A stretch of 64,000 nt of DNA, from positions 773,882 through 837,881 of the forward strand of contig NW_005434663.1 of assembly GCF_000315625.1 (NCBI RefSeq), given 5' to 3'. The notes beneath the pieces are model-generated. The model was not told the DNA's origin and ran no database searches. It saw only the letters and a program-made list of their open reading frames with translations. The position numbers and the translations under genes were made by a program. Origin of the DNA: Guillardia theta CCMP2712 (Eukaryota; Protista; Cryptophyta). Shown piece after piece: positions 1 through 64,000 of this stretch; position 1 is the stretch's first letter; every line of letters begins with the position of its first letter.

Positions 1-982
1 TGAGAAGGTAAGCTTGACGACGAGCAGAGCAGGGGAGCAGGCTCAGAACCGATGACCGCGGTGCTACAGGGACGGGTTCAAGGCTACGGTGTGCAGGGAC
101 CCACAAGAATGGTATCTCGATGGGCCGGCTGGCCTGTGGGTGGGGTTGTTCATCTTTTCTAAGGTGATGTCCACTCTGCTATGACTGCCAGATGACAGGG
201 CTGGTTGACAGATCCCAGAACTGTTGGATACTGCATTTCTGGTGCTTCAGAAGAAGAGGGTAGAGGAGCAAGCGTGACTTTGACTGTCGCTGATGAGGTC
301 TTGCAGGTCATTTTTCTCCATTGGTTCCATCACGTAACTGTCATGCTCTACTGCTGGCACGCTTTCCACAACAAGGTTGCTCCCGGTGTGTTGAGTTGAG
401 TTCCCACGGCGTGTCGGCTGACGCTGCGGTTGAAGGGCTCTGGTTTGCAAGCATGAACTACCTGGTACACTCAGTGATGTACACGTACTACTTCGCCATG
501 GCAGCCAGGCTAAGGTGCGGCCTCCTTGTGCTCTGACCCCTCCCCTGACACGTTGACACGTTGTCAGTTGGTTGGCGACTCCGTTTGCGCCCATGATCAC
601 GTCAATCCAGATCACGCAGATGGCCGTGGGAAGCTACGTTACCCTCACATCGGCCATGGAGCACTTACAGGGGGGGGCTGCAGCCTGCTACGTAGACGCT
701 GCAAACTACAAGCTCGGCTTCGCCATGTACGCGTCTTATTTCGTGCTCTTCTCGTTCCTGTTCTACGAGAAGTACTTCGACCGCAACTCTAGGAGCAGTC
801 AGCAGAAGAGCGAGAAGATCTGTGGGGTGGACATTGGGTCCAGAGGAGCTGTGGACACAGCGGGAAGGTTCGAAGACTTCTCGAGGGGAAGTGCATCGCC
901 TAGCACGAGTGGGAATGCGAGTCCGTTGTGGACTGCTTCGAGTATTGCTCAGGTGGTCGACGGGAAGAAGAAAACAAAATAG
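1..982 (+). CDS. ELO/GNS1/SUR4 family fatty-acid elongase, 5' end outside the window, multi-exon
   Basis: Spliced exons read FSKIPELLDTAFLVL, VIFLHWFHH (His box), MNYLVHSVMYTYY and ITSIQITQM, all ELO motifs. C-terminal KKKTK is a di-lysine ER-retention-like signal. Short GT-AG introns. Confidence 0.92.
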
Positions 983-1144
983 GGTTGTCAAGATAGTCAG
1001 GGGCTGGAAGCTTTGAGTTCATTCCCAACAGATACAAAAATCGTGAGACAACACATTGAAATCTCACACAAGATTAACACAAAGGTTTAAATTGAAAGAA
1101 GAAACTACGGGTGATATACAGAGATTTGAGGCTTGTACCTGCCA

Positions 1145-1727
1145 TCATTGCTCAAGTGCCATGTTCTGTGGCTGAGTTGCGGGAGCCCTGCCAAGCTTGG
1201 GGCCATTGTCAACTCCCAGGCCCACAGCAGCCTCAGCATCGCGCTGGCAGTGCGGCTTAGCTCCCTTGAGCTCCTTCACTCTCATCTTGTAAAATCGCGA
1301 CTTCTTGTGCTGGTCGAGCGCCTGCTTGTTGATGAACCACCTTCCTGTCTCGACGCCTGCGCGTCATCTGAGTGCAAGGAGACAATCCTCAACAGGCTCA
1401 CAGTAGTATTGACCCATCCCAGGAAGGTCTTCGTCGAGCGGCTGCTTGGCCGTGCGGGGAAGAGCCTGCGGGGAAGTCAAGGAGGGGCAGCAATCATGAG
1501 CTCGGGACTTGCCGCATCAGCCCGGATGCCGTTGGCCTCCTCCTTCTCGGGGTCAGCACGAACATCCTTCCACACCTGGACGCGACTCATCTCAGCAGAG
1601 TCCCGAGGAGGGGATGGGACTCGACCTGGTCGACGTGCCTGTTCAGAAACCTTGCGAGCGCCGCGCGTTTCTTTGGGGCCTTCATGTTGTGCCCCTTCTT
1701 GGCTTTGTGACGCTGAGCAGACCCCAT
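1145..1727 (-). CDS. BUD20: Bud20/ZNF593-like pre-60S ribosome biogenesis factor, 4 exons
   Basis: Manual splicing gives MGSAQRHKAKKGHNMKAPKKRAALARFLNRHVDQVWKDV...PLDEDLPGMGQYYCVETGRWFINKQALDQHKKSRFYKMRVKELK...DAEAAVGLGVDNG, matching the DEDLPGxGQxYC...KxRxKEL family signature. The ORF track does not capture it intact. Confidence 0.85.
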
Positions 1728-1813
1728 CTACGACACGTGAAGGTGAACGACGCGAAGCAAACATTGACAAAATGCGGGATGTTCCGTGGACAAGAAATAA
1801 TCATGAGAGCTCC

Positions 1814-2418
1814 CTAGTTGTCTGTTCTACTTATTGGACATCTCAGGTCGAAGTGCAGGAAACAGAAACAACGTTGTGAAAGTATGAAACTACAGGCAAC
1901 TTCGCATGCCTTCGCTTTCTGCCAATCTCTAATTCTATCAGCGACTAATTGCATGAAGCTCATAGAAAAATTCATAGAAAACCTTGAAACCTGCAGCTCC
2001 ACATATCTGGCGCTTCGTCTAGGAATATCGTTCTCTTCCAAGATCGTTATACTTCTATATCCATACTGAAAAATACTAATGTTGCTTCCTGTACTTTTGC
2101 TGAAAAATGTCTCATTGCAACTAAGCATCTCCTTGTCTTGGTCTTCCATCTTCTCTATCACTCCTTGCTATACAACAACAGTGCAAAGTGTTCCCTCGCT
2201 TGACATCTGTTCACTGCACCTTGTCCGTTAACCTCACCAACTCCTTCAACTGCACCTCCTTCGCCTTCTTGTCTTTACTCGCTTGTCTCTGCCCTTTCTC
2301 CTGCTCTCTCGCTCCAGCTTCTATCCTGTCTTCACCTCTCCTCTCATCTCCTCCCCTCCCTCCCCTCCCCTCCCCTTCCCTCCTTCTATCTGCTCTTTCG
2401 CCTCTTCATTGCCGCATA
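1814..2418 (-). CDS. Possible small spliced hypothetical protein
   Basis: 115-aa ORF 1814-2161 preceded by a plausible gt...tag intron and an open, charged upstream frame. No start or homology recognised. Confidence 0.25.
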
Positions 2419-3009
2419 GGCACGTGCATACTTGATAAATGAAGTTTCAAGGTCCTGTGGCAGGGCAGTAATTAGTTACTGGCCCGGCCCGGCGGGCCGG
2501 GACCCGGGCTGCCGGCCGGCCGATATGATCCGATGATCACTGACACTGATGTGAAAGTTTAGACAGCCGCGCCTCCTCTGCCGCTGCCTCAGGAGTCCCA
2601 CCGGTGGGTGGGACTGAGCATGACAACGGGGAACGGGCCCGCCGGCCCCCAGCCGTCCGAGCGGACTACTATGATCTGAGACAGGCTCGGGAGACACAGG
2701 AATTGGGTCATTCAATCCAGGATGAGACAGGATTTCAGCTTTTCCAGTCATTTTCTTTGCTCAAGTTATCCCAAAGTCGTCGCATCATGCGCATCATTGC
2801 AGAAACAAACTTACACAGACAAGTCATCACAACACAACAACCATAACAACAAAATCAAAAGCAATGACTACTCGTGCAGCAGATTCTTGATGGCAATGAA
2901 ATCTTCACTCATCTTCATCATTCATGGCCTTGTCCTGTCACATTCTCAGAACCTCTTCACACCCTTCACCGCCTTCCGTCGCAATCTCCACTGCCCACTC
3001 CCCCATCCA

Positions 3010-6000
3010 TCATCTTACCTCGTTGGGGTCGGCGACGTCAGCTGAAATGTCCTTCTCTCCGGAGATCTCTGCATCCTTCCTCTCAGCTTGCAGCTTCGCG
3101 TCGAGGACCGTAGTGTATATTCTGCGAGCCTGCTGGGTCCTAGGGTGCATCTCTCCCTGCAGCTCCTCTCGGATCTTCAGCTCCTTCCTGTACCACTCCA
3201 TCCCTGCCTGAGGACCCTGGAGCTTGTGGAGGAGAGTTCCGATCATAGTGATCGCCTTCACTGTCTCCAGATGTTTCTCCCCGTAGACTCCAGTCCACAG
3301 CTGGTTGGCGTGCTGGAACAGCCGGAGGGCCTGCAGGAACTTCCGCTCGATCAGCGCTTCCTTCTCCATCTTGGTGCTTCGGAGGAACCCTGCTTGGACT
3401 GCCTCGGCCTTGCAGAAACTGAGTACGCCCTGGGCAAAGATGACCTCGGCTCTGAGCTGATCTTCTGCGTTGGCTCGCAGCTTCTGGCACTCCGACAGAG
3501 CATTGTTTGCGTGCTCGTACGCCTCTTGTGCGGTCCATTTCTCACACCCACCGAGGCGGCAAAGAGTAGCCAAGTTCAAACCCAGCCAGTAGAGGCTCTG
3601 GCCATACATGTGCTCGTACTTCTCCCGATTCTCACCCTCGGCTTCCTTCAGGCTCTGGAAGACTTCCACTGCATCCACTGCGTACTCTGCCGCTCGGATC
3701 ATAATGTCCTTGGTGTATTCAGGAGAAGCGGCGGCCCACTTGTTCAACAGCTCCGCACAATACAAGGAAACCTGTATGCCAAAGCCATCAAACGGTAATT
3801 TCAGAATTGATCAGGTACTACCTCTCCAGATCTCCGGTACTCCTCGCCCGTCTTATTCTTCGAGAAACCACCAGTTGAGGTTTCCTCAACTTCCATCTTA
3901 AGATCTTGGGCCTCGATCATCTCCGAATTCTTTCTCTGCGATTCTCTCAGCATAACCTGCGCCCAACGTAAGTTCTTTCTCGCCACGTCACGCTTTCTTC
4001 AACCTCGGCATTCTCAAATTCTCCAGCATCGGTCAAGAATTTCGCGACAACCACAGTAGAGTCTTCTCCCTTGGCAGCCTGTTCCGAAAATAAGCTTGCA
4101 AGCGTTAGACGCACTATCCGCCCGCACCTGGCTTGCTTTCATTGCCTCTGAGATAGCTGTTGAATCTAGCGCTCTGTTCCTCAACTTGTCATCAATCATG
4201 TTGGTATAGTTCCTTCGCGCTTGTTGTGTTCTTGGATGCAACTCTCCCTGCAATTCTTCCCTGATTCGTAGCTCACGTCTGGACCACTCGATACCCGCTT
4301 CCTTGCCATTGATCCGACTCTGCAATTGTCCAATCATGGTAATAGCCTTGACTGTCTGCAAATGCTTTTCTCCGTACGCCTCGCACCATTGGCCATATGC
4401 ATGTTCAAAATCTTTCAAGGACGTTGCAAGCAGCTCATTTACAGCCTGAAAAGAAAACAAAGAGAAGAGACCATCGATCAGCAGCTGTGAGTGGTAAGCG
4501 CCAACTCTTACCTCATCAACAGGTGGCGAACCCTCTGGAAGTACAATGTGGCCAGCCTTAAGAGCCTCAGCTTGGCAGAAACACAACACGCCGTCCACGA
4601 ACGCTAACTCAGCGATACGATGAGGAGGAGTGCAAGGAGTGACCATCGAGTGTGCAACGCTCAAGGCCTCAGCCGCTATCGCCGAAGCCTCAGAAGCCGT
4701 CCACTTCTCACCTCCTCCCAGTCTGCACAGTGTCGCATAGTTCAAAACTACCCAGTATAGTGCAGATGCAAAGCTTTCGATCGTTGCCAAATCTTGCGGT
4801 TGGATGGAAGCGAACACCTCTGCCGCTTCTTTGGCATACTCGGCAGCACGGACCATGAGGTCGGTGCTGTATTCTGGAGAGGCAGCTGCCCACTTGTTCA
4901 ACAGCTCCGCACAGTGCAAGCTCATGTCGCCCCACTGTTGTCCACGCATCGCTGGTTCAAGATGAATGGGGCCAGATTCGTCGATGAAGCTCTTGGTCAA
5001 CTTGATCAGCTCTTCCGCGTCCTCGAACTGTCCTGCATCGCCCAAAAACCTTGCAACTAGCATGCAAGATCGAGAAGGATCAAGACCCATCAGCTCACTG
5101 CACTGCGTTGCCATGGCAACTCCTCCTTCAATCGACGAAGAGTCAGGGTTCTGAACCAAAATCACTTTTTTGCTTCCTCCTGGGGCACGCATCTTTTCTT
5201 CCGCCCACTCCGCAAGCACCTGGAACAAGTGGAATCAAATTCCTAGTTAACCTTGTCAATCCAATCTCGTTTACCTCGGCCAGAGCAGCTGGTGCAGTAT
5301 TAGTGTTTCTCTCTGCCAGTCTCCATTCAATAGCTGTGGCAGTATTGCATCGGTATGCTTGATTTGTTCCACTGTCTTCAACAACATTTCCTCTGAAGTG
5401 CCCTCCAGCATTTTCATCCAACCAAATACCACCATGAGCTCCCTGAAAACAATTTGTCAACCACTCAAACTCACGAATCGTTGACTCTGACCTGCAACAC
5501 AACATTGCACTCTAGAGTGGGTCGTGCTCTCCCATGAACCTGTGATGTAAAGGTTCAGTGTATTGGATTCAGAATCGATTTAACTCACCGCTACGCCTTC
5601 ATTCTGATTGGCACAAACGATGTTGTGGGTAAACTTTCCAGTAGCCTCATCCTCAAACAGAATGCCAGCAGCTTTGCCATCACAGATACAGTTTGCGATG
5701 AGTTCCGGGCTAGACTGTCGCCCAACATACACTCCTGCAAGCTCACTGTTGCGAATCATGTTGAACCTGTAAGTTCCCTTAGCTCTATCCATAATAACCA
5801 GTCCACGGCCAGCACCATTCGTGAGAACGTTTCCATCACAAATCGGGTCACTGTTATCCAAGACAGCGATGTTCGCACCATCATTGTGACAGATAGTATT
5901 TCCTCTTACAGTTACAGTTGTCGTCCCACGAATGATGATACCACCTAGCGGTCCATGTGAAATGATGTTTGCTACGAGTTCAGAAGCTGCTTGTTCCAAC

Positions 6001-7355
6001 AGGACAACGTTTCCATGAGCATTGTGCGACAAAGTATTTTGGCGAAATCGCCCCGTAGCGTTGTGCCTGATTAGCAACCCAGCATGCTTCCCATCGCGAA
6101 TGATATTCATCGCGAGGGTAGGATTGGCATTGTCAGTTACAACGACACCTGCGCGCATGTTACGCTCAATGACATTATTCTGCAATGTGCTGACTGCTCT
6201 TTCTTGAACCCATACACCATATCCAGTTCCGTCTGAAACGTAATTTCCATCAAAGAGAGCATTGCTATTGCCTTTTAAGCCAATGCCGGCATGTGTATTT
6301 CCAATCACTTGGTTCTTTTCGAAAATTCCTCTGCAGTTCTCATGCAAAACAATTCCACCTCCCCTGCCGTCCTTGACAATGTTGCTATGGAACAGGGGGC
6401 AGGCAAAATCAGTACCACCAACGCCAGCCATTGTGTTGCGCATTATTTCATTGTTTAAGAATTGTCCAGTTGCATGATCGTGCACCACAATCCCACCTTT
6501 CAGTCCATCTCTGACGATGTTTCGAACAACCAACGGGTCAGCATGACCACCAACTTGGATTCCACTTTTCTGATTCTGATATATATCGTTTGCAATAAGC
6601 TGACACTTAGCCTCCTCTTCGAGCCAGAAGCCGCCTTGCTTCCCATTGTAGACTTTGTTTTCCTCGAAAACGCCAACGCATGAGCCACGAGCAGCAACAC
6701 CAGCATTGCTGTTTGCAAAAACTTCATTTTTCAAGTATTTCCCTCCGCTGAGTCCTGTGCAAAATATTCCAAAACCATCATTGTCATGGATCGAACATCC
6801 TTCCACTGTAGGCGTCGCACTGTCTGCCACTTTGATTCCATCACCACAACATTGTAGAATTTCACAGTTGATCAGACTTGGAGCTCCTGTTCCACACACC
6901 AACACGCCGACGCTAACAGATCCTGTAATCACACAGCTGTCAATCGTCAAGTTCCCAGATTCCACCACAACACAGGCCATGCTTCCGAAAGGACCTCTGT
7001 GATCAATTTTGAGGTTGCACAAGTAAGCATCATTGAGATCTGAGAAGATAACAGGGTGGTCCGCTCGAGCCGCAACAATCACAGGATTCTCCGATGACGG
7101 CGTGCAACCTGGAGCAGCCACAATTTGAACACCCTCCTCCAATTCGAGCGCCTCTTCGTCGTATGTTCCACCATCTACCACAATTCGAGTCTTTTCTTTC
7201 TTTTCTCGGATGGATGCCAATGCAGCAGAAATGCTTGAGAAATCAGCATTTGTTTCAGGCTTGTTCGACACAGTAACTGTCTTTACGTCTTGTTCCATAT
7301 TGACGGGGGACGTTGCTGTGCCTAGCGCAGTATCTGACATAGGTTGATCCTCCAT
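3010..7355 (-). CDS. Parallel beta-helix (PbH1/CASH, FBXO11-like) repeat protein with two duplicated C-terminal TPR-like modules, multi-exon
   Basis: ORF 5580-7355 has about 20 repeats of roughly 23 aa (N.I.....GI.V......P). Downstream exons at 4014-5228 and 3010-3765 each contain CAELLNKWAAASPEY...YGEKHL.TVKAITMIG...ELQGE.HPRTQQARR, resembling kinesin-light-chain-type TPRs. GT-AG junctions link them. Confidence 0.8.
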
Positions 7356-9760
7356 TCCACGTGGATCAAACGATCAAAAGCTCATCGCAGACCTGCGACC
7401 TGCCCGAAGAAATGCACTCTGCAAGCCCTGGGCCTGCACACTCGTGTCAGAGCAAGGCATGGTAGTGAAAACCCATATCTCCGACTTGATTTGGTGTGTG
7501 ATGATTTCACCAGAATCTCAATGACAGAGGAAACGAGGGATTATATAAGTTTGATTCTGACCCTTGGCACCAGAAAAATGGATCGCATGAAACAGTTCAG
7601 GATAAAAGACCAACAAAGTCGCTCACAAACGAGTTTTATCAGACACCAGGCAAGGGGTGGGGCAGGACAGGAACGAAGAGGCAAGCATCCGTAGGGGATG
7701 AGATGCATTACTTCGATTGCGAATGAGGCTTTGGTCGCTTTAGATCGAGAAAATGGAGGCAGGATCAAAGAAAGGTAGGGAGATACGCGGGGGGTGGGGA
7801 GGGGGGCGGAAGACCAATGCAGTATACAGAGAGCCTTTGATAGAGGTGCGGTGAAAACATGAAACGAAACACGAGAGCCTGACGAAAGGGGACACATGGT
7901 AGAGGAGTGGGTCGCGAAATAGCAGGATGCAGTGAGATCATAGAAAGAGGAGGGGAGATAGAGATGATGGGTGAGAGAGATGCAGGCTATACGCCATGAG
8001 AAATGAGGAGCAATTTTTTGTCCCATGGTTGAGGGTAGCAGAGGCGGCAGCCGCCGCTGCCATAGTAAGAGGTTGTGAGCTTAAGATGATTTCCGATATG
8101 AAGGAATCAATGCATTAGGTTCCAAACGACTTAAGAAATTCTATTATTTATTTTCAAATGTTCATGACCAAGTTAAGATTTAATAGTTTCTTTTCCAGGA
8201 AATCGAAAAATGTTGGAGGGGGTTGGTTGTCTGCAGGCACCCCATTCGGTATTTTACTTACCTCGATTACCCACCCCTTTTGGTAGCGGCGCGACGCACC
8301 CACGTAACCTAAAAACATGTATATTAATATTGAGACTCTTGGTAAAATTTCAATATTCAGAGATACATTTGAACTCTAGAATTGAAAGAACCCATATAAA
8401 TACTAGAGAGTGTCCAATTCTACTTTGTATAAATATATTTATAAATTGTATCAATTGATTCATATCTCCTACAGAATTTTATAACTATAAAAACTTATCT
8501 GTACAAAAGGTTTGATAGATAAAATGTTGGTTTTTGCTTATCATCAAACCAAAAGTTGCTTTATTTCATCTCTTTGCAGTAAAACGTTTTACACGGGAGT
8601 ACCTTCCGGTTGCCTCGTGATAATATCCATCATGTGCATTGGTTGGACAAGGTAGGGTACTTCAATTTGTATGGTGGTAGGGTGATATGATTCACCCCAT
8701 CAACCCCCTGTTCACATAAGTGTTTGTCCACATTTCCATGCAGGGTACTTAAGATTTGAGGGTGGGGTGATCACCCAAGGGGGCGTAGAATGATGGAGGG
8801 TAGGGTGGTTCAGGACCCGTACATGTGTCACAGATGTAGAATGGGTACCTCACTCGACATGTTTGTGAAATGTATCAAATTTCACTTCAAATTTGAAACC
8901 TTCTGAAAACATATTTGGAAAACAAATTGAAATCAGAGTGCCTTCAAGTTCCGGGCGGGCCCACCACTTTCCCCGGTTGTGCCGCAATGGAGGATTTTTG
9001 ACCCATGGCGGATAGCAGGGTCGTCCTGGATGGTGTGGAAGAGCAAGAACAGACATGGATCTCTCCTCATATCTGAAGCCGCGTGAAGCGATGGAAGTAG
9101 CCGATCAGTGATCTCATGGACTTGAGCTTCTGGAGGGATCCACATCTTGCGAGTTTGGGACAGCATTTGGACGTTGGAGGGGCGAAAATCATTCTTCAAC
9201 GAAAATATTCCAACGATGCATGACGGCTCAGTTGCCATCTTCGAGGCAGTCGTTCTCCTGAGTTTCAACGAATTACGTCATAGCTCATATAAAGTGTTGT
9301 TGAAAAAAAAACGATGGACAGAAGGCATTTGTTGACAAAATAGCAAGTTAACCATGCACCTTTCGTTGTTACCATCGCATCATGGTTGGTGGTACATCAC
9401 AAGAATGGATGGTGATAAGCATGCAAACGTGAATCGGAACAATACGGCAAGCTTGTTTGTTCGACAGGTGTGGGTAAGCAAAGGCCGCGAAAATATCATG
9501 CAATGTGTCAAAGAATATGGCAAGATCATTGACCAGAGAGTCAACGACTGGCAAGACCATCGAGAAGCAATTCAGTGTGTGAAAGCGTGCCCAAGCTGAT
9601 TGCAAATGGTCACTATCAGCTGAAAACTGCGAGCTGGACCGCATAAAACCCAAGCATTTCTATCAACCTGCTAATTTCAAACACGACCAATGTTTATTGA
9701 CTTTGCTGATCTGCGACTACCATGTGTGATTTCGACTGCAACTGACAAAACCCTTATCAC

Positions 9761-12088
9761 TCAAACCTTCCTTCCTTCCTTTGCCTTCTGGCTCTCCGCC
9801 AAGATCATCTGGTTGTACCTGTCGTAGTGCACCTTGCGGTTCAAGCTGATCACCTTCCGCACCCTCCTCGCATTCCTCACAACTCGCTCGTACACGTTCC
9901 TCACAAACGGCGACTGAGGCACATCCGACTCGACCTTGCTCCCGTCCGCTGACACCAGCCGCAGCCATCGCTCCTCCATCGGCCCGTAGCTCTTCTCCAA
10001 AACCATCGCAGGCACCTCAAGAAGCCTCTCCAGCATCTCCCTCGAGTACGCTGACGGCTGGCTGGGCGACAGGCAAGAGGCGATGACCTCCTTCTCTGCC
10101 GCTGACAGCTCGGCCTCGAAGCTCGACGTCGCTGCCTTGACGCGCTCCTCCTTGTCGACAAGCGACGCCTCGAAGCTGTTGAGCGACGTCTTCAAGTGCT
10201 CCAGCAGCTCCGTCACCTTCGGGTCCTTCTTCGTCGCCATCAGTCGCTGCGACGCCACCGCCAGCATGCACGCCGCCAGCACGTCGAAGTGGAAGTCCGC
10301 GTGGTACTTGTGTAGCCTGCTGATGTCCAGCTGCAGGGTCTCCGGGCAAGCGTCGGTCTTGACGGGCTCACTCCCCATGATCAGGCTCAAGACCGCAGCT
10401 GTGTGGATCTGCTCGTACGCCGCGCCCTCGCCCTGCACGAGCTTCGACAGGTCTGCCCGGCCCCTCCCTACCTCCTTCTCTACCTGCGCCCGGATCCACT
10501 CTGGCGTGCGCTGGAGGTAGGCTGGGTTGGCTTTGATCTTCTTGTCCATGTGCGCTCGCTCGTACTCGATCCCGTGGTTCTGAATGACGTGAGCGATGTT
10601 CCGTAGCCGGGCGTTGGCCGCGTCTACTCTCATGACGTTCACCCGCCCCAGCACATACTCCAGCGCCGTGCAGAACAGCGTCGGCTGGTCCTCCGGCGTG
10701 CTAGCTCGGAGCTCCTGCTCGAGAGCCTTCCAGCCTGCCTGCGTCTCCTGCTTCCGCGAGGGCTCCTGCATCTCCATCGCGATCCCCAGCATCCCCTCGA
10801 TCAACGACACACACGACGACCAGTCCAGCGCCCCTGACTCGATCTGCTCTTGCCAGTAGGCCGTGTCGATCTTCTCCTTGAGCTCCTTGCTCCGGCTAGG
10901 CGATAGGTCGATCATCCCGTCCCTCACCTCCCCTACCACCTTGAGCACTCGCACGTAGCACGGCGGGGTGAGCCTCAGGTCGTCTACCAGGCTGTCCCAG
11001 AAAGCCACCTTGAAGCTCTCCCTCACCTTGGACAGCACGGGGTTGTCGAGGTAGCCTGCCCCCTGCTCGTCGAGCTTGAAGGCGGGATCCAGCAGCAGCT
11101 CGTGCGCCAGCTGCTCGTTGGTCATCCGGCCGGGCAGCGAAGACAGCCCGGACGCATTCGTCGAGGACGGTAGCTCTGCTGGCCTCGAGCTGCTTCCGGC
11201 CCCTTGCGAGGAGGACGATGCTGTCTCCTCCGACGGCTCCGCGTCGACCGCAGTGAAGCCTTGCTGTCTTAGCGCCTCGTCGAAGCTCTCCAGCCCCTGG
11301 GCTCCTGCGATCTGTAGCATCTTGGCTCGGAGCTTCGCCTTCTGCGCTCGGAACTCCTCCTTCATAGGCATGTACTCCTGGACGTCAGGGCTGAGGTGTG
11401 ACTCCGCGCGGTAGAGGGCGAGAAGCGCATGCTTGATGCGCTCGGTGAGCTTGTGCTCGTCCGGGACTTTCCAGTCCTTGAAGCGAGCGAGGTAGACGTT
11501 GAGCTGCTTGAGGAAGGGCCTCCACGAGCTCCAATCATGCTGCGTGAGAGGCTGAGCGCGAGAGCTCTCAATGCTCGAGCAGATGTGCCTCAAGGTAGTG
11601 ACGAGGTCGGCGGCGGCATGCTGCACTTGTTGCTCGAGGTGGCCGATGCTCTCGAAGCAGCTGCCGGGTCGGTTGACAACGAGGAAGGCGGCCATGAGGA
11701 CTCGGACGTTGAACTGCTCTACCGTCTCGTCCTTGTCCAGTGGGAGGCCTCGCCGGACGACAGCGCGCTGGATGAGGAAGATGATGCTGGTGACGAGGCG
11801 CTTGAAGTCTCGGATGACCCACTTCTTCTGGGAGCGAGCTGTCATGTCAGAGAAGCGAGCTTCTGCGGGCCACTCGGCGATCAAGGACGATCTGGCGAGT
11901 CTTGCGAGGAGGCTGGGGAGGGAGAATCGGAAGGCGGGGCCTCGGAGGAAGCGAGCGATGCGGGAGGCCAAGATGGTCTTGGGAGGGGAGAGCTGGAGTC
12001 GAGAGAGGACACGCAGGTCAGGGGGAGGGGAGGAGGACGGAGAGAGCAGGAGGTGAGGGGGGGAAGCCGGGGAAGCAGGACGATGCAT
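9761..12088 (-). CDS. TCP11/SOK1-family protein, copy 1 (intronless)
   Basis: Motifs NEQLAHELLLDPAFKL, VRESFKVAFWDSL, VVGEVRDGMIDL and MRVDAANARL fit the T-complex protein 11 domain. The ATG at 12088 is where identity with copy 2 begins. Confidence 0.8.
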   Translation of the reverse strand: MHRPASPASPPHLLLSPSSSPPPDLRVLSRLQLSPPKTILASRIARFLRGPAFRFSLPSLLARLARSSLIAEWPAEARFSDMTARSQKKWVIRDFKRLVTSIIFLIQRAVVRRGLPLDKDETVEQFNVRVLMAAFLVVNRPGSCFESIGHLEQQVQHAAADLVTTLRHICSSIESSRAQPLTQHDWSSWRPFLKQLNVYLARFKDWKVPDEHKLTERIKHALLALYRAESHLSPDVQEYMPMKEEFRAQKAKLRAKMLQIAGAQGLESFDEALRQQGFTAVDAEPSEETASSSSQGAGSSSRPAELPSSTNASGLSSLPGRMTNEQLAHELLLDPAFKLDEQGAGYLDNPVLSKVRESFKVAFWDSLVDDLRLTPPCYVRVLKVVGEVRDGMIDLSPSRSKELKEKIDTAYWQEQIESGALDWSSCVSLIEGMLGIAMEMQEPSRKQETQAGWKALEQELRASTPEDQPTLFCTALEYVLGRVNVMRVDAANARLRNIAHVIQNHGIEYERAHMDKKIKANPAYLQRTPEWIRAQVEKEVGRGRADLSKLVQGEGAAYEQIHTAAVLSLIMGSEPVKTDACPETLQLDISRLHKYHADFHFDVLAACMLAVASQRLMATKKDPKVTELLEHLKTSLNSFEASLVDKEERVKAATSSFEAELSAAEKEVIASCLSPSQPSAYSREMLERLLEVPAMVLEKSYGPMEERWLRLVSADGSKVESDVPQSPFVRNVYERVVRNARRVRKVISLNRKVHYDRYNQMILAESQKAKEGRKV

Positions 12089-13045
12089 GTTGAGAGATCT
12101 AGAGAGTTTCTGATTTGCTCGGTCAAGATTTATGTCGCAGATGGCAAGGGGCTGGGAAAACACGAATCAGAGGAGGGGAGAGTGGAGGTTGAGGAAAGAA
12201 CTCTTGCCAGGCTGGCTGCAAGCTTCGTTGAGGTAGAGGGGAGAACCATCTTGTATTTTAAACTAGTTTGTGGTAAACTGGCTGACCAGGGGTGGTCAGA
12301 TCCCCAGGCTGTCCGTGGGGTGACCGGGTCACTCCAGGCAGCCACGGACTTTGGTCACTGTCACGTGACCGCCATGTTAACCGTCGGATGTTGACCGGCA
12401 TATCCATGGCCTCGTACTGATTTTTAGCTTAACTTTGAGTAAACATCCATGGCCCAGATGATTCGATCCGATTTGTGATGCTGACTCGCGCTAGTTAGTG
12501 GGGCAAGTTTCTCAGTTACCGAGTTGAACATCCGATTGTCCTCGTACTGAATTTCACTAAAGGCTTAACTTTCAAAGTTTGAGCAAACAACCAGTATGGT
12601 CAACCGTGAACGGTTCCTGGTCGGACCGACCGCGCAGTTACTCTATCGGATGATCAGCCTGCCAGGCTGGGCCGTACCCGGTACATAGTACTCCGGTACT
12701 CCATACGGCCCTAGTATGCCAGGGCCCGCAACAAGTTAGTTCAAGTTGGCACTCGGTGACTGCTGCTGAGGCGGCCGGGCCGGCGGCACAGGCTTCTGAG
12801 CTCAGTGAGTGTTCGTGGCACCCGGCGCCCGGTGACCATCCGATCGGATGAATCGCAAGCTGACTCACCCACTCCCGCCGTTAAGTTAGCACTGCGACTA
12901 CGGTAAGTTATTAGTCGGACGGTCTGTCAGTTAGAACTGAGAGAAGTTGAGATTCCCGGTGACTGCGGAAGGGTGCACGAGGAGGTGGGGGTGGGTGGCG
13001 GGTCACCATCTAGTACTTGGCGGTGTAGCATGGTACGGTCTGAGA

Positions 13046-13103
13046 GTAGGGTAGGGTAGGGTAGGGTGGAGGAGGGAAGGGTAGGGTAGGGTAGGGTAGG
13101 GTA
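13046..13103 (+). repeat. (GGGTA)n pentamer tract, potential G-quadruplex
   Basis: Two runs of gtagg repeats separated by a short purine-rich spacer. Confidence 0.85.
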
Positions 13104-13303
13104 AAATCAAAAAAGAACACAAAGTAGCGTGTACGGTGGGAGCTAGGAGACCAGAATGCCACATGCCACGGAAGGAGAAGGGGGATGGGAGGGGAGGGAA
13201 GGGTCAGAGACAGAGACAGAGAGAAAGAGAGAAAGAGAATCTGTTAAGAAGTCGATGGGAAGGCAGCAAGACAGAAGAACTCTAGATATGGCAGGCAGGA
13301 AGG

Positions 13304-13310
13304 TATAAAA
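13304..13310 (+). promoter_or_regulatory. Candidate TATA box of TCP11 copy 2
   Basis: TATAAAA about 140 nt upstream of the ATG at 13449, downstream of a G-rich tract. Confidence 0.4.
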
Positions 13311-13448
13311 ACCTCGAACAACACAAAGCGAGGCCAAGAAGTGATTCTCAGGGCAAAACAGGAACAGTACACACAGCAAACGTGCAAACCGAACATTGAT
13401 CAAACCCTGATTGATTCTCGCAGATCAGTGCTACATCATTGCAGCAAC

Positions 13449-15776
13449 ATGCGTCGTCCTGCTTCCCCGGCTTCTCCCCCTCACCTCCTGCTCTCTCCGT
13501 CCTCCTCCCCTCCCCCTGACCTGCGTGTCCTCTCTCGACTCCAGCTCTCCCCTCCCAAGACCATCTTGGCCTCCCGCATCGCTCGCTTCCTCCGAGGCCC
13601 CGCCTTCCGATTCTCCCTCCCCAGCCTCCTCGCAAGACTCGCCAGATCGTCCTTGATCGCTGAGTGGCCCGCAGAGGCTCGCTTCCCTGACATGACAGCT
13701 CGCTCCCAGAAGAAGTGGGTCATCCGAGACTTCAAGCGCCTCGTCACCAGCATCATCTTCCTCATCCAGCGCGCTGTCGTCCGGCGAGGCCTCCCACTGG
13801 ACAAGGACGAGACGGTAGAGCAGTTCAACGTCCGAGTCCTCATGGCCGCCTTCCTCGTCGTCAACCGACCCGGCAGCTGCTTCGAGAGCATCGGCCACCT
13901 CGAGCAACAAGTGCAGCATGCCGCCGCCGACCTCGTCACTACCTTGAGGCACATCTGCTCGAGCATTGAGAGCTCTCGCGCTCAGCCTCTGACACAGCAT
14001 GATTGGAGCTCGTGGAGGCCCTTCCTCAAGCAGCTCAACGTCTACCTCGCTCGCTTCAAGGACTGGAAAGTCCCGGACGAGCACAAGCTCACCGAGCGCA
14101 TCAAGCATGCGCTTCTCGCCCTCTACCGCGCGGAGTCGCACCTCAGCCCTGACGTCCAGGAGTACATGCCTATGAAGGAGGAGTTCCGAGCACAGAAGGC
14201 GAAGCTCCGAGCCAAGATGCTACAGATCGCAGGAGCCCAGGGGCTGGAGAGCTTCGACGAGGCGCTAAGACAGCAAGGCTTCACTGCGGTCGACGCGGAG
14301 CCGTCGGAGGAGACAGCATCGTCCTCCTCGCAAGGGGCCGGGAGCAGCTCGAGGCCAGCAGAGCTACCGTCCTCGACGAATGCGTCCGGGCTGTCTTCGC
14401 TGCCCGGCCGGATGACCAACGAGCAGCTGGCGCACGAGCTGCTGCTGGATCCCGCCTTCAAGCTCGACGAGCAGGGGGCAGGCTACCTCGACAACCCCGT
14501 GCTGTCCAAGGTGAGGGAGAGCTTCAAGGTGGCTTTCTGGGACAGCCTGGTAGACGACCTGAGGCTCACCCCGCCGTGCTACGTGCGAGTGCTCAAGGTG
14601 GTAGGGGAGGTGAGGGACGGGATGATCGACCTATCGCCCAGCCGGAGCAAGGAGCTCAAGGAGAAGATCGACACGGCCTACTGGCAAGAGCAGATCGAGT
14701 CAGGGGCGCTGGACTGGTCGTCGTGTGTGTCGTTGATCGAGGGGATGCTGGGGATCGCGATGGAGATGCAGGAGCCCTCGCGGAAGCAGGAGACGCAGGC
14801 AGGCTGGAAGGCTCTCGAGGAGGAGCTCCGAGCTGGCACGCCGGAGGACCAGCCGACGCTGTTCTGCAAGGCGCTGGAGTATGTGCTGGGGCGGGTGAAC
14901 GTCATGAGAGTAGACGCGGCCAACGCCCGGCTACGGAACATCGCTCACGTCATTCAGAACCACGGGATCGAGTACGAGCGAGCGCACATGGACAAGAAGA
15001 TCAAAGCCAACCCAGCCTACCTCCAGCGCACGCCAGAGTGGATCCGGGCGGTGGTAGAGAAGGAGGTAGGGAGGGGCCGGGCAGACCTGTCGAAGCTCGT
15101 GCAGGGCGAGGGCGCGGCGTACGAGCAGATCCACACGGCTGCGGTCTTGAGCCTGATCATGGGGAGTGAGCCCGTCAAGACCGACGCTTGCCCGGAGACC
15201 CTGCAGCTGGACATCAGCAGGCTACGCAAGTACCACGCGGACTTCCACTTCGACGTGCTGGCGGCGTGCATGCTGGCGGTGGCGTCGCAGCGACTGATGG
15301 CGACGAAGAAGGACCCGAAGGTGACGGAGCTGCTGGAGCACTTGAAGACGTCGCTCAACAGCTTCGAGGCGTCGCTTGTCGACAAGGAGGAGCGCGTCAA
15401 GGCAGCGACGTCGAGCTTCGAGGCCGAGCTGTCAGCGGCAGAGAAGGAGGTCATCGCCTCTTGCCTGTCGCCCAGCCAGCCGTCAGCGTACTCGAGGGAG
15501 ATGCTGGAGAGGCTTCTTGAGGTGCCTGCGATGGTCTTGGAGAAGAGCTACGGGCCGATGGAGGAGCAGTGGCTGCGGCTGGTGTCAGCGGACGGGAGCA
15601 AGGTCGAGTCGGATGTGCCGCAGTCGCCGTTTGTGAGGAACGTGTACGAGCGAGTTGTGAGGAACGCGAGGAGGGTGCGGAAGGTGATCAGCTTGAACCG
15701 GAAGGTGCACTACGACAGGTACAACCAGATTATTACTTTCAGCACTGGAGCTTTGTCGATCAGAGTTGGGGCTTGA
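13449..15776 (+). CDS. TCP11/SOK1-family protein, copy 2 (intronless)
   Basis: Near-identical inverted copy of 9761-12088 from 4 nt before the ATG to about 15730, with a unique tail IITFSTGALSIRVGA. Confidence 0.8.
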   Translation: MRRPASPASPPHLLLSPSSSPPPDLRVLSRLQLSPPKTILASRIARFLRGPAFRFSLPSLLARLARSSLIAEWPAEARFPDMTARSQKKWVIRDFKRLVTSIIFLIQRAVVRRGLPLDKDETVEQFNVRVLMAAFLVVNRPGSCFESIGHLEQQVQHAAADLVTTLRHICSSIESSRAQPLTQHDWSSWRPFLKQLNVYLARFKDWKVPDEHKLTERIKHALLALYRAESHLSPDVQEYMPMKEEFRAQKAKLRAKMLQIAGAQGLESFDEALRQQGFTAVDAEPSEETASSSSQGAGSSSRPAELPSSTNASGLSSLPGRMTNEQLAHELLLDPAFKLDEQGAGYLDNPVLSKVRESFKVAFWDSLVDDLRLTPPCYVRVLKVVGEVRDGMIDLSPSRSKELKEKIDTAYWQEQIESGALDWSSCVSLIEGMLGIAMEMQEPSRKQETQAGWKALEEELRAGTPEDQPTLFCKALEYVLGRVNVMRVDAANARLRNIAHVIQNHGIEYERAHMDKKIKANPAYLQRTPEWIRAVVEKEVGRGRADLSKLVQGEGAAYEQIHTAAVLSLIMGSEPVKTDACPETLQLDISRLRKYHADFHFDVLAACMLAVASQRLMATKKDPKVTELLEHLKTSLNSFEASLVDKEERVKAATSSFEAELSAAEKEVIASCLSPSQPSAYSREMLERLLEVPAMVLEKSYGPMEEQWLRLVSADGSKVESDVPQSPFVRNVYERVVRNARRVRKVISLNRKVHYDRYNQIITFSTGALSIRVGA

Positions 15777-16004
15777 CAGATTGATCCTTGTCCTTTCATC
15801 AGAGTTGAACTACATCGTTCAAGCTTTTCTGAGGTTGTCTGCTATCAATGAAGCAATTGTAGATGCTAAACATGTCTCGTTCAACCTTTAATTGTGTTGT
15901 GGAGGAGTAAATCCGAATGAACAAGAAACATCCTCTCTAGTCTGTTTTTGTCGTGCTTGACTTGTGCCAATGGACGAATAGACTTGTTTTTGTGTTGAAT
16001 CAGC

Positions 16005-18876
16005 TCATCGTTCAGACAGAAAGCAGCTTGATCCTATGAAGGACGTCAACCAGTCTGTTGGAGCAGAACAACTTTCACCTTGCAAGAGCGTTGGCTCCGT
16101 CCTTCCGCAAGCCACTGAGAGAGCCCTGTGAAGATCGAAGCCGCTCTTGCAGTCTGCGAGGCGATGAGAAGACGAGAGGAGGAGACGAAGATAAGAAAAG
16201 ACAACAAGCTCAGACCTCTTCCACCAGCTTCCGTCAGAAGAGATTCTGACCTTTTTGAGACACACAAGCATTTCGCTCAGTAAATTCACAAATCTTTCAA
16301 TCTCTGGGGCTTCAGCCACGTCATGATCTACACGGCTCCCAAGAGTTCTTTACCCTCGCCATCATCCGAAAAGCTCCGGTTGTTTAAAATCTCGAGATGC
16401 TTCTGAGCTTGATGGAGACCCTTTTCTGCCTTGCTGACATAGAAAGCCTGCGAGAGAGTCAGGCAGGGATCGCGGATCTAAGGTAGAGCACGTGAAGATT
16501 CAAGACGACGACGTTGAAGCAGTGCACAGCCTTCGCGTTGCTCCGGAAGAATCTTCAGATCGCGTCAGCACTAGCTGCGAGGCTCGAAGCTACCTTGACT
16601 GGCCCGGGAAGCCATGGGCCATTAGACTGAGGAGACTCGAGCTGGACGTCAGCTCAGGAGAGCTGGAAGGAGGTGAAGTGAGTGTGCGAGAGGAGGCGGC
16701 GGAGAGAGAGACCTTTCATCGAGCACGGGGCGACTTCGAACCGATGCGGCGTCTCCTGCCATGGAGCTCCTCGAATGTGAGCCTGCAAGGCTTGGGAGGC
16801 TGTCCTGAGACGACGATCGCAACGAGACGTTCGTCTGGCCCTTCTTTCCCTGCTACTCAGTCTGGTCAAAGAAATGATGGTGGGCTGCAGCTGCTTACCA
16901 GCGGTCTTAGCCTCTTGCTCTGCATCCCCATCGGAGATTTGGATCGTGACAGTCTGCTTCCGTGCATCAAAGACCTGGAGCTGTCAGGACCGGCTCCACG
17001 AAGCCACCGCAACTCACTTGGCGGATGAGACGGAGGAGGTGTCCGAACACGCGGGAGTATGCGAGTTGACACGGGAGGACCTTTCGCACGCGTCCAATGC
17101 ATCCTCCTGCTCTTGCTCAGAGCCAGCTGGGAAGTGGAAGGGAAACTCACAGTGAACCCCAGGTTGAAGAGGATAACCGCCTCGTGACCGACCCAGATGC
17201 TGACGAGGTCTAGAACCTTCATGGCCGAGCATCAGGAGATCTCGAGCAAGCTCTCTCAGTCTCCCTTGCCTGTGCTGAGCTTTCACTCCCTTTCAATCCT
17301 GCTTCTGCGATGGAGCCATGGTAGGGGTAGCCCTCTGGCAAGGCAGTGAGTCAAGGAGCAGGGTCGGAGGGAGAGGGCAGACCGTGGAAAATTTCCCTCA
17401 GGACCTCCGTGGCATGCTCCCGGACCTGACAGATCACAGTCAGCTACCAGAGGTAATGAAGGATGTGACGGGCGATCTTACCTTCTCAGAGAAGTACAAC
17501 GCGGAGATCATCTGATTCTGCGCGAAATAGGATTGGCTGATCACATCATATAGCATCCCCTTGATCAGGTGATGCCCTGGGCAGGTCTGCAGCGCATGTG
17601 AGCTGATGTCATGACCCCTCGCACTCACCATCAGCCCGGATCTGTTGTGGATGAGGTTGAGGATAGAGTTAAGAGTGTCGACCGCTTCGTGCGGTCGTCC
17701 GCTGGAAGTTGTTGAGCTCAGCCCTCGGCTGGTCAAGATGTCTGCAGACTCACCTTGCTATCATCATCCTTGCTATGTACTCGCTTGCAAGGGAGATGCT
17801 GAGGGCCAGCGACCTTGTTGAGTTGCCCTTAGAAAGGGTCAGGACAATGAACATCGGAGGTTCGGGGCAACGTCAAAATGGACAGTCTGAAGCGCAAGGA
17901 GGAAGTCGTCTAGCAGGATCTGCAGCGCTCCATACAGCTCTCCTGCACTGATCAACTCTGAGGTAGAACCATCAGAACTCCTCGACATCCGTCGAATCTT
18001 GAACAAACACCGGTGAATCGGGGAAACTTAATGGTAAGGTTGTGCAGCCTCTTACTCCACACGTCGGGGCAGGGCTGAGACACCCAGAAAGGGCAGAGGG
18101 GAGTGAGGCAGACGCTGATAGAGATGTGCATTCTGTTCATCTGCCAGCAAGCTCAACGATCTCGAGGGACTGAGTGCTTGTTCTTGACCTCAATCTCTTC
18201 CGAGGGAGGCAGGTGGTTGGACGGTGTTGATACTGGATCATGACCTCCTCTAGAGGGATGCCCTTCCCACTCGAGACTGTCGCTAGACAAGTTCGCTTGC
18301 TTCAAGTCTTCCAGCCCTCCAAACTTCTTCTCCACTGACCGCCGAAGCTCCTGGACATGGTGGACAAGCACCTGGATGGTCTTTAGCATCAACAGCAGAC
18401 GCAGTTGGAACCTCATGATGAAAATTGATGTCTCGAGTCTCACATCTGGAGAGCAGCAGAGTGAACCCTTGCTGTCGGGCATGCCATGGAGCCTTACCTG
18501 TCCAACGCCTCCTTTCCTCGCATGGGAAGCAGCAGCGAAGAGTTGATGGACTGTGCGATGAAAAACTTTGACTCTCTCGCTGCTTTCCTTGCAAAGTGAG
18601 CCTGCCAACTGAATCAGCGGCTAGACAGTCTGGGTGTTTCCTCACCCTCCATGCCGTCTGGATGGAAATGGAAGCATCGTCTCCTCCAAGCGGGGGCGAG
18701 TAGTCATCGAGGGTATACCTGGACTTTTTCTCCTCCTCTTCGAACTTGTTTCTTTCTCCTCCTCCTCCTCCTCCTCCTCTCTCAGCGATGTCATCCAGCT
18801 CTCCTCTCTGACCCGAGAACAGCGTCTGTCTCATCCCTCGCAGCGCCCGCATCCCTTCCTCCACCTCCGTGCTCAT
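16005..18876 (-). CDS. Multi-exon hypothetical protein with an IQ (calmodulin-binding-like) motif
   Basis: Splicing across the gtgagg...ggcag intron joins SIQTAWR to AHFARKAARE (IQxxxRxxxxRK). A chain of minus-strand ORF segments with GT-AG boundaries runs down to about 16005. Exon structure only partly resolved. Confidence 0.5.
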
Positions 18877-19101
18877 TCTTGTCGCCACCACGACTCAACT
18901 CCAGGGAACAACGGAAGACACCCCAATGTTTCTACTACCCCACCCACCTTTTGTGAGATTACTTTCCTTCCTTGCACGGGTATCAAAAATACCCCTACCT
19001 GTACAATACAAGTAAAAAAAGTCAAGCCAAGAAAAAATCTGTCACGGGGTCAAGTCAAATACAACCGACCATGGCGGGCGAGGCAAGCTGACAATGTTAT
19101 C

Positions 19102-22100
19102 ATGCAACGAGCGACTCATCCCTCTCCCTCTCCCTCTCCCTCTCCCTCTCTTCCCTGTCCCTCTCCTCCTCTCTTCCTCTCTCTCCTCCTTCTCTTCCTC
19201 TCCTCTCCTCTAGCTTCATGTCAGTTCTGGGACACGGCAGAGCCCGCGTTCACATGGGCCAGCGGGGGAGCTATCCTCACTGTGCGAGGGTTCTTCCCGA
19301 CCTTGAACTACACTTGCAGTTTACTCCCATCTGCTGCCCAGCAAACTCCTGTAGCATGCTCGCCGATCGCAAACCAACAAATGCAAACGGAGCTCAGATT
19401 CTCCCTGCCAGTTTGGCAGCTGGCAGCCCAGGATGCGATCGTGCAGATCGCCGATGCCACCACAAGGAAAGTTCTCAAGGGACCAGGAGGGGCGTCAGAG
19501 AAGATCACGATCGTGAGATTTTCCGTCATGTATTGTTGTAACCTATCTCTTACTCCTATTCGTTCAGATGCCGGTCTGGACTAGCAAGTCGGCCATACAA
19601 GGGGCAGCGACTGGAGGAACTGCGCAGGGCTCGCAAGCATTCACAATCTCAGGGCTAGGATTCGATCGCGATTCCTCCAACTATGTCTGTAAGTTCATCC
19701 GCTACGAGTCCAGCTCTCCCACAGCTGATGTCGCGCAAACTCTTCCATTCCAACCGATGAACAGCGCTGAGTTGGTTTGCTCTACACCCACCTGGAGCTT
19801 CGAGGGGAGCACAGGCGACAATGCGGGCAAGGCCCTGGTCCTGGTAGAGAAGGGAGGTCAGGTTGTGATGTACCAAGGAGTCTCGTCGGGGAATGAATAT
19901 TTCTTTTCAACGGTCTGGAGGATAGATGGGAGCTCCGGGTACTCGTCGCCCGGTCAAACCATCACCATACAGGGCTATGGCTTCGGGACCTTGCAGGATC
20001 AGTATCTTTGCAGCTTTGAGTCCACAGGTCTCACTGTGCAGTCCCAGGCATCCAGCGTATCACCTTCGGAGCTGCATTGTGTCTTGCCTGGTTGGACGGC
20101 GAGGGCCCAGACGGTAGATTTAACCTTGTACAAGGTCAAGTGCAGGGGCATCAACTATGAGGTTTCCTCTTGCAAGACGACAGTGCAACTTCAAGGAACT
20201 TTGAATTCGCGGACGCCATTCCAGTTCTTGACATCGATCCACAACTACTCGGCATCCACCAGTTATGCAGCGAAATCAGTGCCAAGTTTCCTGACAGTGC
20301 ATGGAGGAGGATTTGATGGAGGTTCTTTCAACTACACGGTGGAGATCAAGTCGCTGACGGACTCGAGTCAAGTCTTGACTATCCCCGTCCGAGCCTCAGA
20401 TGTTTCTGGCTCCTCAATCACTGTGACTCTGAGCGAATGGATCTTCACCCCGAACATACTCTGCTCTATAATTGTGTTTCAGGGATCTCAAATCATTCCC
20501 AATGTCGGAGCTTCAAAGGCTGAATTCACCTTCACGTCGATGTGGAGCGACTACCAGGACGGCATCCTACCCTTGAGAGGAGGAGCTTCATCTGGAAATG
20601 AAGTGCTGACCATCTTTGGGAATGGATTCGTGTTTCAGGCTCAATTGGATCAATCAGAACAATACTTTTGCACGTTTTCAACGGAGACGATGCGAATGAA
20701 TGCAAGCAGGTCCGTGGTCATATCAAGCACCGAGATCGCATGCACGACCCCAGACTGGGGAGCGATGTACACTGCTATGAAGACTGTCTTGTCGTTGCAC
20801 AAGGGTAACTATACGTACCCGAATACCGCAGAATATGAGTTTTCCCCGTCGTGGAGCTCCTTATCCATCACGTATGGCTCCTTCAGTGGAGGGGAAACAC
20901 TGTCTGTGTTCGGTTCGGGGCTGAACATATCGGCGAAGTACAGATGTAAGTTCAGTTTCAATGAAGACGAGGTCTTTGCTTGGTCGGACGAAGTATATCC
21001 GTACGACACAACCAAGATTGTCTTCACAACTCCCCGATGGCAGTATCTGTCAAGGAACAACGTTCGAATATACATCTTCGAAGGAGACAAGAAGCTCATC
21101 AACGAGCTCGAGTCCGACTTGTTTGCTGGGATCATCTTCCGATTCGTCGTCGGCGTGCTTGTCTCAGCTCCTCGATTGGTCCTGCAGACCCCCGACGTCG
21201 GCCATCTTTTCTTGCGTCCTGACACGTTTTCCGTGATCCCGATAGTCATACACATCACCAGCAGCGACAGTCAGGTGGCAAACGCTACGGGCGACGTTTC
21301 CTTCCAACGAGACGACCAGATCCTACCTGAGGGGAAGCAAATCTCCGTCTACTGCCTGCGGCCAGGGGCTGTTTCGCTGGTTCTAACGGTCAGCAACGCG
21401 GACGGAAGCAACAACTTCGCAAACAAGGTCACGGTCGTCTGCTCTGCAGGCTTCCGCTTCAGCTCTCCGCAGCTGGAGGTAAAGCCCAGCTCACCCCCAG
21501 CAAACGTCACGTTGACCCTGGACTCCGAGATCAGTCAGCCCCTGAGGGTAGAAGTTACCTCAGGCAATCTAGAGCTGCTCACAGTGTCGCCGCTGCAGCT
21601 AACCTTCAACCGATCCAACGAGAGCGCTGAGATCTCGGCGGTGTGGGTAGGAGCTGGAGCCACCAACATCTCAGTCAGAGGAGTCACAGACAGCGGCAAC
21701 CTGCTGTTCGCGCACTCTACGGCCTCGCTTGGTGTCCGATGTGAACCGGAAATTCTCTTCAGCCCGAGCGCTTTGCGCCTGAATGCTGGTGAGACGATCC
21801 GATTTTCTGTTGAACTCCGTCCTCCTCCTACCCTCCCTGTCACCTTTAGAGTGCTAGCAGACAAGGAAGGCTTCTTAGAGTTCGATCGGCAAGTTTCCTT
21901 CGGGGCGAACATAACCGGGCCCAAGGAGATCACGGTAAAGTACGTGAAGGCAGGGCAGACGACGTTGAGACTTGTGGCCGAGAGTCCAGGGATGCTGAGC
22001 AAGCTATCGTCCAATTGTTCCACTGAAGACGCCAGGAGGTGTTCTCAGGTGTTTGCAAACGCCAACGGCTGCGACTTCTCGACGCTCTACACGTCAAGAG

Positions 22101-25100
22101 ATGAATGGAACCTGCTGCTGACCCAGCTGTCGCACGCGGCGGGAGTACAAGACTGCTCCTCCTACTTCGACTGCCTGAGAGTCTCCTGCTGTAGCTCACC
22201 GCCAGCCTTGACCTGCTCAAGGGCCCTGCAGGACAAGCACTGCAGTCTTGATCTGATCCTCCCTCGCCTCTCGAAGGTCGAGGATGCCTCCTATGACTTC
22301 GGGGTGGTGCCGCTGGACTCGCAGCAAACTCTGAAGCTCTACCAGAGCTGGACCCCCAACCTCAACTGCATGCCTTTCGTCCCTTGTGCATGGAGCTCTT
22401 GCTTTCCTGGCAACGGAAACTACGACGGGATGACATCGCATGCGATGGTGATCCTCTCCCTTCCCAGCTTGTCCCTCGACCTCGATCAAGTCCATCTGCA
22501 GCAGGGAGGCAGTCAGAGAGTGACTGTCTCTCTAGATATCCGCCCGTCAGCTCCTGTACTCGTCAAGATCACGATCGTGAACGTTCAGAGCGTGACGAGT
22601 TTACCTGTTGCGGTTGCCCATCCGTCTGAGATCGTGCTGCAAGGCTCCAGCGCTGCAACCTTCGACCTGACTTGGGCGGGTGTAGGGCGAGCAGACGTGG
22701 TCCTCACATGCTCGGGGGGGGCTGAGTACGAGAACGTCTCTAGGGTGCACAGCAAGTTTGTGACCTGCCTTCCTGGGATTGAGCTGGAGGTGTACAGTGG
22801 GGATGGATACAAGCAGGATCTGAGCACAGTGATGACGCGTGCAAACGTCAATGTCTCCCTTGCTGTAGCCGCTGGCTTCACTCTCTTCGGACGTGTTGAC
22901 GTCGGTCTTCAGGGCTCTCAAGGAACTTTCTTGCAGCCTGCTCACTTTTCTCTCTCCGGTCCCTCCCCCGTGCTGGTGCACCTGGCGACGGCGCAGACAG
23001 GCTCTTTCTCGGTTGATGTCAGCCTGGCAACAGCTGGAGCTGGCGAGCAGTTCATAGTTGCCTCTCAAGGACTCGGGTACACGAGTGGGGAGATGTCGAT
23101 AGTGGGTTATGGTGGTAGAGACTTTGCAGGTCGATACGAGGTGGGAGTGATTCATTGGGACTACTACTATGACAGAGTGACAGAATCAGCTCTACGGGGG
23201 TCAAACTACTCGCTCATGGGCGCAGACACCTTCTCGATGCCACCTGGCGGAGCTGAGATTGCGGTAGAGAGATGTATGAAACAAGCTGCCGGTCAGTCGA
23301 TCGTCGTGGACGGAGTCTTGCGGTTGACCGGACACACTGGGATAGAAGTGAAGGGATGTCAGCCTAAGATGAACTTCAGCGTTGACGGAGGGAGTTTGAG
23401 CCATGTCTCGTTCGAGAGCGGACGTTGCATCGTCACCGGACTGACGTGCGCCATCTCCCTCCAAGGATACGGAGGCTCCGGTTTTCACGGCTACTTCCAG
23501 ACGGGCTTCGCAAACTTCTCGATCAACTCCAACGGCACTGGATACGACTGCTCCCTTGGCTGTCTGGTGAACATGGCAAGAAGCCCTTTGGCCGCCGCAG
23601 AAGAGCAGACTTGTGCTCTGAATGTTACAAACTGCACAGATGGGTATGTTGGCAATGCAGTGGTCGTGTTTGGGAACGTCATCTCGTTCCGACCGAAGCT
23701 GCTTGTTGTTGTCTTTCCAGATATCATGCTGAGCCCTGCGAGTTTTCACCTTGGTGCGAACCAGACCGCTCTGATTCAAGTGAGACCATTAGAGACTGTG
23801 ACAGCTGGAGTTTCGTTCAATCTCAGCACAAACTCTTCCTTTCTTCACGTTCAAAACTTCAGGTTCGAGACGGGAGACAACAAGAAAGACGCCAACGTCT
23901 CGTTTGTCATCGAGCGAAGGGGCGGAAGCTCGGGAGTTGCCTCACTGCTGGTGCAGGCGAATCACGTCGGAAACTATGCCTGGTTCAGACGATCGTTGGT
24001 TGTGACGCTGATGCCAGATTTCAAGTTTGTGTCTACCTCAATCACTCTGCAGAGATTTCCAGGACAAGGTTTGATCCAGATTGCTCCCGACACGTCTCTG
24101 AACAAAGACACCCTACTGCATGTCGAAATCGTCTCAGACTTTGGACAAGACTGGACAAAGATTAATTTCGGGCGAAAGATTCTGCTGGTGCCCGACGTCG
24201 CGCTACTCAAGTCAGCTGATACCGGATTTCTCTCGATTCCCATAGAGCACGGTGGCTCCGACTCATCGTCCATCCCCAACATTGTGAGCGGGACGGCAGT
24301 CGTAAGATTCTTTGTGAATGACACTCAGAGCAACTACAACGGAGTCGGACTCCTGTCTCCTTCTCAGACTGTCGCCGTGTCAGTGAAGCCAGGGTTTCAC
24401 GTCAGCTTCGACCCCACGAGGACGTACAAGATCCAAAGGCTCTCGAGCTTCGAGTTCTCCTTGAAGCTCGACTTCCCAGCTGACTCTGACCTCAGCATCA
24501 ACCTGATGAGGTCGTTCAACATGACCATGTCTCAGACTGGCTCGTTGCCCGTTAGGCGGGGGGACGTGGGGCCCTTCCAGATCAACGTCCCTCACGACGG
24601 GTCTGTGGGGTTGTCTACTTACTCGTTGATCGTCAGCGGCGCCAGCGGCAACTACGCAGGAGTCACAGCCATGGAAGTACTGAAGGTGTCGATGCTGCCA
24701 GGCCTCGTCCTGTCCGTACCCCAGCTCGAGCTGCAGTACTCCAGAGCTCCCACCACTTTCACCGTCCGTCTTGACACTCAGCCTACGGAAGATGTCATGT
24801 TCTCTGTTGAGAACTCCAACCCGTCTGTGCTGAATGCTACAGGCTCCATCTTCTTCCCTGCCAACTCGTGGGATGTCGATCAGGTTGTAGCTGTCACGTG
24901 GATCAAGGCGGGGAGGGCTACTCTGTCGTTCAAGGCGAACAGCCCCGGAGGCAACTACCAGGACGTTGCTTGCTGTGACATCAACATCGTTGCCTACCCA
25001 AGAATGTTTGTCTCGCAGTCAGACGTTCTCCTGCAAAAGAATGTGGTGCTAAACATCTCAGTTGGCCTCCCGACCGTCCCCTCTCAACACGCAGTCGTGC

Positions 25101-28100
25101 ATGTCACGAGTCTGCCAGAGGGAATCGTGAGTGTGGATCAAAGTCTATTCTTCCCAGCTTCCTCCAGCTCCACAATGGTTCTGTCTATCCGATATCTCAG
25201 CCACGGGAAAGCGACCTTGTCCTTGAAGGTGACGAGCGCGGACAGTGCTGTGAATGGAGTGGTAGGATACGTGTACGTCGACGCGCTTCCAGGCTTCACG
25301 TTCTCTCAGTCTGACGTCAGCTTGTACAGCTGCCCTAGGACCCTCCAGTGCAATGTCACCATCGAGTTCTTCCCCGACCTCGTCCCGGACCAGCCAGTCA
25401 CAGTCCTCCTGACCTCCTCCGACCCGTCAGTCGCCACTCTCTCGCCGGACTCTGTGTCGTTCCTCCCCAACTCAACCTCTACCCAGCGCAAGACGTTCAC
25501 CATCTTCTACCGCTCCCCAGGATTCGCCTGCGTCAGCTTCGCCGCCACCAGCCTCGGCAACTACAACGACATCTCCTCGGGAGGCGTCAACGTCCGGGCC
25601 CTGCCGGACTTCAGAGCCGTTGGCTCGACTTTCCGAAGTGTCAACAGCTGGGAGACTGACAGCCCCTTCGACTTTGATGTCGCTCATCCTGCCGTCTACG
25701 TCCAGAACCAGACCAGCTCCAACATCACCATCACCCTAACTGAGATCCCTTCGGAAGAGGTGCTGGTCATGATCGTGAGCTCGAACCCAGATATCGTCTC
25801 GCACACAAGCTCCTTACGCTTCCCTCGGGGGTCTCTGACAGCACAGACCATCACTGTGACCTTCAAGCGGTACGGCAGCTGCTTCCTCAGCTTGTACGGT
25901 CAGGGCGGAAACTATGAGGGAGCGAAGTGGGAGCAAGGCATCTCGGTGAAGGCACTCCCGACGTTCCTCCTACCGGAGAGGATCACCCTGGACTATCACT
26001 CGCAGTACAGCATCGTCCTTCAACCTTCTGTTCCTCTCGTCGGAGACGTCAACGTCTCGGTGACTGTTGAGCTCCCCGACCGGATGAACGTCATCACACC
26101 CATCGTCTCCCTCCGAGCCAATCAAACGGCCGTGGCTGTCGTGCAGCATGTCAACCCCGACTACACCAAGATCAAGGTGCTGGCCTACGGGCCCGGGTCA
26201 AACTACAACTACGTCGAGCAGATCATTATCGCAACTCTCAACTATCCAGGGTTCTCGCTGTCAGCCACCACGTTGCACGTGCAACGATGGTTCAACGGCT
26301 CGATCATCGGGCCTGTCCGGGGGCAAGCAGAGCTCTACCTGACGCCCAACTTCGCTTCAAGCGCCTCCATCGTCATCAACATCAACAATCAGAACCAAAA
26401 CATCATTGCAGTCACGGAACCCAGCAACTTCCAGCTCGAGTACCCGGTACTTCTCCTCCACCACCACCCCTCCTCTCACTGAAACTTTTGCAGACTAACA
26501 GTATCGTGTCCAAGCTCGTACGGGTAGAGCACAAAGGTATTGTTGGCAGGTCTGTGCTTGCCTTCGGTACCCCAGCTACCCAAGGCATCATCATGCCTAT
26601 ACCTCTCGTCACTGTCCTTGCGCATGCTGGCTTCAGCCTCTCTCAGACCGCCGTCACCATCCAGAGAAAGGGAAATGGGAAAGTCACCTTGTCCTTGGAC
26701 ACCCCACCGCAATCTGACACCACCATCTTCTTCTCCTCCTCTAATCCCGCCATCCTGTCAGTTCAGCAGACCGTGGTGTTCTACAAGAGCGAGACTATCG
26801 GCCAGACTGTCCGTTTCGAGCACATTAGCCCTGGTCTAGCCTATATTAACTTCGTCGCTCAGAGTCAGACCGACGACTACAACGGGGCAGCCGCCTACCA
26901 TGCCGTGGCTGTCACATGTAAATTCGGCCTGGTGTTTGACAAGAGCACCATCTACGTCCCTGCTCCCCCCACAGCTGGAGGGTTGACCACCCTCGCAGTG
27001 GCCCTGGAGACTCCCAGCTCGACTAACGTTACCCTCCACTTGGCGTCCTCCGACGAGAGCAAGGCGACGCTGGTCAACCCGACGGTCTTCTTCGTCAGCG
27101 GGAGCACGGAAAAAAAGAACATAAGCATCTCCTATGTCGCCTCGTCCACGGCCTCCAACCCCGTGTTCCTGACCGTAACGCTAGAGACAGCAGCTGGTTC
27201 GGTGTACTCCAACGTGTCAGTGGACCCCGTTCCTCTCGTCAGCCTCGGAAAGTTTCTCTTCTCATCTCAGGATGTTTTCGTGCAGAAGGGAAGAAGCATT
27301 CAGGTGGAAATCTGGCCCAACGTCCCCCCTGATAGCGACGTGACAGTGAGCATTCAAAACTCCAACTCTACCATCGCTCAAGTGTCAGGAGCGATAACCT
27401 TTCTAGCGGGTAGAACTGACCGCCTGACGTTCACCGTCGTTCACAGAAGCTTTGGGTCTTGCCGATTGAGCTTCACTGCAAGCAGCAAGGGAAACTTCTT
27501 CGGGGTTGTCATGGACAATGCAGTGAATGTCACAGCAAGCTACGGGTTCAGGGTGTTCGAAATGAGTTTCGGCACTTCAGGTTTCGTCCCTGGATCCGAG
27601 GTGCAGGTTGGACAAGTTTTCAAGCTGCAGGCGCAACAGACGTCTCCCCTTTCCCGACGGAGTTTTTTCATTGCAACTGACGTGCCGGTGACCTCAACGA
27701 CGAGGATTGTGGTCGTTTCTTCGAACACGACATGTGTAGTAGCCGGGGACCCTGTAATCCTGGAGCCAGGAGGCTCCCCGTACAAAACATTCCAAGTCAG
27801 ATATGGCCTCCTGCCTTGCTCCAGCGTCATCTCGTTCAGGGCTGAGACTACAGGAAACTATCTCGGGGTTGAGTCTGGAGCACTTGACATCGTGTCTCTA
27901 CCATCGTTGACTTTCTCTTCCGTCAGAGTCAACGTTCAGTACAAGTCGTATGGCTTCTTCTCTGTCTCCCTCAGCGATCCTCCGACGTCGGACGTCAACA
28001 TCACGGTGGAGTCATCGGATCCAACCATCGCCAGCTTCACCTCTTTCTTGGTCTTCTCCAAGAACAGCACAGGTCCACCTACCGCCCAGGTCATGCTCAC

Positions 28101-31100
28101 CTACATCAGCCAGGGCTCCTTCGCTCTCAGCTTTTCTGCAGCAGGAGGAAATTACGATGGGCTGCAGTGGGATAACGCAGTGCTCGGCCTGACCAGCCCG
28201 GGCTTGATTTTCTCCTCGACCCTTCTGCAGATTGGCTTCGATGCGTCCATGTCTTTCTCCATCCGCCCCGACACTGTTCCGACCGAAGTGGCTCTCTTGT
28301 ACGTGACCAGCTCGCAGCCGGTCATAGCAGAGCCGCTGCTGGAGGTGTACAATCTCAGTGCTGGAACAATTGACAACATCACGATCACTGTCAGGTCAAC
28401 TTGCTCGTCAAGCCCAAGTTTCTGCATCCGGACTGGCTCCGCATTCCTCAGCTTTCGCGCTGTCAGCAACCTGGGAAATTATGACGCGATGGAAAATCTC
28501 CGGGCGGTCGAAGTTCGCGTGCGATCTCCCGGGTTCGACTTGTCGGTGACGTCAATCAACCTGCAGCGGTACCCAGGAAGCAGCGTCTTCTACCTCTCCC
28601 CTCGAGTCCTCGTCAACGTGGATACGGTCGTGTTTGCTCGATGTATGGATGAGACAGTCTGTCTCGTGCAGCAAGCGCTTGTCATGCCGGCGGGTTCCGA
28701 CGTGACCTCCAAGTTTAACTTCACAGTGTCCTACCAATCTGTAGGGCAGACGTTTGTGAGGTTGACGGTGGAGAATCCTCAAAATTCAATCTACTTTCAG
28801 ATCGACCCGATCTTCATCCCAACAACAGCATACGCCGACCTGACCCTCTCACCGGACTCCCGAGAAATCAAGATCCAGCCCTACTCCTCCTACAAGATTC
28901 AGCTAACTCCCTCCTTTCCTCTGGTGAACGACATCTTGGTAGAGGTTGTCACCTCCAACCCAAGCATTGTGCTCGCAGCTCAGTCTACCTTCTCTCTCAG
29001 CGCATCAAGCCAGATCGTAGGACTGGACGTGTACGCTGCTGTAGGAATGCGCGTCATTCTGACTGCAGACTTCCAGACGTTCCCTCGTACTGGTCCGGGA
29101 ACCATCACTTACCTTCTCAACGAGAACCTCGATGTTGTGTTAGTCGACTGGGACGAGGGACCAAAGAATCAAACCTACTTTGCCGGGTACAACAATCAAT
29201 ACATGTTGGCCAGGTATCAGTCGCAAGTAATCAACTTGGAACTCCTGTGGATTGGATTTGGGATCGGTCAGGTCGATATCAGGATCCGCAGCAAAGATTT
29301 TGTCTATGATCGATCTACTTGCAGCAGCTGCATGGTAGTCACCTGTCTCCCTCCTTTCTTGTTCAACCCGCCAAACCTCATTTTGCAGTCTGCGTCATCT
29401 GCAACCGTTCTGATGACCCCGGCAACTCCCGTCACGGCCAACACTCTTCTCAACGTCCAGACGAGGATCGTTGTTGGCCCTGACCTGCTCGTGTACGCCG
29501 TCAGCACCGTTCAGCCGTCCAGCCTTGAGATCCTCAACTTCGGTCAAGCGGAAGGGCCCAGCAGCCATAGCTTCGTGATCACGTGTGTTGCAGCTGGCGT
29601 TTCTCAGCTGGTACTTCAAGCCAGCGGGGGAGGGTATGATGGCATCAATTATCCAGGGCTGAATGTCACCTGCTTACCTACGTTCATCATCGTCCCTCCG
29701 CAGGCTCCGGGTCCTCTCAGTCCACAGAGCTCTTTCACCTTCTACCTGTCTCCCTCGGAGGCCCCTACCTCCCTCGTCACTCTCATCCTGCTATCCAACT
29801 GCTCAGGCATCCTTGATCATCCGGCTAGGTTGTACTTCAGCCCCTACGTCGTGACTCAGAGCCAGACTGTGCAGCTGTCGTACTCCGTCGGAAGAGCAGA
29901 CCTTGTGTGTGCTGTTTCTGTCACGTCCTCAGGCGGGAACTATGAAGGTGTCCACGTGCCTGCATCCTTGGTCCTCCGACTGACCAGCCCTGCTCTTATC
30001 GTGCTGGCAACCTCCATTGACGTTCAGCCAAACAGCATCTCGCTCATTCCCGTCAAGCTCAATACTCTACCAAATGCGACCGTCACGGTTGCCGCTATGT
30101 CCTCAGACCCTGCGATCGCAAAGGTAGTCGGCAGTGTCTTCATCTCTGATACGGACATACACTTCATCCAGATAGCGCATGTCAGCGTTGGCCGTTGTCA
30201 GGTGTCTTTCTCGCTGACTGCCGCTGACGCGAGCACTTTCTTCTATGCTCCTGCCCCGTCTGCTGTTGTCCAGGTCCGCTCCCTTGGTCCAGGGTTCCTA
30301 GTCAATGTCAGCAGCCTGCTAGTGACACTTGGCGATCATGCCTACATCAGCGTCAGTCTTGACTCTCCGCCCAACTCCCGCACGCAGCTCATGTTGGAAC
30401 CGAGCAGCTCAGCACTTGCAGTACAGCCTTCTTACCAGTTCTTCGAGCTTGGAGGTAACCAGACAGCTGTCAGTTTCAGAGTTGCGTGCAGCCGAAGTGA
30501 GATGGTTACTCTGAGCTTGCGTTCCCGAGGAGGAATCTATCATGACATCATCGTGACGGATATCGTGAACGTCTCTTGTCTACCTATACCCGACGATCAT
30601 ATCACCTTCTCTGCCAAGACCCTGCTGGGCAGGCTGATGAACGTCAGTATCCAGCTGCCTGCCGACGTCAACCAGCTGATCGGGTTTCAAGTCCAAGCTT
30701 CCACAAGCCCGACCTTCACAGTCGTAGGTCTAGACCTGAACCTCTCAAGCACTGAGAGCTCCGTCGTGCTGGGGCCGCTGGTCCTCGGCTCCTGCTACTT
30801 CCTCCGAGTGAGGCCGACCCGCTTGCGAGGGCCGGGACAATGGACGGGGAGCGAGAACTGCAGTGACGTAATCGATTATCCATCGCGAGTCTTGAACCTG
30901 AGGGTAAGTGCTTGTGCAAGGCCTGCCATGCCTCACAGCCTTTCACAGTTGGAACTGATCTCTGACTACTTGATCCGCGTTGACTGGGACCCTCCAACCA
31001 GCAGAGGACAAGTGAACCCTCTCGCGCCACTCAGGTTTGAGGAGCTCGTTTTCTTCATTGTCTATCAAGCTCTGACGACGGAGCGCAGCTACCAGGTTGC

Positions 31101-31823
31101 TATGTTGGATACTAACGGAACCATTCTCTCCTCAACGTACACTGAGTCGACTACTATCGTACAACAAGTGTATGAGTGAACCTACCATGACATGACCGTC
31201 CAGGTGCTGAAGTCGAAGGGACAATCTTCTCTTGAGATCAGAGTCGGAGCCGTGAGCACGTCACCTTGTCACACTGACGGACTTGACGACTGTGATAGAT
31301 CACCGACCTCTCCCCGACTGTGTATCAGACAGCATCGGTATATGTCACCTTGCTGGCCCAACAAGTCCTCTACAACGTACCCTTGGAGTTGTATCTTTCA
31401 GCAACACAGGTCGGTCAGATTGGCTCAAACTCGTACCTGAGCACATAGTTCAGGTCACATCTGCCGTAGCCTCCCTATCTTCTATTGTTGTCACGCCAAG
31501 GTCAGCTCCGCAAGTCGATGCGGTAAGGACTATTATAGCTATTGCACCTTATCTAATGTGTCTTGGAAGGTCCTGCAGATTGTCAGCTCAAACCCGGACT
31601 CGGTAGAAGCCTTGCTGCCAATCATCATCCTCAAGGCTGGCTCGCTGCTGCCGCAAACCATTCTCCTCCAACACAAGATCAAGGTAGAGAGGTTGGAACT
31701 TTGTTCCGTGTGATGATTCTTGCTCAGGGACTGAGTGTGGTCGACGTTGTGCCAGCCGGGGGGAACTACAACTTTCCCAACGGCTCTGCTATTATGGTTC
31801 TAACTAATGCATCTCCAGCATAG
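19102..31823 (+). CDS. Giant (about 4,000 aa) secreted protein with IPT/TIG domains, many Ig-like beta-sandwich repeats and FN3-like domains
   Basis: Hydrophobic signal LFLSLLLLFLSSPLASC. Introns 19513-19567, 26447-26493 and 30904-30948 join the long ORFs in frame. About 6 IPT-type starts (GG..LTI.G.GF) are followed by repeats of about 100 aa with SSDP/SSNP and GGNY motifs, and FN3-like YFLRVRP...GPGQW and VDWDPP. Confidence 0.82.
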
Positions 31824-32069
31824 TGATGATTGCTCAACATAAATCATGTGATGTAAGGTACAAGTTTATGTATAAATCTGTGCAAAATTAAACCTGATGC
31901 TAAAAGAACAAATTCATGTGGTTTGAATAGCCTAGATAAAGATAGGGGCTAATTCTTCTTCGCCCGATAACTCTTCAAAGTGATACAACCGAGTAACAAC
32001 TTGAAACTCTTTGTACCGATGAAAGCAAGCAAGCGGATCATCACGCCTTAATGCAGACCAAAATGAACA

Positions 32070-35000
32070 TCACAGTCTTGCCTTTTTCGAAGAACTTTCA
32101 TCTGCCGCACCGGGTGATCGGGTTGATTTTTCATCATCTGTGACTTTCTCCTTCGACTCTTCAGAAACCGTAAACCCTACTGCTCCCGCAGAATCATCAC
32201 TTACGGCCAGCACTGTGTCGCAAGCACCAACCTGCATATCGTCGCCAGGACCTTTCGACGAAGAACTAGCACCAACGAAATTGCTGGTAGATGTCGTTTG
32301 CGATTTCTCTGTTTGCTGCTGCATTCCCAACTTGAACTCCTGGCTCTCCGCCAAGATCATCTGGTTGTACCTGTCGTAGTGCACCTTGCGGTTCAAGCTG
32401 ATCACCTTCCGCACCCTCCTCGCGTTCCTCACAACACGCTCGTACACGTTCCTCACAAACGGCGACTGCGGCACATCTGACTCGACCTTGCTCCCGTCCG
32501 CTGACACCAGCCGCAGCCACTGCTCCTCCATCGGCCCGTAGCTCTTCTCCAAGACCATCGCAGGCACCTCAAGAAGCCTCTCCAGCATCTCCCTCGAGTA
32601 CGCTGACGGCTGGCTGGGCGACAGGCAAGAGGCGATGAGCTCCTTCTCTGCCGCTGACAGCTCGGCCTCGAAGCTCGACGTCGCTGCCTTGACGCGCTCC
32701 TCCTTTTCGACAAGCGACGCCTCGAAGCTGTTGAGCGACGTCTTCAAATGCTCCAGCAGCTCCGTCACCTTCGGGTCCTTCTTCGTCGCCATCAGTCGCT
32801 GCGACGCCACCGCCAGCATGCACGCCGCCAGCACGTCGAAGTGGAAGTCCGCGTGGTACTTGTGTAGCCTGCTGATGTCCAGCTGCAGGGTCTCCGGGCA
32901 AGCGTCGGTCTTGACGGGCTCACTCCCCATGATCAGGCTCAAGACCGCAGCCGTGTGGATCTGCTCGTACGCCGCGCCCTCGCCCTGGACGAGCTTCGAC
33001 AGGTCTGCCCGGCCCCTCCCTACCTCCTTCTCTACCACCGCCCGGATCCACTCTGGCGTGCGCTGTAGGTAAGCTGGGTTGGCTTTGATCTTCTTGTCCA
33101 TGTGCGCTCGCTCGTACTCGATCCCGTGGTTCTGAATGACGTGAGCGATGTTCCGTAGCCGGGCGTTGGCCGCGTCTACTCTCATGACGTTCACCCGCCC
33201 CAGCACATACTCCAGCGCCTTGCAGAACAGCGTCGGCTGGTCCTCCGGCGTGCTAGCTCGGAGCTCCTCCTCGAGAGCCTTCCAGCCTGCCTGCGTCTCC
33301 TGCTTCCGCGAGGGCTCCTGCATCTCCATCGCGATCCCCAGCATCCCCTCGATCAACGACACACACGACGACCAGTCCAGCGCCCCTGACTCGATCTGCT
33401 CTTGCCAGTAGGCCGTGTCGATCTTCTCCTTGAGCTCCTTGCTCCGGCTAGGCGATAGGTCGATCATCCCGTCCCTCACCTCCCCTACCACCTTGAGCAC
33501 TCGCACGTAGCACGGCGGGGTGAGCCTCAGGTCGTCTACCAGGCTGTCCCAGAAAGCCACCTTGAAGCTCTCCCTCACCTTGGACAGCACGGGGTTGTCG
33601 AGGTAGCCTGCCCCCTGCTCGTCGAGCTTGAAGGCGGGATCCAGCAGCAGCTCATGCGCCAGCTGCTCGTTGGTCATCCGGCCGGGCAGCGAAGACAGCC
33701 CGGACGCATTCGTCGAGGACGGTAGCTCTGCTGGCCTCGAGCTGCTTCCGGCCCCTTGCGAGGAGGACGATGCTGTCTCCTCCGACGGCTCCGCGTCGAC
33801 CGCAGTGAAGCCTTGCTGTCTTAGCGCCTCGTCGAAGCTCTCCAGCCCCTGGGCTCCTGCGATCTGTAGCATCTTGGCTCGGAGCTTCGCCTTCTGCGCT
33901 CGGAACTCCTCCTTCATAGACATGTACTCCTGGGCTTCAGGGCTGAGGTGTGACTCCGCACGGTAGAGGGCGAGAAGCGCATGCTTGATGCGCTCGGTGA
34001 GCTTGTGCTCGTCCGGGACTTTCCAGTCCTTGAAGCGAGCGAGGTAGACGTTGAGCTGCTTGAGGAAAGATATCCAGGAGCACCAATCATGCAATGTTAC
34101 AGGATTAGATTTAGAGCCTTCAATTCTAGCACAGATCTGTTTGAAGGTTTTGACGAGATCAGCAGCAGCATCTTGAACTTGTTTCTCGAGGTGGCCGATG
34201 TTCTCAAAACAGCTTGAAGGTCTTGCATCGATCATAAATGCTGCAAGGAAAACCCTGACATTGGGCCTTTCTTGATCAAGGTTCGAATTACCGTCGGAAG
34301 GCAACTTGGTTTTAATTTTGGCTCTGGTCGCTAAGTACAGAAACGTTTCTAGAGTTTTCTTCATGCATGCAATCACCCATTTAACTCGTAAACGAGAAGC
34401 CACTTCTTCGAAAGGCACATTGAGCATCCATTCAGAAATGATTTTAGTTCGCTGTACCCTGGATACTTGACATCTGAGAGAATTCTGATACGCATGAGTT
34501 CTAAAGAAACGAATAAGTAGGAAACTTGCTGATTGTGCATCAAGATTCAAATTTTGAACTTGTTTTTTCCTTTTGTACAAGTTTGTACAACATCGCCAGT
34601 AGTACTCTGGGTCGTGAGCTGTTAAATCCTCATCGGTTTGGTTCGCGATTTCTTCATCATTGTCCAAGACTATTGCTTCTGTATCTTCATGAAATTCGGA
34701 TAGACCCAATTCATTCTTATGTAGCGCTTTGAAATACTCTAGAATGCGATCGCCTTTTGCAAGGAAGTTTGAGCAATGCTGAATTCTGTTATTGAAGTAA
34801 CGTGCGAAAGCAAGATTCCCAGACAAGGGTTTGCCAAAAGTGATGCAAGTCAAGTTCTGCTGAGATAAGCAGGACTGAACTGCATGAAGCATTATCAATT
34901 GTGAAATCAAGCCTCCTAAAGAATATCCGGTGAAATATATTTCATTATCTCCTTGTCTTTCCTTCAAAAAATGGACAAGTTCCTTATGTACATTGCTACT

Positions 35001-35303
35001 GACAAATTTCTGTACATCGTCTACAATGGAAGAGTGAATACATACATTCGGGGGAACATCACTCCAAATCGAATCTACTTCATGCAGGGGAGAGAGAGAG
35101 CATTTCTCGATCCGGATTAACTCAGCATCATGTCGAAGGTGAAATGCTACAATGTAACTTTGCCCAGAACGGAATGCTGCAATCTTTATGTTTTCAGTTT
35201 CCCAGGTTTCAACCGTCTCAGCAGGAATTTCACTGAACTTCGTTGAATCCCAAACATGCAGTGCAGAAGATCCACATATGGCGATGATCTTGAAAGTATA
35301 CAT
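32070..35303 (-). CDS. TCP11/SOK1-family protein, copy 3, with N-terminal class-3 lipase-like domain (intronless)
   Basis: 1077-aa ORF with IYFTGYSLGG (GxSxG), CITFGKPLSGNLAFARYF, KGDRI and AHDPEYY, followed by the shared TCP11 core. Ends SSKKARL. Confidence 0.82.
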   Translation of the reverse strand: MYTFKIIAICGSSALHVWDSTKFSEIPAETVETWETENIKIAAFRSGQSYIVAFHLRHDAELIRIEKCSLSPLHEVDSIWSDVPPNVCIHSSIVDDVQKFVSSNVHKELVHFLKERQGDNEIYFTGYSLGGLISQLIMLHAVQSCLSQQNLTCITFGKPLSGNLAFARYFNNRIQHCSNFLAKGDRILEYFKALHKNELGLSEFHEDTEAIVLDNDEEIANQTDEDLTAHDPEYYWRCCTNLYKRKKQVQNLNLDAQSASFLLIRFFRTHAYQNSLRCQVSRVQRTKIISEWMLNVPFEEVASRLRVKWVIACMKKTLETFLYLATRAKIKTKLPSDGNSNLDQERPNVRVFLAAFMIDARPSSCFENIGHLEKQVQDAAADLVKTFKQICARIEGSKSNPVTLHDWCSWISFLKQLNVYLARFKDWKVPDEHKLTERIKHALLALYRAESHLSPEAQEYMSMKEEFRAQKAKLRAKMLQIAGAQGLESFDEALRQQGFTAVDAEPSEETASSSSQGAGSSSRPAELPSSTNASGLSSLPGRMTNEQLAHELLLDPAFKLDEQGAGYLDNPVLSKVRESFKVAFWDSLVDDLRLTPPCYVRVLKVVGEVRDGMIDLSPSRSKELKEKIDTAYWQEQIESGALDWSSCVSLIEGMLGIAMEMQEPSRKQETQAGWKALEEELRASTPEDQPTLFCKALEYVLGRVNVMRVDAANARLRNIAHVIQNHGIEYERAHMDKKIKANPAYLQRTPEWIRAVVEKEVGRGRADLSKLVQGEGAAYEQIHTAAVLSLIMGSEPVKTDACPETLQLDISRLHKYHADFHFDVLAACMLAVASQRLMATKKDPKVTELLEHLKTSLNSFEASLVEKEERVKAATSSFEAELSAAEKELIASCLSPSQPSAYSREMLERLLEVPAMVLEKSYGPMEEQWLRLVSADGSKVESDVPQSPFVRNVYERVVRNARRVRKVISLNRKVHYDRYNQMILAESQEFKLGMQQQTEKSQTTSTSNFVGASSSSKGPGDDMQVGACDTVLAVSDDSAGAVGFTVSEESKEKVTDDEKSTRSPGAADESSSKKARL

Positions 35304-35842
35304 CTTACTTACAAGTTAGTCACACAGATTTGGCTCTCAATCGTCGCAATTTCGTCCTAAGTTATCGATCATTCTCTCGATCTATTCTATTGCAGATTCC
35401 CTGTCATCGCTTTCCTCTTCATTATTCGCGCTCCTTGATCAAACACATCCCACAACATGCCGTTCAAATCAATCACTACTGTGATTTCCTTGCAATGCAC
35501 TTCAAAATTCAAATCGTGCAGTGGAAACTTCTAAATCCCCGAGAGCGGAAGAATGAAAGTAGGGGAAATGTTTCGATGAAATTCCAAAGTTCAAGGAGCA
35601 TAAATCAATATGAGAATTGCCTTTCTCAAATTTTCAGTTGACCGTGAAGTTCGTGGCTTTTTTTTTTTTTTTTTTGCACAGAACTTTCTGTGGCTGTTTC
35701 ACAGTCAGATGCCAGCGAGGCCGGCTCGGCTCAAAGAATAGTTAAGTAATCAGAAAATTCAAGTTGAGAGCCTGGAGAAGTGCTCAGGCCGCCACGGAAG
35801 AACAAAGTCTCCGAGTGCTCTCACGATGTTGATATCGTGATA

Positions 35843-37602
35843 TGCTTTGTTAAAAAGAAAGCACTGTGCTACTTTTGTCGTTCATGCACCTTTCATTGCA
35901 ATTTCAAGAGTGCAACGATTTTTTGCCGGAATGATTGATATTGTCCGTTTAGTGAAGCTCTGCTATAGTTGACGGTCTCCACTGGGCCACGTTACACTTT
36001 CGAATTCAAATCCCTCCACACCTTTTCACATTATTACATAGGTTCAAGTGTGTTCCGAATGTTTACACCCCTTAGTTCACTGCTAAAATACAAAATACAA
36101 GACGTTTCTTGCAGTTCTTCGTGTGCAATACTGCCGGGTCAACAGAGCGTAACTTGGGTATCTTCTTCGTTCCATTTCTACAGAACCACAAGTTCCATGC
36201 CTGCATCATGCTCCCAAGTTCATCCGGCAGGAAAGCATTAGTGGGAAAAGAACCTCGAAACTCTCCCTCTCGTAGCACCTCTCGAAGGTACTCTCCGATG
36301 AACTCCTTGTGCATGGATGTATTCTCGTTGACTACTTGCATGTTATTCTGACCTGCTGCAATCATTGAATCCTGTCTGGGTTCTCTCTGAAATGAATCAT
36401 TTCAGCCTACATTTCAGCCAGTGATCCCTCATTCGCGCGACCACGACCCTCGCGTCGTTGGATACTGCATCAGGCTGTTGACTGCTACCGAGCGCAATTA
36501 TGACACGACGGACAGGGAACTCCTTGCTATCAAGGATACGCTTCTTTCTTTTCGTTTGTATGCACAGAATTCCCGAAGAGGCTGCATCGGCTTCTCAAAG
36601 GGGAGGAACCGGCTCATTCACTCGCAAAAAGCAATACATCACGTTGATAACGACATGTAGATCCTAGACTACTCTTCACTGTATTTAATGATCTCTCCAT
36701 CCGTTAGCATGCACTTGCATTTCCCTTCCCCATCGACCAGCAGGACATCCAGGTTTTCCACGAGCTTGCATTCTTGTAGTTTTGAGATCACGATCGCAAG
36801 CGCTTCTGCAAGCGGCGGATCCCCTCCAACCACATACCCTCTGTAAATCTTACCTGATACGTGCGGTCTGGGTAAAGGTTTTGAGATCTCGTGCATGAGG
36901 TTTTCCAGTTCTTTCCCAACTAGTTCTTCCTTCCCTGCGAAGCCAACGTCTCGCAGCTTCTTACAGACTTTTCTGCCATACTCACTCAATGTCTTCGTGT
37001 CCGCCGTCAACAAATGCTCATCCACAAACATCTCCAAAGCTTTCGTGAGAGACATGCCGCTGCTGGACAGGGCGAACTCAATCAGAGCTCGGTTGTTGGG
37101 TATGACCTTGAACCGCGATAATTCTCGGAGAGTTTCAATCTTCTGTTGCTGCAATTGCTTGTAGAGTCTCTCCTTGTCGGCCTTGATCTCTTTCAGCTGC
37201 ATCTCCTTGTCGGCCTTGATCTCTTTCAGCTGCATCTCCTTGTCGGCCTTGATCTCTTTCAGCTGCATCTCCTTGTCGGCCTTGATCACTTTCAGCTGCA
37301 TCTCCTTGTCGGCAATGATTTTCTCCTTGTCGGCAATGAGTCTCTCCTTGTCGGCCTTGACTTCTTCTTCAAACTGTTTCTTCATCTCATCCAGGCATAG
37401 CTCAATGCGACGAAGTCTGCTTGACTGCCACGGCCACCCTGACCAGCTTGCCGATCCTGTTGGGGACATGCTGAGGGGTCTTGGCAGCGTGATCTGCCGT
37501 AGCCTCTCCCGACCAACACTGTAGAGCAGCTGCTTATCTCCTCCTAGTCTTCCTTGTCTTCTCTGCATGCTCAGGCTGAAAACTCTCCTCAACATTTTCA
37601 GA
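35843..37602 (-). repeat. Duplicated patchwork block, copy A (counterpart of 46904-48897, mostly inverted)
   Basis: 35952-37602 matches the reverse complement of about 46904-48784. 35843-35954 matches 48787-48897 in direct orientation. Confidence 0.85.
36421..36560 (+). mobile_element. Fragment of Ty3/gypsy-type RT-associated RNase H
   Basis: RVVGYCIRLLTATERNYDTTDRELLAIKDTLLSFRLY matches the family motif ..AY.SR.L..AE.NYST.E.ELLA....L..FR.Y. No other pol sequence or LTRs seen. Confidence 0.8.
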
Positions 37603-37610
37603 AATACCAT
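36669..37610 (-). CDS. Intronless coiled-coil tandem-repeat protein, family member A (313 aa)
   Basis: Open frame with 33-bp repeats encoding IKADKEMQLKE. N- and C-terminal regions are highly similar to 46912-48144. Confidence 0.75.
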   Translation of the reverse strand: MVFLKMLRRVFSLSMQRRQGRLGGDKQLLYSVGRERLRQITLPRPLSMSPTGSASWSGWPWQSSRLRRIELCLDEMKKQFEEEVKADKERLIADKEKIIADKEMQLKVIKADKEMQLKEIKADKEMQLKEIKADKEMQLKEIKADKERLYKQLQQQKIETLRELSRFKVIPNNRALIEFALSSSGMSLTKALEMFVDEHLLTADTKTLSEYGRKVCKKLRDVGFAGKEELVGKELENLMHEISKPLPRPHVSGKIYRGYVVGGDPPLAEALAIVISKLQECKLVENLDVLLVDGEGKCKCMLTDGEIIKYSEE

Positions 37611-37630
37611 GTGTCGTGATGGGTGAAATA

Positions 37631-37951
37631 GATTTCTTGCGACATGAATGGCAGCAAGAGGGATTGGATGCAGGAGAGATTTGGCAGGAGGAATACATGG
37701 CTTCGAACCAGGTCAGTAGAGAAGTTTCAAATACCCGATGTTATTCACCGAGTTTGAATCACCTGACACAGATCCCGAGACAAACTGATTCCGTGTCATG
37801 TGGCATATTTCTGTGCGGAATAGCTGACTGCCTGTCTGGAAACATGGCGGTGAATTCATTTGGCCAAGGGGACATAGACGAGATCCGGCAAGCGATGGAA
37901 AGGTTGTTGACAAAGGTGTATTTACCAGCGGAAGAAGTAAACGTGGAGTGA
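37631..37951 (+). pseudogene. 3' fragment of a Ulp1/SENP (peptidase C48) gene
   Basis: Removing intron 37712-37771 gives FLRHEWQQ...W...QIPRQTDSVSCGIFLCGIADCL...FGQGDIDEIRQAM, the PxQxxxxxCG catalytic-Cys motif. The upstream His/Asp region is absent. Confidence 0.72.
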
Positions 37952-38312
37952 TGGATGCCTTAAAACGAGGAGTTTGCAAAGTCCAGACTAGCATTGCAAG
38001 GTAGGGTAAAGGTACTTCGAAGATAAACACACGTGGACGAGTGTTGGGGACAGAAGGATAGTAGTTGCCATCACAGCGTTCACCATCGTGAAACCAACAA
38101 CCTGCCGACAACGTGCAATGGGCATAACAGGTAGTAGAGGATCTCAATGGGAGTAGCCCTGACAAGTAAGAGATGGTCTGATGAACTGATATAGATAACT
38201 GCAGAGCTTGCCGCAGTGCCCCAGAATGTACGACACTGAACAGTGTTAGCAGCATTGGTGTGCGAATGACATACTCCGCGACGATGTGGGATGAGTGAAC
38301 GAGGGAGGAGTG

Positions 38313-38502
38313 GTGATGTAGCACCCCTCCTAGGTATAGTATGTCAGGGTGCCAGAAGGGGGTACTGTAGACTTTCCAACAAAGTGATGAAGTACCCCTC
38401 ATGGGTATAGGATGTCAGGCTGCCACAAGGGGGTACTGTAGACTTTCCAAGAAAGTGATGAGGTACCCCTCCTATGTATAGCTGCCAGGAGGGGGTACTG
38501 TA
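38313..38502. repeat. 71-bp imperfect tandem repeat (about 2.7 units) with internal inverted repeat
   Basis: Units start with gtgatg at 38313, 38384 and 38455. Each has (gt/gc)acccct...agggggtac. Confidence 0.85.
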
Positions 38503-38930
38503 GTCTGTTGGGGGTATGACGACCACCCCTGTGACAACCGATGTTCTCCGACAAAGGAGGGTGGGGGGTGGTGGATTGAGGAGAGGTGAGGGTAATCGGG
38601 GGGTAGTGAGAGGGAAGTGGTGGGGTAGTCGAATACAAGAATACTTTTTGTACCGTAATGATAAAAAGGTTGTTGACAATTATTAATTAGTACCAGATAG
38701 TACCCACCCCCTAGATGTACTTGCCTTGTTTGGACCGGTGAAGGCAGAGGAGAATATGCTTTAAAATAGATAAGATTTTAATCTGTAACCCATGATTTTG
38801 GGCTCTTTTCTGTCGAATACCCCATCAGATTGGATTAGAGCAACTAGGGGTTTTATAGAGCCTATAAAACTTTTTATAGACAGGTGCCGTAAGCACCGGT
38901 ACCTGATTCTAGTGGTAGTGTGGGAAAAAC

Positions 38931-38932
<2 letters not shown>

Positions 38933-38969
<37 letters not shown>
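38933..38969. repeat. (AT)n microsatellite
   Basis: Perfect dinucleotide run. Confidence 0.95.
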
Positions 38970-38970
<1 letters not shown>

Positions 38971-39249
38971 TTTTTAAAACTGCCCGTTTTCTACCGTTAT
39001 GCGGATATGTAACGGTCTTAGCAAGTTCCTGGCTAAACCTGACTACCCCCCAATGGGTACTCTCCCTGAGTTCGTGGAAAAAATTGGAATTGGGTCGGGG
39101 TGAGTGCATGGCTATCTGACCCGGTACTTCATTTATTCCAGGTCTGGATAATGTGGGGGTTATCCACGATGGGCCACAGGGTGAGGGGGTGAGGTGGTGA
39201 GGGGGTGAGGGGGTGGGGGGTGCTGAGGAGGGGTAGGGGTGACCGGAGC

Positions 39250-39256
39250 TATAAAA
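39250..39256 (+). promoter_or_regulatory. Candidate TATA box of TCP11 copy 4
   Basis: TATAAAA directly after a G-run-rich tract (39171-39241) and before a pyrimidine-rich leader. Confidence 0.45.
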
Positions 39257-39494
39257 GCTGATCGGTTTCACAACCTTGCTCGTTCTTCCCTCACATCCAT
39301 CTTCACTCCCTCCTTGCACCTCTCCTGCCACTCAAAACCACCTCCACACCTCCTCAGCTGCCTCCTCAGCTCTACTCCCACAGCCTCGCATACTTCTGCA
39401 TAGAACCTCCTCGTTCTTTCATTGTATTCTCCCCACGATTCCCCCTCCCTTGTTCCCCAGAATCCTTTCCCAAGTGCAAAACCTTTCCCAAAAC

Positions 39495-41978
39495 ATGCCC
39501 TCTATCACTCATTCAAATTCATACAACATCCACAGAAGTGATATCAAAGATCAGGATGTTTCTTGTAGAAAAAGAAAAGAATCCTCGATAGTTTTCTCCG
39601 ATACAGATCTCCAACAGTACGTTCCTGACATTCAAAGTATAAAGCGACAACGATACCCGAATGGTTGCACTAACGAGTCAAACAAGATTGAGATCTGTGA
39701 ACTTCCTTGCACGCAAATTCATCGGGCTGGTGAGCCACTCCTCATGCAAAGAAGAGCGTCTGCAAAAATCATTTTACGCTTTTTTCAATACAATGCCTGT
39801 AAGAAATCGCTGAAACGGCTAGTTGCAGCGTTGCAGCGAACTCAACTTGTTCAAACGTGGCCTTCAGATGTAATTTTTCAAGCTATGGTGAATCGCTCTC
39901 AGAAGAAGTGGGTTGTCAGAGACTTCAGACATCTAATAACAAGCATTATCTTCCTCATCCAGCGCGCTATTGTCAAGCGAGGCCTCCCACTGGACAAGGA
40001 CGAGACGGTAGAGCAGTTCAACGTCCGAGTCCTCATGGCCGCCTTTCTCGTCGTCAACCGACCCGGCAGCTGCTTCGAGAGCATCGGCCACCTCGAGAAA
40101 CAAGTGCAGCATGCCGCCGCCGACCTCGTCACAAGCATTAGACAAATATGCGCTGGAATTGAAAACTCTCGCGCTCAGCCTCTCACACAGCATGATTGGA
40201 GCTCGTGGAGGCCCTTCCTCAAGCAGCTCAACGTCTACCTCGCTCGCTTCAAGGACTGGAAAGTCCCGGACGAGCACAAGCTCACCGAGCGCATCAAGCA
40301 TGCGCTTCTCGCCCTCTACCGTGCGGAGTCACACCTCAGCCCTGACGCCCAGGAGTACATGTCTGTGAAGGAGGAGTTCCGAGCGCAGAAGGCGAAGCTC
40401 CGAGCCAAGATGCTACAGATCGCAGGAGCCCAGGGGCTGGAGAGCTTCGACGAGGCGCTAAGGCAGCAAGGCTTCACTGCGGTCGACGCGGAGCCGTCGG
40501 AGGAGACAGCTTCGTCCTCCTCGCAAGGGGCCGGGAGCAGCTCGAGGCCAGCAGAGCTACCGTCCTCGACGAATGCGTCCGGGCTGTCTTCGCTGCCCGG
40601 CCGGATGACCAACGAGCAGCTGGCGCATGAGCTGCTGCTGGATCCCGCCTTCAAGCTCGACGAGCAGGGGGCAGGCTACCTCGACAACCCCGTGCTGTCC
40701 AAGGTGAGGGAGAGCTTCAAGGTGGCTTTCTGGGACAGCCTGGTAGACGACCTGAGGCTCACCCCGCCGTGCTACGTGCGAGTGCTCAAGGTGGTAGGGG
40801 AGGTGAGGGACGGGATGATCGACCTATCGCCTAGCCGGAGCAAGGAGCTCAAGGAGAAGATCGACACGGCCTACTGGCAAGAGCAGATCGAGTCAGGGGC
40901 GCTGGACTGGTCGTCGTGTGTGTCGTTGATCGAGGGGATGCTGGGGATTGCAATGGAGATGCAGGAGCCCTCGCGGAAGCAGGAGACGCAGGCAGGCTGG
41001 AAGGCTCTCGAGGAGGAGCTCCGAGCTGGCACGCCAGAGGACCAGCCGACGCTGTTCTGCAAGGCGCTGGAGTATGTGCTGGGGCGGGTGAACGTCATGA
41101 GAGTAGACGCGGCCAACGCCCGGCTACGGAACATCGCTCACGTCATTCAGAACCACGGGATCGAGTACGAGCGAGCGCACATGGACAAGAAGATTAAAGC
41201 CAACCCAGCCTACCTCCAGCGCACGCCAGAGTGGATCCGGGCGGTGGTAGAGAAGGAGGTAGGGAGGGGCCGGGCAGTCCTGTCGAAGCTCGTGCAGGGC
41301 GAGGGCGCGGCGTACGAGCAGATCCACACGGCTGCGGTCTTGAGCCTGATCATGGGGAGTGAGCCCGTCAAGACCGACGCTTGCCCAGAGACCCTGCAGC
41401 TGGACATCAGCAGGCTACGCAAGTACCACGCGGACTTCCACTTCGACGTGCTGGCGGCGTGCATGCTAGCGGTGGCGTCGCAGCGACTGATGGCGACGAA
41501 GAAGGACCCGAAGGTGACGGAGCTGCTGGAGCACTTGAAGACGTCGCTCAACAGCTTCGAGGCGTCGCTTGTCGACAAGGAGGAGCGTGTCAAGGCAGCG
41601 ACGTCGAGCTTCGAGGCCGAGCTGTCAGCGGCAGAGAAGGAGGTCATCGCCTCTTGCCTGTCGCCCAGCCAGCCGTCAGCGTACTCGAGGGAGATGCTGG
41701 AGAGGCTTCTTGCGGTGCCTGCGATGGTCTTGGAGAAGAGCTACGGGCCGATGGAGGAGCAGTGGCTGCGGCTGGTGTCAGCGGACGGGAGCAAGGTCGA
41801 GTCGGGTGTGCCGCAGTCGCCGTTTGTGAGGAACGTGTACGAGCGTGTTGTGAGGAATGCGAGGAGGGTGCGGAAGGTGATCAGCTTGAACCGCAAGGTG
41901 CACTACGACAGGTACAACCAGATGATCTTGGCGGAGAGCCAGGAGTTGATGGAGAGGAGGCAGGAGGATTTATTGTAG
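39495..41978 (+). CDS. TCP11/SOK1-family protein, copy 4, with unique basic N-terminal extension (intronless)
   Basis: First in-frame ATG at 39495. N-terminus contains RKRKE...IKRQR and an IQ-like segment (SAKIILRFFQ), followed by the shared core. Confidence 0.8.
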   Translation: MPSITHSNSYNIHRSDIKDQDVSCRKRKESSIVFSDTDLQQYVPDIQSIKRQRYPNGCTNESNKIEICELPCTQIHRAGEPLLMQRRASAKIILRFFQYNACKKSLKRLVAALQRTQLVQTWPSDVIFQAMVNRSQKKWVVRDFRHLITSIIFLIQRAIVKRGLPLDKDETVEQFNVRVLMAAFLVVNRPGSCFESIGHLEKQVQHAAADLVTSIRQICAGIENSRAQPLTQHDWSSWRPFLKQLNVYLARFKDWKVPDEHKLTERIKHALLALYRAESHLSPDAQEYMSVKEEFRAQKAKLRAKMLQIAGAQGLESFDEALRQQGFTAVDAEPSEETASSSSQGAGSSSRPAELPSSTNASGLSSLPGRMTNEQLAHELLLDPAFKLDEQGAGYLDNPVLSKVRESFKVAFWDSLVDDLRLTPPCYVRVLKVVGEVRDGMIDLSPSRSKELKEKIDTAYWQEQIESGALDWSSCVSLIEGMLGIAMEMQEPSRKQETQAGWKALEEELRAGTPEDQPTLFCKALEYVLGRVNVMRVDAANARLRNIAHVIQNHGIEYERAHMDKKIKANPAYLQRTPEWIRAVVEKEVGRGRAVLSKLVQGEGAAYEQIHTAAVLSLIMGSEPVKTDACPETLQLDISRLRKYHADFHFDVLAACMLAVASQRLMATKKDPKVTELLEHLKTSLNSFEASLVDKEERVKAATSSFEAELSAAEKEVIASCLSPSQPSAYSREMLERLLAVPAMVLEKSYGPMEEQWLRLVSADGSKVESGVPQSPFVRNVYERVVRNARRVRKVISLNRKVHYDRYNQMILAESQELMERRQEDLL

Positions 41979-42765
41979 ATATGTCGATACAAAGTTATGC
42001 TTGTTGAATGTAAGGAGTCAGTGTAATTGAATGAAGTTTCTCAATCGCTATAGCTCTTCACTCGGGTCGTGGCTTTATCCTGAACTTCAAGGCCCCCCAG
42101 TAACTTCAATCTCCATGCTTCAAGGCTTCAGGCCGCCTGTCCTGCGAAGCCGCAGTGTTTCTTCAACTGGCAACATCGGATTGAGCAAGGGCCACTGCCA
42201 ACGGTGCTGAGTCTGACTCATTGAGGCCGGGGCCGGGCACGTCTGGTAGGGCCCGGCCCGGGCTTACGCGCCCCGGACCCGGCCCGTGACTCCGCCGCGG
42301 GGCCGGGCGGGGGGATCACTTGAACAAACTGGGTCCAATCTTTACTCAAAGTTAAGTTAAAAATCAGTACGAGGACAATCAGGAGAGTCGAAGAGGCTTG
42401 ACCCTGACATTGTCGCACAGGCCAAACGGCGAGAAGAGAATGACAGCGAGAACCAAACCCAATCCTGCCGACTGCTGTCTCCCAAACTTAACTGATACCT
42501 TCACTTAACGCCATGCCAGCGATGTCGCGGTGGCCGCCGCCGAAGGAATGAGACGCATACCGGGACTCCCGGATGCACCCGCGATGATGGCAGCGTAGGA
42601 CAGGGAGGCCTTGAGCTGACGAACCAATCCTGCCAACTTGAACCGTGAACGCCAGTGACCCGGACCGCAGTGAAAGACCACGGTGAGCCGGTGACTCACG
42701 GCCCGGCCCGGCCGGACTCCAACCGAGTAAGGTATAGGCTCTGTATAGGCTCCCGGTGATGAGGG

Positions 42766-45657
42766 ATGGGCAGGATGAGGCGCAATGGAACTTTGATGGT
42801 GTGCCTGCTTCATGGCCTCGCGCTTCAGTCGCTGGGGTTTCAACTGCCTTCAAGCCTGATGGCTGAGAAGATGCTGGCTGCTGCCGCTCGAGCTCTCTCC
42901 TCTCCCCTGCCTCCTCCGGGAGGATCATGGAAGCCCATACCTCGACTGCATCGAACCTCGAGGATACGACTCGGGCAGGGACTGACGAGCCAAGGGGACG
43001 AGGAGATGGAGAAGTTCCTTTCGATGGCAGAAACGCTGCTGAGGCAGAACGACGATGAACTTGACTCGCTCTCGTTCGGCAGGAAGTGGAGAGCGATGTT
43101 CCCAGGCAAGGATCTCGATTCGTTCACGAGAGAGAGGCGGGCGACGGTCGCCCAGTTGCTCTCATCATCTGATCGTTTCAGCGTCTCCAAGAAGCCTAAC
43201 TCTGCTGCAAAGATATTTCGACTGAAGGACTCACAGAGGTCAAAGACGGTCGAAAAGAAAGATAGCACCAGAGGGTATGCCTTCTCGGTTGTGAAGACGT
43301 TGGACGTGCCCACGGGAGGGGGCCTCGGCGAATCGGAGTTCAATGCAACCAGGCCGAAGAGTTCAGCTTTCAGGGCGAGCGAGAGTGCGTTGAAGCTGAT
43401 GGATGCTTGGTCCCAAGCAGCGACGAGTGCGAATTCATCAACTCAAGCTGAGAAGGAAGAGAGAAGTCTGAACCTGATGAAACAAGTTGGTAATGTGACC
43501 TCAGTCCAGTTTTACAACAGAATGATCAGGCAATACGTTGAGTCTGTTTCCGAAGGAGACAAGATGGCTCTCTTTAAGGCTCTTGATGCCTTGGCTGAAA
43601 TGCGTCGTAAAAACCTTGAAGTGAATCTTTTGACAATCAACTCCGTCCTAACAGTGTGCAAGAAAGCTGCAGGCACAGATCAAATGGAAGAAGCTGTAAA
43701 CGCTGCTTTTGATATCTTTGAAGACATGAAATCCATGAAATTGCCACCTGACCTCGTCACCTTCAATCTACTCTTGGAAACATGCTCAAATGCCATTGAA
43801 TGCGGATATGCCGAATGCTTTGACAAAGCATCGAGCGTTTTTGATAAGATGCAAGAATATCAAATCAAGCCAAACGTAGCCAGCTATAACATGTTGTTAT
43901 TCTCTTGCTCGAGAGCTGCCCGGGACAGTGGTCCAATGATCATTAGCAAGTGCTTTCACATTCTGGATCTGATGGAGGAGGACGGACTGCTGCCGGACAC
44001 GTCAGTGTTCAACGCCATGATCGATGCTTGTGCAAAATCAGCGACAGGAAACGATGGGGTAAGCGTTGGGCTGCAGATATTGGAGAGGATGTCTGCAAAC
44101 AGGATCGAGCCTGATGTTATCACATACAACTCACTCATCAACGTTTGTGCGATGTCTGCTGCCGACGGCGACACCAACGCCTTTGCGAATGCCCAGGAAA
44201 TTCTCTACATGATGCTGAAGAATGGAGTCAGGTAGGCCTCTCCATCCCTTGCTAGGATAGTATTAACCACTCCAAGATATCCGCCTGATTGTTGCTCAAT
44301 CAATGGTCGTTTTTTCGCTTTGACTCCTTTGCATAGGCCCAACGTTGTTACATTCAATTCTCTTGCTACTATCATTGTTCGTGCAGTCCAGGCGGGTGAA
44401 ATCACAGACCCAGGAGCTGCCGCCTCTCAAGGGCAGCAAGTACAACATGTAAACGACTTGACGGTGATTGATGTCCTTGGCAGGTGATAGACATGATGAT
44501 TCAAGCGGGAGTTCAGCCGAATGTGATCACTTACAATGCGATCTTGTCGGCTGTCGTTCGTGCCAAGTCTGGAGACCCAGGGCAGTCTCAAGAGGAAATC
44601 ATGAATGTGAGCAACAGAAGCAGCTAAGATCTGGATGGATCGATGTGACATTCATGGCCAGATTATCACTAAGATGTCATTGACTGGCATTCTACCGAAT
44701 GCTGTCACCTTTCAAATGATAATGGAGGTTTTCTAGCTCATTGAATTTGCTATGCGTCTTATTCCACCACAGGATTTGGCAAAGTTTGGAGACTCGACGG
44801 AGTCCCAACGTGTTCTTGGAGCTTTACAGCTCCTTCAGGTGCTCTCAGCCCTTACGAGTTTGTTTAGGATAGGTGAAGTTCGTGTTCAAAGGTTAGGAAG
44901 TCCGGCGATGACTCGATCTTCAACTACGTCGTGGACATGTCAGGTGCAGACTTGCGTGCATCCATTTCTAACGCCATGTCTTCAGATGCCAAAGGAGCGA
45001 AGAGCGAGTCAAACTCCTAATCCCCATTATCAAGTGCTCAGGCAGAGATGCCCAAACGCCAGCCCTGATTCGAAGATAGGTACCTTACTGAGAATGACAT
45101 GGTTCCGAACGTCTTCACCTTCAACGCCTTGTTGTCGAGGTGCAAGTCTTTCGGTCAGCCTGCTCTTTTGTCTGCCTTGCAGGACGTGATGGCGAACAGG
45201 TGGGGACGGGCTAAAAGAAGCTATTCTCCTTGTAGAGACGATGAGACAGCACGATGTCAAGATCAACGACAGGACGTTCGCTCTCGTCCAGGAGGTCCGC
45301 AAGGTGCCCCCGTCACAAGTCTCCAGTGCTCGCTCTCCGTGACAGGCTGCAGGCACACGAGGAGGACCCGGAGCTACGTGGAGTGCAGGCATGGGACTTG
45401 TTCTCGGTGCGGCCCGTCTCTCGAGGGCTCCGGCTCTGACGCGCGTGTGGTTGCAGGAAGAATTGATCGAGCACAACCGGCAAAAGGAGGCGAGGATCAA
45501 GTTGGTGTAAGTCGTTTTTCTCCTACTTGCTCTACCCCCTCCTGATCCTCCCTTCAGCCCCATCGACTGCACTTTGGAGGACATGGTCAACATGAAAGGG
45601 AACTGGGTGCCTTTTTATGAGGTCGACGACTTCGAACCACCCGGAGAGGAACGATAG
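42766..45657 (+). CDS. Pentatricopeptide repeat (PPR) protein, probably plastid-targeted, multi-exon
   Basis: Repeats PDLVTFNLLLETC, PNVASYNMLLFSC, PDTSVFNAMIDACAK, PDVITYNSLINVC, PNVVTFNSL and PNVITYNAIL. Signal peptide ending QSLG followed by FQLP fits the bipartite Phe+1 pattern. The last exon ends EPPGEER* at 45657. Confidence 0.88.
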
Positions 45658-46672
45658 GGCAGTTCACCGCCTTCTCCTGGGCCTCAGTTGGGGGAGTTTG
45701 ACGACTTGTACCCAGCCGTTATCGGACGTCTGGAGATGTGAAGCAACTTCACGTCAAAGTGTAGTGTAGCCTTAGGAGGGATAGAGCCCGGGTACCTGCG
45801 CACGCAAGGGCAGCAGCGTCAGTTCAAGTCACAAGGGAACACAGCGATACCCCTGGTCTCCGTAAGCCAGGGAAGGAGGAATCGTTAGCCTGCGGGGACA
45901 GTCAGGGGTCCACAACGAGCCCTCAGTGCCGTACTTGCGCTCTCCTCCTACTCTCATGCCCTGCAGGCCGATGTCGTCGCCTTTGATGACCTTGATGGAT
46001 GTGTCAAGCCCGCCGGCTCCACCATAATCATATCACCTGCCCTTCTCGGAACATGAAGACATACTTTCCTTGATCAAACACAGATCTTGTGTAACATAAA
46101 GTCAATCAACTTGCTGTGCTTAATCAAGTGTCATTACCCATCTTGCAGTTTTCCAACGTATCCGATCGTTGCCGTGTCTCCGGGTTCGAGCTGTTCTCCA
46201 CTACCAACCTTCACATCCTTCACCTGTCCTGACAATCATCGCACAAGAACAGCAAGAAGGCGCGAGTTCCTGCAGGCCTAGATCCATTCTAGCCTGCGCT
46301 AGACTGAGAGCGAGCTCGGGAGCATGGCCAGGCATTCTCCCCCATTACCTGTGTGAGGGCGTAAGAGGAGGAGGAGGAGGAGGAGGAGGAGGAGGAGGAG
46401 AAGGATGAGGAGGAGCACTACCAGCAATCGTTCATGCAGTCGAAACCTCCACTAGGCGACGACACAGTCTTGAGGTAGCACACGCCCTTCGCAGGATGGT
46501 ACGTGTACCCCCTACAAGCTTCATGCTGCGAACACGCTTGCTTGCATGCAACGCCTAACAACCACGTCATGCGTCGACATCGGCCTCGTACATCTCACCG
46601 AGCTTCTGTTTGTCGTTCACGAACTTCCCGTCGAAGTCGAACGGGTTGTGGAGCAAGTCGTTACCTGGAGGC
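45607..46672 (+). repeat. Direct duplication, left copy (of 48965-50024)
   Basis: Near-identical sequence including introns. The length difference lies in a GGA tract. Confidence 0.92.
45684..46672 (-). pseudogene. 5'-truncated copy of the PAN-FKBP gene
   Basis: Lacks the upstream exons and carries a TAC-to-TAA premature stop at 46345-46347 relative to the intact copy. Confidence 0.82.
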
Positions 46673-46911
46673 TAAGGGGTAGTGCTCTTCGTCTCGGAGG
46701 TAGGTAGTCTCCGCATAAATATCGCATTTTTGTATGTATATAAATATAACGGGTGTTTCGTTTTCCCCACAGTAGGCTATAAGTAGAGCTATGGGATCTA
46801 GTAGGATTCGAAGTAGGTTCAATACTTCTCCTTTAGTTTTCTGTCAATGATTACTGTGAAGTCAACATCTCTACTTCTGTTGCTCTCTAGTTTGTTGCTC
46901 TCTATCTGAAA

Positions 46912-48144
46912 ATGTTGAGGAGAGGTTTGAGTCTGAGCATGCAGACAAGAAAAGGAAGACTAGGAGGAGATAAGCAGCTGCTCTACAGTGTTGGTCGGGA
47001 GAGGCCACGGCAGATCACGCTGCCAAGACCCCTCAGCATGTCCCCAACAGGATCAGCAAGCTGGTGGCCGTGGCAGTCAAGCAAAAGGCTTGACCGCATG
47101 GAGCGACACCTGGATGACATGAAGAAAGGGATCGAAGATCTCAAGACCGAAATGCTGAAAGATCTCAGGACCCACATGGATACACTCATTGCAGACAAGG
47201 ACGCGCGGCTGAAAGATCTCAGGACCGACATGGATACACTCATTGCAGACAAGGACGCCCACAAGGATACACTCATTGCATACAAGGACGCGCGGCTGAA
47301 AGATCTCAGGACCCACATGGATACACTCATTGCAGACAAGGACGCCCACAAGGATACACTCATTGCATACAAGGACGCGCGGCTGAAAGATCTCAGGACC
47401 CACATGGATACACTCATTGCAGACAAGGACGCCCACAAGGATACACTCATTGCATACAAGGACGCGCGGCTGAAAGATCTCAGGACCCACATGGATACAC
47501 TCATTGCAGACAAGGACGCCCACAAGGATACACTCATTGCATACAAGGACGCGCGGCTGCAAGATCTCAGGACCCACATGGATACACTCATTGCATACAA
47601 GGACGCGCGGCTGCAAGATCTCAGGACCGACAAGGAGAGACTCCACGACCAATTGCAGCAACAGAAGATTGAAACTCTCCGAGAATTATCGCGGTTCAAG
47701 GTCATACCCAACAACCGAGCTCTGATTGAGATGGCCATTGAACGGTACAGCAGGGGCTGTATGTCTCTCACGAAAAGTGTGAAGATGTTTGTGGATGAGC
47801 ATTTGTTGACGGCAGACACGAAGACATTGAGTGAGTATGGCAGAAAAGTCTGTAAGAAGCTGCGAGACGTTGGCTTCGCAGGGAAGGAAGAACTTGTTGG
47901 GAAAGAACTGGAAAACCTCATGCACGAGATCTCAAAACCTTTACCCAGACCGCCCATATCAGGTATTTACAGAGGGTATGTGGTTGGAGGGGATTCGCCG
48001 CTTGCAGAAGCGCTTGCGATCGTGATCTCAAGACTACAAGAATGCAATCTCGTGGAAAACCTGGATGTCCTGCTGGTCGATGGGGAAGGGAAATGCAAGT
48101 GCATGCTAACGGATGGAGAGATCATTAAATACAGTGAAGAGTAG
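46912..48144 (+). CDS. Intronless coiled-coil tandem-repeat protein, family member B (410 aa)
   Basis: Open frame with 54-bp and 87-bp repeat units (gatctcagg at 47161, 47215, 47302, 47389, 47476, 47563, 47617). Termini shared with 36669-37610. Confidence 0.75.
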   Translation: MLRRGLSLSMQTRKGRLGGDKQLLYSVGRERPRQITLPRPLSMSPTGSASWWPWQSSKRLDRMERHLDDMKKGIEDLKTEMLKDLRTHMDTLIADKDARLKDLRTDMDTLIADKDAHKDTLIAYKDARLKDLRTHMDTLIADKDAHKDTLIAYKDARLKDLRTHMDTLIADKDAHKDTLIAYKDARLKDLRTHMDTLIADKDAHKDTLIAYKDARLQDLRTHMDTLIAYKDARLQDLRTDKERLHDQLQQQKIETLRELSRFKVIPNNRALIEMAIERYSRGCMSLTKSVKMFVDEHLLTADTKTLSEYGRKVCKKLRDVGFAGKEELVGKELENLMHEISKPLPRPPISGIYRGYVVGGDSPLAEALAIVISRLQECNLVENLDVLLVDGEGKCKCMLTDGEIIKYSEE

Positions 48145-48252
48145 TCTAGGATCTACATGTCGTCATCAACGTGATGTATTGCTTTTTGCGAGTGAATGAG
48201 CCGGTTCCTCCCCTTTGAGAAGCCGATGCAGCCTCTTCGGGAATTCTGTGCA

Positions 48253-48392
48253 TACAAACGAAAAGAAAGAAGCGTATCCTTGATAGCAAGGAGTTTCCTG
48301 TCCGTCGTGTCATAATTGCGCTCGGTAGCAGTCAACAGCCTGCTGCAGTATCCAACGACGCGAGGGTCGTGGTCGCGCGAATGTGGGATCAC
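48253..48392 (-). mobile_element. Fragment of Ty3/gypsy-type RNase H (second copy)
   Basis: RVVGYCSRLLTATERNYDTTDRKLLAIKDTLLSFRLY. Confidence 0.8.
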
Positions 48393-48964
48393 TGGCTGAA
48401 ATGTAGGCTGAAATGATTCATTTCAGAGAGAACCCAGACAGGATTCAATGATTGCAGCAGGTCAGAATAACATGCAAGTAGTCAACGAGAATACATCCAT
48501 GCACAAGGAGTTCATCGGAGAGTACCTTCGAGAGGTGCTACGAGAGGGAGAGTTTCGAGGTTCTTTTCCCACTAATGCTTTCCTGCCGGATGAACTTGGG
48601 AGCATGATGCAGGCATGGAACTTATGGAACGAAGAAGATACCCAAGTTACGCTCTGTTGACCCGGCAGTATTGCACACGAAGAACCGCAAGAAACGTCTT
48701 GTATTTTGTATTTTAGCGGTGAATTAAAGGGTGTAAACGGAATTCAAAAGTGTAACGTTGAGACCAACTATAGCAGAGCTTCACCTTGCTTTGTTAAAAA
48801 GAAAGCATGCTACTTTTGTCGTTCATGCACCTTTCATTTTGCAACTTCAAGAGTGCAACGATTTTTTGCCGGAGTGATTGATATTGTCCGTTCAGTGGAA
48901 TTCGCTTGTGTTAGAAGAGTCATGACATGATATAACTCATGAGGATTCATAAAAAGAATATCAA

Positions 48965-50024
48965 GTGCCTTTTTATAAGCTCGACGACTTCGAACCACCC
49001 GGAGATGAATGATAGGGCAGGTCACCGCCTTCTCCTGGGCCTCAGTTGGGGGAGTTTGACGACTTGTACCCAGCCGTTATCGGACGTTTGGAGATGTGAA
49101 GCAACTTCACATCGAAGTGTAGTGTAGCCTTAGGAGGGATAGAGCCCGGGTACCTGCGCACGCAAGGGCAGCAGCGTCAGTTCAAGTCACAAGGGAACAC
49201 AACGATACCCCTGGTCTCCGTAAGCAAGGGAAGGAGGAATCGTTAGCCTGCGGGGACAGTCAGGGGTCCACAACGAGCCCTCAGTGCCGTACTTGCGCTC
49301 TCCTCCTACTCTCATGCCCTGCAGGCCGATGTCGTCGCCTTTGATGACCTTGATGGATGTGTCAAGCCCGCCGGCTCCACCATAATCATATCACCTGCCC
49401 TTCTCGGAACATGAAGACATACTTTCCTTGATCAAACACAGATCTTGTGTAACATAAAGTCAATCAACTTGCTGTGCTTAATCAAGTGTTATTACCCATC
49501 TTGCAGTTTTCCAACGTATCCGATCGTTGCCGTGTCTCCGGGTTTGAGCTGTTCTCCACTACCGACCTTCACATCCTTCACCTGTCCTGACAATCATCGC
49601 ACAAGAACAGCAAGAAGGCGCGAGTTCCTGCAGGCCTAGATCCATTCTAGCCTGCGCTAGACTGAGAGCGAGCTCGGGAGCATGGCCAGGCATTCTCCCC
49701 CAGTACCTGTGTGAGGGCGTAAGAGGAGGAGGATGAGGAGGAGGAGGAGGAGAAGGATGAGGAGGAGCACTACCAGCAATCGTTCATGCAGTCGAAACCT
49801 CCACTAGGCGACGACACAGTCTTGAGGTAGCACACGCCCTTCGCAGGATGGTACGTGTACCCCCTACAAGCTTCATGCTGCGAACACGCTTGCTTGCATG
49901 CAACGCCTAACAACCTCGTCATGCGTCGACATCGGCCTCGTACATCTCACCGAGCTTCTGTTTGTCGTTCACGAACTTCCCGTCGAAGTCGAACGGGTTG
50001 TGGAGCAAGTCGTTACCTGGAGGC
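48965..50024 (+). repeat. Direct duplication, right copy (of 45607-46672)
   Basis: Starts gtgcctttttat and ends ttacctggaggc, like the left copy. Confidence 0.92.
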
Positions 50025-50923
50025 AGGTACCCCTTGTTCCACTCCCCCGCCTCAACCAGTTTTGCACGGAGCTTGTGATAAGCTCGTTCAGTGGCCTCGT
50101 GCGCTGCCTGCGTTGCTAAAGCAGGAAGTTCAGTGTCGTATGCAGCAGGAACTTGCTTTAGGATTTCTCTTCCGTATCCTCCGTTCTTATTCAGCATTCG
50201 ACTCCGTACGTTCTGCTCGATCTGGCTCTCCTCCCTCTGACTGGAAAGAGTCTGCATCCAAGATGTAAAGCCGGATTTGTGCTGCGGAGCTTTGCTCTTG
50301 CCGAACTTGTCTCCCTCACGAGATAGCGCATTGTAGACTTCCTCTTGCGCCAACAGTGTCGCCATAGCCGAAAGCTTTCTCCTGCACTCTCACTTCAAGG
50401 GGCTACAGGCTTGCCCATTGGACCTACCTCACACTCTTGGGAGGTGTCTTCTTCACCCTTGCGACTCGGTCAGCCATCGAAGGGCTCACCGCCAAACTCT
50501 CCTCCAGAAGCGAGGACGATGAGCTGGCATTCTTCTGGGTGATGGGGGCTACAACATTCCAAACAACAACCCTGCAAAGTGTGGTAAGGAGAAAAGCACT
50601 CTTGCCAGGCACTTTACAATGTGAGAAGGAAAGAGATGGCGACGAACGATGGTTTTGAAAGCATCTGCGCAAGGGATCAGAACATTGCGATGGTCTAAGG
50701 TTGACATGGTACGATGTGGAATGTATCTCGACTGGCACATGCTCACGACCGTGTACCAAAAAGACAAGAGAGCTTGTAGTGCTACCAACAGCATCCTCCT
50801 CCTCCTCCTCCTCCTCCTCCTGCTACCAACAGCATCCTGCTGCTGCTGCTCCTTCTGCTGCTGCTCCTTCTGCTGCTGCTCCTTCTGCTGCTGCTCATTC
50901 TGCTGCTGCTCCTGCTCCGCCAT
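49042..50923 (-). CDS. PAN/apple domain plus FKBP-type PPIase protein with signal-anchor, multi-exon (start uncertain)
   Basis: Spliced: FVAISFLLTLVVVW (hydrophobic anchor); GYLPPGNDL...ACKQACSQHEACRGYTYHPAKGVCYLK (PAN); GYVGKLQDGSVFD...[29 protein letters not shown]...IPPKATLHFDVKLL (FKBP). Confidence 0.78.
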
Positions 50924-51133
50924 GTCATCTCAATATCTCGTAGGGGCAAGGTGCATGATCGAAATCGATTAAATACTCCCGATTTCACCACTTGATCACT
51001 GTAAATCGATTCAAATCTATATCCTCAGTACAAAGTGCGGATCAGACCAATAAAATTCAATCATCGGGAAGGTTTAGTTCGATTCAATTGCATCAAACCG
51101 ATTCGAATCAACGCCCGTTCAGGCCATGGCAGA

Positions 51134-52600
51134 ATGCTGAACAGTAGGGCGGGCGCTGCGATCGCGGCATGCGGGGTCGCCATGCTGCTCCTCGTTGGCT
51201 TGAGGGCTGGAGAGGATCAACCGACAGCTCTGGTCGCCGACAGGGCGAGCCTGAGGGACCTGGTCTCTTGCCATGTCGATGGCTCGAGCAGCTGGGGCCT
51301 GACGCACTACCCAGGTTCGGCGGGGCAATGATGCGCAGGATATGCTCGACCATTCGGTCATTGCGTATCCCAAGGGGAAGTATGTCGACACTTCGCTATG
51401 GCGAGACGTTCAGCTCGGCTGTGCTCAGCAGCCTGTTGCCACCACGATCATGTCAGAGGATGGTTTCTTGCACTCACTGTCGCACTCATTTCCTCTTGGC
51501 TAGCTCCTCACCATGCGCGCCGACGGGAGAGGGAGAAGTTGAAACGTACAGTCCTGAGACGTAAGATCTTTTCGGCAGTCTTGTGTGCTCTGATCTCACT
51601 GCAGGACTACCACAACGACCAGCACAGCAGGTTTTCTAGACCCGTGGAGCCTCCGACAGGCTCGTTTAGAAGCCACGTGCGCAACGACAGGAGGAGGGAG
51701 AGGAGGCTGGACCTGATGATGTTGTGCAGCGCGAAAGAAGTTCGGCATGTCGATGTTGAAACGCATCTGCAAAGGGATCTCGAACGACAGATGAACAAAG
51801 TGAAAAATTTCCGATCCTCCTCCTCCCTCCTCATTCCGTTCCCGCGCAGATCCATCTGCTGAAGCTGGCGTTGAAGTCCAAGGTCTTGCGCTTCCAAGTG
51901 TCTCCGTCCCTGCTCACTTCGTCTGTCCAGATCAAAACTCTGCAGAAGAGTGTTCACCAGGCTCCAAAGGACGACGACGACGACCCTCTTTGGTAATCCC
52001 GTTCCATCCAGATCGTTGATCTGACAGTCGAGCAGGAAAGGCGTCGACCTGCACCTGACCCAAGCAGATCTGACCCCTCCGACTGATGAGCAGCGGCAGG
52101 CGAGTCCTGGACATGTGCAGGTCACGGCGATGATAGTGTGAGCAGGAGGAGGAGGAGCGATGGAACCAGCGCGCAGCGACAAACCGCGAGTGGAACGAGG
52201 AGGTCATACGAGGTCTCGAGGACATGGCAGGAGACTGACAACTTTGGTGAGAGCAGTTGTCAGACCCGAAGGCTGAGCTGAAGGAGCTGAAGAAGGTAGG
52301 AAGCGAACGCCACAGTCTTCCCTGACTCCTGCTGGTGTTCAGCTGGACTACTTGCGCGGTAGCTCGAGACGCTTCAAGGGGCGCGAGGACGATGGGAAAG
52401 AGATCGACAGGTGGCAGGCAGCCTGCTCAGCATCGCTTGTAACATGCGAGACGCTGCAGGACTGAACAAGAAGAAATCTCGACTCTAACTCCCCCCTCAT
52501 CGTCCCTGTAAGGACAACTCCTGCCCCCCTTCACGCAAGCACTGACATGCTTGCCGTAGGTTCTGGGAGTGGGAGCCTTCGCTGTGAGTGCTCGTTGCGT
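51134..52600 (+). CDS. Multi-exon hypothetical protein with N-terminal signal/anchor
   Basis: MLNSRAGAAIAACGVAMLLLVGL followed by many short GT-AG-bounded segments. No recognisable domain; end uncertain. Confidence 0.4.
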
Positions 52601-52706
52601 CTCAAGCTCTCCCTGACATCGCTCTACCTTGTGGCTTCTTGTTTGTTCTCTCGATGTCGTCAGGCACTACCATGACCTCGGGCCGGATGGAAAGCCAGTG
52701 AGACCT

Positions 52707-52750
<44 letters not shown>

Positions 52751-55411
52751 CCTGCTCCTCCTGCTCCTCTTTCCTGCCCCTCCCTTTCTCTACTTCTCTT
52801 CTATTCCCCTCTTGCCCCTCTACCAATCCCGAGGTCTCTCCTGTTTCCCATCCTCCCCCCCCTCTCTGTCGCCACATCTTTCTCATCGTTGCTTCCCAGG
52901 TCAAGACAAGGACAAGAGTCGTCGAAAGGAGAAGCAGCAAGGTAGGACAACGAAGGAGGATTGACCTCCCTGTCTTGACAAGACCCGCAGCCTGCTCCTA
53001 CCAGAGGCCGCAGGCCGCAGCCGATTGCACGGAAGAGAAAGGAGCAGGTGAATCTTCACTTTGTAGAGCTGAGGGATGGACTGACTTCCTTTCTTCGCAG
53101 CCCACCGTGACCCATCGGGTTGCGCTTGTTGGCGGTTGGCGGGGCTGTTGGCTGAGTGAGTGTGCTCAGGTGAAGTCGAACGCCTGCTTCTTCTGCAGGG
53201 ACGCAGAGAAATACTTGAAGGACAGCGCTCGACCGGACAGTCGGGGCAGGTGGGGGAGGACGAGGCGGAGGAGCGAGGGGGAGAAGAAAAGGGAGGGGGA
53301 AGGAAAGAGGAAAGGGGAGGGAGCAAGAGAGAGGGAGGAGCGAAGAGGGAGGAGCAAGCAAAGAGCGAAGAGGAGGGAGGGAGGAAGGGGAGGGGCGAAG
53401 GAGAGAGCTCGCAGCGGGGAGTGCGGGGCAGGGCAGGATTCCTCAGACCTTGGGTGTGACTCGTGGGCTGCAGCAAAGACGCTGACCCGAGCTCTGAGCT
53501 TCCCTTCTTCTCGTCGGACTGGAAGGATGCGCAGGAGGGAGCAGATTTCGTCAAGTCGTTCCCCAACACGAAAGACCTGTATCCCCAGCTGATGGCAAGT
53601 TTGCGCCTCGCTGACCCTGCCCTGCTGCAGGAGAGTGCTGGACTGGTTGGGAGCTGAGGCTGATGAGGAGAGCCCGTACGACGGAACGAAAGACAGTGAG
53701 GCAGAGAGGAGAGGGCATGCGGGAAGCGAGGAGCCGAGGCAACGAGTGGTCAGGGGCGGCGGAGTAGTTAGTGAGGAGGAGGGGAAGCAGACTGAGAAGG
53801 AAGAAACGAAGGGGGGTTGACCGGCAGGAATGGAACAGAGGAAGATTATGGGGATGATGAGGAGGAAGGGAGGGAGGGAGGGAGGAGGAGGAGGAGGAGG
53901 AGGAGGAGGAGGAGAGGTGCTGGTGGTAATGCGCGAGTGGCAGGCATGAGCGCTACCGGCGCTATCTCGTCGATCCCCTCCGGCTACTTTGACTTCCCTA
54001 AGGCCTCGGGGTACTACACGCACTATGGCGGGTGGTAGGACAAGGGGGGTGCAGACCTCCAGTGAGGGAGCAGCCCCCAGCAGACGACCGCGCAGCCCCC
54101 AGCTGGAAGTGGAGGAGCTGAGAAAGGCTAATTGGACACCTTCAGATACAGAACTCAATCCCCTCCTCATCCTGCGATGCCGATGGGGCCTTGAAGTGCG
54201 ACCCGTTCCTGCTGGGCTGGTCAGGAGGGGGAGAGCTGGGGGAAGTCAGGGAACCTGCCGGTACCAGCTGAGGAGACGCTCTGGGGCTTTTGAATCCTCG
54301 AGTGGGCGCGCTGATGAGGAGGATCAGCCGGTACAAGCGAAGGAGTGGAGAGGGTGGGGAAGGGCAGAGGAGAGGAGAATGAAAGGGATAGTAGAGGAAT
54401 AGAGGAGAAGAGAAGAGAAAAGAGAGGAGGGAGGAGGCAGGGAAAGGCGTATGGGAAAAAGAAAGTGAACCGGAAGCCTGGCGCTTCTGCCGAGCTGGGA
54501 AGGGTCGAACGTGGAGCTTGAGGCGGAGGATAGGTGACCTTCGAACGAAACTCTGCAGGGGGCATAAGCATGACGACAGTTGGCAGCTGAACTTGTTCTG
54601 TGCACTATGAATACTTTTGACTTCCTCCTGCTCCTTGCTCTCTTCCTCCCCTCCGCTCTCCCCTCCAGCACTATCTTCCCTCCTCCCTCCTCCCTCCTCC
54701 CTCCTCCCTCCTCCCTCCTCCCTCCTCCCTCTTCCTCTGCTCTCCGAACTCAGGGCTCGTTCCTCACCTTCTCCCTCGCTCTTCGCTCGTTCGTGACAGC
54801 GGCGGCGTCTCTGCCCTCCTCGGCATCCCCGGCGCACCATCATCCACCTGCATGCCATCAGAGCCCAGCAGGAGGTGAGCTGAAGTACCCCTCCGTTCCC
54901 GTGCTCGAATGTGTTGGCCGAACGTAGGGAGGTAGCATCGTTCCAGTCTGGCTCGCCGCTCACGTGCTGCGCTCTGGAGTCAACCTTCTCCCTCCCAGCT
55001 CACGGGCCTTACCGAAGCTGAACCTCCCGTCCTGACAGAGTTGGCCTTCTGCTCTCGGAGGTGGGTGGAGGAGGAATAGGAGGAGGAGGAGGAGGAGGAG
55101 GAGGAGGAGGAGGTTGAGGAGGAAGAGGGAAGAATGAGAGGAGGAGGTGGTGGGGCCGGAGATCAGAGCCGCGGGAAAGAGGAAGGACACAAGAAAGGAT
55201 GGGAAAGGGAGGAGGGAGAGGAAGGAGGAGGGATAAAGGGCGGAGGGAGAGGAAGGAGAAGAGAAGGAGAAGGAAAGGAGTCAATGAAGATTCTGGACAT
55301 GTTCTCTTCCCTCCCTACCGTTATCGCGTGGTCGAGCTCTGAGGTCACCCAGCTCTCGACCTTCTTGCTCTCCTTCATCTGACCAATTGTGACCCTTCTC
55401 CTCCTCCTCCT

Positions 55412-56109
55412 NNNNNNNNNNNNNNNNNNNNNNNNNNNNNNNNNNNNNNNNNNNNNNNNNNNNNNNNNNNNNNNNNNNNNNNNNNNNNNNNNNNNNNNNN
55501 NNNNNNNNNNNNNNNNNNNNNNNNNNNNNNNNNNNNNNNNNNNNNNNNNNNNNNNNNNNNNNNNNNNNNNNNNNNNNNNNNNNNNNNNNNNNNNNNNNNN
55601 NNNNNNNNNNNNNNNNNNNNNNNNNNNNNNNNNNNNNNNNNNNNNNNNNNNNNNNNNNNNNNNNNNNNNNNNNNNNNNNNNNNNNNNNNNNNNNNNNNNN
55701 NNNNNNNNNNNNNNNNNNNNNNNNNNNNNNNNNNNNNNNNNNNNNNNNNNNNNNNNNNNNNNNNNNNNNNNNNNNNNNNNNNNNNNNNNNNNNNNNNNNN
55801 NNNNNNNNNNNNNNNNNNNNNNNNNNNNNNNNNNNNNNNNNNNNNNNNNNNNNNNNNNNNNNNNNNNNNNNNNNNNNNNNNNNNNNNNNNNNNNNNNNNN
55901 NNNNNNNNNNNNNNNNNNNNNNNNNNNNNNNNNNNNNNNNNNNNNNNNNNNNNNNNNNNNNNNNNNNNNNNNNNNNNNNNNNNNNNNNNNNNNNNNNNNN
56001 NNNNNNNNNNNNNNNNNNNNNNNNNNNNNNNNNNNNNNNNNNNNNNNNNNNNNNNNNNNNNNNNNNNNNNNNNNNNNNNNNNNNNNNNNNNNNNNNNNNN
56101 NNNNNNNNN
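55412..56109. other. Assembly gap (N run)
   Basis: 698 consecutive N, flanked by GGA/CCT low-complexity DNA. Confidence 0.99.
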
Positions 56110-56169
56110 GATTATGGGAGTGATGAGGAGGAAGGAGTGAGGAGGGAGGAGGGAGGAGGGAGGAGGGAG

Positions 56170-59100
56170 GAGATAGTTGGAAGGGAACAGCAAACTTCAG
56201 TATCTTCATCTCTCGGTTTCCTCGTGATACCTGGAGGACGCTGAAGCTCATGGCCCGGCGCTCGTGTGGTGCAGGCCAGAAGCCGTGGGACTGTATGGCA
56301 AAGGAAGGATCGATGTAGCACTTGGAGAGAAAGTCGGAGGAGAGAGGGAGAGGAAAGTCCACGTCGACCTCGCAGCCTGCCCAGCATGCCTGCAAGCGAG
56401 AGAGACGTGAGGAGCAATGAGGAGAAGCAGGAAGGAGAAGCAGAGGAAGACGGGAGGAAGGAGAAGAGAGAGGAGGAGGAGGAAGAGGAAGGGAGGCGAA
56501 GGAAGGAGAGGTGGGAGAGGTGGCAGGGGATGGGAGGAGGAGGGAGGAAGAGGAGAAGAAGAGAAGAAGGAGAGGAAAGCAGAGGAGAAGTTCATCTGAC
56601 TTTGTCAATGTCGCAAGCAGTCCCTTTGTGTTTGCGACGAGAAGCAATTCCAAGGAAGTTCTTGATGCTGATGATGTCGACAGAAAGCGGAGAAATCTGC
56701 CAAGAAGTGAACAAATGATGAAGATAAAGAAGAAGATGATGATGAGAATGAGGAGAAGGGAGGAATGGAATGAGGATTAAACACCTTCATGGCTTGAGAG
56801 ATGGCAGTCCTGAGCTTGAGTCGATCAGCATCTGTCAGGCTTTCGGCCCAGGGCCCATGGGAGATGGAGATGTTGGCAACGATGCTGAGGATAGAAGGTC
56901 ATCAGCGAGAAAGAGGACAGGAAGCGTTCCTGAGGAGGAGAGAACGAGGAGCAGGAAGGAGAAATTTTGAGGAGAAGTATTCGTAGGAGGTGAGAGTACA
57001 AGAAGGAGGAGGATCAGGAGACGAGGAGGAGGAGGTTCAAGACGAGGAGGAGGAGGTTCAAGACGAGGAGGAGGAGGAGGGAGAGCTGAAGGATCAGGAG
57101 ACGAGGAGGAGGAGGAAAGGGGAAATTCTTCTCTTGCCTTTGCGGCAGGTCCATCTTTGGATTGAAATTCTTTTCGCACTCGTTCCCTCCATTGCAAACC
57201 CCGCAGGCATCCACCAGCAGCCCTGAGAAAGGAACCCCATCGCATCCTACGCACGCGTTCTGCCCTCCGCATACTCCACAGCGATCCGGCACCTTCCCCG
57301 AGTTTGGTACCTGCCCTCTCAGTCACTTGAATTCTCCTCCTCTTCCTCCTCATCTTCTCCAACTCCTCTCCACTTCCTCCTCCACCTCCTCTCCACCTCC
57401 TCCTGTCCTGCTCCAACTGCTTCTCTTCCTGTCCTCTCTTCCCTCGGTCCTCGCTCTCCCTCACTTACCTTGTCGCAACCCCAGCAGAGAGTTGAGTCTC
57501 CTCCGCACTCGCCGCAGACATCCATCGAAACGTTGCAAGCAGAGCTGGAGGACAAGATAGTTCCTGAAGCTGCGAACTCCGGGAGGCTGAAGAAGTCAGA
57601 GGAGGAGCAGTCCTTGACGTAGGAGGGGAACGGACAGACGCTGGCGCTGACGATAGGAGCGAGCGCCTCCTGCTTGCTCGCCCGGTTTATGAGGCTGAAC
57701 TCAACGCGGAGCGTCTTGGCTCCAGAGCAGGAGCCGTCGCGGTAGCACATCTCGACATTGTCAGCTGGGAAGGTGGTGGACAGCGTGCCCGCAAACTGAT
57801 CGAACGTCCCTGTCGCCGTCACCCTCTTCTGGTTCTCGAGCACGAAGGTGACGGGGAGGCTGACAGTGCTCTTGGTCATGGAGCCGTTGAGCTGCCTGAC
57901 TAGCAGGCGGGTCCCGTGCATCGGAGGGAAGTTCAGCTGCAACTGCAAGCTGATCAGGTTCTTGCTAGCCTGGATTGTGTTCGCCTCCGTCACGTTGGCA
58001 GTCACCCACGCTGGCTGCTCCTCCCCCGTCATGACGCGCACAAACTTGGTGAGGGACTTGATTTGTATGCTGCCGAACCCGATCATCTGCAGGTTGAACC
58101 CGGAGAACGTCGGGGCTGAGTTGATCAGCTTGAACGAGATCGTCAGGTTCGGCTGCTGCACACACGACTGGACGGTGACCTCGACCTCTCGCGAGAACGA
58201 GGATGCCGTCAACCTTCCACCCGCAAACACGGAGGGTGCGCACGAGTCGCTGAACGCCGAGCACTGAGGGGCGGAGTGGACGGGGAAGCTGTTGGAGGGA
58301 GGAGTCAGCGAGTCCGGGAACCCTGCGAAGCGGATGGAGGTGCCGAGAGGAGGGGCCGAAGCCGGCGACCCCGCCATGACGACGCTGAAGGTGATGGTGA
58401 TGATGTTGACAGCGTCGTAGACCCGCGTTGACCCGCGGATGTCAAAGTCAACGGAGAACTCCGAGCTCGTTGACAAGTTGAAGAACAGGGAGGACATGGG
58501 GATGGGGCTGCTGAAGCTTGACCGGGTGACCGGGAGCAGGACAGAGCTCTTTGACTGGTCATCGATGAGCAGCCAGTCCTTCCTGTTCCTGCTGCCGTAC
58601 AACCTCCACCGTACCACGTCGCGGCCATTGCAGTCGTTGGCCGTCCCCACCTGGTACGAGTCCACCGGCACGTCGTACCCGAAGTCGAAGACCACCGGGC
58701 AGCTGTCCATCTGAAGGAGCTTGGAGAAGAGATCTCCGTCCGACAGGTAGACTGAGGACTCTGAGGCAGGATAGGTCCCATACTTGCTCGCTGATACGAC
58801 CGACAGCCTCGTTGACCGGTAGTAGAAGGCAAACTCGCTCAGGGAGTAGGTCGTGGAGGAGATGCTCCCCACTGCGACAGGAAAGAGCGCGTAGTACCTG
58901 AAGGCCGTGCACTGGGAGTGCTGGAGAGGAGGGATGGGAACCCAAGACTGTGGAGGGCAAGAGGAGGAGGGCAGTGAAGGGTTGGTGGAGCAGTACTTGA
59001 CCACATTGTCAGTGATCGCCTTCGCCTCCGGTGCCGGGCATGTCTGCATGTTGCTCGGTAGCGCTCCATCTGTCGCCATAGCGCGGATTGAAGGCGACAC

Positions 59101-60354
59101 AAGGAAAGGACTGTTTGGCTTCCCAGGGACGACGACGACGGCAGTCAGAGTCTCGATCCGGTTGGCGATACTGCAACCCGAGCTCGTCGAGCTAAGGGTT
59201 ATCTTGTCTCCGTCCGAGTAGATGTTCCCAACATCATTCGCCACTGATACAGCATCGCCCTTGGGCTCTACAATTGGAGAGCCCTGGAAGCTGTAGAAGA
59301 TAGTTGTCCCATTGATCGTCTCTTCCGTCTCTATCGTGATGTTCACCGACAGCCCAAACTCGCAGAAAGGATCAGTAGGACGGCAGGAGAAGGGATACCC
59401 CGACTGGAACGACAGCCGTGGCGGCTTCGCTGCATACCGACACGTCGCTCCGCTCTGAAACTTCCCACGAAACCACTCGCACTGCTGGTTCCAGGTACCG
59501 TCGTCGGCGCTGGTCCTGGTGAAAACACAGTCGTCCCGTGGAACACACTGAGGCTTCAGGAGTCCTGCCCCGGGGACGAACTGGTAGCCATCGAAGCATT
59601 TCAGTGCTAGAGAGGAAGGGAAGAACATCTCGTCTATGCCGTTCACCACTAGTGAGACGTTCAATGCCGGGAGCCACTTGTTCAGCAAGTCCGGTATCCC
59701 TTTAGAGTAGATGTCTGGTTTCGCAACGCTCTGGGTGCAACATGGTCCAAACGCGTCGTTGGTGACCCAACCTGCTCCGAGATAGGAAGAAGGAGGAGTG
59801 ACGCACGTCCTACAGTACAGCCCGCAAGATACAGGCTTGCAGCCGAAGGAAGCTGGCTGGTGTGGGGAGTAAAACCCAGAATCCAGGCAGGTGGCGTAGG
59901 CGGAGAAACCCTTGGAGTCATTCCTCTCGTACCCGCTGTTACAGGTGATGGGTACCACGTCAGCATACTCAGCCTTGAGGACCTCAGGAGCAGAGTTCGC
60001 CGGGGCGTTGGGGTACTTGCCGCACTTGATCTTTTCAAGACATGTCTGGTTGAACTCTGGGAACTCCACACACGTGTAGCCGCGAGTCGGGATCTTACAG
60101 CTGAGGGGGTCATGGGGGAGGTACTGTCCGAAGATCATCTCGACTAGACACCCACTGACGTAGGGATAGGCCGTGTAGTTGCACACATGGACAGGAGAAA
60201 GGGTCCCATTTTCGCAGCGTTGCTCAGCGGTGGCGCGGAGATGGTAGGAGTGAGTGGGTCGGTACGTGAGCGATGCTGCTGCAGGAGTGATGAAAGGGAG
60301 GGCAAGGAGGAGGAGGAGGAGGAGGAGGAGGAGGTGAGAGGCGACGCGCTGCAT
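56170..60354 (-). CDS. Secreted multidomain protein: Sushi/CCP-like, discoidin/CBM32-like and CGxCGG Cys-rich repeats (3' end unresolved near the gap)
   Basis: Signal peptide with poly-Leu. CGKYP...ITCNSGY...C...G and LKCFDGY are Sushi-like. YQVGTANDCNGRDVVRWRLYGS is discoidin/CBM32-like. DVCGECGGD, DRCGVCGG and DACGVCNG repeats continue into downstream exons. Confidence 0.68.
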
Positions 60355-60882
60355 TGCGCACTATCTCATTCGATGACGGCCATTCCTGCACAGAAGTCCT
60401 TTCACATGCTTGACTTTTTGTTTTGATTTTTTATTCTTTTTTTATTTTACAGGAAACAAAGAGAGCAGTTACGCCGTCAGGATGGCGTTCGGTCGCGGAG
60501 GCAGCGCCATGGTGAGATGAGGAGGCGGGGAGGAGGAAGGGGAGGGGAGAGAGGAGGAGGAAGGAGATGGGAGAGGGAGGGAGCGAGGAGGGACAGCAGG
60601 GAGCTGGAAGCGGGGAGCGGAGAGGGGGGGCAGCGAGTAGCAATGAAGCAGGAAAATGTACGCTGAGGCAAAGAAGACTCAGGACGTGGAGAACGGAGGC
60701 ATCGGAGAGGAGGATGGAGCATGGGAAAAAAGGCAGTGTTCATCAAGGAGGAGGGTGTGGGGAGGGAGAGGATGCAGGGAGGAAGGTGAAGGAGGATGAG
60801 GGTTGAGATCTTGGAGGAGTCACATGAAGGAGGCTGCACTTGTTCCGCCCCCGCCTGACTCGTTGCGTCAAAGTTGCAGGCC

Positions 60883-61293
60883 ATGTCCGGCAGGCCGAAA
60901 GTGAAGGTGATCGATCCCAGCATCGTGCCTGCTGCTCGTAAGGGTCTATCCTCACCATGGGCAGAGGTTGAACAGCGTCGCCTTTAGTTTCGCCTGACAC
61001 ATGTTTGTGGTCCAGTGCGACAGGAAAGGTCCCTTCACAACTGAGTACTCGGAGAACTTCTTTGTGCGTCTGTCTTGTCTTGCTTGCTCAGGAGCTCCTG
61101 ACATGCTGAAAGCTGCTCGTAAGAGACGACGACGATGAGCCGTCCAAGATTCAAATCTCTCAACTCCTCAACCGACCGGCGAGCTCGCTCTCGATGGATT
61201 CGTTGTTGGTGGAGCCCAACAAGGAGGAAGACATCGGTGATGATGTTGTTTCTTCTCGTTTGAGTGCAATAGTTGTTGGTGGCGGTGGTGAAT

Positions 61294-61391
<98 letters not shown>

Positions 61392-63014
61392 ATGTCTCCG
61401 ATGTTCTTGTTGTTTCTCGTTCTCATGACGAGCATCACAACAGACGAGTCACCGTACGCTGCTGAGCCGGTGAGGGCAATAATCAAGGACGTACATCCCA
61501 CGGTACCCGAGGACCCAGTCGTTGCGGCGATCATTCAGTCAGCGGACCAGCATCGGACTAAGAAAGAGAAACCCACACTGAAGAATCGCATCTCAGAGGT
61601 GACTGGTCACACCAAGAAGATGGAAGAAAACCTCGGAAGGAATGAGCAGAGGGGTTTCTTGCCTCAGAACGGAAGCTCTCGCCATACGAAGCTGTCTGCC
61701 GGAAAGATTAAGACAGGTCAAGAGATGCTTGTTTCTCTCCACCATCTCAACTCCTGTCGTGCTTGCTCGCAGGCAAGGTTGAAGTCATGGAAGGAGACAT
61801 TGGAACCTGGGTGCCGTTTGCTGAGGGCAAGTGGTACGAGAGGAAAGACAAGAGGTTCTCAGAAGAAATGAGGAGGTTGGGACCGTCAGTTTTCCTTCTG
61901 GTCTGATGGCTGTGAAGGTACATGTCTGGAATCCACCACATCAGCAGTCACAGGCCAACAAACATGCACGCGAGGTTTGAGACGACGACGCAAGGTGGGA
62001 GGAGGTGAAGGAGGTAGGACAGGAGTGATGGAGTGGTTGGCAGGGAAAGCTGGACAGGACGTGAGGAAGTCTTCAGTGTCGAGGCGTGAGGAGAAGAAAG
62101 GCTCTAGAGCAGTGAGTGCGAGGGCGGCAGCTCGGCAGTCCCGACCGACCTCGGCTCCTCCCAGTCATGGTTACAAGAATGTCCACGACAAGATCAAGAG
62201 GCTGGCGGAGAAAGATGTGCAGACCTTGATAGTCGGCGAAATGGGCTCGGTGCAACGAGAGGACAAGGACGATGGCAAGGTGGTGGTGGAGGAAGAGGAG
62301 GAGGAGAGGGTGAAGGAGAAGGAGCCCCTGAATGGTGGTAGAGGCGCAGTGGAGCGAGCTAGAGTGAACAAGCAGACCGTCGCTTCGCTTCTGTCTCACA
62401 GCAAGAAGGAGGAAAACCATGAGACGTCCAAGGCTCAGAAGGACAACAAACAGCCCAGCGAGAGTCCGGAGCAAGACTGGATTCTTGTGTCCCACGACGA
62501 TGTTGATGAGCGAGGAGGAGCAGGGGAGTCAGCAGGCGGAGAAGGAGAAAGAGCAGGAGGGAGCTGGCGGCCTTCGTCTCCTGCCGCCGCTGCGTGCATG
62601 CTGAGAGGAGGCCCCCCTCCCGGTTACAGGTTGTTCGCTCCCGGCGTTACCGCGTGGAAGAATCCGAAGAATTATTTCGGCCTTCCGCTCACCGCCTTGC
62701 AGGTAGAGGAGGAGGAGGAGGAGGAGGAGGAGAGGGAAGGAAATGGAGTGGAAACTGGGAGGGGAAGGAGAGGGAGCAAGGAGAGAGGCGTTGAGTCGAG
62801 GACTAGAGAGGAGGAGGAGGAAGCTAGTGTCGGAGGAGAGAGGGAAAGCGTTTGTCGTCGTGCTGAAGTTTTCTTGGCAGAGGATCACAGCGGCCGGAAA
62901 GAAGTCAACTTCGATACATCAAGGTAGGAGGAAGAGAAGAAGATGGACGGGAGTTTGGACAGAAGAGGATCAGTGGAGGAGAGAGGATGAGGAGGAGGAA
63001 GAAGAGACAAGCCT

Positions 63015-63050
<36 letters not shown>

Positions 63051-63560
63051 GGAGCATGTGGAGGACGTAGGAGAGAAGAATCTTTGATGTCCGTCCTGCA
63101 GGAAGTCCCGGAGTCCGACGATCTCATGGGGAGAGGCCGCAGTCTGCTCCTCTTCATCGCACGTCTCAAGATTTCCCGTTGAAGACAGGAGTGTAAGGAA
63201 GGAGGAGAGGAGAGGAGAGGAGAGGAGAGGAGAGGAGAGGAGAGGAGAGGAGAGGAGAGGAGAGGAGTCTGAAGGGTAGACCTGAGTGATAGGAGTAATG
63301 TGAGATCCATCCAGTCGTACTCTACAAACACCTCTCTTCTCATTTGTTCGGAGCATCCGCTGCGCAGTTGTCAGTATACTCCTCCTCCTCCTCTCCTCTT
63401 CTTCTCTTCTTCTCTCCCCTTTCTCCTTCTGACTTGCTCCTCCTCTCCTGTTCTTGTTCCTTCCTCCTCTTCTCCTCTCCTCCTCTTTCTGACCTCAACG
63501 ATGTCGCTCTCATCCAGTGTATCGTCCGAGAAGCTCACAATGAGGGTCTTGCGAATCTGA
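60883..63560 (+). CDS. Multi-exon low-complexity hypothetical protein
   Basis: Chain of charged open frames (61194-61871, 61977-62927) with short GT-AG introns. No domain recognised; boundaries approximate. Confidence 0.35.
61296..61391 (+). repeat. (GAT)n microsatellite, about 32 units
   Basis: Perfect trinucleotide run. Confidence 0.95.
63204..63265 (+). repeat. (AGAGG)n pentamer microsatellite
   Basis: Perfect pentanucleotide run. Confidence 0.92.
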
Positions 63561-63880
63561 GGCTGATGAATTAGACAAAATTGAGGAGGAGAAGGCAGGA
63601 GGGAGGAGGCAGGAGGCAGGAGGGGAGGCACAGGAAACAGGAGGGAGGGAGAAGGAGGAGGAGGAGAAGAGAGGAAGGAGATTGAGCTGCGAACAACATG
63701 GAGAACGAAGAGAGGTGTTGGAAAGAGGGAGGAGGGGAGGGGGAGAAGGAGGGTGCACCGAGTAGGAGGACTGAAGGAAATCATTCAGATCGGGAGGGTA
63801 AGGAGTGAATTCGTTGGTTCCATCAGCAATTCTTTCAATGAGATCTGGAATCTGAAAGGCATGTCAGGAACTTCTCTGCC

Positions 63881-63881
<1 letters not shown>

Positions 63882-63939
<58 letters not shown>
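63882..63939 (+). repeat. (CTG)n microsatellite
   Basis: Perfect trinucleotide run. Confidence 0.92.
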
Positions 63940-63940
<1 letters not shown>

Positions 63941-64000
63941 GCTGCTGCTCCTACTCCTCCTCCTCCTCCTCCCTTTCTCTGAACCTTGTCCTCTCACAAC

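What the first reader, a model, noticed from the sequence alone, without database searches (positions are those of the whole stretch)
9761..41978. Modular four-gene TCP11 array: constant core with different N-terminal modules and C-terminal tails
Seen: four intronless TCP11-family ORFs in an intron-rich genome share a near-identical core. Identity is confined almost exactly to coding sequence: it starts 4 nt before the ATG for copies 1 and 2 and ends just after YDRYNQ(MILAESQ). Flanks are unrelated. N-termini come in three forms (Pro/Ser-rich in copies 1 and 2, lipase in copy 3, basic NLS-like in copy 4) and all four tails differ. Known: TCP11/SOK1 genes are usually low-copy and poorly understood. 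Inference: a constant scaffold diversified by variable head and tail modules, comparable to integrated-domain immune receptors or variant gene families. This is my best candidate for an undescribed system.
Basis: partly seen in the sequence, partly recalled or inferred. Interest (0 to 1): 0.82.

Follow-up and report, generated by a model that had tools for sequence, protein, structure and literature searches.

The report
TCP11 paralogues homogenised by gene conversion
Four (in fact at least six) real, transcribed TCP11-family genes of the alga Guillardia theta share a near-identical core. The cause is gene conversion among old paralogues, not a new modular "head-and-tail" system, so this is an ordinary case of concerted evolution.

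Summary
Window = Guillardia theta CCMP2712. Four intronless ORFs (c1 9761-12088-, c2 13449-15776+, c3 32070-35303-, c4 39495-41978+) all match Pfam Tcp11 (E~1e-44). c3 also carries an N-terminal class-3 lipase. They share a gap-free core that is 97.3-99% identical, and their flanks are unrelated at DNA level.

The "modular system" reading does not hold. Upstream of the identity boundary the heads are still homologous TCP11-family sequence, but they belong to two old subfamilies. c3's head and tail group with lipase-TCP11 genes found elsewhere. The heads of c1, c2 and c4 group with a non-lipase subfamily.

- In the core, all copies form one clade (100/99).
- In the head, that clade is rejected (AU p=1e-4).
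- 128 of 231 informative-site pairs fail the four-gamete test.
- c4 keeps an unconverted patch.
- GC3 steps 0.40 / 0.86 / 0.43 exactly at c3's tract borders.
- Core dN/dS is about 0.2.

This is mosaic concerted evolution by non-allelic gene conversion. A second inverted pair lies elsewhere on the same scaffold, so the family is larger than four. A first-stage note on this same stretch (s1-433878) had also proposed gene conversion.

Interest is modest.

The parts
9761..12088 (-). c1: TCP11-family gene, 775 aa from the ATG at 12088. It has a Pro/Ser-rich N-terminus, a non-lipase (B-type) head and a lipase-type (A-type) core.
   Evidence: Pfam Tcp11 8.5e-44. MMETSP transcript P0126 is identical over all 775 aa. 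Head is B-like and core is A-like.
13449..15776 (+). c2: inverted twin of c1, 775 aa, with a private 15-aa tail after YDRYNQ.
   Evidence: Inverted repeat 9804-12092 / 13445-15733, 99%. Equals annotated protein P0001. Tail divergence starts at nt 2283 of the CDS.
12093..13444 (.). Unique 1352-nt spacer between the head-to-head pair c1/c2, presumably holding both promoters. It contains a (TAGGG)n-like repeat at 13043-13102.
   Evidence: The two halves give no similarity to each other.
34557..35303 (-). c3 class-3 lipase domain (residues 1-249), AT-rich.
   Evidence: Lipase_3 3.2e-13. AF2 model superposes on fungal class-3 lipases at Z 15.4, rmsd 3.7-4.1 over 211-219 residues. GxSxG motif GYSLG is visible in the translation. 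Head GC3 is 0.40.
34068..34556 (-). c3 unconverted N-terminal TCP11-family region (residues about 250-412). It is homologous to the other copies' heads but of the lipase subfamily.
   Evidence: Alignment. Head tree places c3 with GUITHDRAFT_122507, P0004 and P0005. Diagnostic columns A 35 / B 5.
32340..34067 (-). c3 converted tract (core), 98.5-99% identical to c1, c2 and c4, GC3 0.86.
32070..32339 (-). c3 own C-terminal tail (about 90 aa, predicted disordered, GC3 0.43). It ends in SSKKARL, as do other lipase-type genes.
   Evidence: pLDDT <50 for residues 1008-1077.
39495..39892 (+). c4 private head (first ATG at 39495). It is AT-rich (GC3 0.38). Its last part is B-type TCP11-family sequence.
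   Evidence: Its words are held at 0.92-0.97 in probable transcriptome assemblies.
39893..41942 (+). c4 tract shared with c1, c2 and c5 (from 39893) and with c3 (sharp near-identity from about 40215, i.e. nt 574 of the c1 CDS; the blastn alignment starts at 40068).
40133..40165 (+). Unconverted patch inside the c4 tract: about 10 differences in 33 nt, flanked by identity on both sides.
41943..41978 (+). c4 short private tail (ELMERRQEDLL).

Best explanation
The array is a lineage-specific cluster of at least six intronless TCP11-family paralogues in Guillardia theta. Their central and 3' coding sequence (about 1.7-2.3 kb) is kept near-identical by non-allelic (ectopic) gene conversion, that is, by mosaic concerted evolution.

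The genes descend from two old subfamilies. Type A has an N-terminal class-3 lipase and a C-terminal basic tail. Type B has a Pro/Ser-rich N-terminus. c3 is a type-A gene whose middle has been overwritten. c1, c2, c4 and the off-window pair c5/c6 carry type-B heads joined to the same type-A-like core, so they are chimeric.

The 'variable heads and tails' are simply the parts outside the conversion tracts. Identity stops near the CDS ends because the flanks share no homology that could support heteroduplex formation.

Shown here: the tract borders, the conflict between head and core trees, the mosaic sites, the GC3 step, purifying selection, and transcription of c1 and of the c3 head-core junction.

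Inferred: the mechanism (conversion rather than repeated cassette insertion). The direction of the last event into c3 and c4 is also inferred: a GC-rich c1-like donor written into AT-rich recipients, or alternatively GC-biased conversion raising GC3.

Protein function is inferred only from the families. It is probably a TCP11/Sok1-type all-alpha scaffold linked in animals and yeast to cAMP/PKA signalling, and in c3 it is coupled to a probably active lipase.
For: - Homology extends upstream of the identity boundary in all copies.
- Head tree: c3 groups with lipase-type genes (92/87). c1, c2, c4, c5 and the metagenome copy group with B-type genes (95/99*).
- Core tree: all six copies form one clade (100/99*) nested in the lipase type (88/83). 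AU rejects placing them with the B type (p=0.004).
- Head data reject the six-copy clade: AU p=1.4e-4, and 3.5e-5 for the strict head.
- Diagnostic columns for c1: head B26/A12 against core B19/A51, Fisher p=4e-5. c3 is A-type throughout.
- In the 1680-nt core, 22 informative sites give 128 of 231 pairs that fail the four-gamete test, at only 1-2.7% divergence.
- c4 keeps an unconverted patch.
- GC3 is 0.40/0.86/0.43 across c3 head/core/tail (p=4e-53 and 3e-17). It is 0.38 against 0.83 in c4 (p=9e-25).
- Raised GC3 together with mosaic homogenisation is the recognised signature of gene conversion (PMC2720389).
- dN/dS is 0.11-0.36, mean 0.21.
- A second inverted pair with the same core lies elsewhere on the scaffold.
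- The lipase-TCP11 architecture and the tail motif are conserved in GUITHDRAFT_122507, P0004 and P0005.
Against: - A PHI-like test for spatial clustering of incompatibilities is not significant (p=0.28). Tract structure inside the core is therefore not resolved.
- The reciprocal AU test on the head cannot reject putting all copies with the lipase type (p=0.19).
- The core is A-type by protein but GC-rich like the B-type gene GUITHDRAFT_122397 (GC3 0.87). All pure A-type genes are AT-rich. The donor and the order of events are therefore open.
- Copy-private changes (S>W 28, W>S 13) do not discriminate GC-biased conversion from donor composition.
- In both inverted pairs, identity begins only 4 and 13 nt before the ATG. 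Conversion alone does not predict this.
- There is no orthologous array from a sister species to show that within-genome similarity exceeds between-species similarity.
- No read-level confirmation of copy number was possible.
Confidence: 0.8

Rival explanations
1. Cassette duplication, or exon-shuffling-like fusion. One core segment was copied several times and pasted next to unrelated N- and C-terminal coding sequences. This would make truly modular genes without any pre-existing TCP11 recipient.
For: Identity is confined to the CDS and flanks are unrelated at DNA level. The extreme N-termini (c1/c2 about 40 aa, c4 about 130 aa, c3 lipase, c5/c6 about 32 aa) share no detectable similarity. 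In both inverted pairs the arms start 4 and 13 nt before the ATG.
Against: c3 and c4 retain homologous but divergent TCP11-family sequence upstream of the border. c3 also retains a subfamily-typical tail downstream. So the recipients were already full TCP11 genes. c4 has an internal unconverted patch. The pervasive incompatible splits need repeated exchange. No repeats or mobile-element features were seen at the borders.
Confidence: 0.1
2. A functional modular or variant system. Selection keeps a constant scaffold and diversifies head and tail modules, comparable to integrated-domain receptors or variant surface gene families.
For: Several different N-termini sit on one conserved core, and the copies are transcribed and under purifying selection. 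The lipase domain is structurally of the class that EDS1-family immune proteins also carry.
Against: The only Pfam domains are Tcp11 and Lipase_3. The lipase fusion is ancestral, not a recent integration. The other heads are short low-complexity sequence, also typical of B-type homologues in other species. Similarity to EDS1 ends with the lipase domain; beyond residue 249 the rmsd is about 16 A. The heads show no sign of being alternative versions of one another, and the pattern has a sufficient neutral explanation.
Confidence: 0.05
3. Assembly artefact. One or two real genes were multiplied by mis-assembly of reads.
For: This is a draft assembly, and the window holds a 698-N gap. The transcript assembly P0125 is itself chimeric between c3 and c1. 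That shows how easily these copies collapse in short-read data.
Against: Each copy has private substitutions and unique flanks on both sides. The c1 transcript matches c1 and not c2 at every diagnostic residue. The unique c4 head-core junction is present in independent data sets from six studies. The copies are in different orientations, with other genes between them.
Confidence: 0.03

Closest known systems
Mosaic concerted evolution of paralogues by non-allelic gene conversion (for example mammalian BMP8A/B, DDX19A/B and TUBG1/2; PMC2720389)
   Same: A sharply bounded, near-identical tract sits inside paralogues whose remaining coding parts are divergent. Trees conflict between regions. GC3 is raised in the homogenised part. 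The tract is under purifying selection.
   Different: Here at least six copies take part, including two head-to-head inverted pairs and dispersed copies. The exchanging genes come from two anciently separated subfamilies, so the products are chimeras. The host is a cryptophyte alga. Persistence over time is not shown, because no sister-species comparison exists.
TCP11 / Sok1 family (Pfam PF05794; mouse TCP11, yeast Sok1; PMC7124965)
   Same: A full-length PF05794 match in all copies. The domain is all-alpha with no catalytic motif. The family is tied to cAMP/PKA signalling and sperm motility in mouse and to suppression of a PKA defect in yeast.
   Different: The cryptophyte proteins carry about 300 extra conserved helical residues N-terminal to the Pfam domain. 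They are intronless and multi-copy. One subfamily is fused to a class-3 lipase. No functional data exist for them.
Fungal class-3 triacylglycerol lipases (Rhizomucor miehei lipase 3tgl, Malassezia MDL 5gw8)
   Same: c3 residues 1-249 have the same alpha/beta-hydrolase fold (Z 15.4). They match Lipase_3 and carry a GxSxG elbow.
   Different: Sequence identity is only 11-18%. The domain is fused to a 750-aa helical TCP11 region. Catalytic competence was not tested.
EDS1 / PAD4 / SAG101 plant immune proteins (lipase-like domain plus helical EP domain)
   Same: An N-terminal class-3 lipase-like domain (Z 13-14 over residues 1-249) is followed by an all-helical C-terminal region.
   Different: The helical parts do not superpose (rmsd about 16 A when the alignment is extended to residue 501). 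There is no sequence relationship and no immune context. The resemblance is one of architecture only.

Membership tests
TCP11 / Sok1 (PF05794) | Full-length match to the Tcp11 profile above Pfam's gathering score | tested here: met
   150-155 bits against a cut-off of 27. Profile positions 1-434/436 are matched in all four copies.
TCP11 / Sok1 (PF05794) | Role in the cAMP/PKA pathway, as reported for mouse TCP11 and yeast Sok1 | not testable with these tools
   Known only from the literature (PMC7124965). There is no solved structure or structural relative to lean on.
Class-3 lipase (PF01764) | Profile match above the gathering score, and an alpha/beta-hydrolase fold like known class-3 lipases | tested here: met
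   50.2 bits against 22. Z 15.4, rmsd 3.7-4.1, 211-219 residues aligned to 3tgl, 5gw8 and 6a0w.
Class-3 lipase (PF01764) | Complete Ser-Asp-His triad in catalytic geometry | tested here: inconclusive
   GYSLG (GxSxG) is present, and candidate Asp (AKGD) and His (AHDPEYY) are conserved in c3, GUITHDRAFT_122507 and P0005 in the alignment. The His position is not conserved in P0004. The geometry was not measured.
Paralogues under non-allelic gene conversion (concerted evolution) | A tract far more similar between paralogues than the adjoining homologous coding sequence | tested here: met
   c1 against c3: 97-100% from nt 601 on, but 10-45% raw nucleotide identity in 60-nt windows over nt 1-420 in the fixed ungapped register, which is not a homologous alignment upstream of about nt 361. 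In the homologous head region the protein identity is 26-37%. The 150 nt before the border (nt 421-573) are about 78% identical.
Paralogues under non-allelic gene conversion (concerted evolution) | Significantly different phylogenies for the tract and for flanking homologous sequence | tested here: met
   Core: six-copy clade at 100/99*. Head: that clade is rejected, AU p=1.4e-4 and 3.5e-5. Core: grouping with the B type is rejected, p=0.004.
Paralogues under non-allelic gene conversion (concerted evolution) | Mosaic or incompatible site patterns among copies | tested here: met
   128 of 231 informative-site pairs fail the four-gamete test at 1-2.7% divergence. c4 has an unconverted patch.
Paralogues under non-allelic gene conversion (concerted evolution) | Spatial clustering of compatible sites (PHI or GENECONV-type significance) | tested here: not met
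   PHI-like permutation test p=0.28. Incompatibility is too pervasive and the informative sites are too few.
Paralogues under non-allelic gene conversion (concerted evolution) | Raised GC3 in the homogenised tract | tested here: met
   c3 0.40/0.86/0.43 and c4 0.38/0.83, Fisher p<=3e-17. A GC-rich donor is an alternative cause.
Paralogues under non-allelic gene conversion (concerted evolution) | Paralogues within the genome more alike than orthologues between species | not testable with these tools
   No orthologous array from a sister species was available.
Integrated-domain immune receptors / variant gene families | A receptor or surface-protein core (NB-ARC, LRR, TIR or similar), with unrelated integrated domains differing between paralogues | tested here: not met
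   Only Tcp11 and Lipase_3 were found. The lipase fusion is ancestral to a subfamily.
EDS1 / PAD4 / SAG101 | Lipase-like domain plus an EP helical domain | tested here: not met
   The lipase-like part matches (Z 13-14). The helical part does not (rmsd about 16 A).

The most novel reading that the evidence does not exclude
The lipase-TCP11 (type A) genes may be cargo of large DNA viruses or virus-like elements of cryptophytes. On this reading c3 is an endogenised, AT-rich copy whose middle was overwritten by the host's GC-rich paralogues. That would make it a virus-host chimeric gene made by gene conversion, with the GC3 step as its footprint.

Supporting hints:
- Every pure type-A gene found is AT-rich (GC3 0.20-0.50).
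- The G. theta one lies on a 16-kb, 40% GC scaffold. Its neighbours include an EsV-1-7 motif protein, an HNH endonuclease and a TnpB/Fanzor-like ORF.
- The neighbour of the metagenomic type-A gene has a 52%-identical relative on an IMG/VR viral contig.

Against:
- Two IMG/VR scans found no TCP11.
- The window and those contigs share no synteny beyond the gene.
- AT-rich genes also occur nearby in the window.
Probability: 0.15. Interest if true: 0.55.

Novelty: new member of a known kind. Interest (0 to 1): 0.3.

Why it matters
A striking 'constant core, variable ends' pattern in raw sequence can be produced entirely by gene conversion between old paralogues. The tests used here separate that from true modularity: homology beyond the border, region-specific trees, four-gamete counts and GC3 steps.

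Three smaller points may be useful.
- The public G. theta annotation truncates these genes. It misses the lipase-TCP11 fusion in both c3 and GUITHDRAFT_122507.
- A conserved fusion of a poorly understood scaffold (TCP11/Sok1) to a lipase offers a functional lead towards lipid signalling.
- The array is a compact natural case for studying conversion tracts and GC-biased repair in a cryptophyte.

Tried and rejected
- Giant-virus TCP11 homologues: two IMG/VR scans, one with the c3 protein and one with a 20-sequence alignment, found none.
- Synteny between the window and the contigs of the divergent paralogues: tblastx hits only the TCP11 genes.
- EDS1-like architecture: the Foldseek rows looked suggestive, but VIA-align shows that only the lipase domain matches.
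- 'IQ-like' calmodulin motif in the conserved basic helix (RFLRG / RFFR): no Pfam support even at E<=10, so dropped.
- Structural relatives of the TCP11 domain: the model has pLDDT 95.4. Foldseek finds no match below E 0.2, and VIA-align gives only generic helical bundles with Z<10. There is no sequence relative in the PDB.
- PHI-like recombination test: not significant.
- Reciprocal AU test on the head: not significant.
- Polarised private substitutions as a test of GC-biased conversion: undecided.
- Exact look-ups of full-length c3 and c4 proteins: not in the protein collection.
Full report
WHAT IS THERE

The window is from Guillardia theta CCMP2712, scaffold JH992975.1, 1,098,122 bp.
- c1, 9761-12163 (-), first ATG at 12088
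- c2, 13341-15776 (+), ATG at 13449
- c3, 32070-35303 (-)
- c4, 39276-41978 (+), first ATG at 39495

All four match Pfam Tcp11 end to end (E about 1e-44). c3 also has an N-terminal Lipase_3 match (3e-13).

blastn between copies gives single, indel-free alignments. c1/c2 are 98.9% identical over 2286 nt, and the other pairs 96.6-97.2% over 1856-2050 nt. c1/c2 identity begins 4 nt before the two ATGs. For all copies it ends within a few codons after YDRYNQ. Outside these tracts no DNA similarity is detectable, even with word size 7.

REFINEMENTS

A 60-nt sliding comparison shows that the sharp near-identity of c3 begins only at about nt 574 of the c1 CDS (window about 34067). The preceding 150 nt are about 78% identical. 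In the 1680-nt core proper, all copies differ by only 1.0-2.7%.

The family is larger than four.
- The same scaffold carries another head-to-head pair about 875-896 kb along (locus L001). It consists of GUITHDRAFT_102887 (c5, intact) and GUITHDRAFT_102886 (c6).
- c6 has three tandem partial duplications and a foreign insert.
- The arms of this pair are 99% alike and are separated by 360 nt.
- A seventh copy is on an ENA metagenome contig.
- G. theta also has two divergent paralogues on small scaffolds. GUITHDRAFT_122507 is 64% identical. GUITHDRAFT_122397 is 50% identical.

EXPRESSION AND GENE STRUCTURE

An MMETSP transcript product (P0126) equals the c1 ORF over all 775 residues. c1 is therefore transcribed, intronless, and starts at the upstream ATG rather than at the annotated internal Met.

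Another transcript (P0125, 996 aa) equals c3 from residue 1 through the lipase head, across the junction and up to residue 678, including four c3-specific residues. It then switches to the c1 state at every later diagnostic site. The switch falls in a 650-nt stretch without differences, so it is most simply a short-read assembly chimera. It still shows that the lipase-core junction is transcribed as one unspliced piece.

For c4 there is only indirect evidence. Contig sets that look like transcriptomes hold 0.41-0.50 of the mixed genic and intergenic stretch 34150-40100. They hold 0.92-0.97 of the c4 head and junction 39495-40100, in several studies.

I have no read-level data.

WHY THE CORE IS CONSTANT

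A protein alignment with relatives shows that homology does not stop at the identity border. All copies and all relatives align from a conserved basic helix (RFLRG / RFFR), about 100-190 residues upstream of the border, through to YDRYNQ.

Upstream of the border the copies fall into two old types.
- c3 resembles GUITHDRAFT_122507 and two metagenomic proteins (P0004, P0005). All of these carry the class-3 lipase.
- c3, GUITHDRAFT_122507 and P0005 also end in a similar basic tail (SSKKARL, SSKKPRV, SPKKAKVN). I call this type A.
- c1, c2, c4, c5 and the metagenome copy resemble GUITHDRAFT_122397 and P0007-P0010. These have Pro/Ser/Thr-rich N-termini and no lipase. I call this type B.

Tree and site evidence:
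- The head tree puts c3 with type A (92/87) and the others with type B (95/99*).
- The core tree puts all six copies in one tight clade (100/99*), nested in type A (88/83).
- AU tests reject the B grouping on core data (p=0.004).
- AU tests reject the six-copy clade on head data (p=1.4e-4, and 3.5e-5 for the strict head).
- The reverse constraint on the short head is not rejected (p=0.19).
- At columns fully diagnostic for A against B, c1 is B26/A12 in the head and B19/A51 in the core (Fisher p=4e-5). c3 is type A in both.

So c3 has a different history in its middle than at its ends, and the c1-like genes are B-head / A-core chimeras.

Evidence within the core:
- Among six sequences there are 22 parsimony-informative sites, and 128 of 231 site pairs fail the four-gamete test. 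At 1-2.7% divergence, recurrent mutation would give about one such site. Repeated exchange among copies is therefore needed.
- A PHI-like test for distance dependence is not significant (p=0.28). Tract lengths inside the core remain unresolved.
- c4 keeps a 33-nt patch (40133-40165) with about 10 differences, flanked by identity on both sides.
- Pairwise dS averages 0.047 and dN/dS 0.21, range 0.11-0.36. The copies are constrained, hence probably functional.

COMPOSITION

GC3 follows the tract borders exactly.
- c3: head 0.40 (421 codons), core 0.86 (566 codons), tail 0.43 (90 codons). Fisher p=4e-53 and 3e-17.
- c4: private head 0.38, the rest 0.83 (p=9e-25).
- c1, c2 and c5 are about 0.84 throughout.
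- The B-type GUITHDRAFT_122397 is 0.87.
- The pure A-type genes are 0.50, 0.44 and 0.20.

Raised GC3 in homogenised parts of otherwise divergent paralogues is the recognised companion of gene conversion (PMC2720389). Two readings fit the data:
- GC-biased repair acting only where copies exchange, or
- a GC-rich c1-like donor written into AT-rich recipients (c3, c4).

Copy-private changes (S>W 28, W>S 13; all five directional changes in c3 are S>W) do not decide between them. The puzzle that the core is type A by protein yet GC-rich stays open (note).

WHAT THE PROTEINS ARE

An AlphaFold model of c3 (pLDDT 83.6) has three parts:
- an alpha/beta lipase domain, residues 1-249
- a long all-helical body, residues 255-1006, interrupted by a disordered Ser-rich linker
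- a disordered tail

The lipase domain superposes on fungal class-3 lipases at Z 15.4. Rows for EDS1, PAD4 and SAG101 owe their score to the lipase-like domain alone. Extending those alignments gives an rmsd of about 16 A.

The Pfam TCP11 domain folded alone (pLDDT 95.4) has no meaningful match in the PDB by Foldseek, VIA-align or sequence.

Function therefore rests on the literature. TCP11 has no known catalytic activity. Mouse knockouts show reduced sperm motility and reduced phosphorylation of PKA substrates. Yeast Sok1 suppresses a PKA defect (PMC7124965).

My working guess is a helical scaffold in cyclic-nucleotide/PKA-type signalling, coupled in type A to a lipid hydrolase. This is inference only.

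The pattern is real. The 'modules', however, are what is left outside the conversion tracts.
- The lipase fusion is ancestral.
- The other heads are short low-complexity sequences, as in homologues from other species.
- The tails are short and partly related.
- No receptor-type domain exists.
- No giant-virus TCP11 was found in IMG/VR.

A first-stage note on this same stretch (s1-433878) had also suggested gene conversion from incompatible SNP splits. I re-derived that independently.

LOOSE ENDS

1. In both inverted pairs the arms begin 4 and 13 nt before the ATG, and the spacers are unrelated.
2. The pure type-A genes sit in AT-rich, virus-like surroundings.
   - The GUITHDRAFT_122507 scaffold (GC 0.40) encodes an EsV-1-7 motif protein, an HNH endonuclease and a TnpB/Fanzor-like protein.
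   - The neighbour of P0004 is a DUF5765 protein with a 52%-identical relative on an IMG/VR contig.
   - This keeps alive a minority reading: c3 is an endogenised viral-cargo gene partly overwritten by host paralogues.
3. Public gene models truncate c1, c3, c4 and GUITHDRAFT_122507 at internal Met codons. The lipase-TCP11 fusion is therefore unannotated.

VERDICT

This is a genuine, expressed, multi-copy TCP11 cluster shaped by mosaic concerted evolution. It is a new member of a known kind, of modest interest. It has a side lead on a conserved lipase-TCP11 fusion and a possible viral connection.

Noticed in passing
L001:6259-12091 (same scaffold, record positions about 874-896 kb): A second head-to-head TCP11 pair: GUITHDRAFT_102886 (c6) and GUITHDRAFT_102887 (c5). 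The arms 8408-9414 / 9775-10781 are 99% alike with a 360-nt spacer. c6 carries three tandem partial duplications (period 342-375 nt) and an unrelated insert. It is annotated with introns and is probably decaying.
   Followed up: partly
L002:1-12914 (G. theta scaffold JH993309.1, 16.3 kb, GC 0.40): A full 992-aa intronless lipase-TCP11 ORF lies at 1936-4914; the public model GUITHDRAFT_122507 starts inside the lipase. Its neighbours look viral or mobile: an EsV-1-7 Cys-motif protein, an HNH_3 endonuclease, and a 687-aa ORF with a Cas12f1-like TNB domain (TnpB/Fanzor-like).
   Followed up: partly
L004:5574-6287 and L007:2855-3562: The neighbour of the metagenomic lipase-TCP11 gene P0004 is a DUF5765 protein. 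It has a 52%-identical relative on a 56.9-kb IMG/VR viral contig, which hints that type-A TCP11 genes may travel with large DNA viruses.
   Followed up: partly
window 12092/13445 and L001 9775: In both inverted pairs the repeat arms begin only 4 and 13 nt upstream of the start codon, while the spacers (1352 and 360 nt) are unrelated. This is unexplained.
   Followed up: no
window 13043-13102: A (TAGGG)n-like pentanucleotide repeat lies in the c1-c2 spacer, with a further degenerate copy at 13180-13204.
   Followed up: no
window 9761-12163, 32070-35303, 39276-41978: Public gene models start c1, c3 and c4 at internal Met codons (694, 721 and 697 aa). Transcripts support the longer ORFs for c1 and c3, so the lipase domain of c3 is missing from the annotation.
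   Followed up: yes
MMETSP transcript product P0125: This transcript equals c3 up to residue 678 and c1 from residue 679 on, with a single switch inside a 650-nt identical stretch. It is probably a de Bruijn-graph chimera, and a warning for expression studies of this family.
   Followed up: yes
window 19568-26482 and 26287-31179: Two very long uninterrupted ORFs (2304 aa with IPT/TIG domains; 1630 aa with no Pfam hit) lie between the TCP11 copies. This is unusual for an intron-rich genome.
   Followed up: no
window 42340-42455 and L001 19957-20073: A 117-nt element that is 95.7% identical lies near both TCP11 loci. Its nature is unknown.
   Followed up: no
window 9764-11137 (TCP11 Pfam domain of c1): The domain is a very confident all-alpha AlphaFold model (pLDDT 95.4, pTM 0.89). 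It has no recognisable relative among solved structures, so the TCP11 fold appears to be experimentally uncharacterised.
   Followed up: partly
Nothing was laid, and the stretch was left out of all later searches.
   Followed up: no
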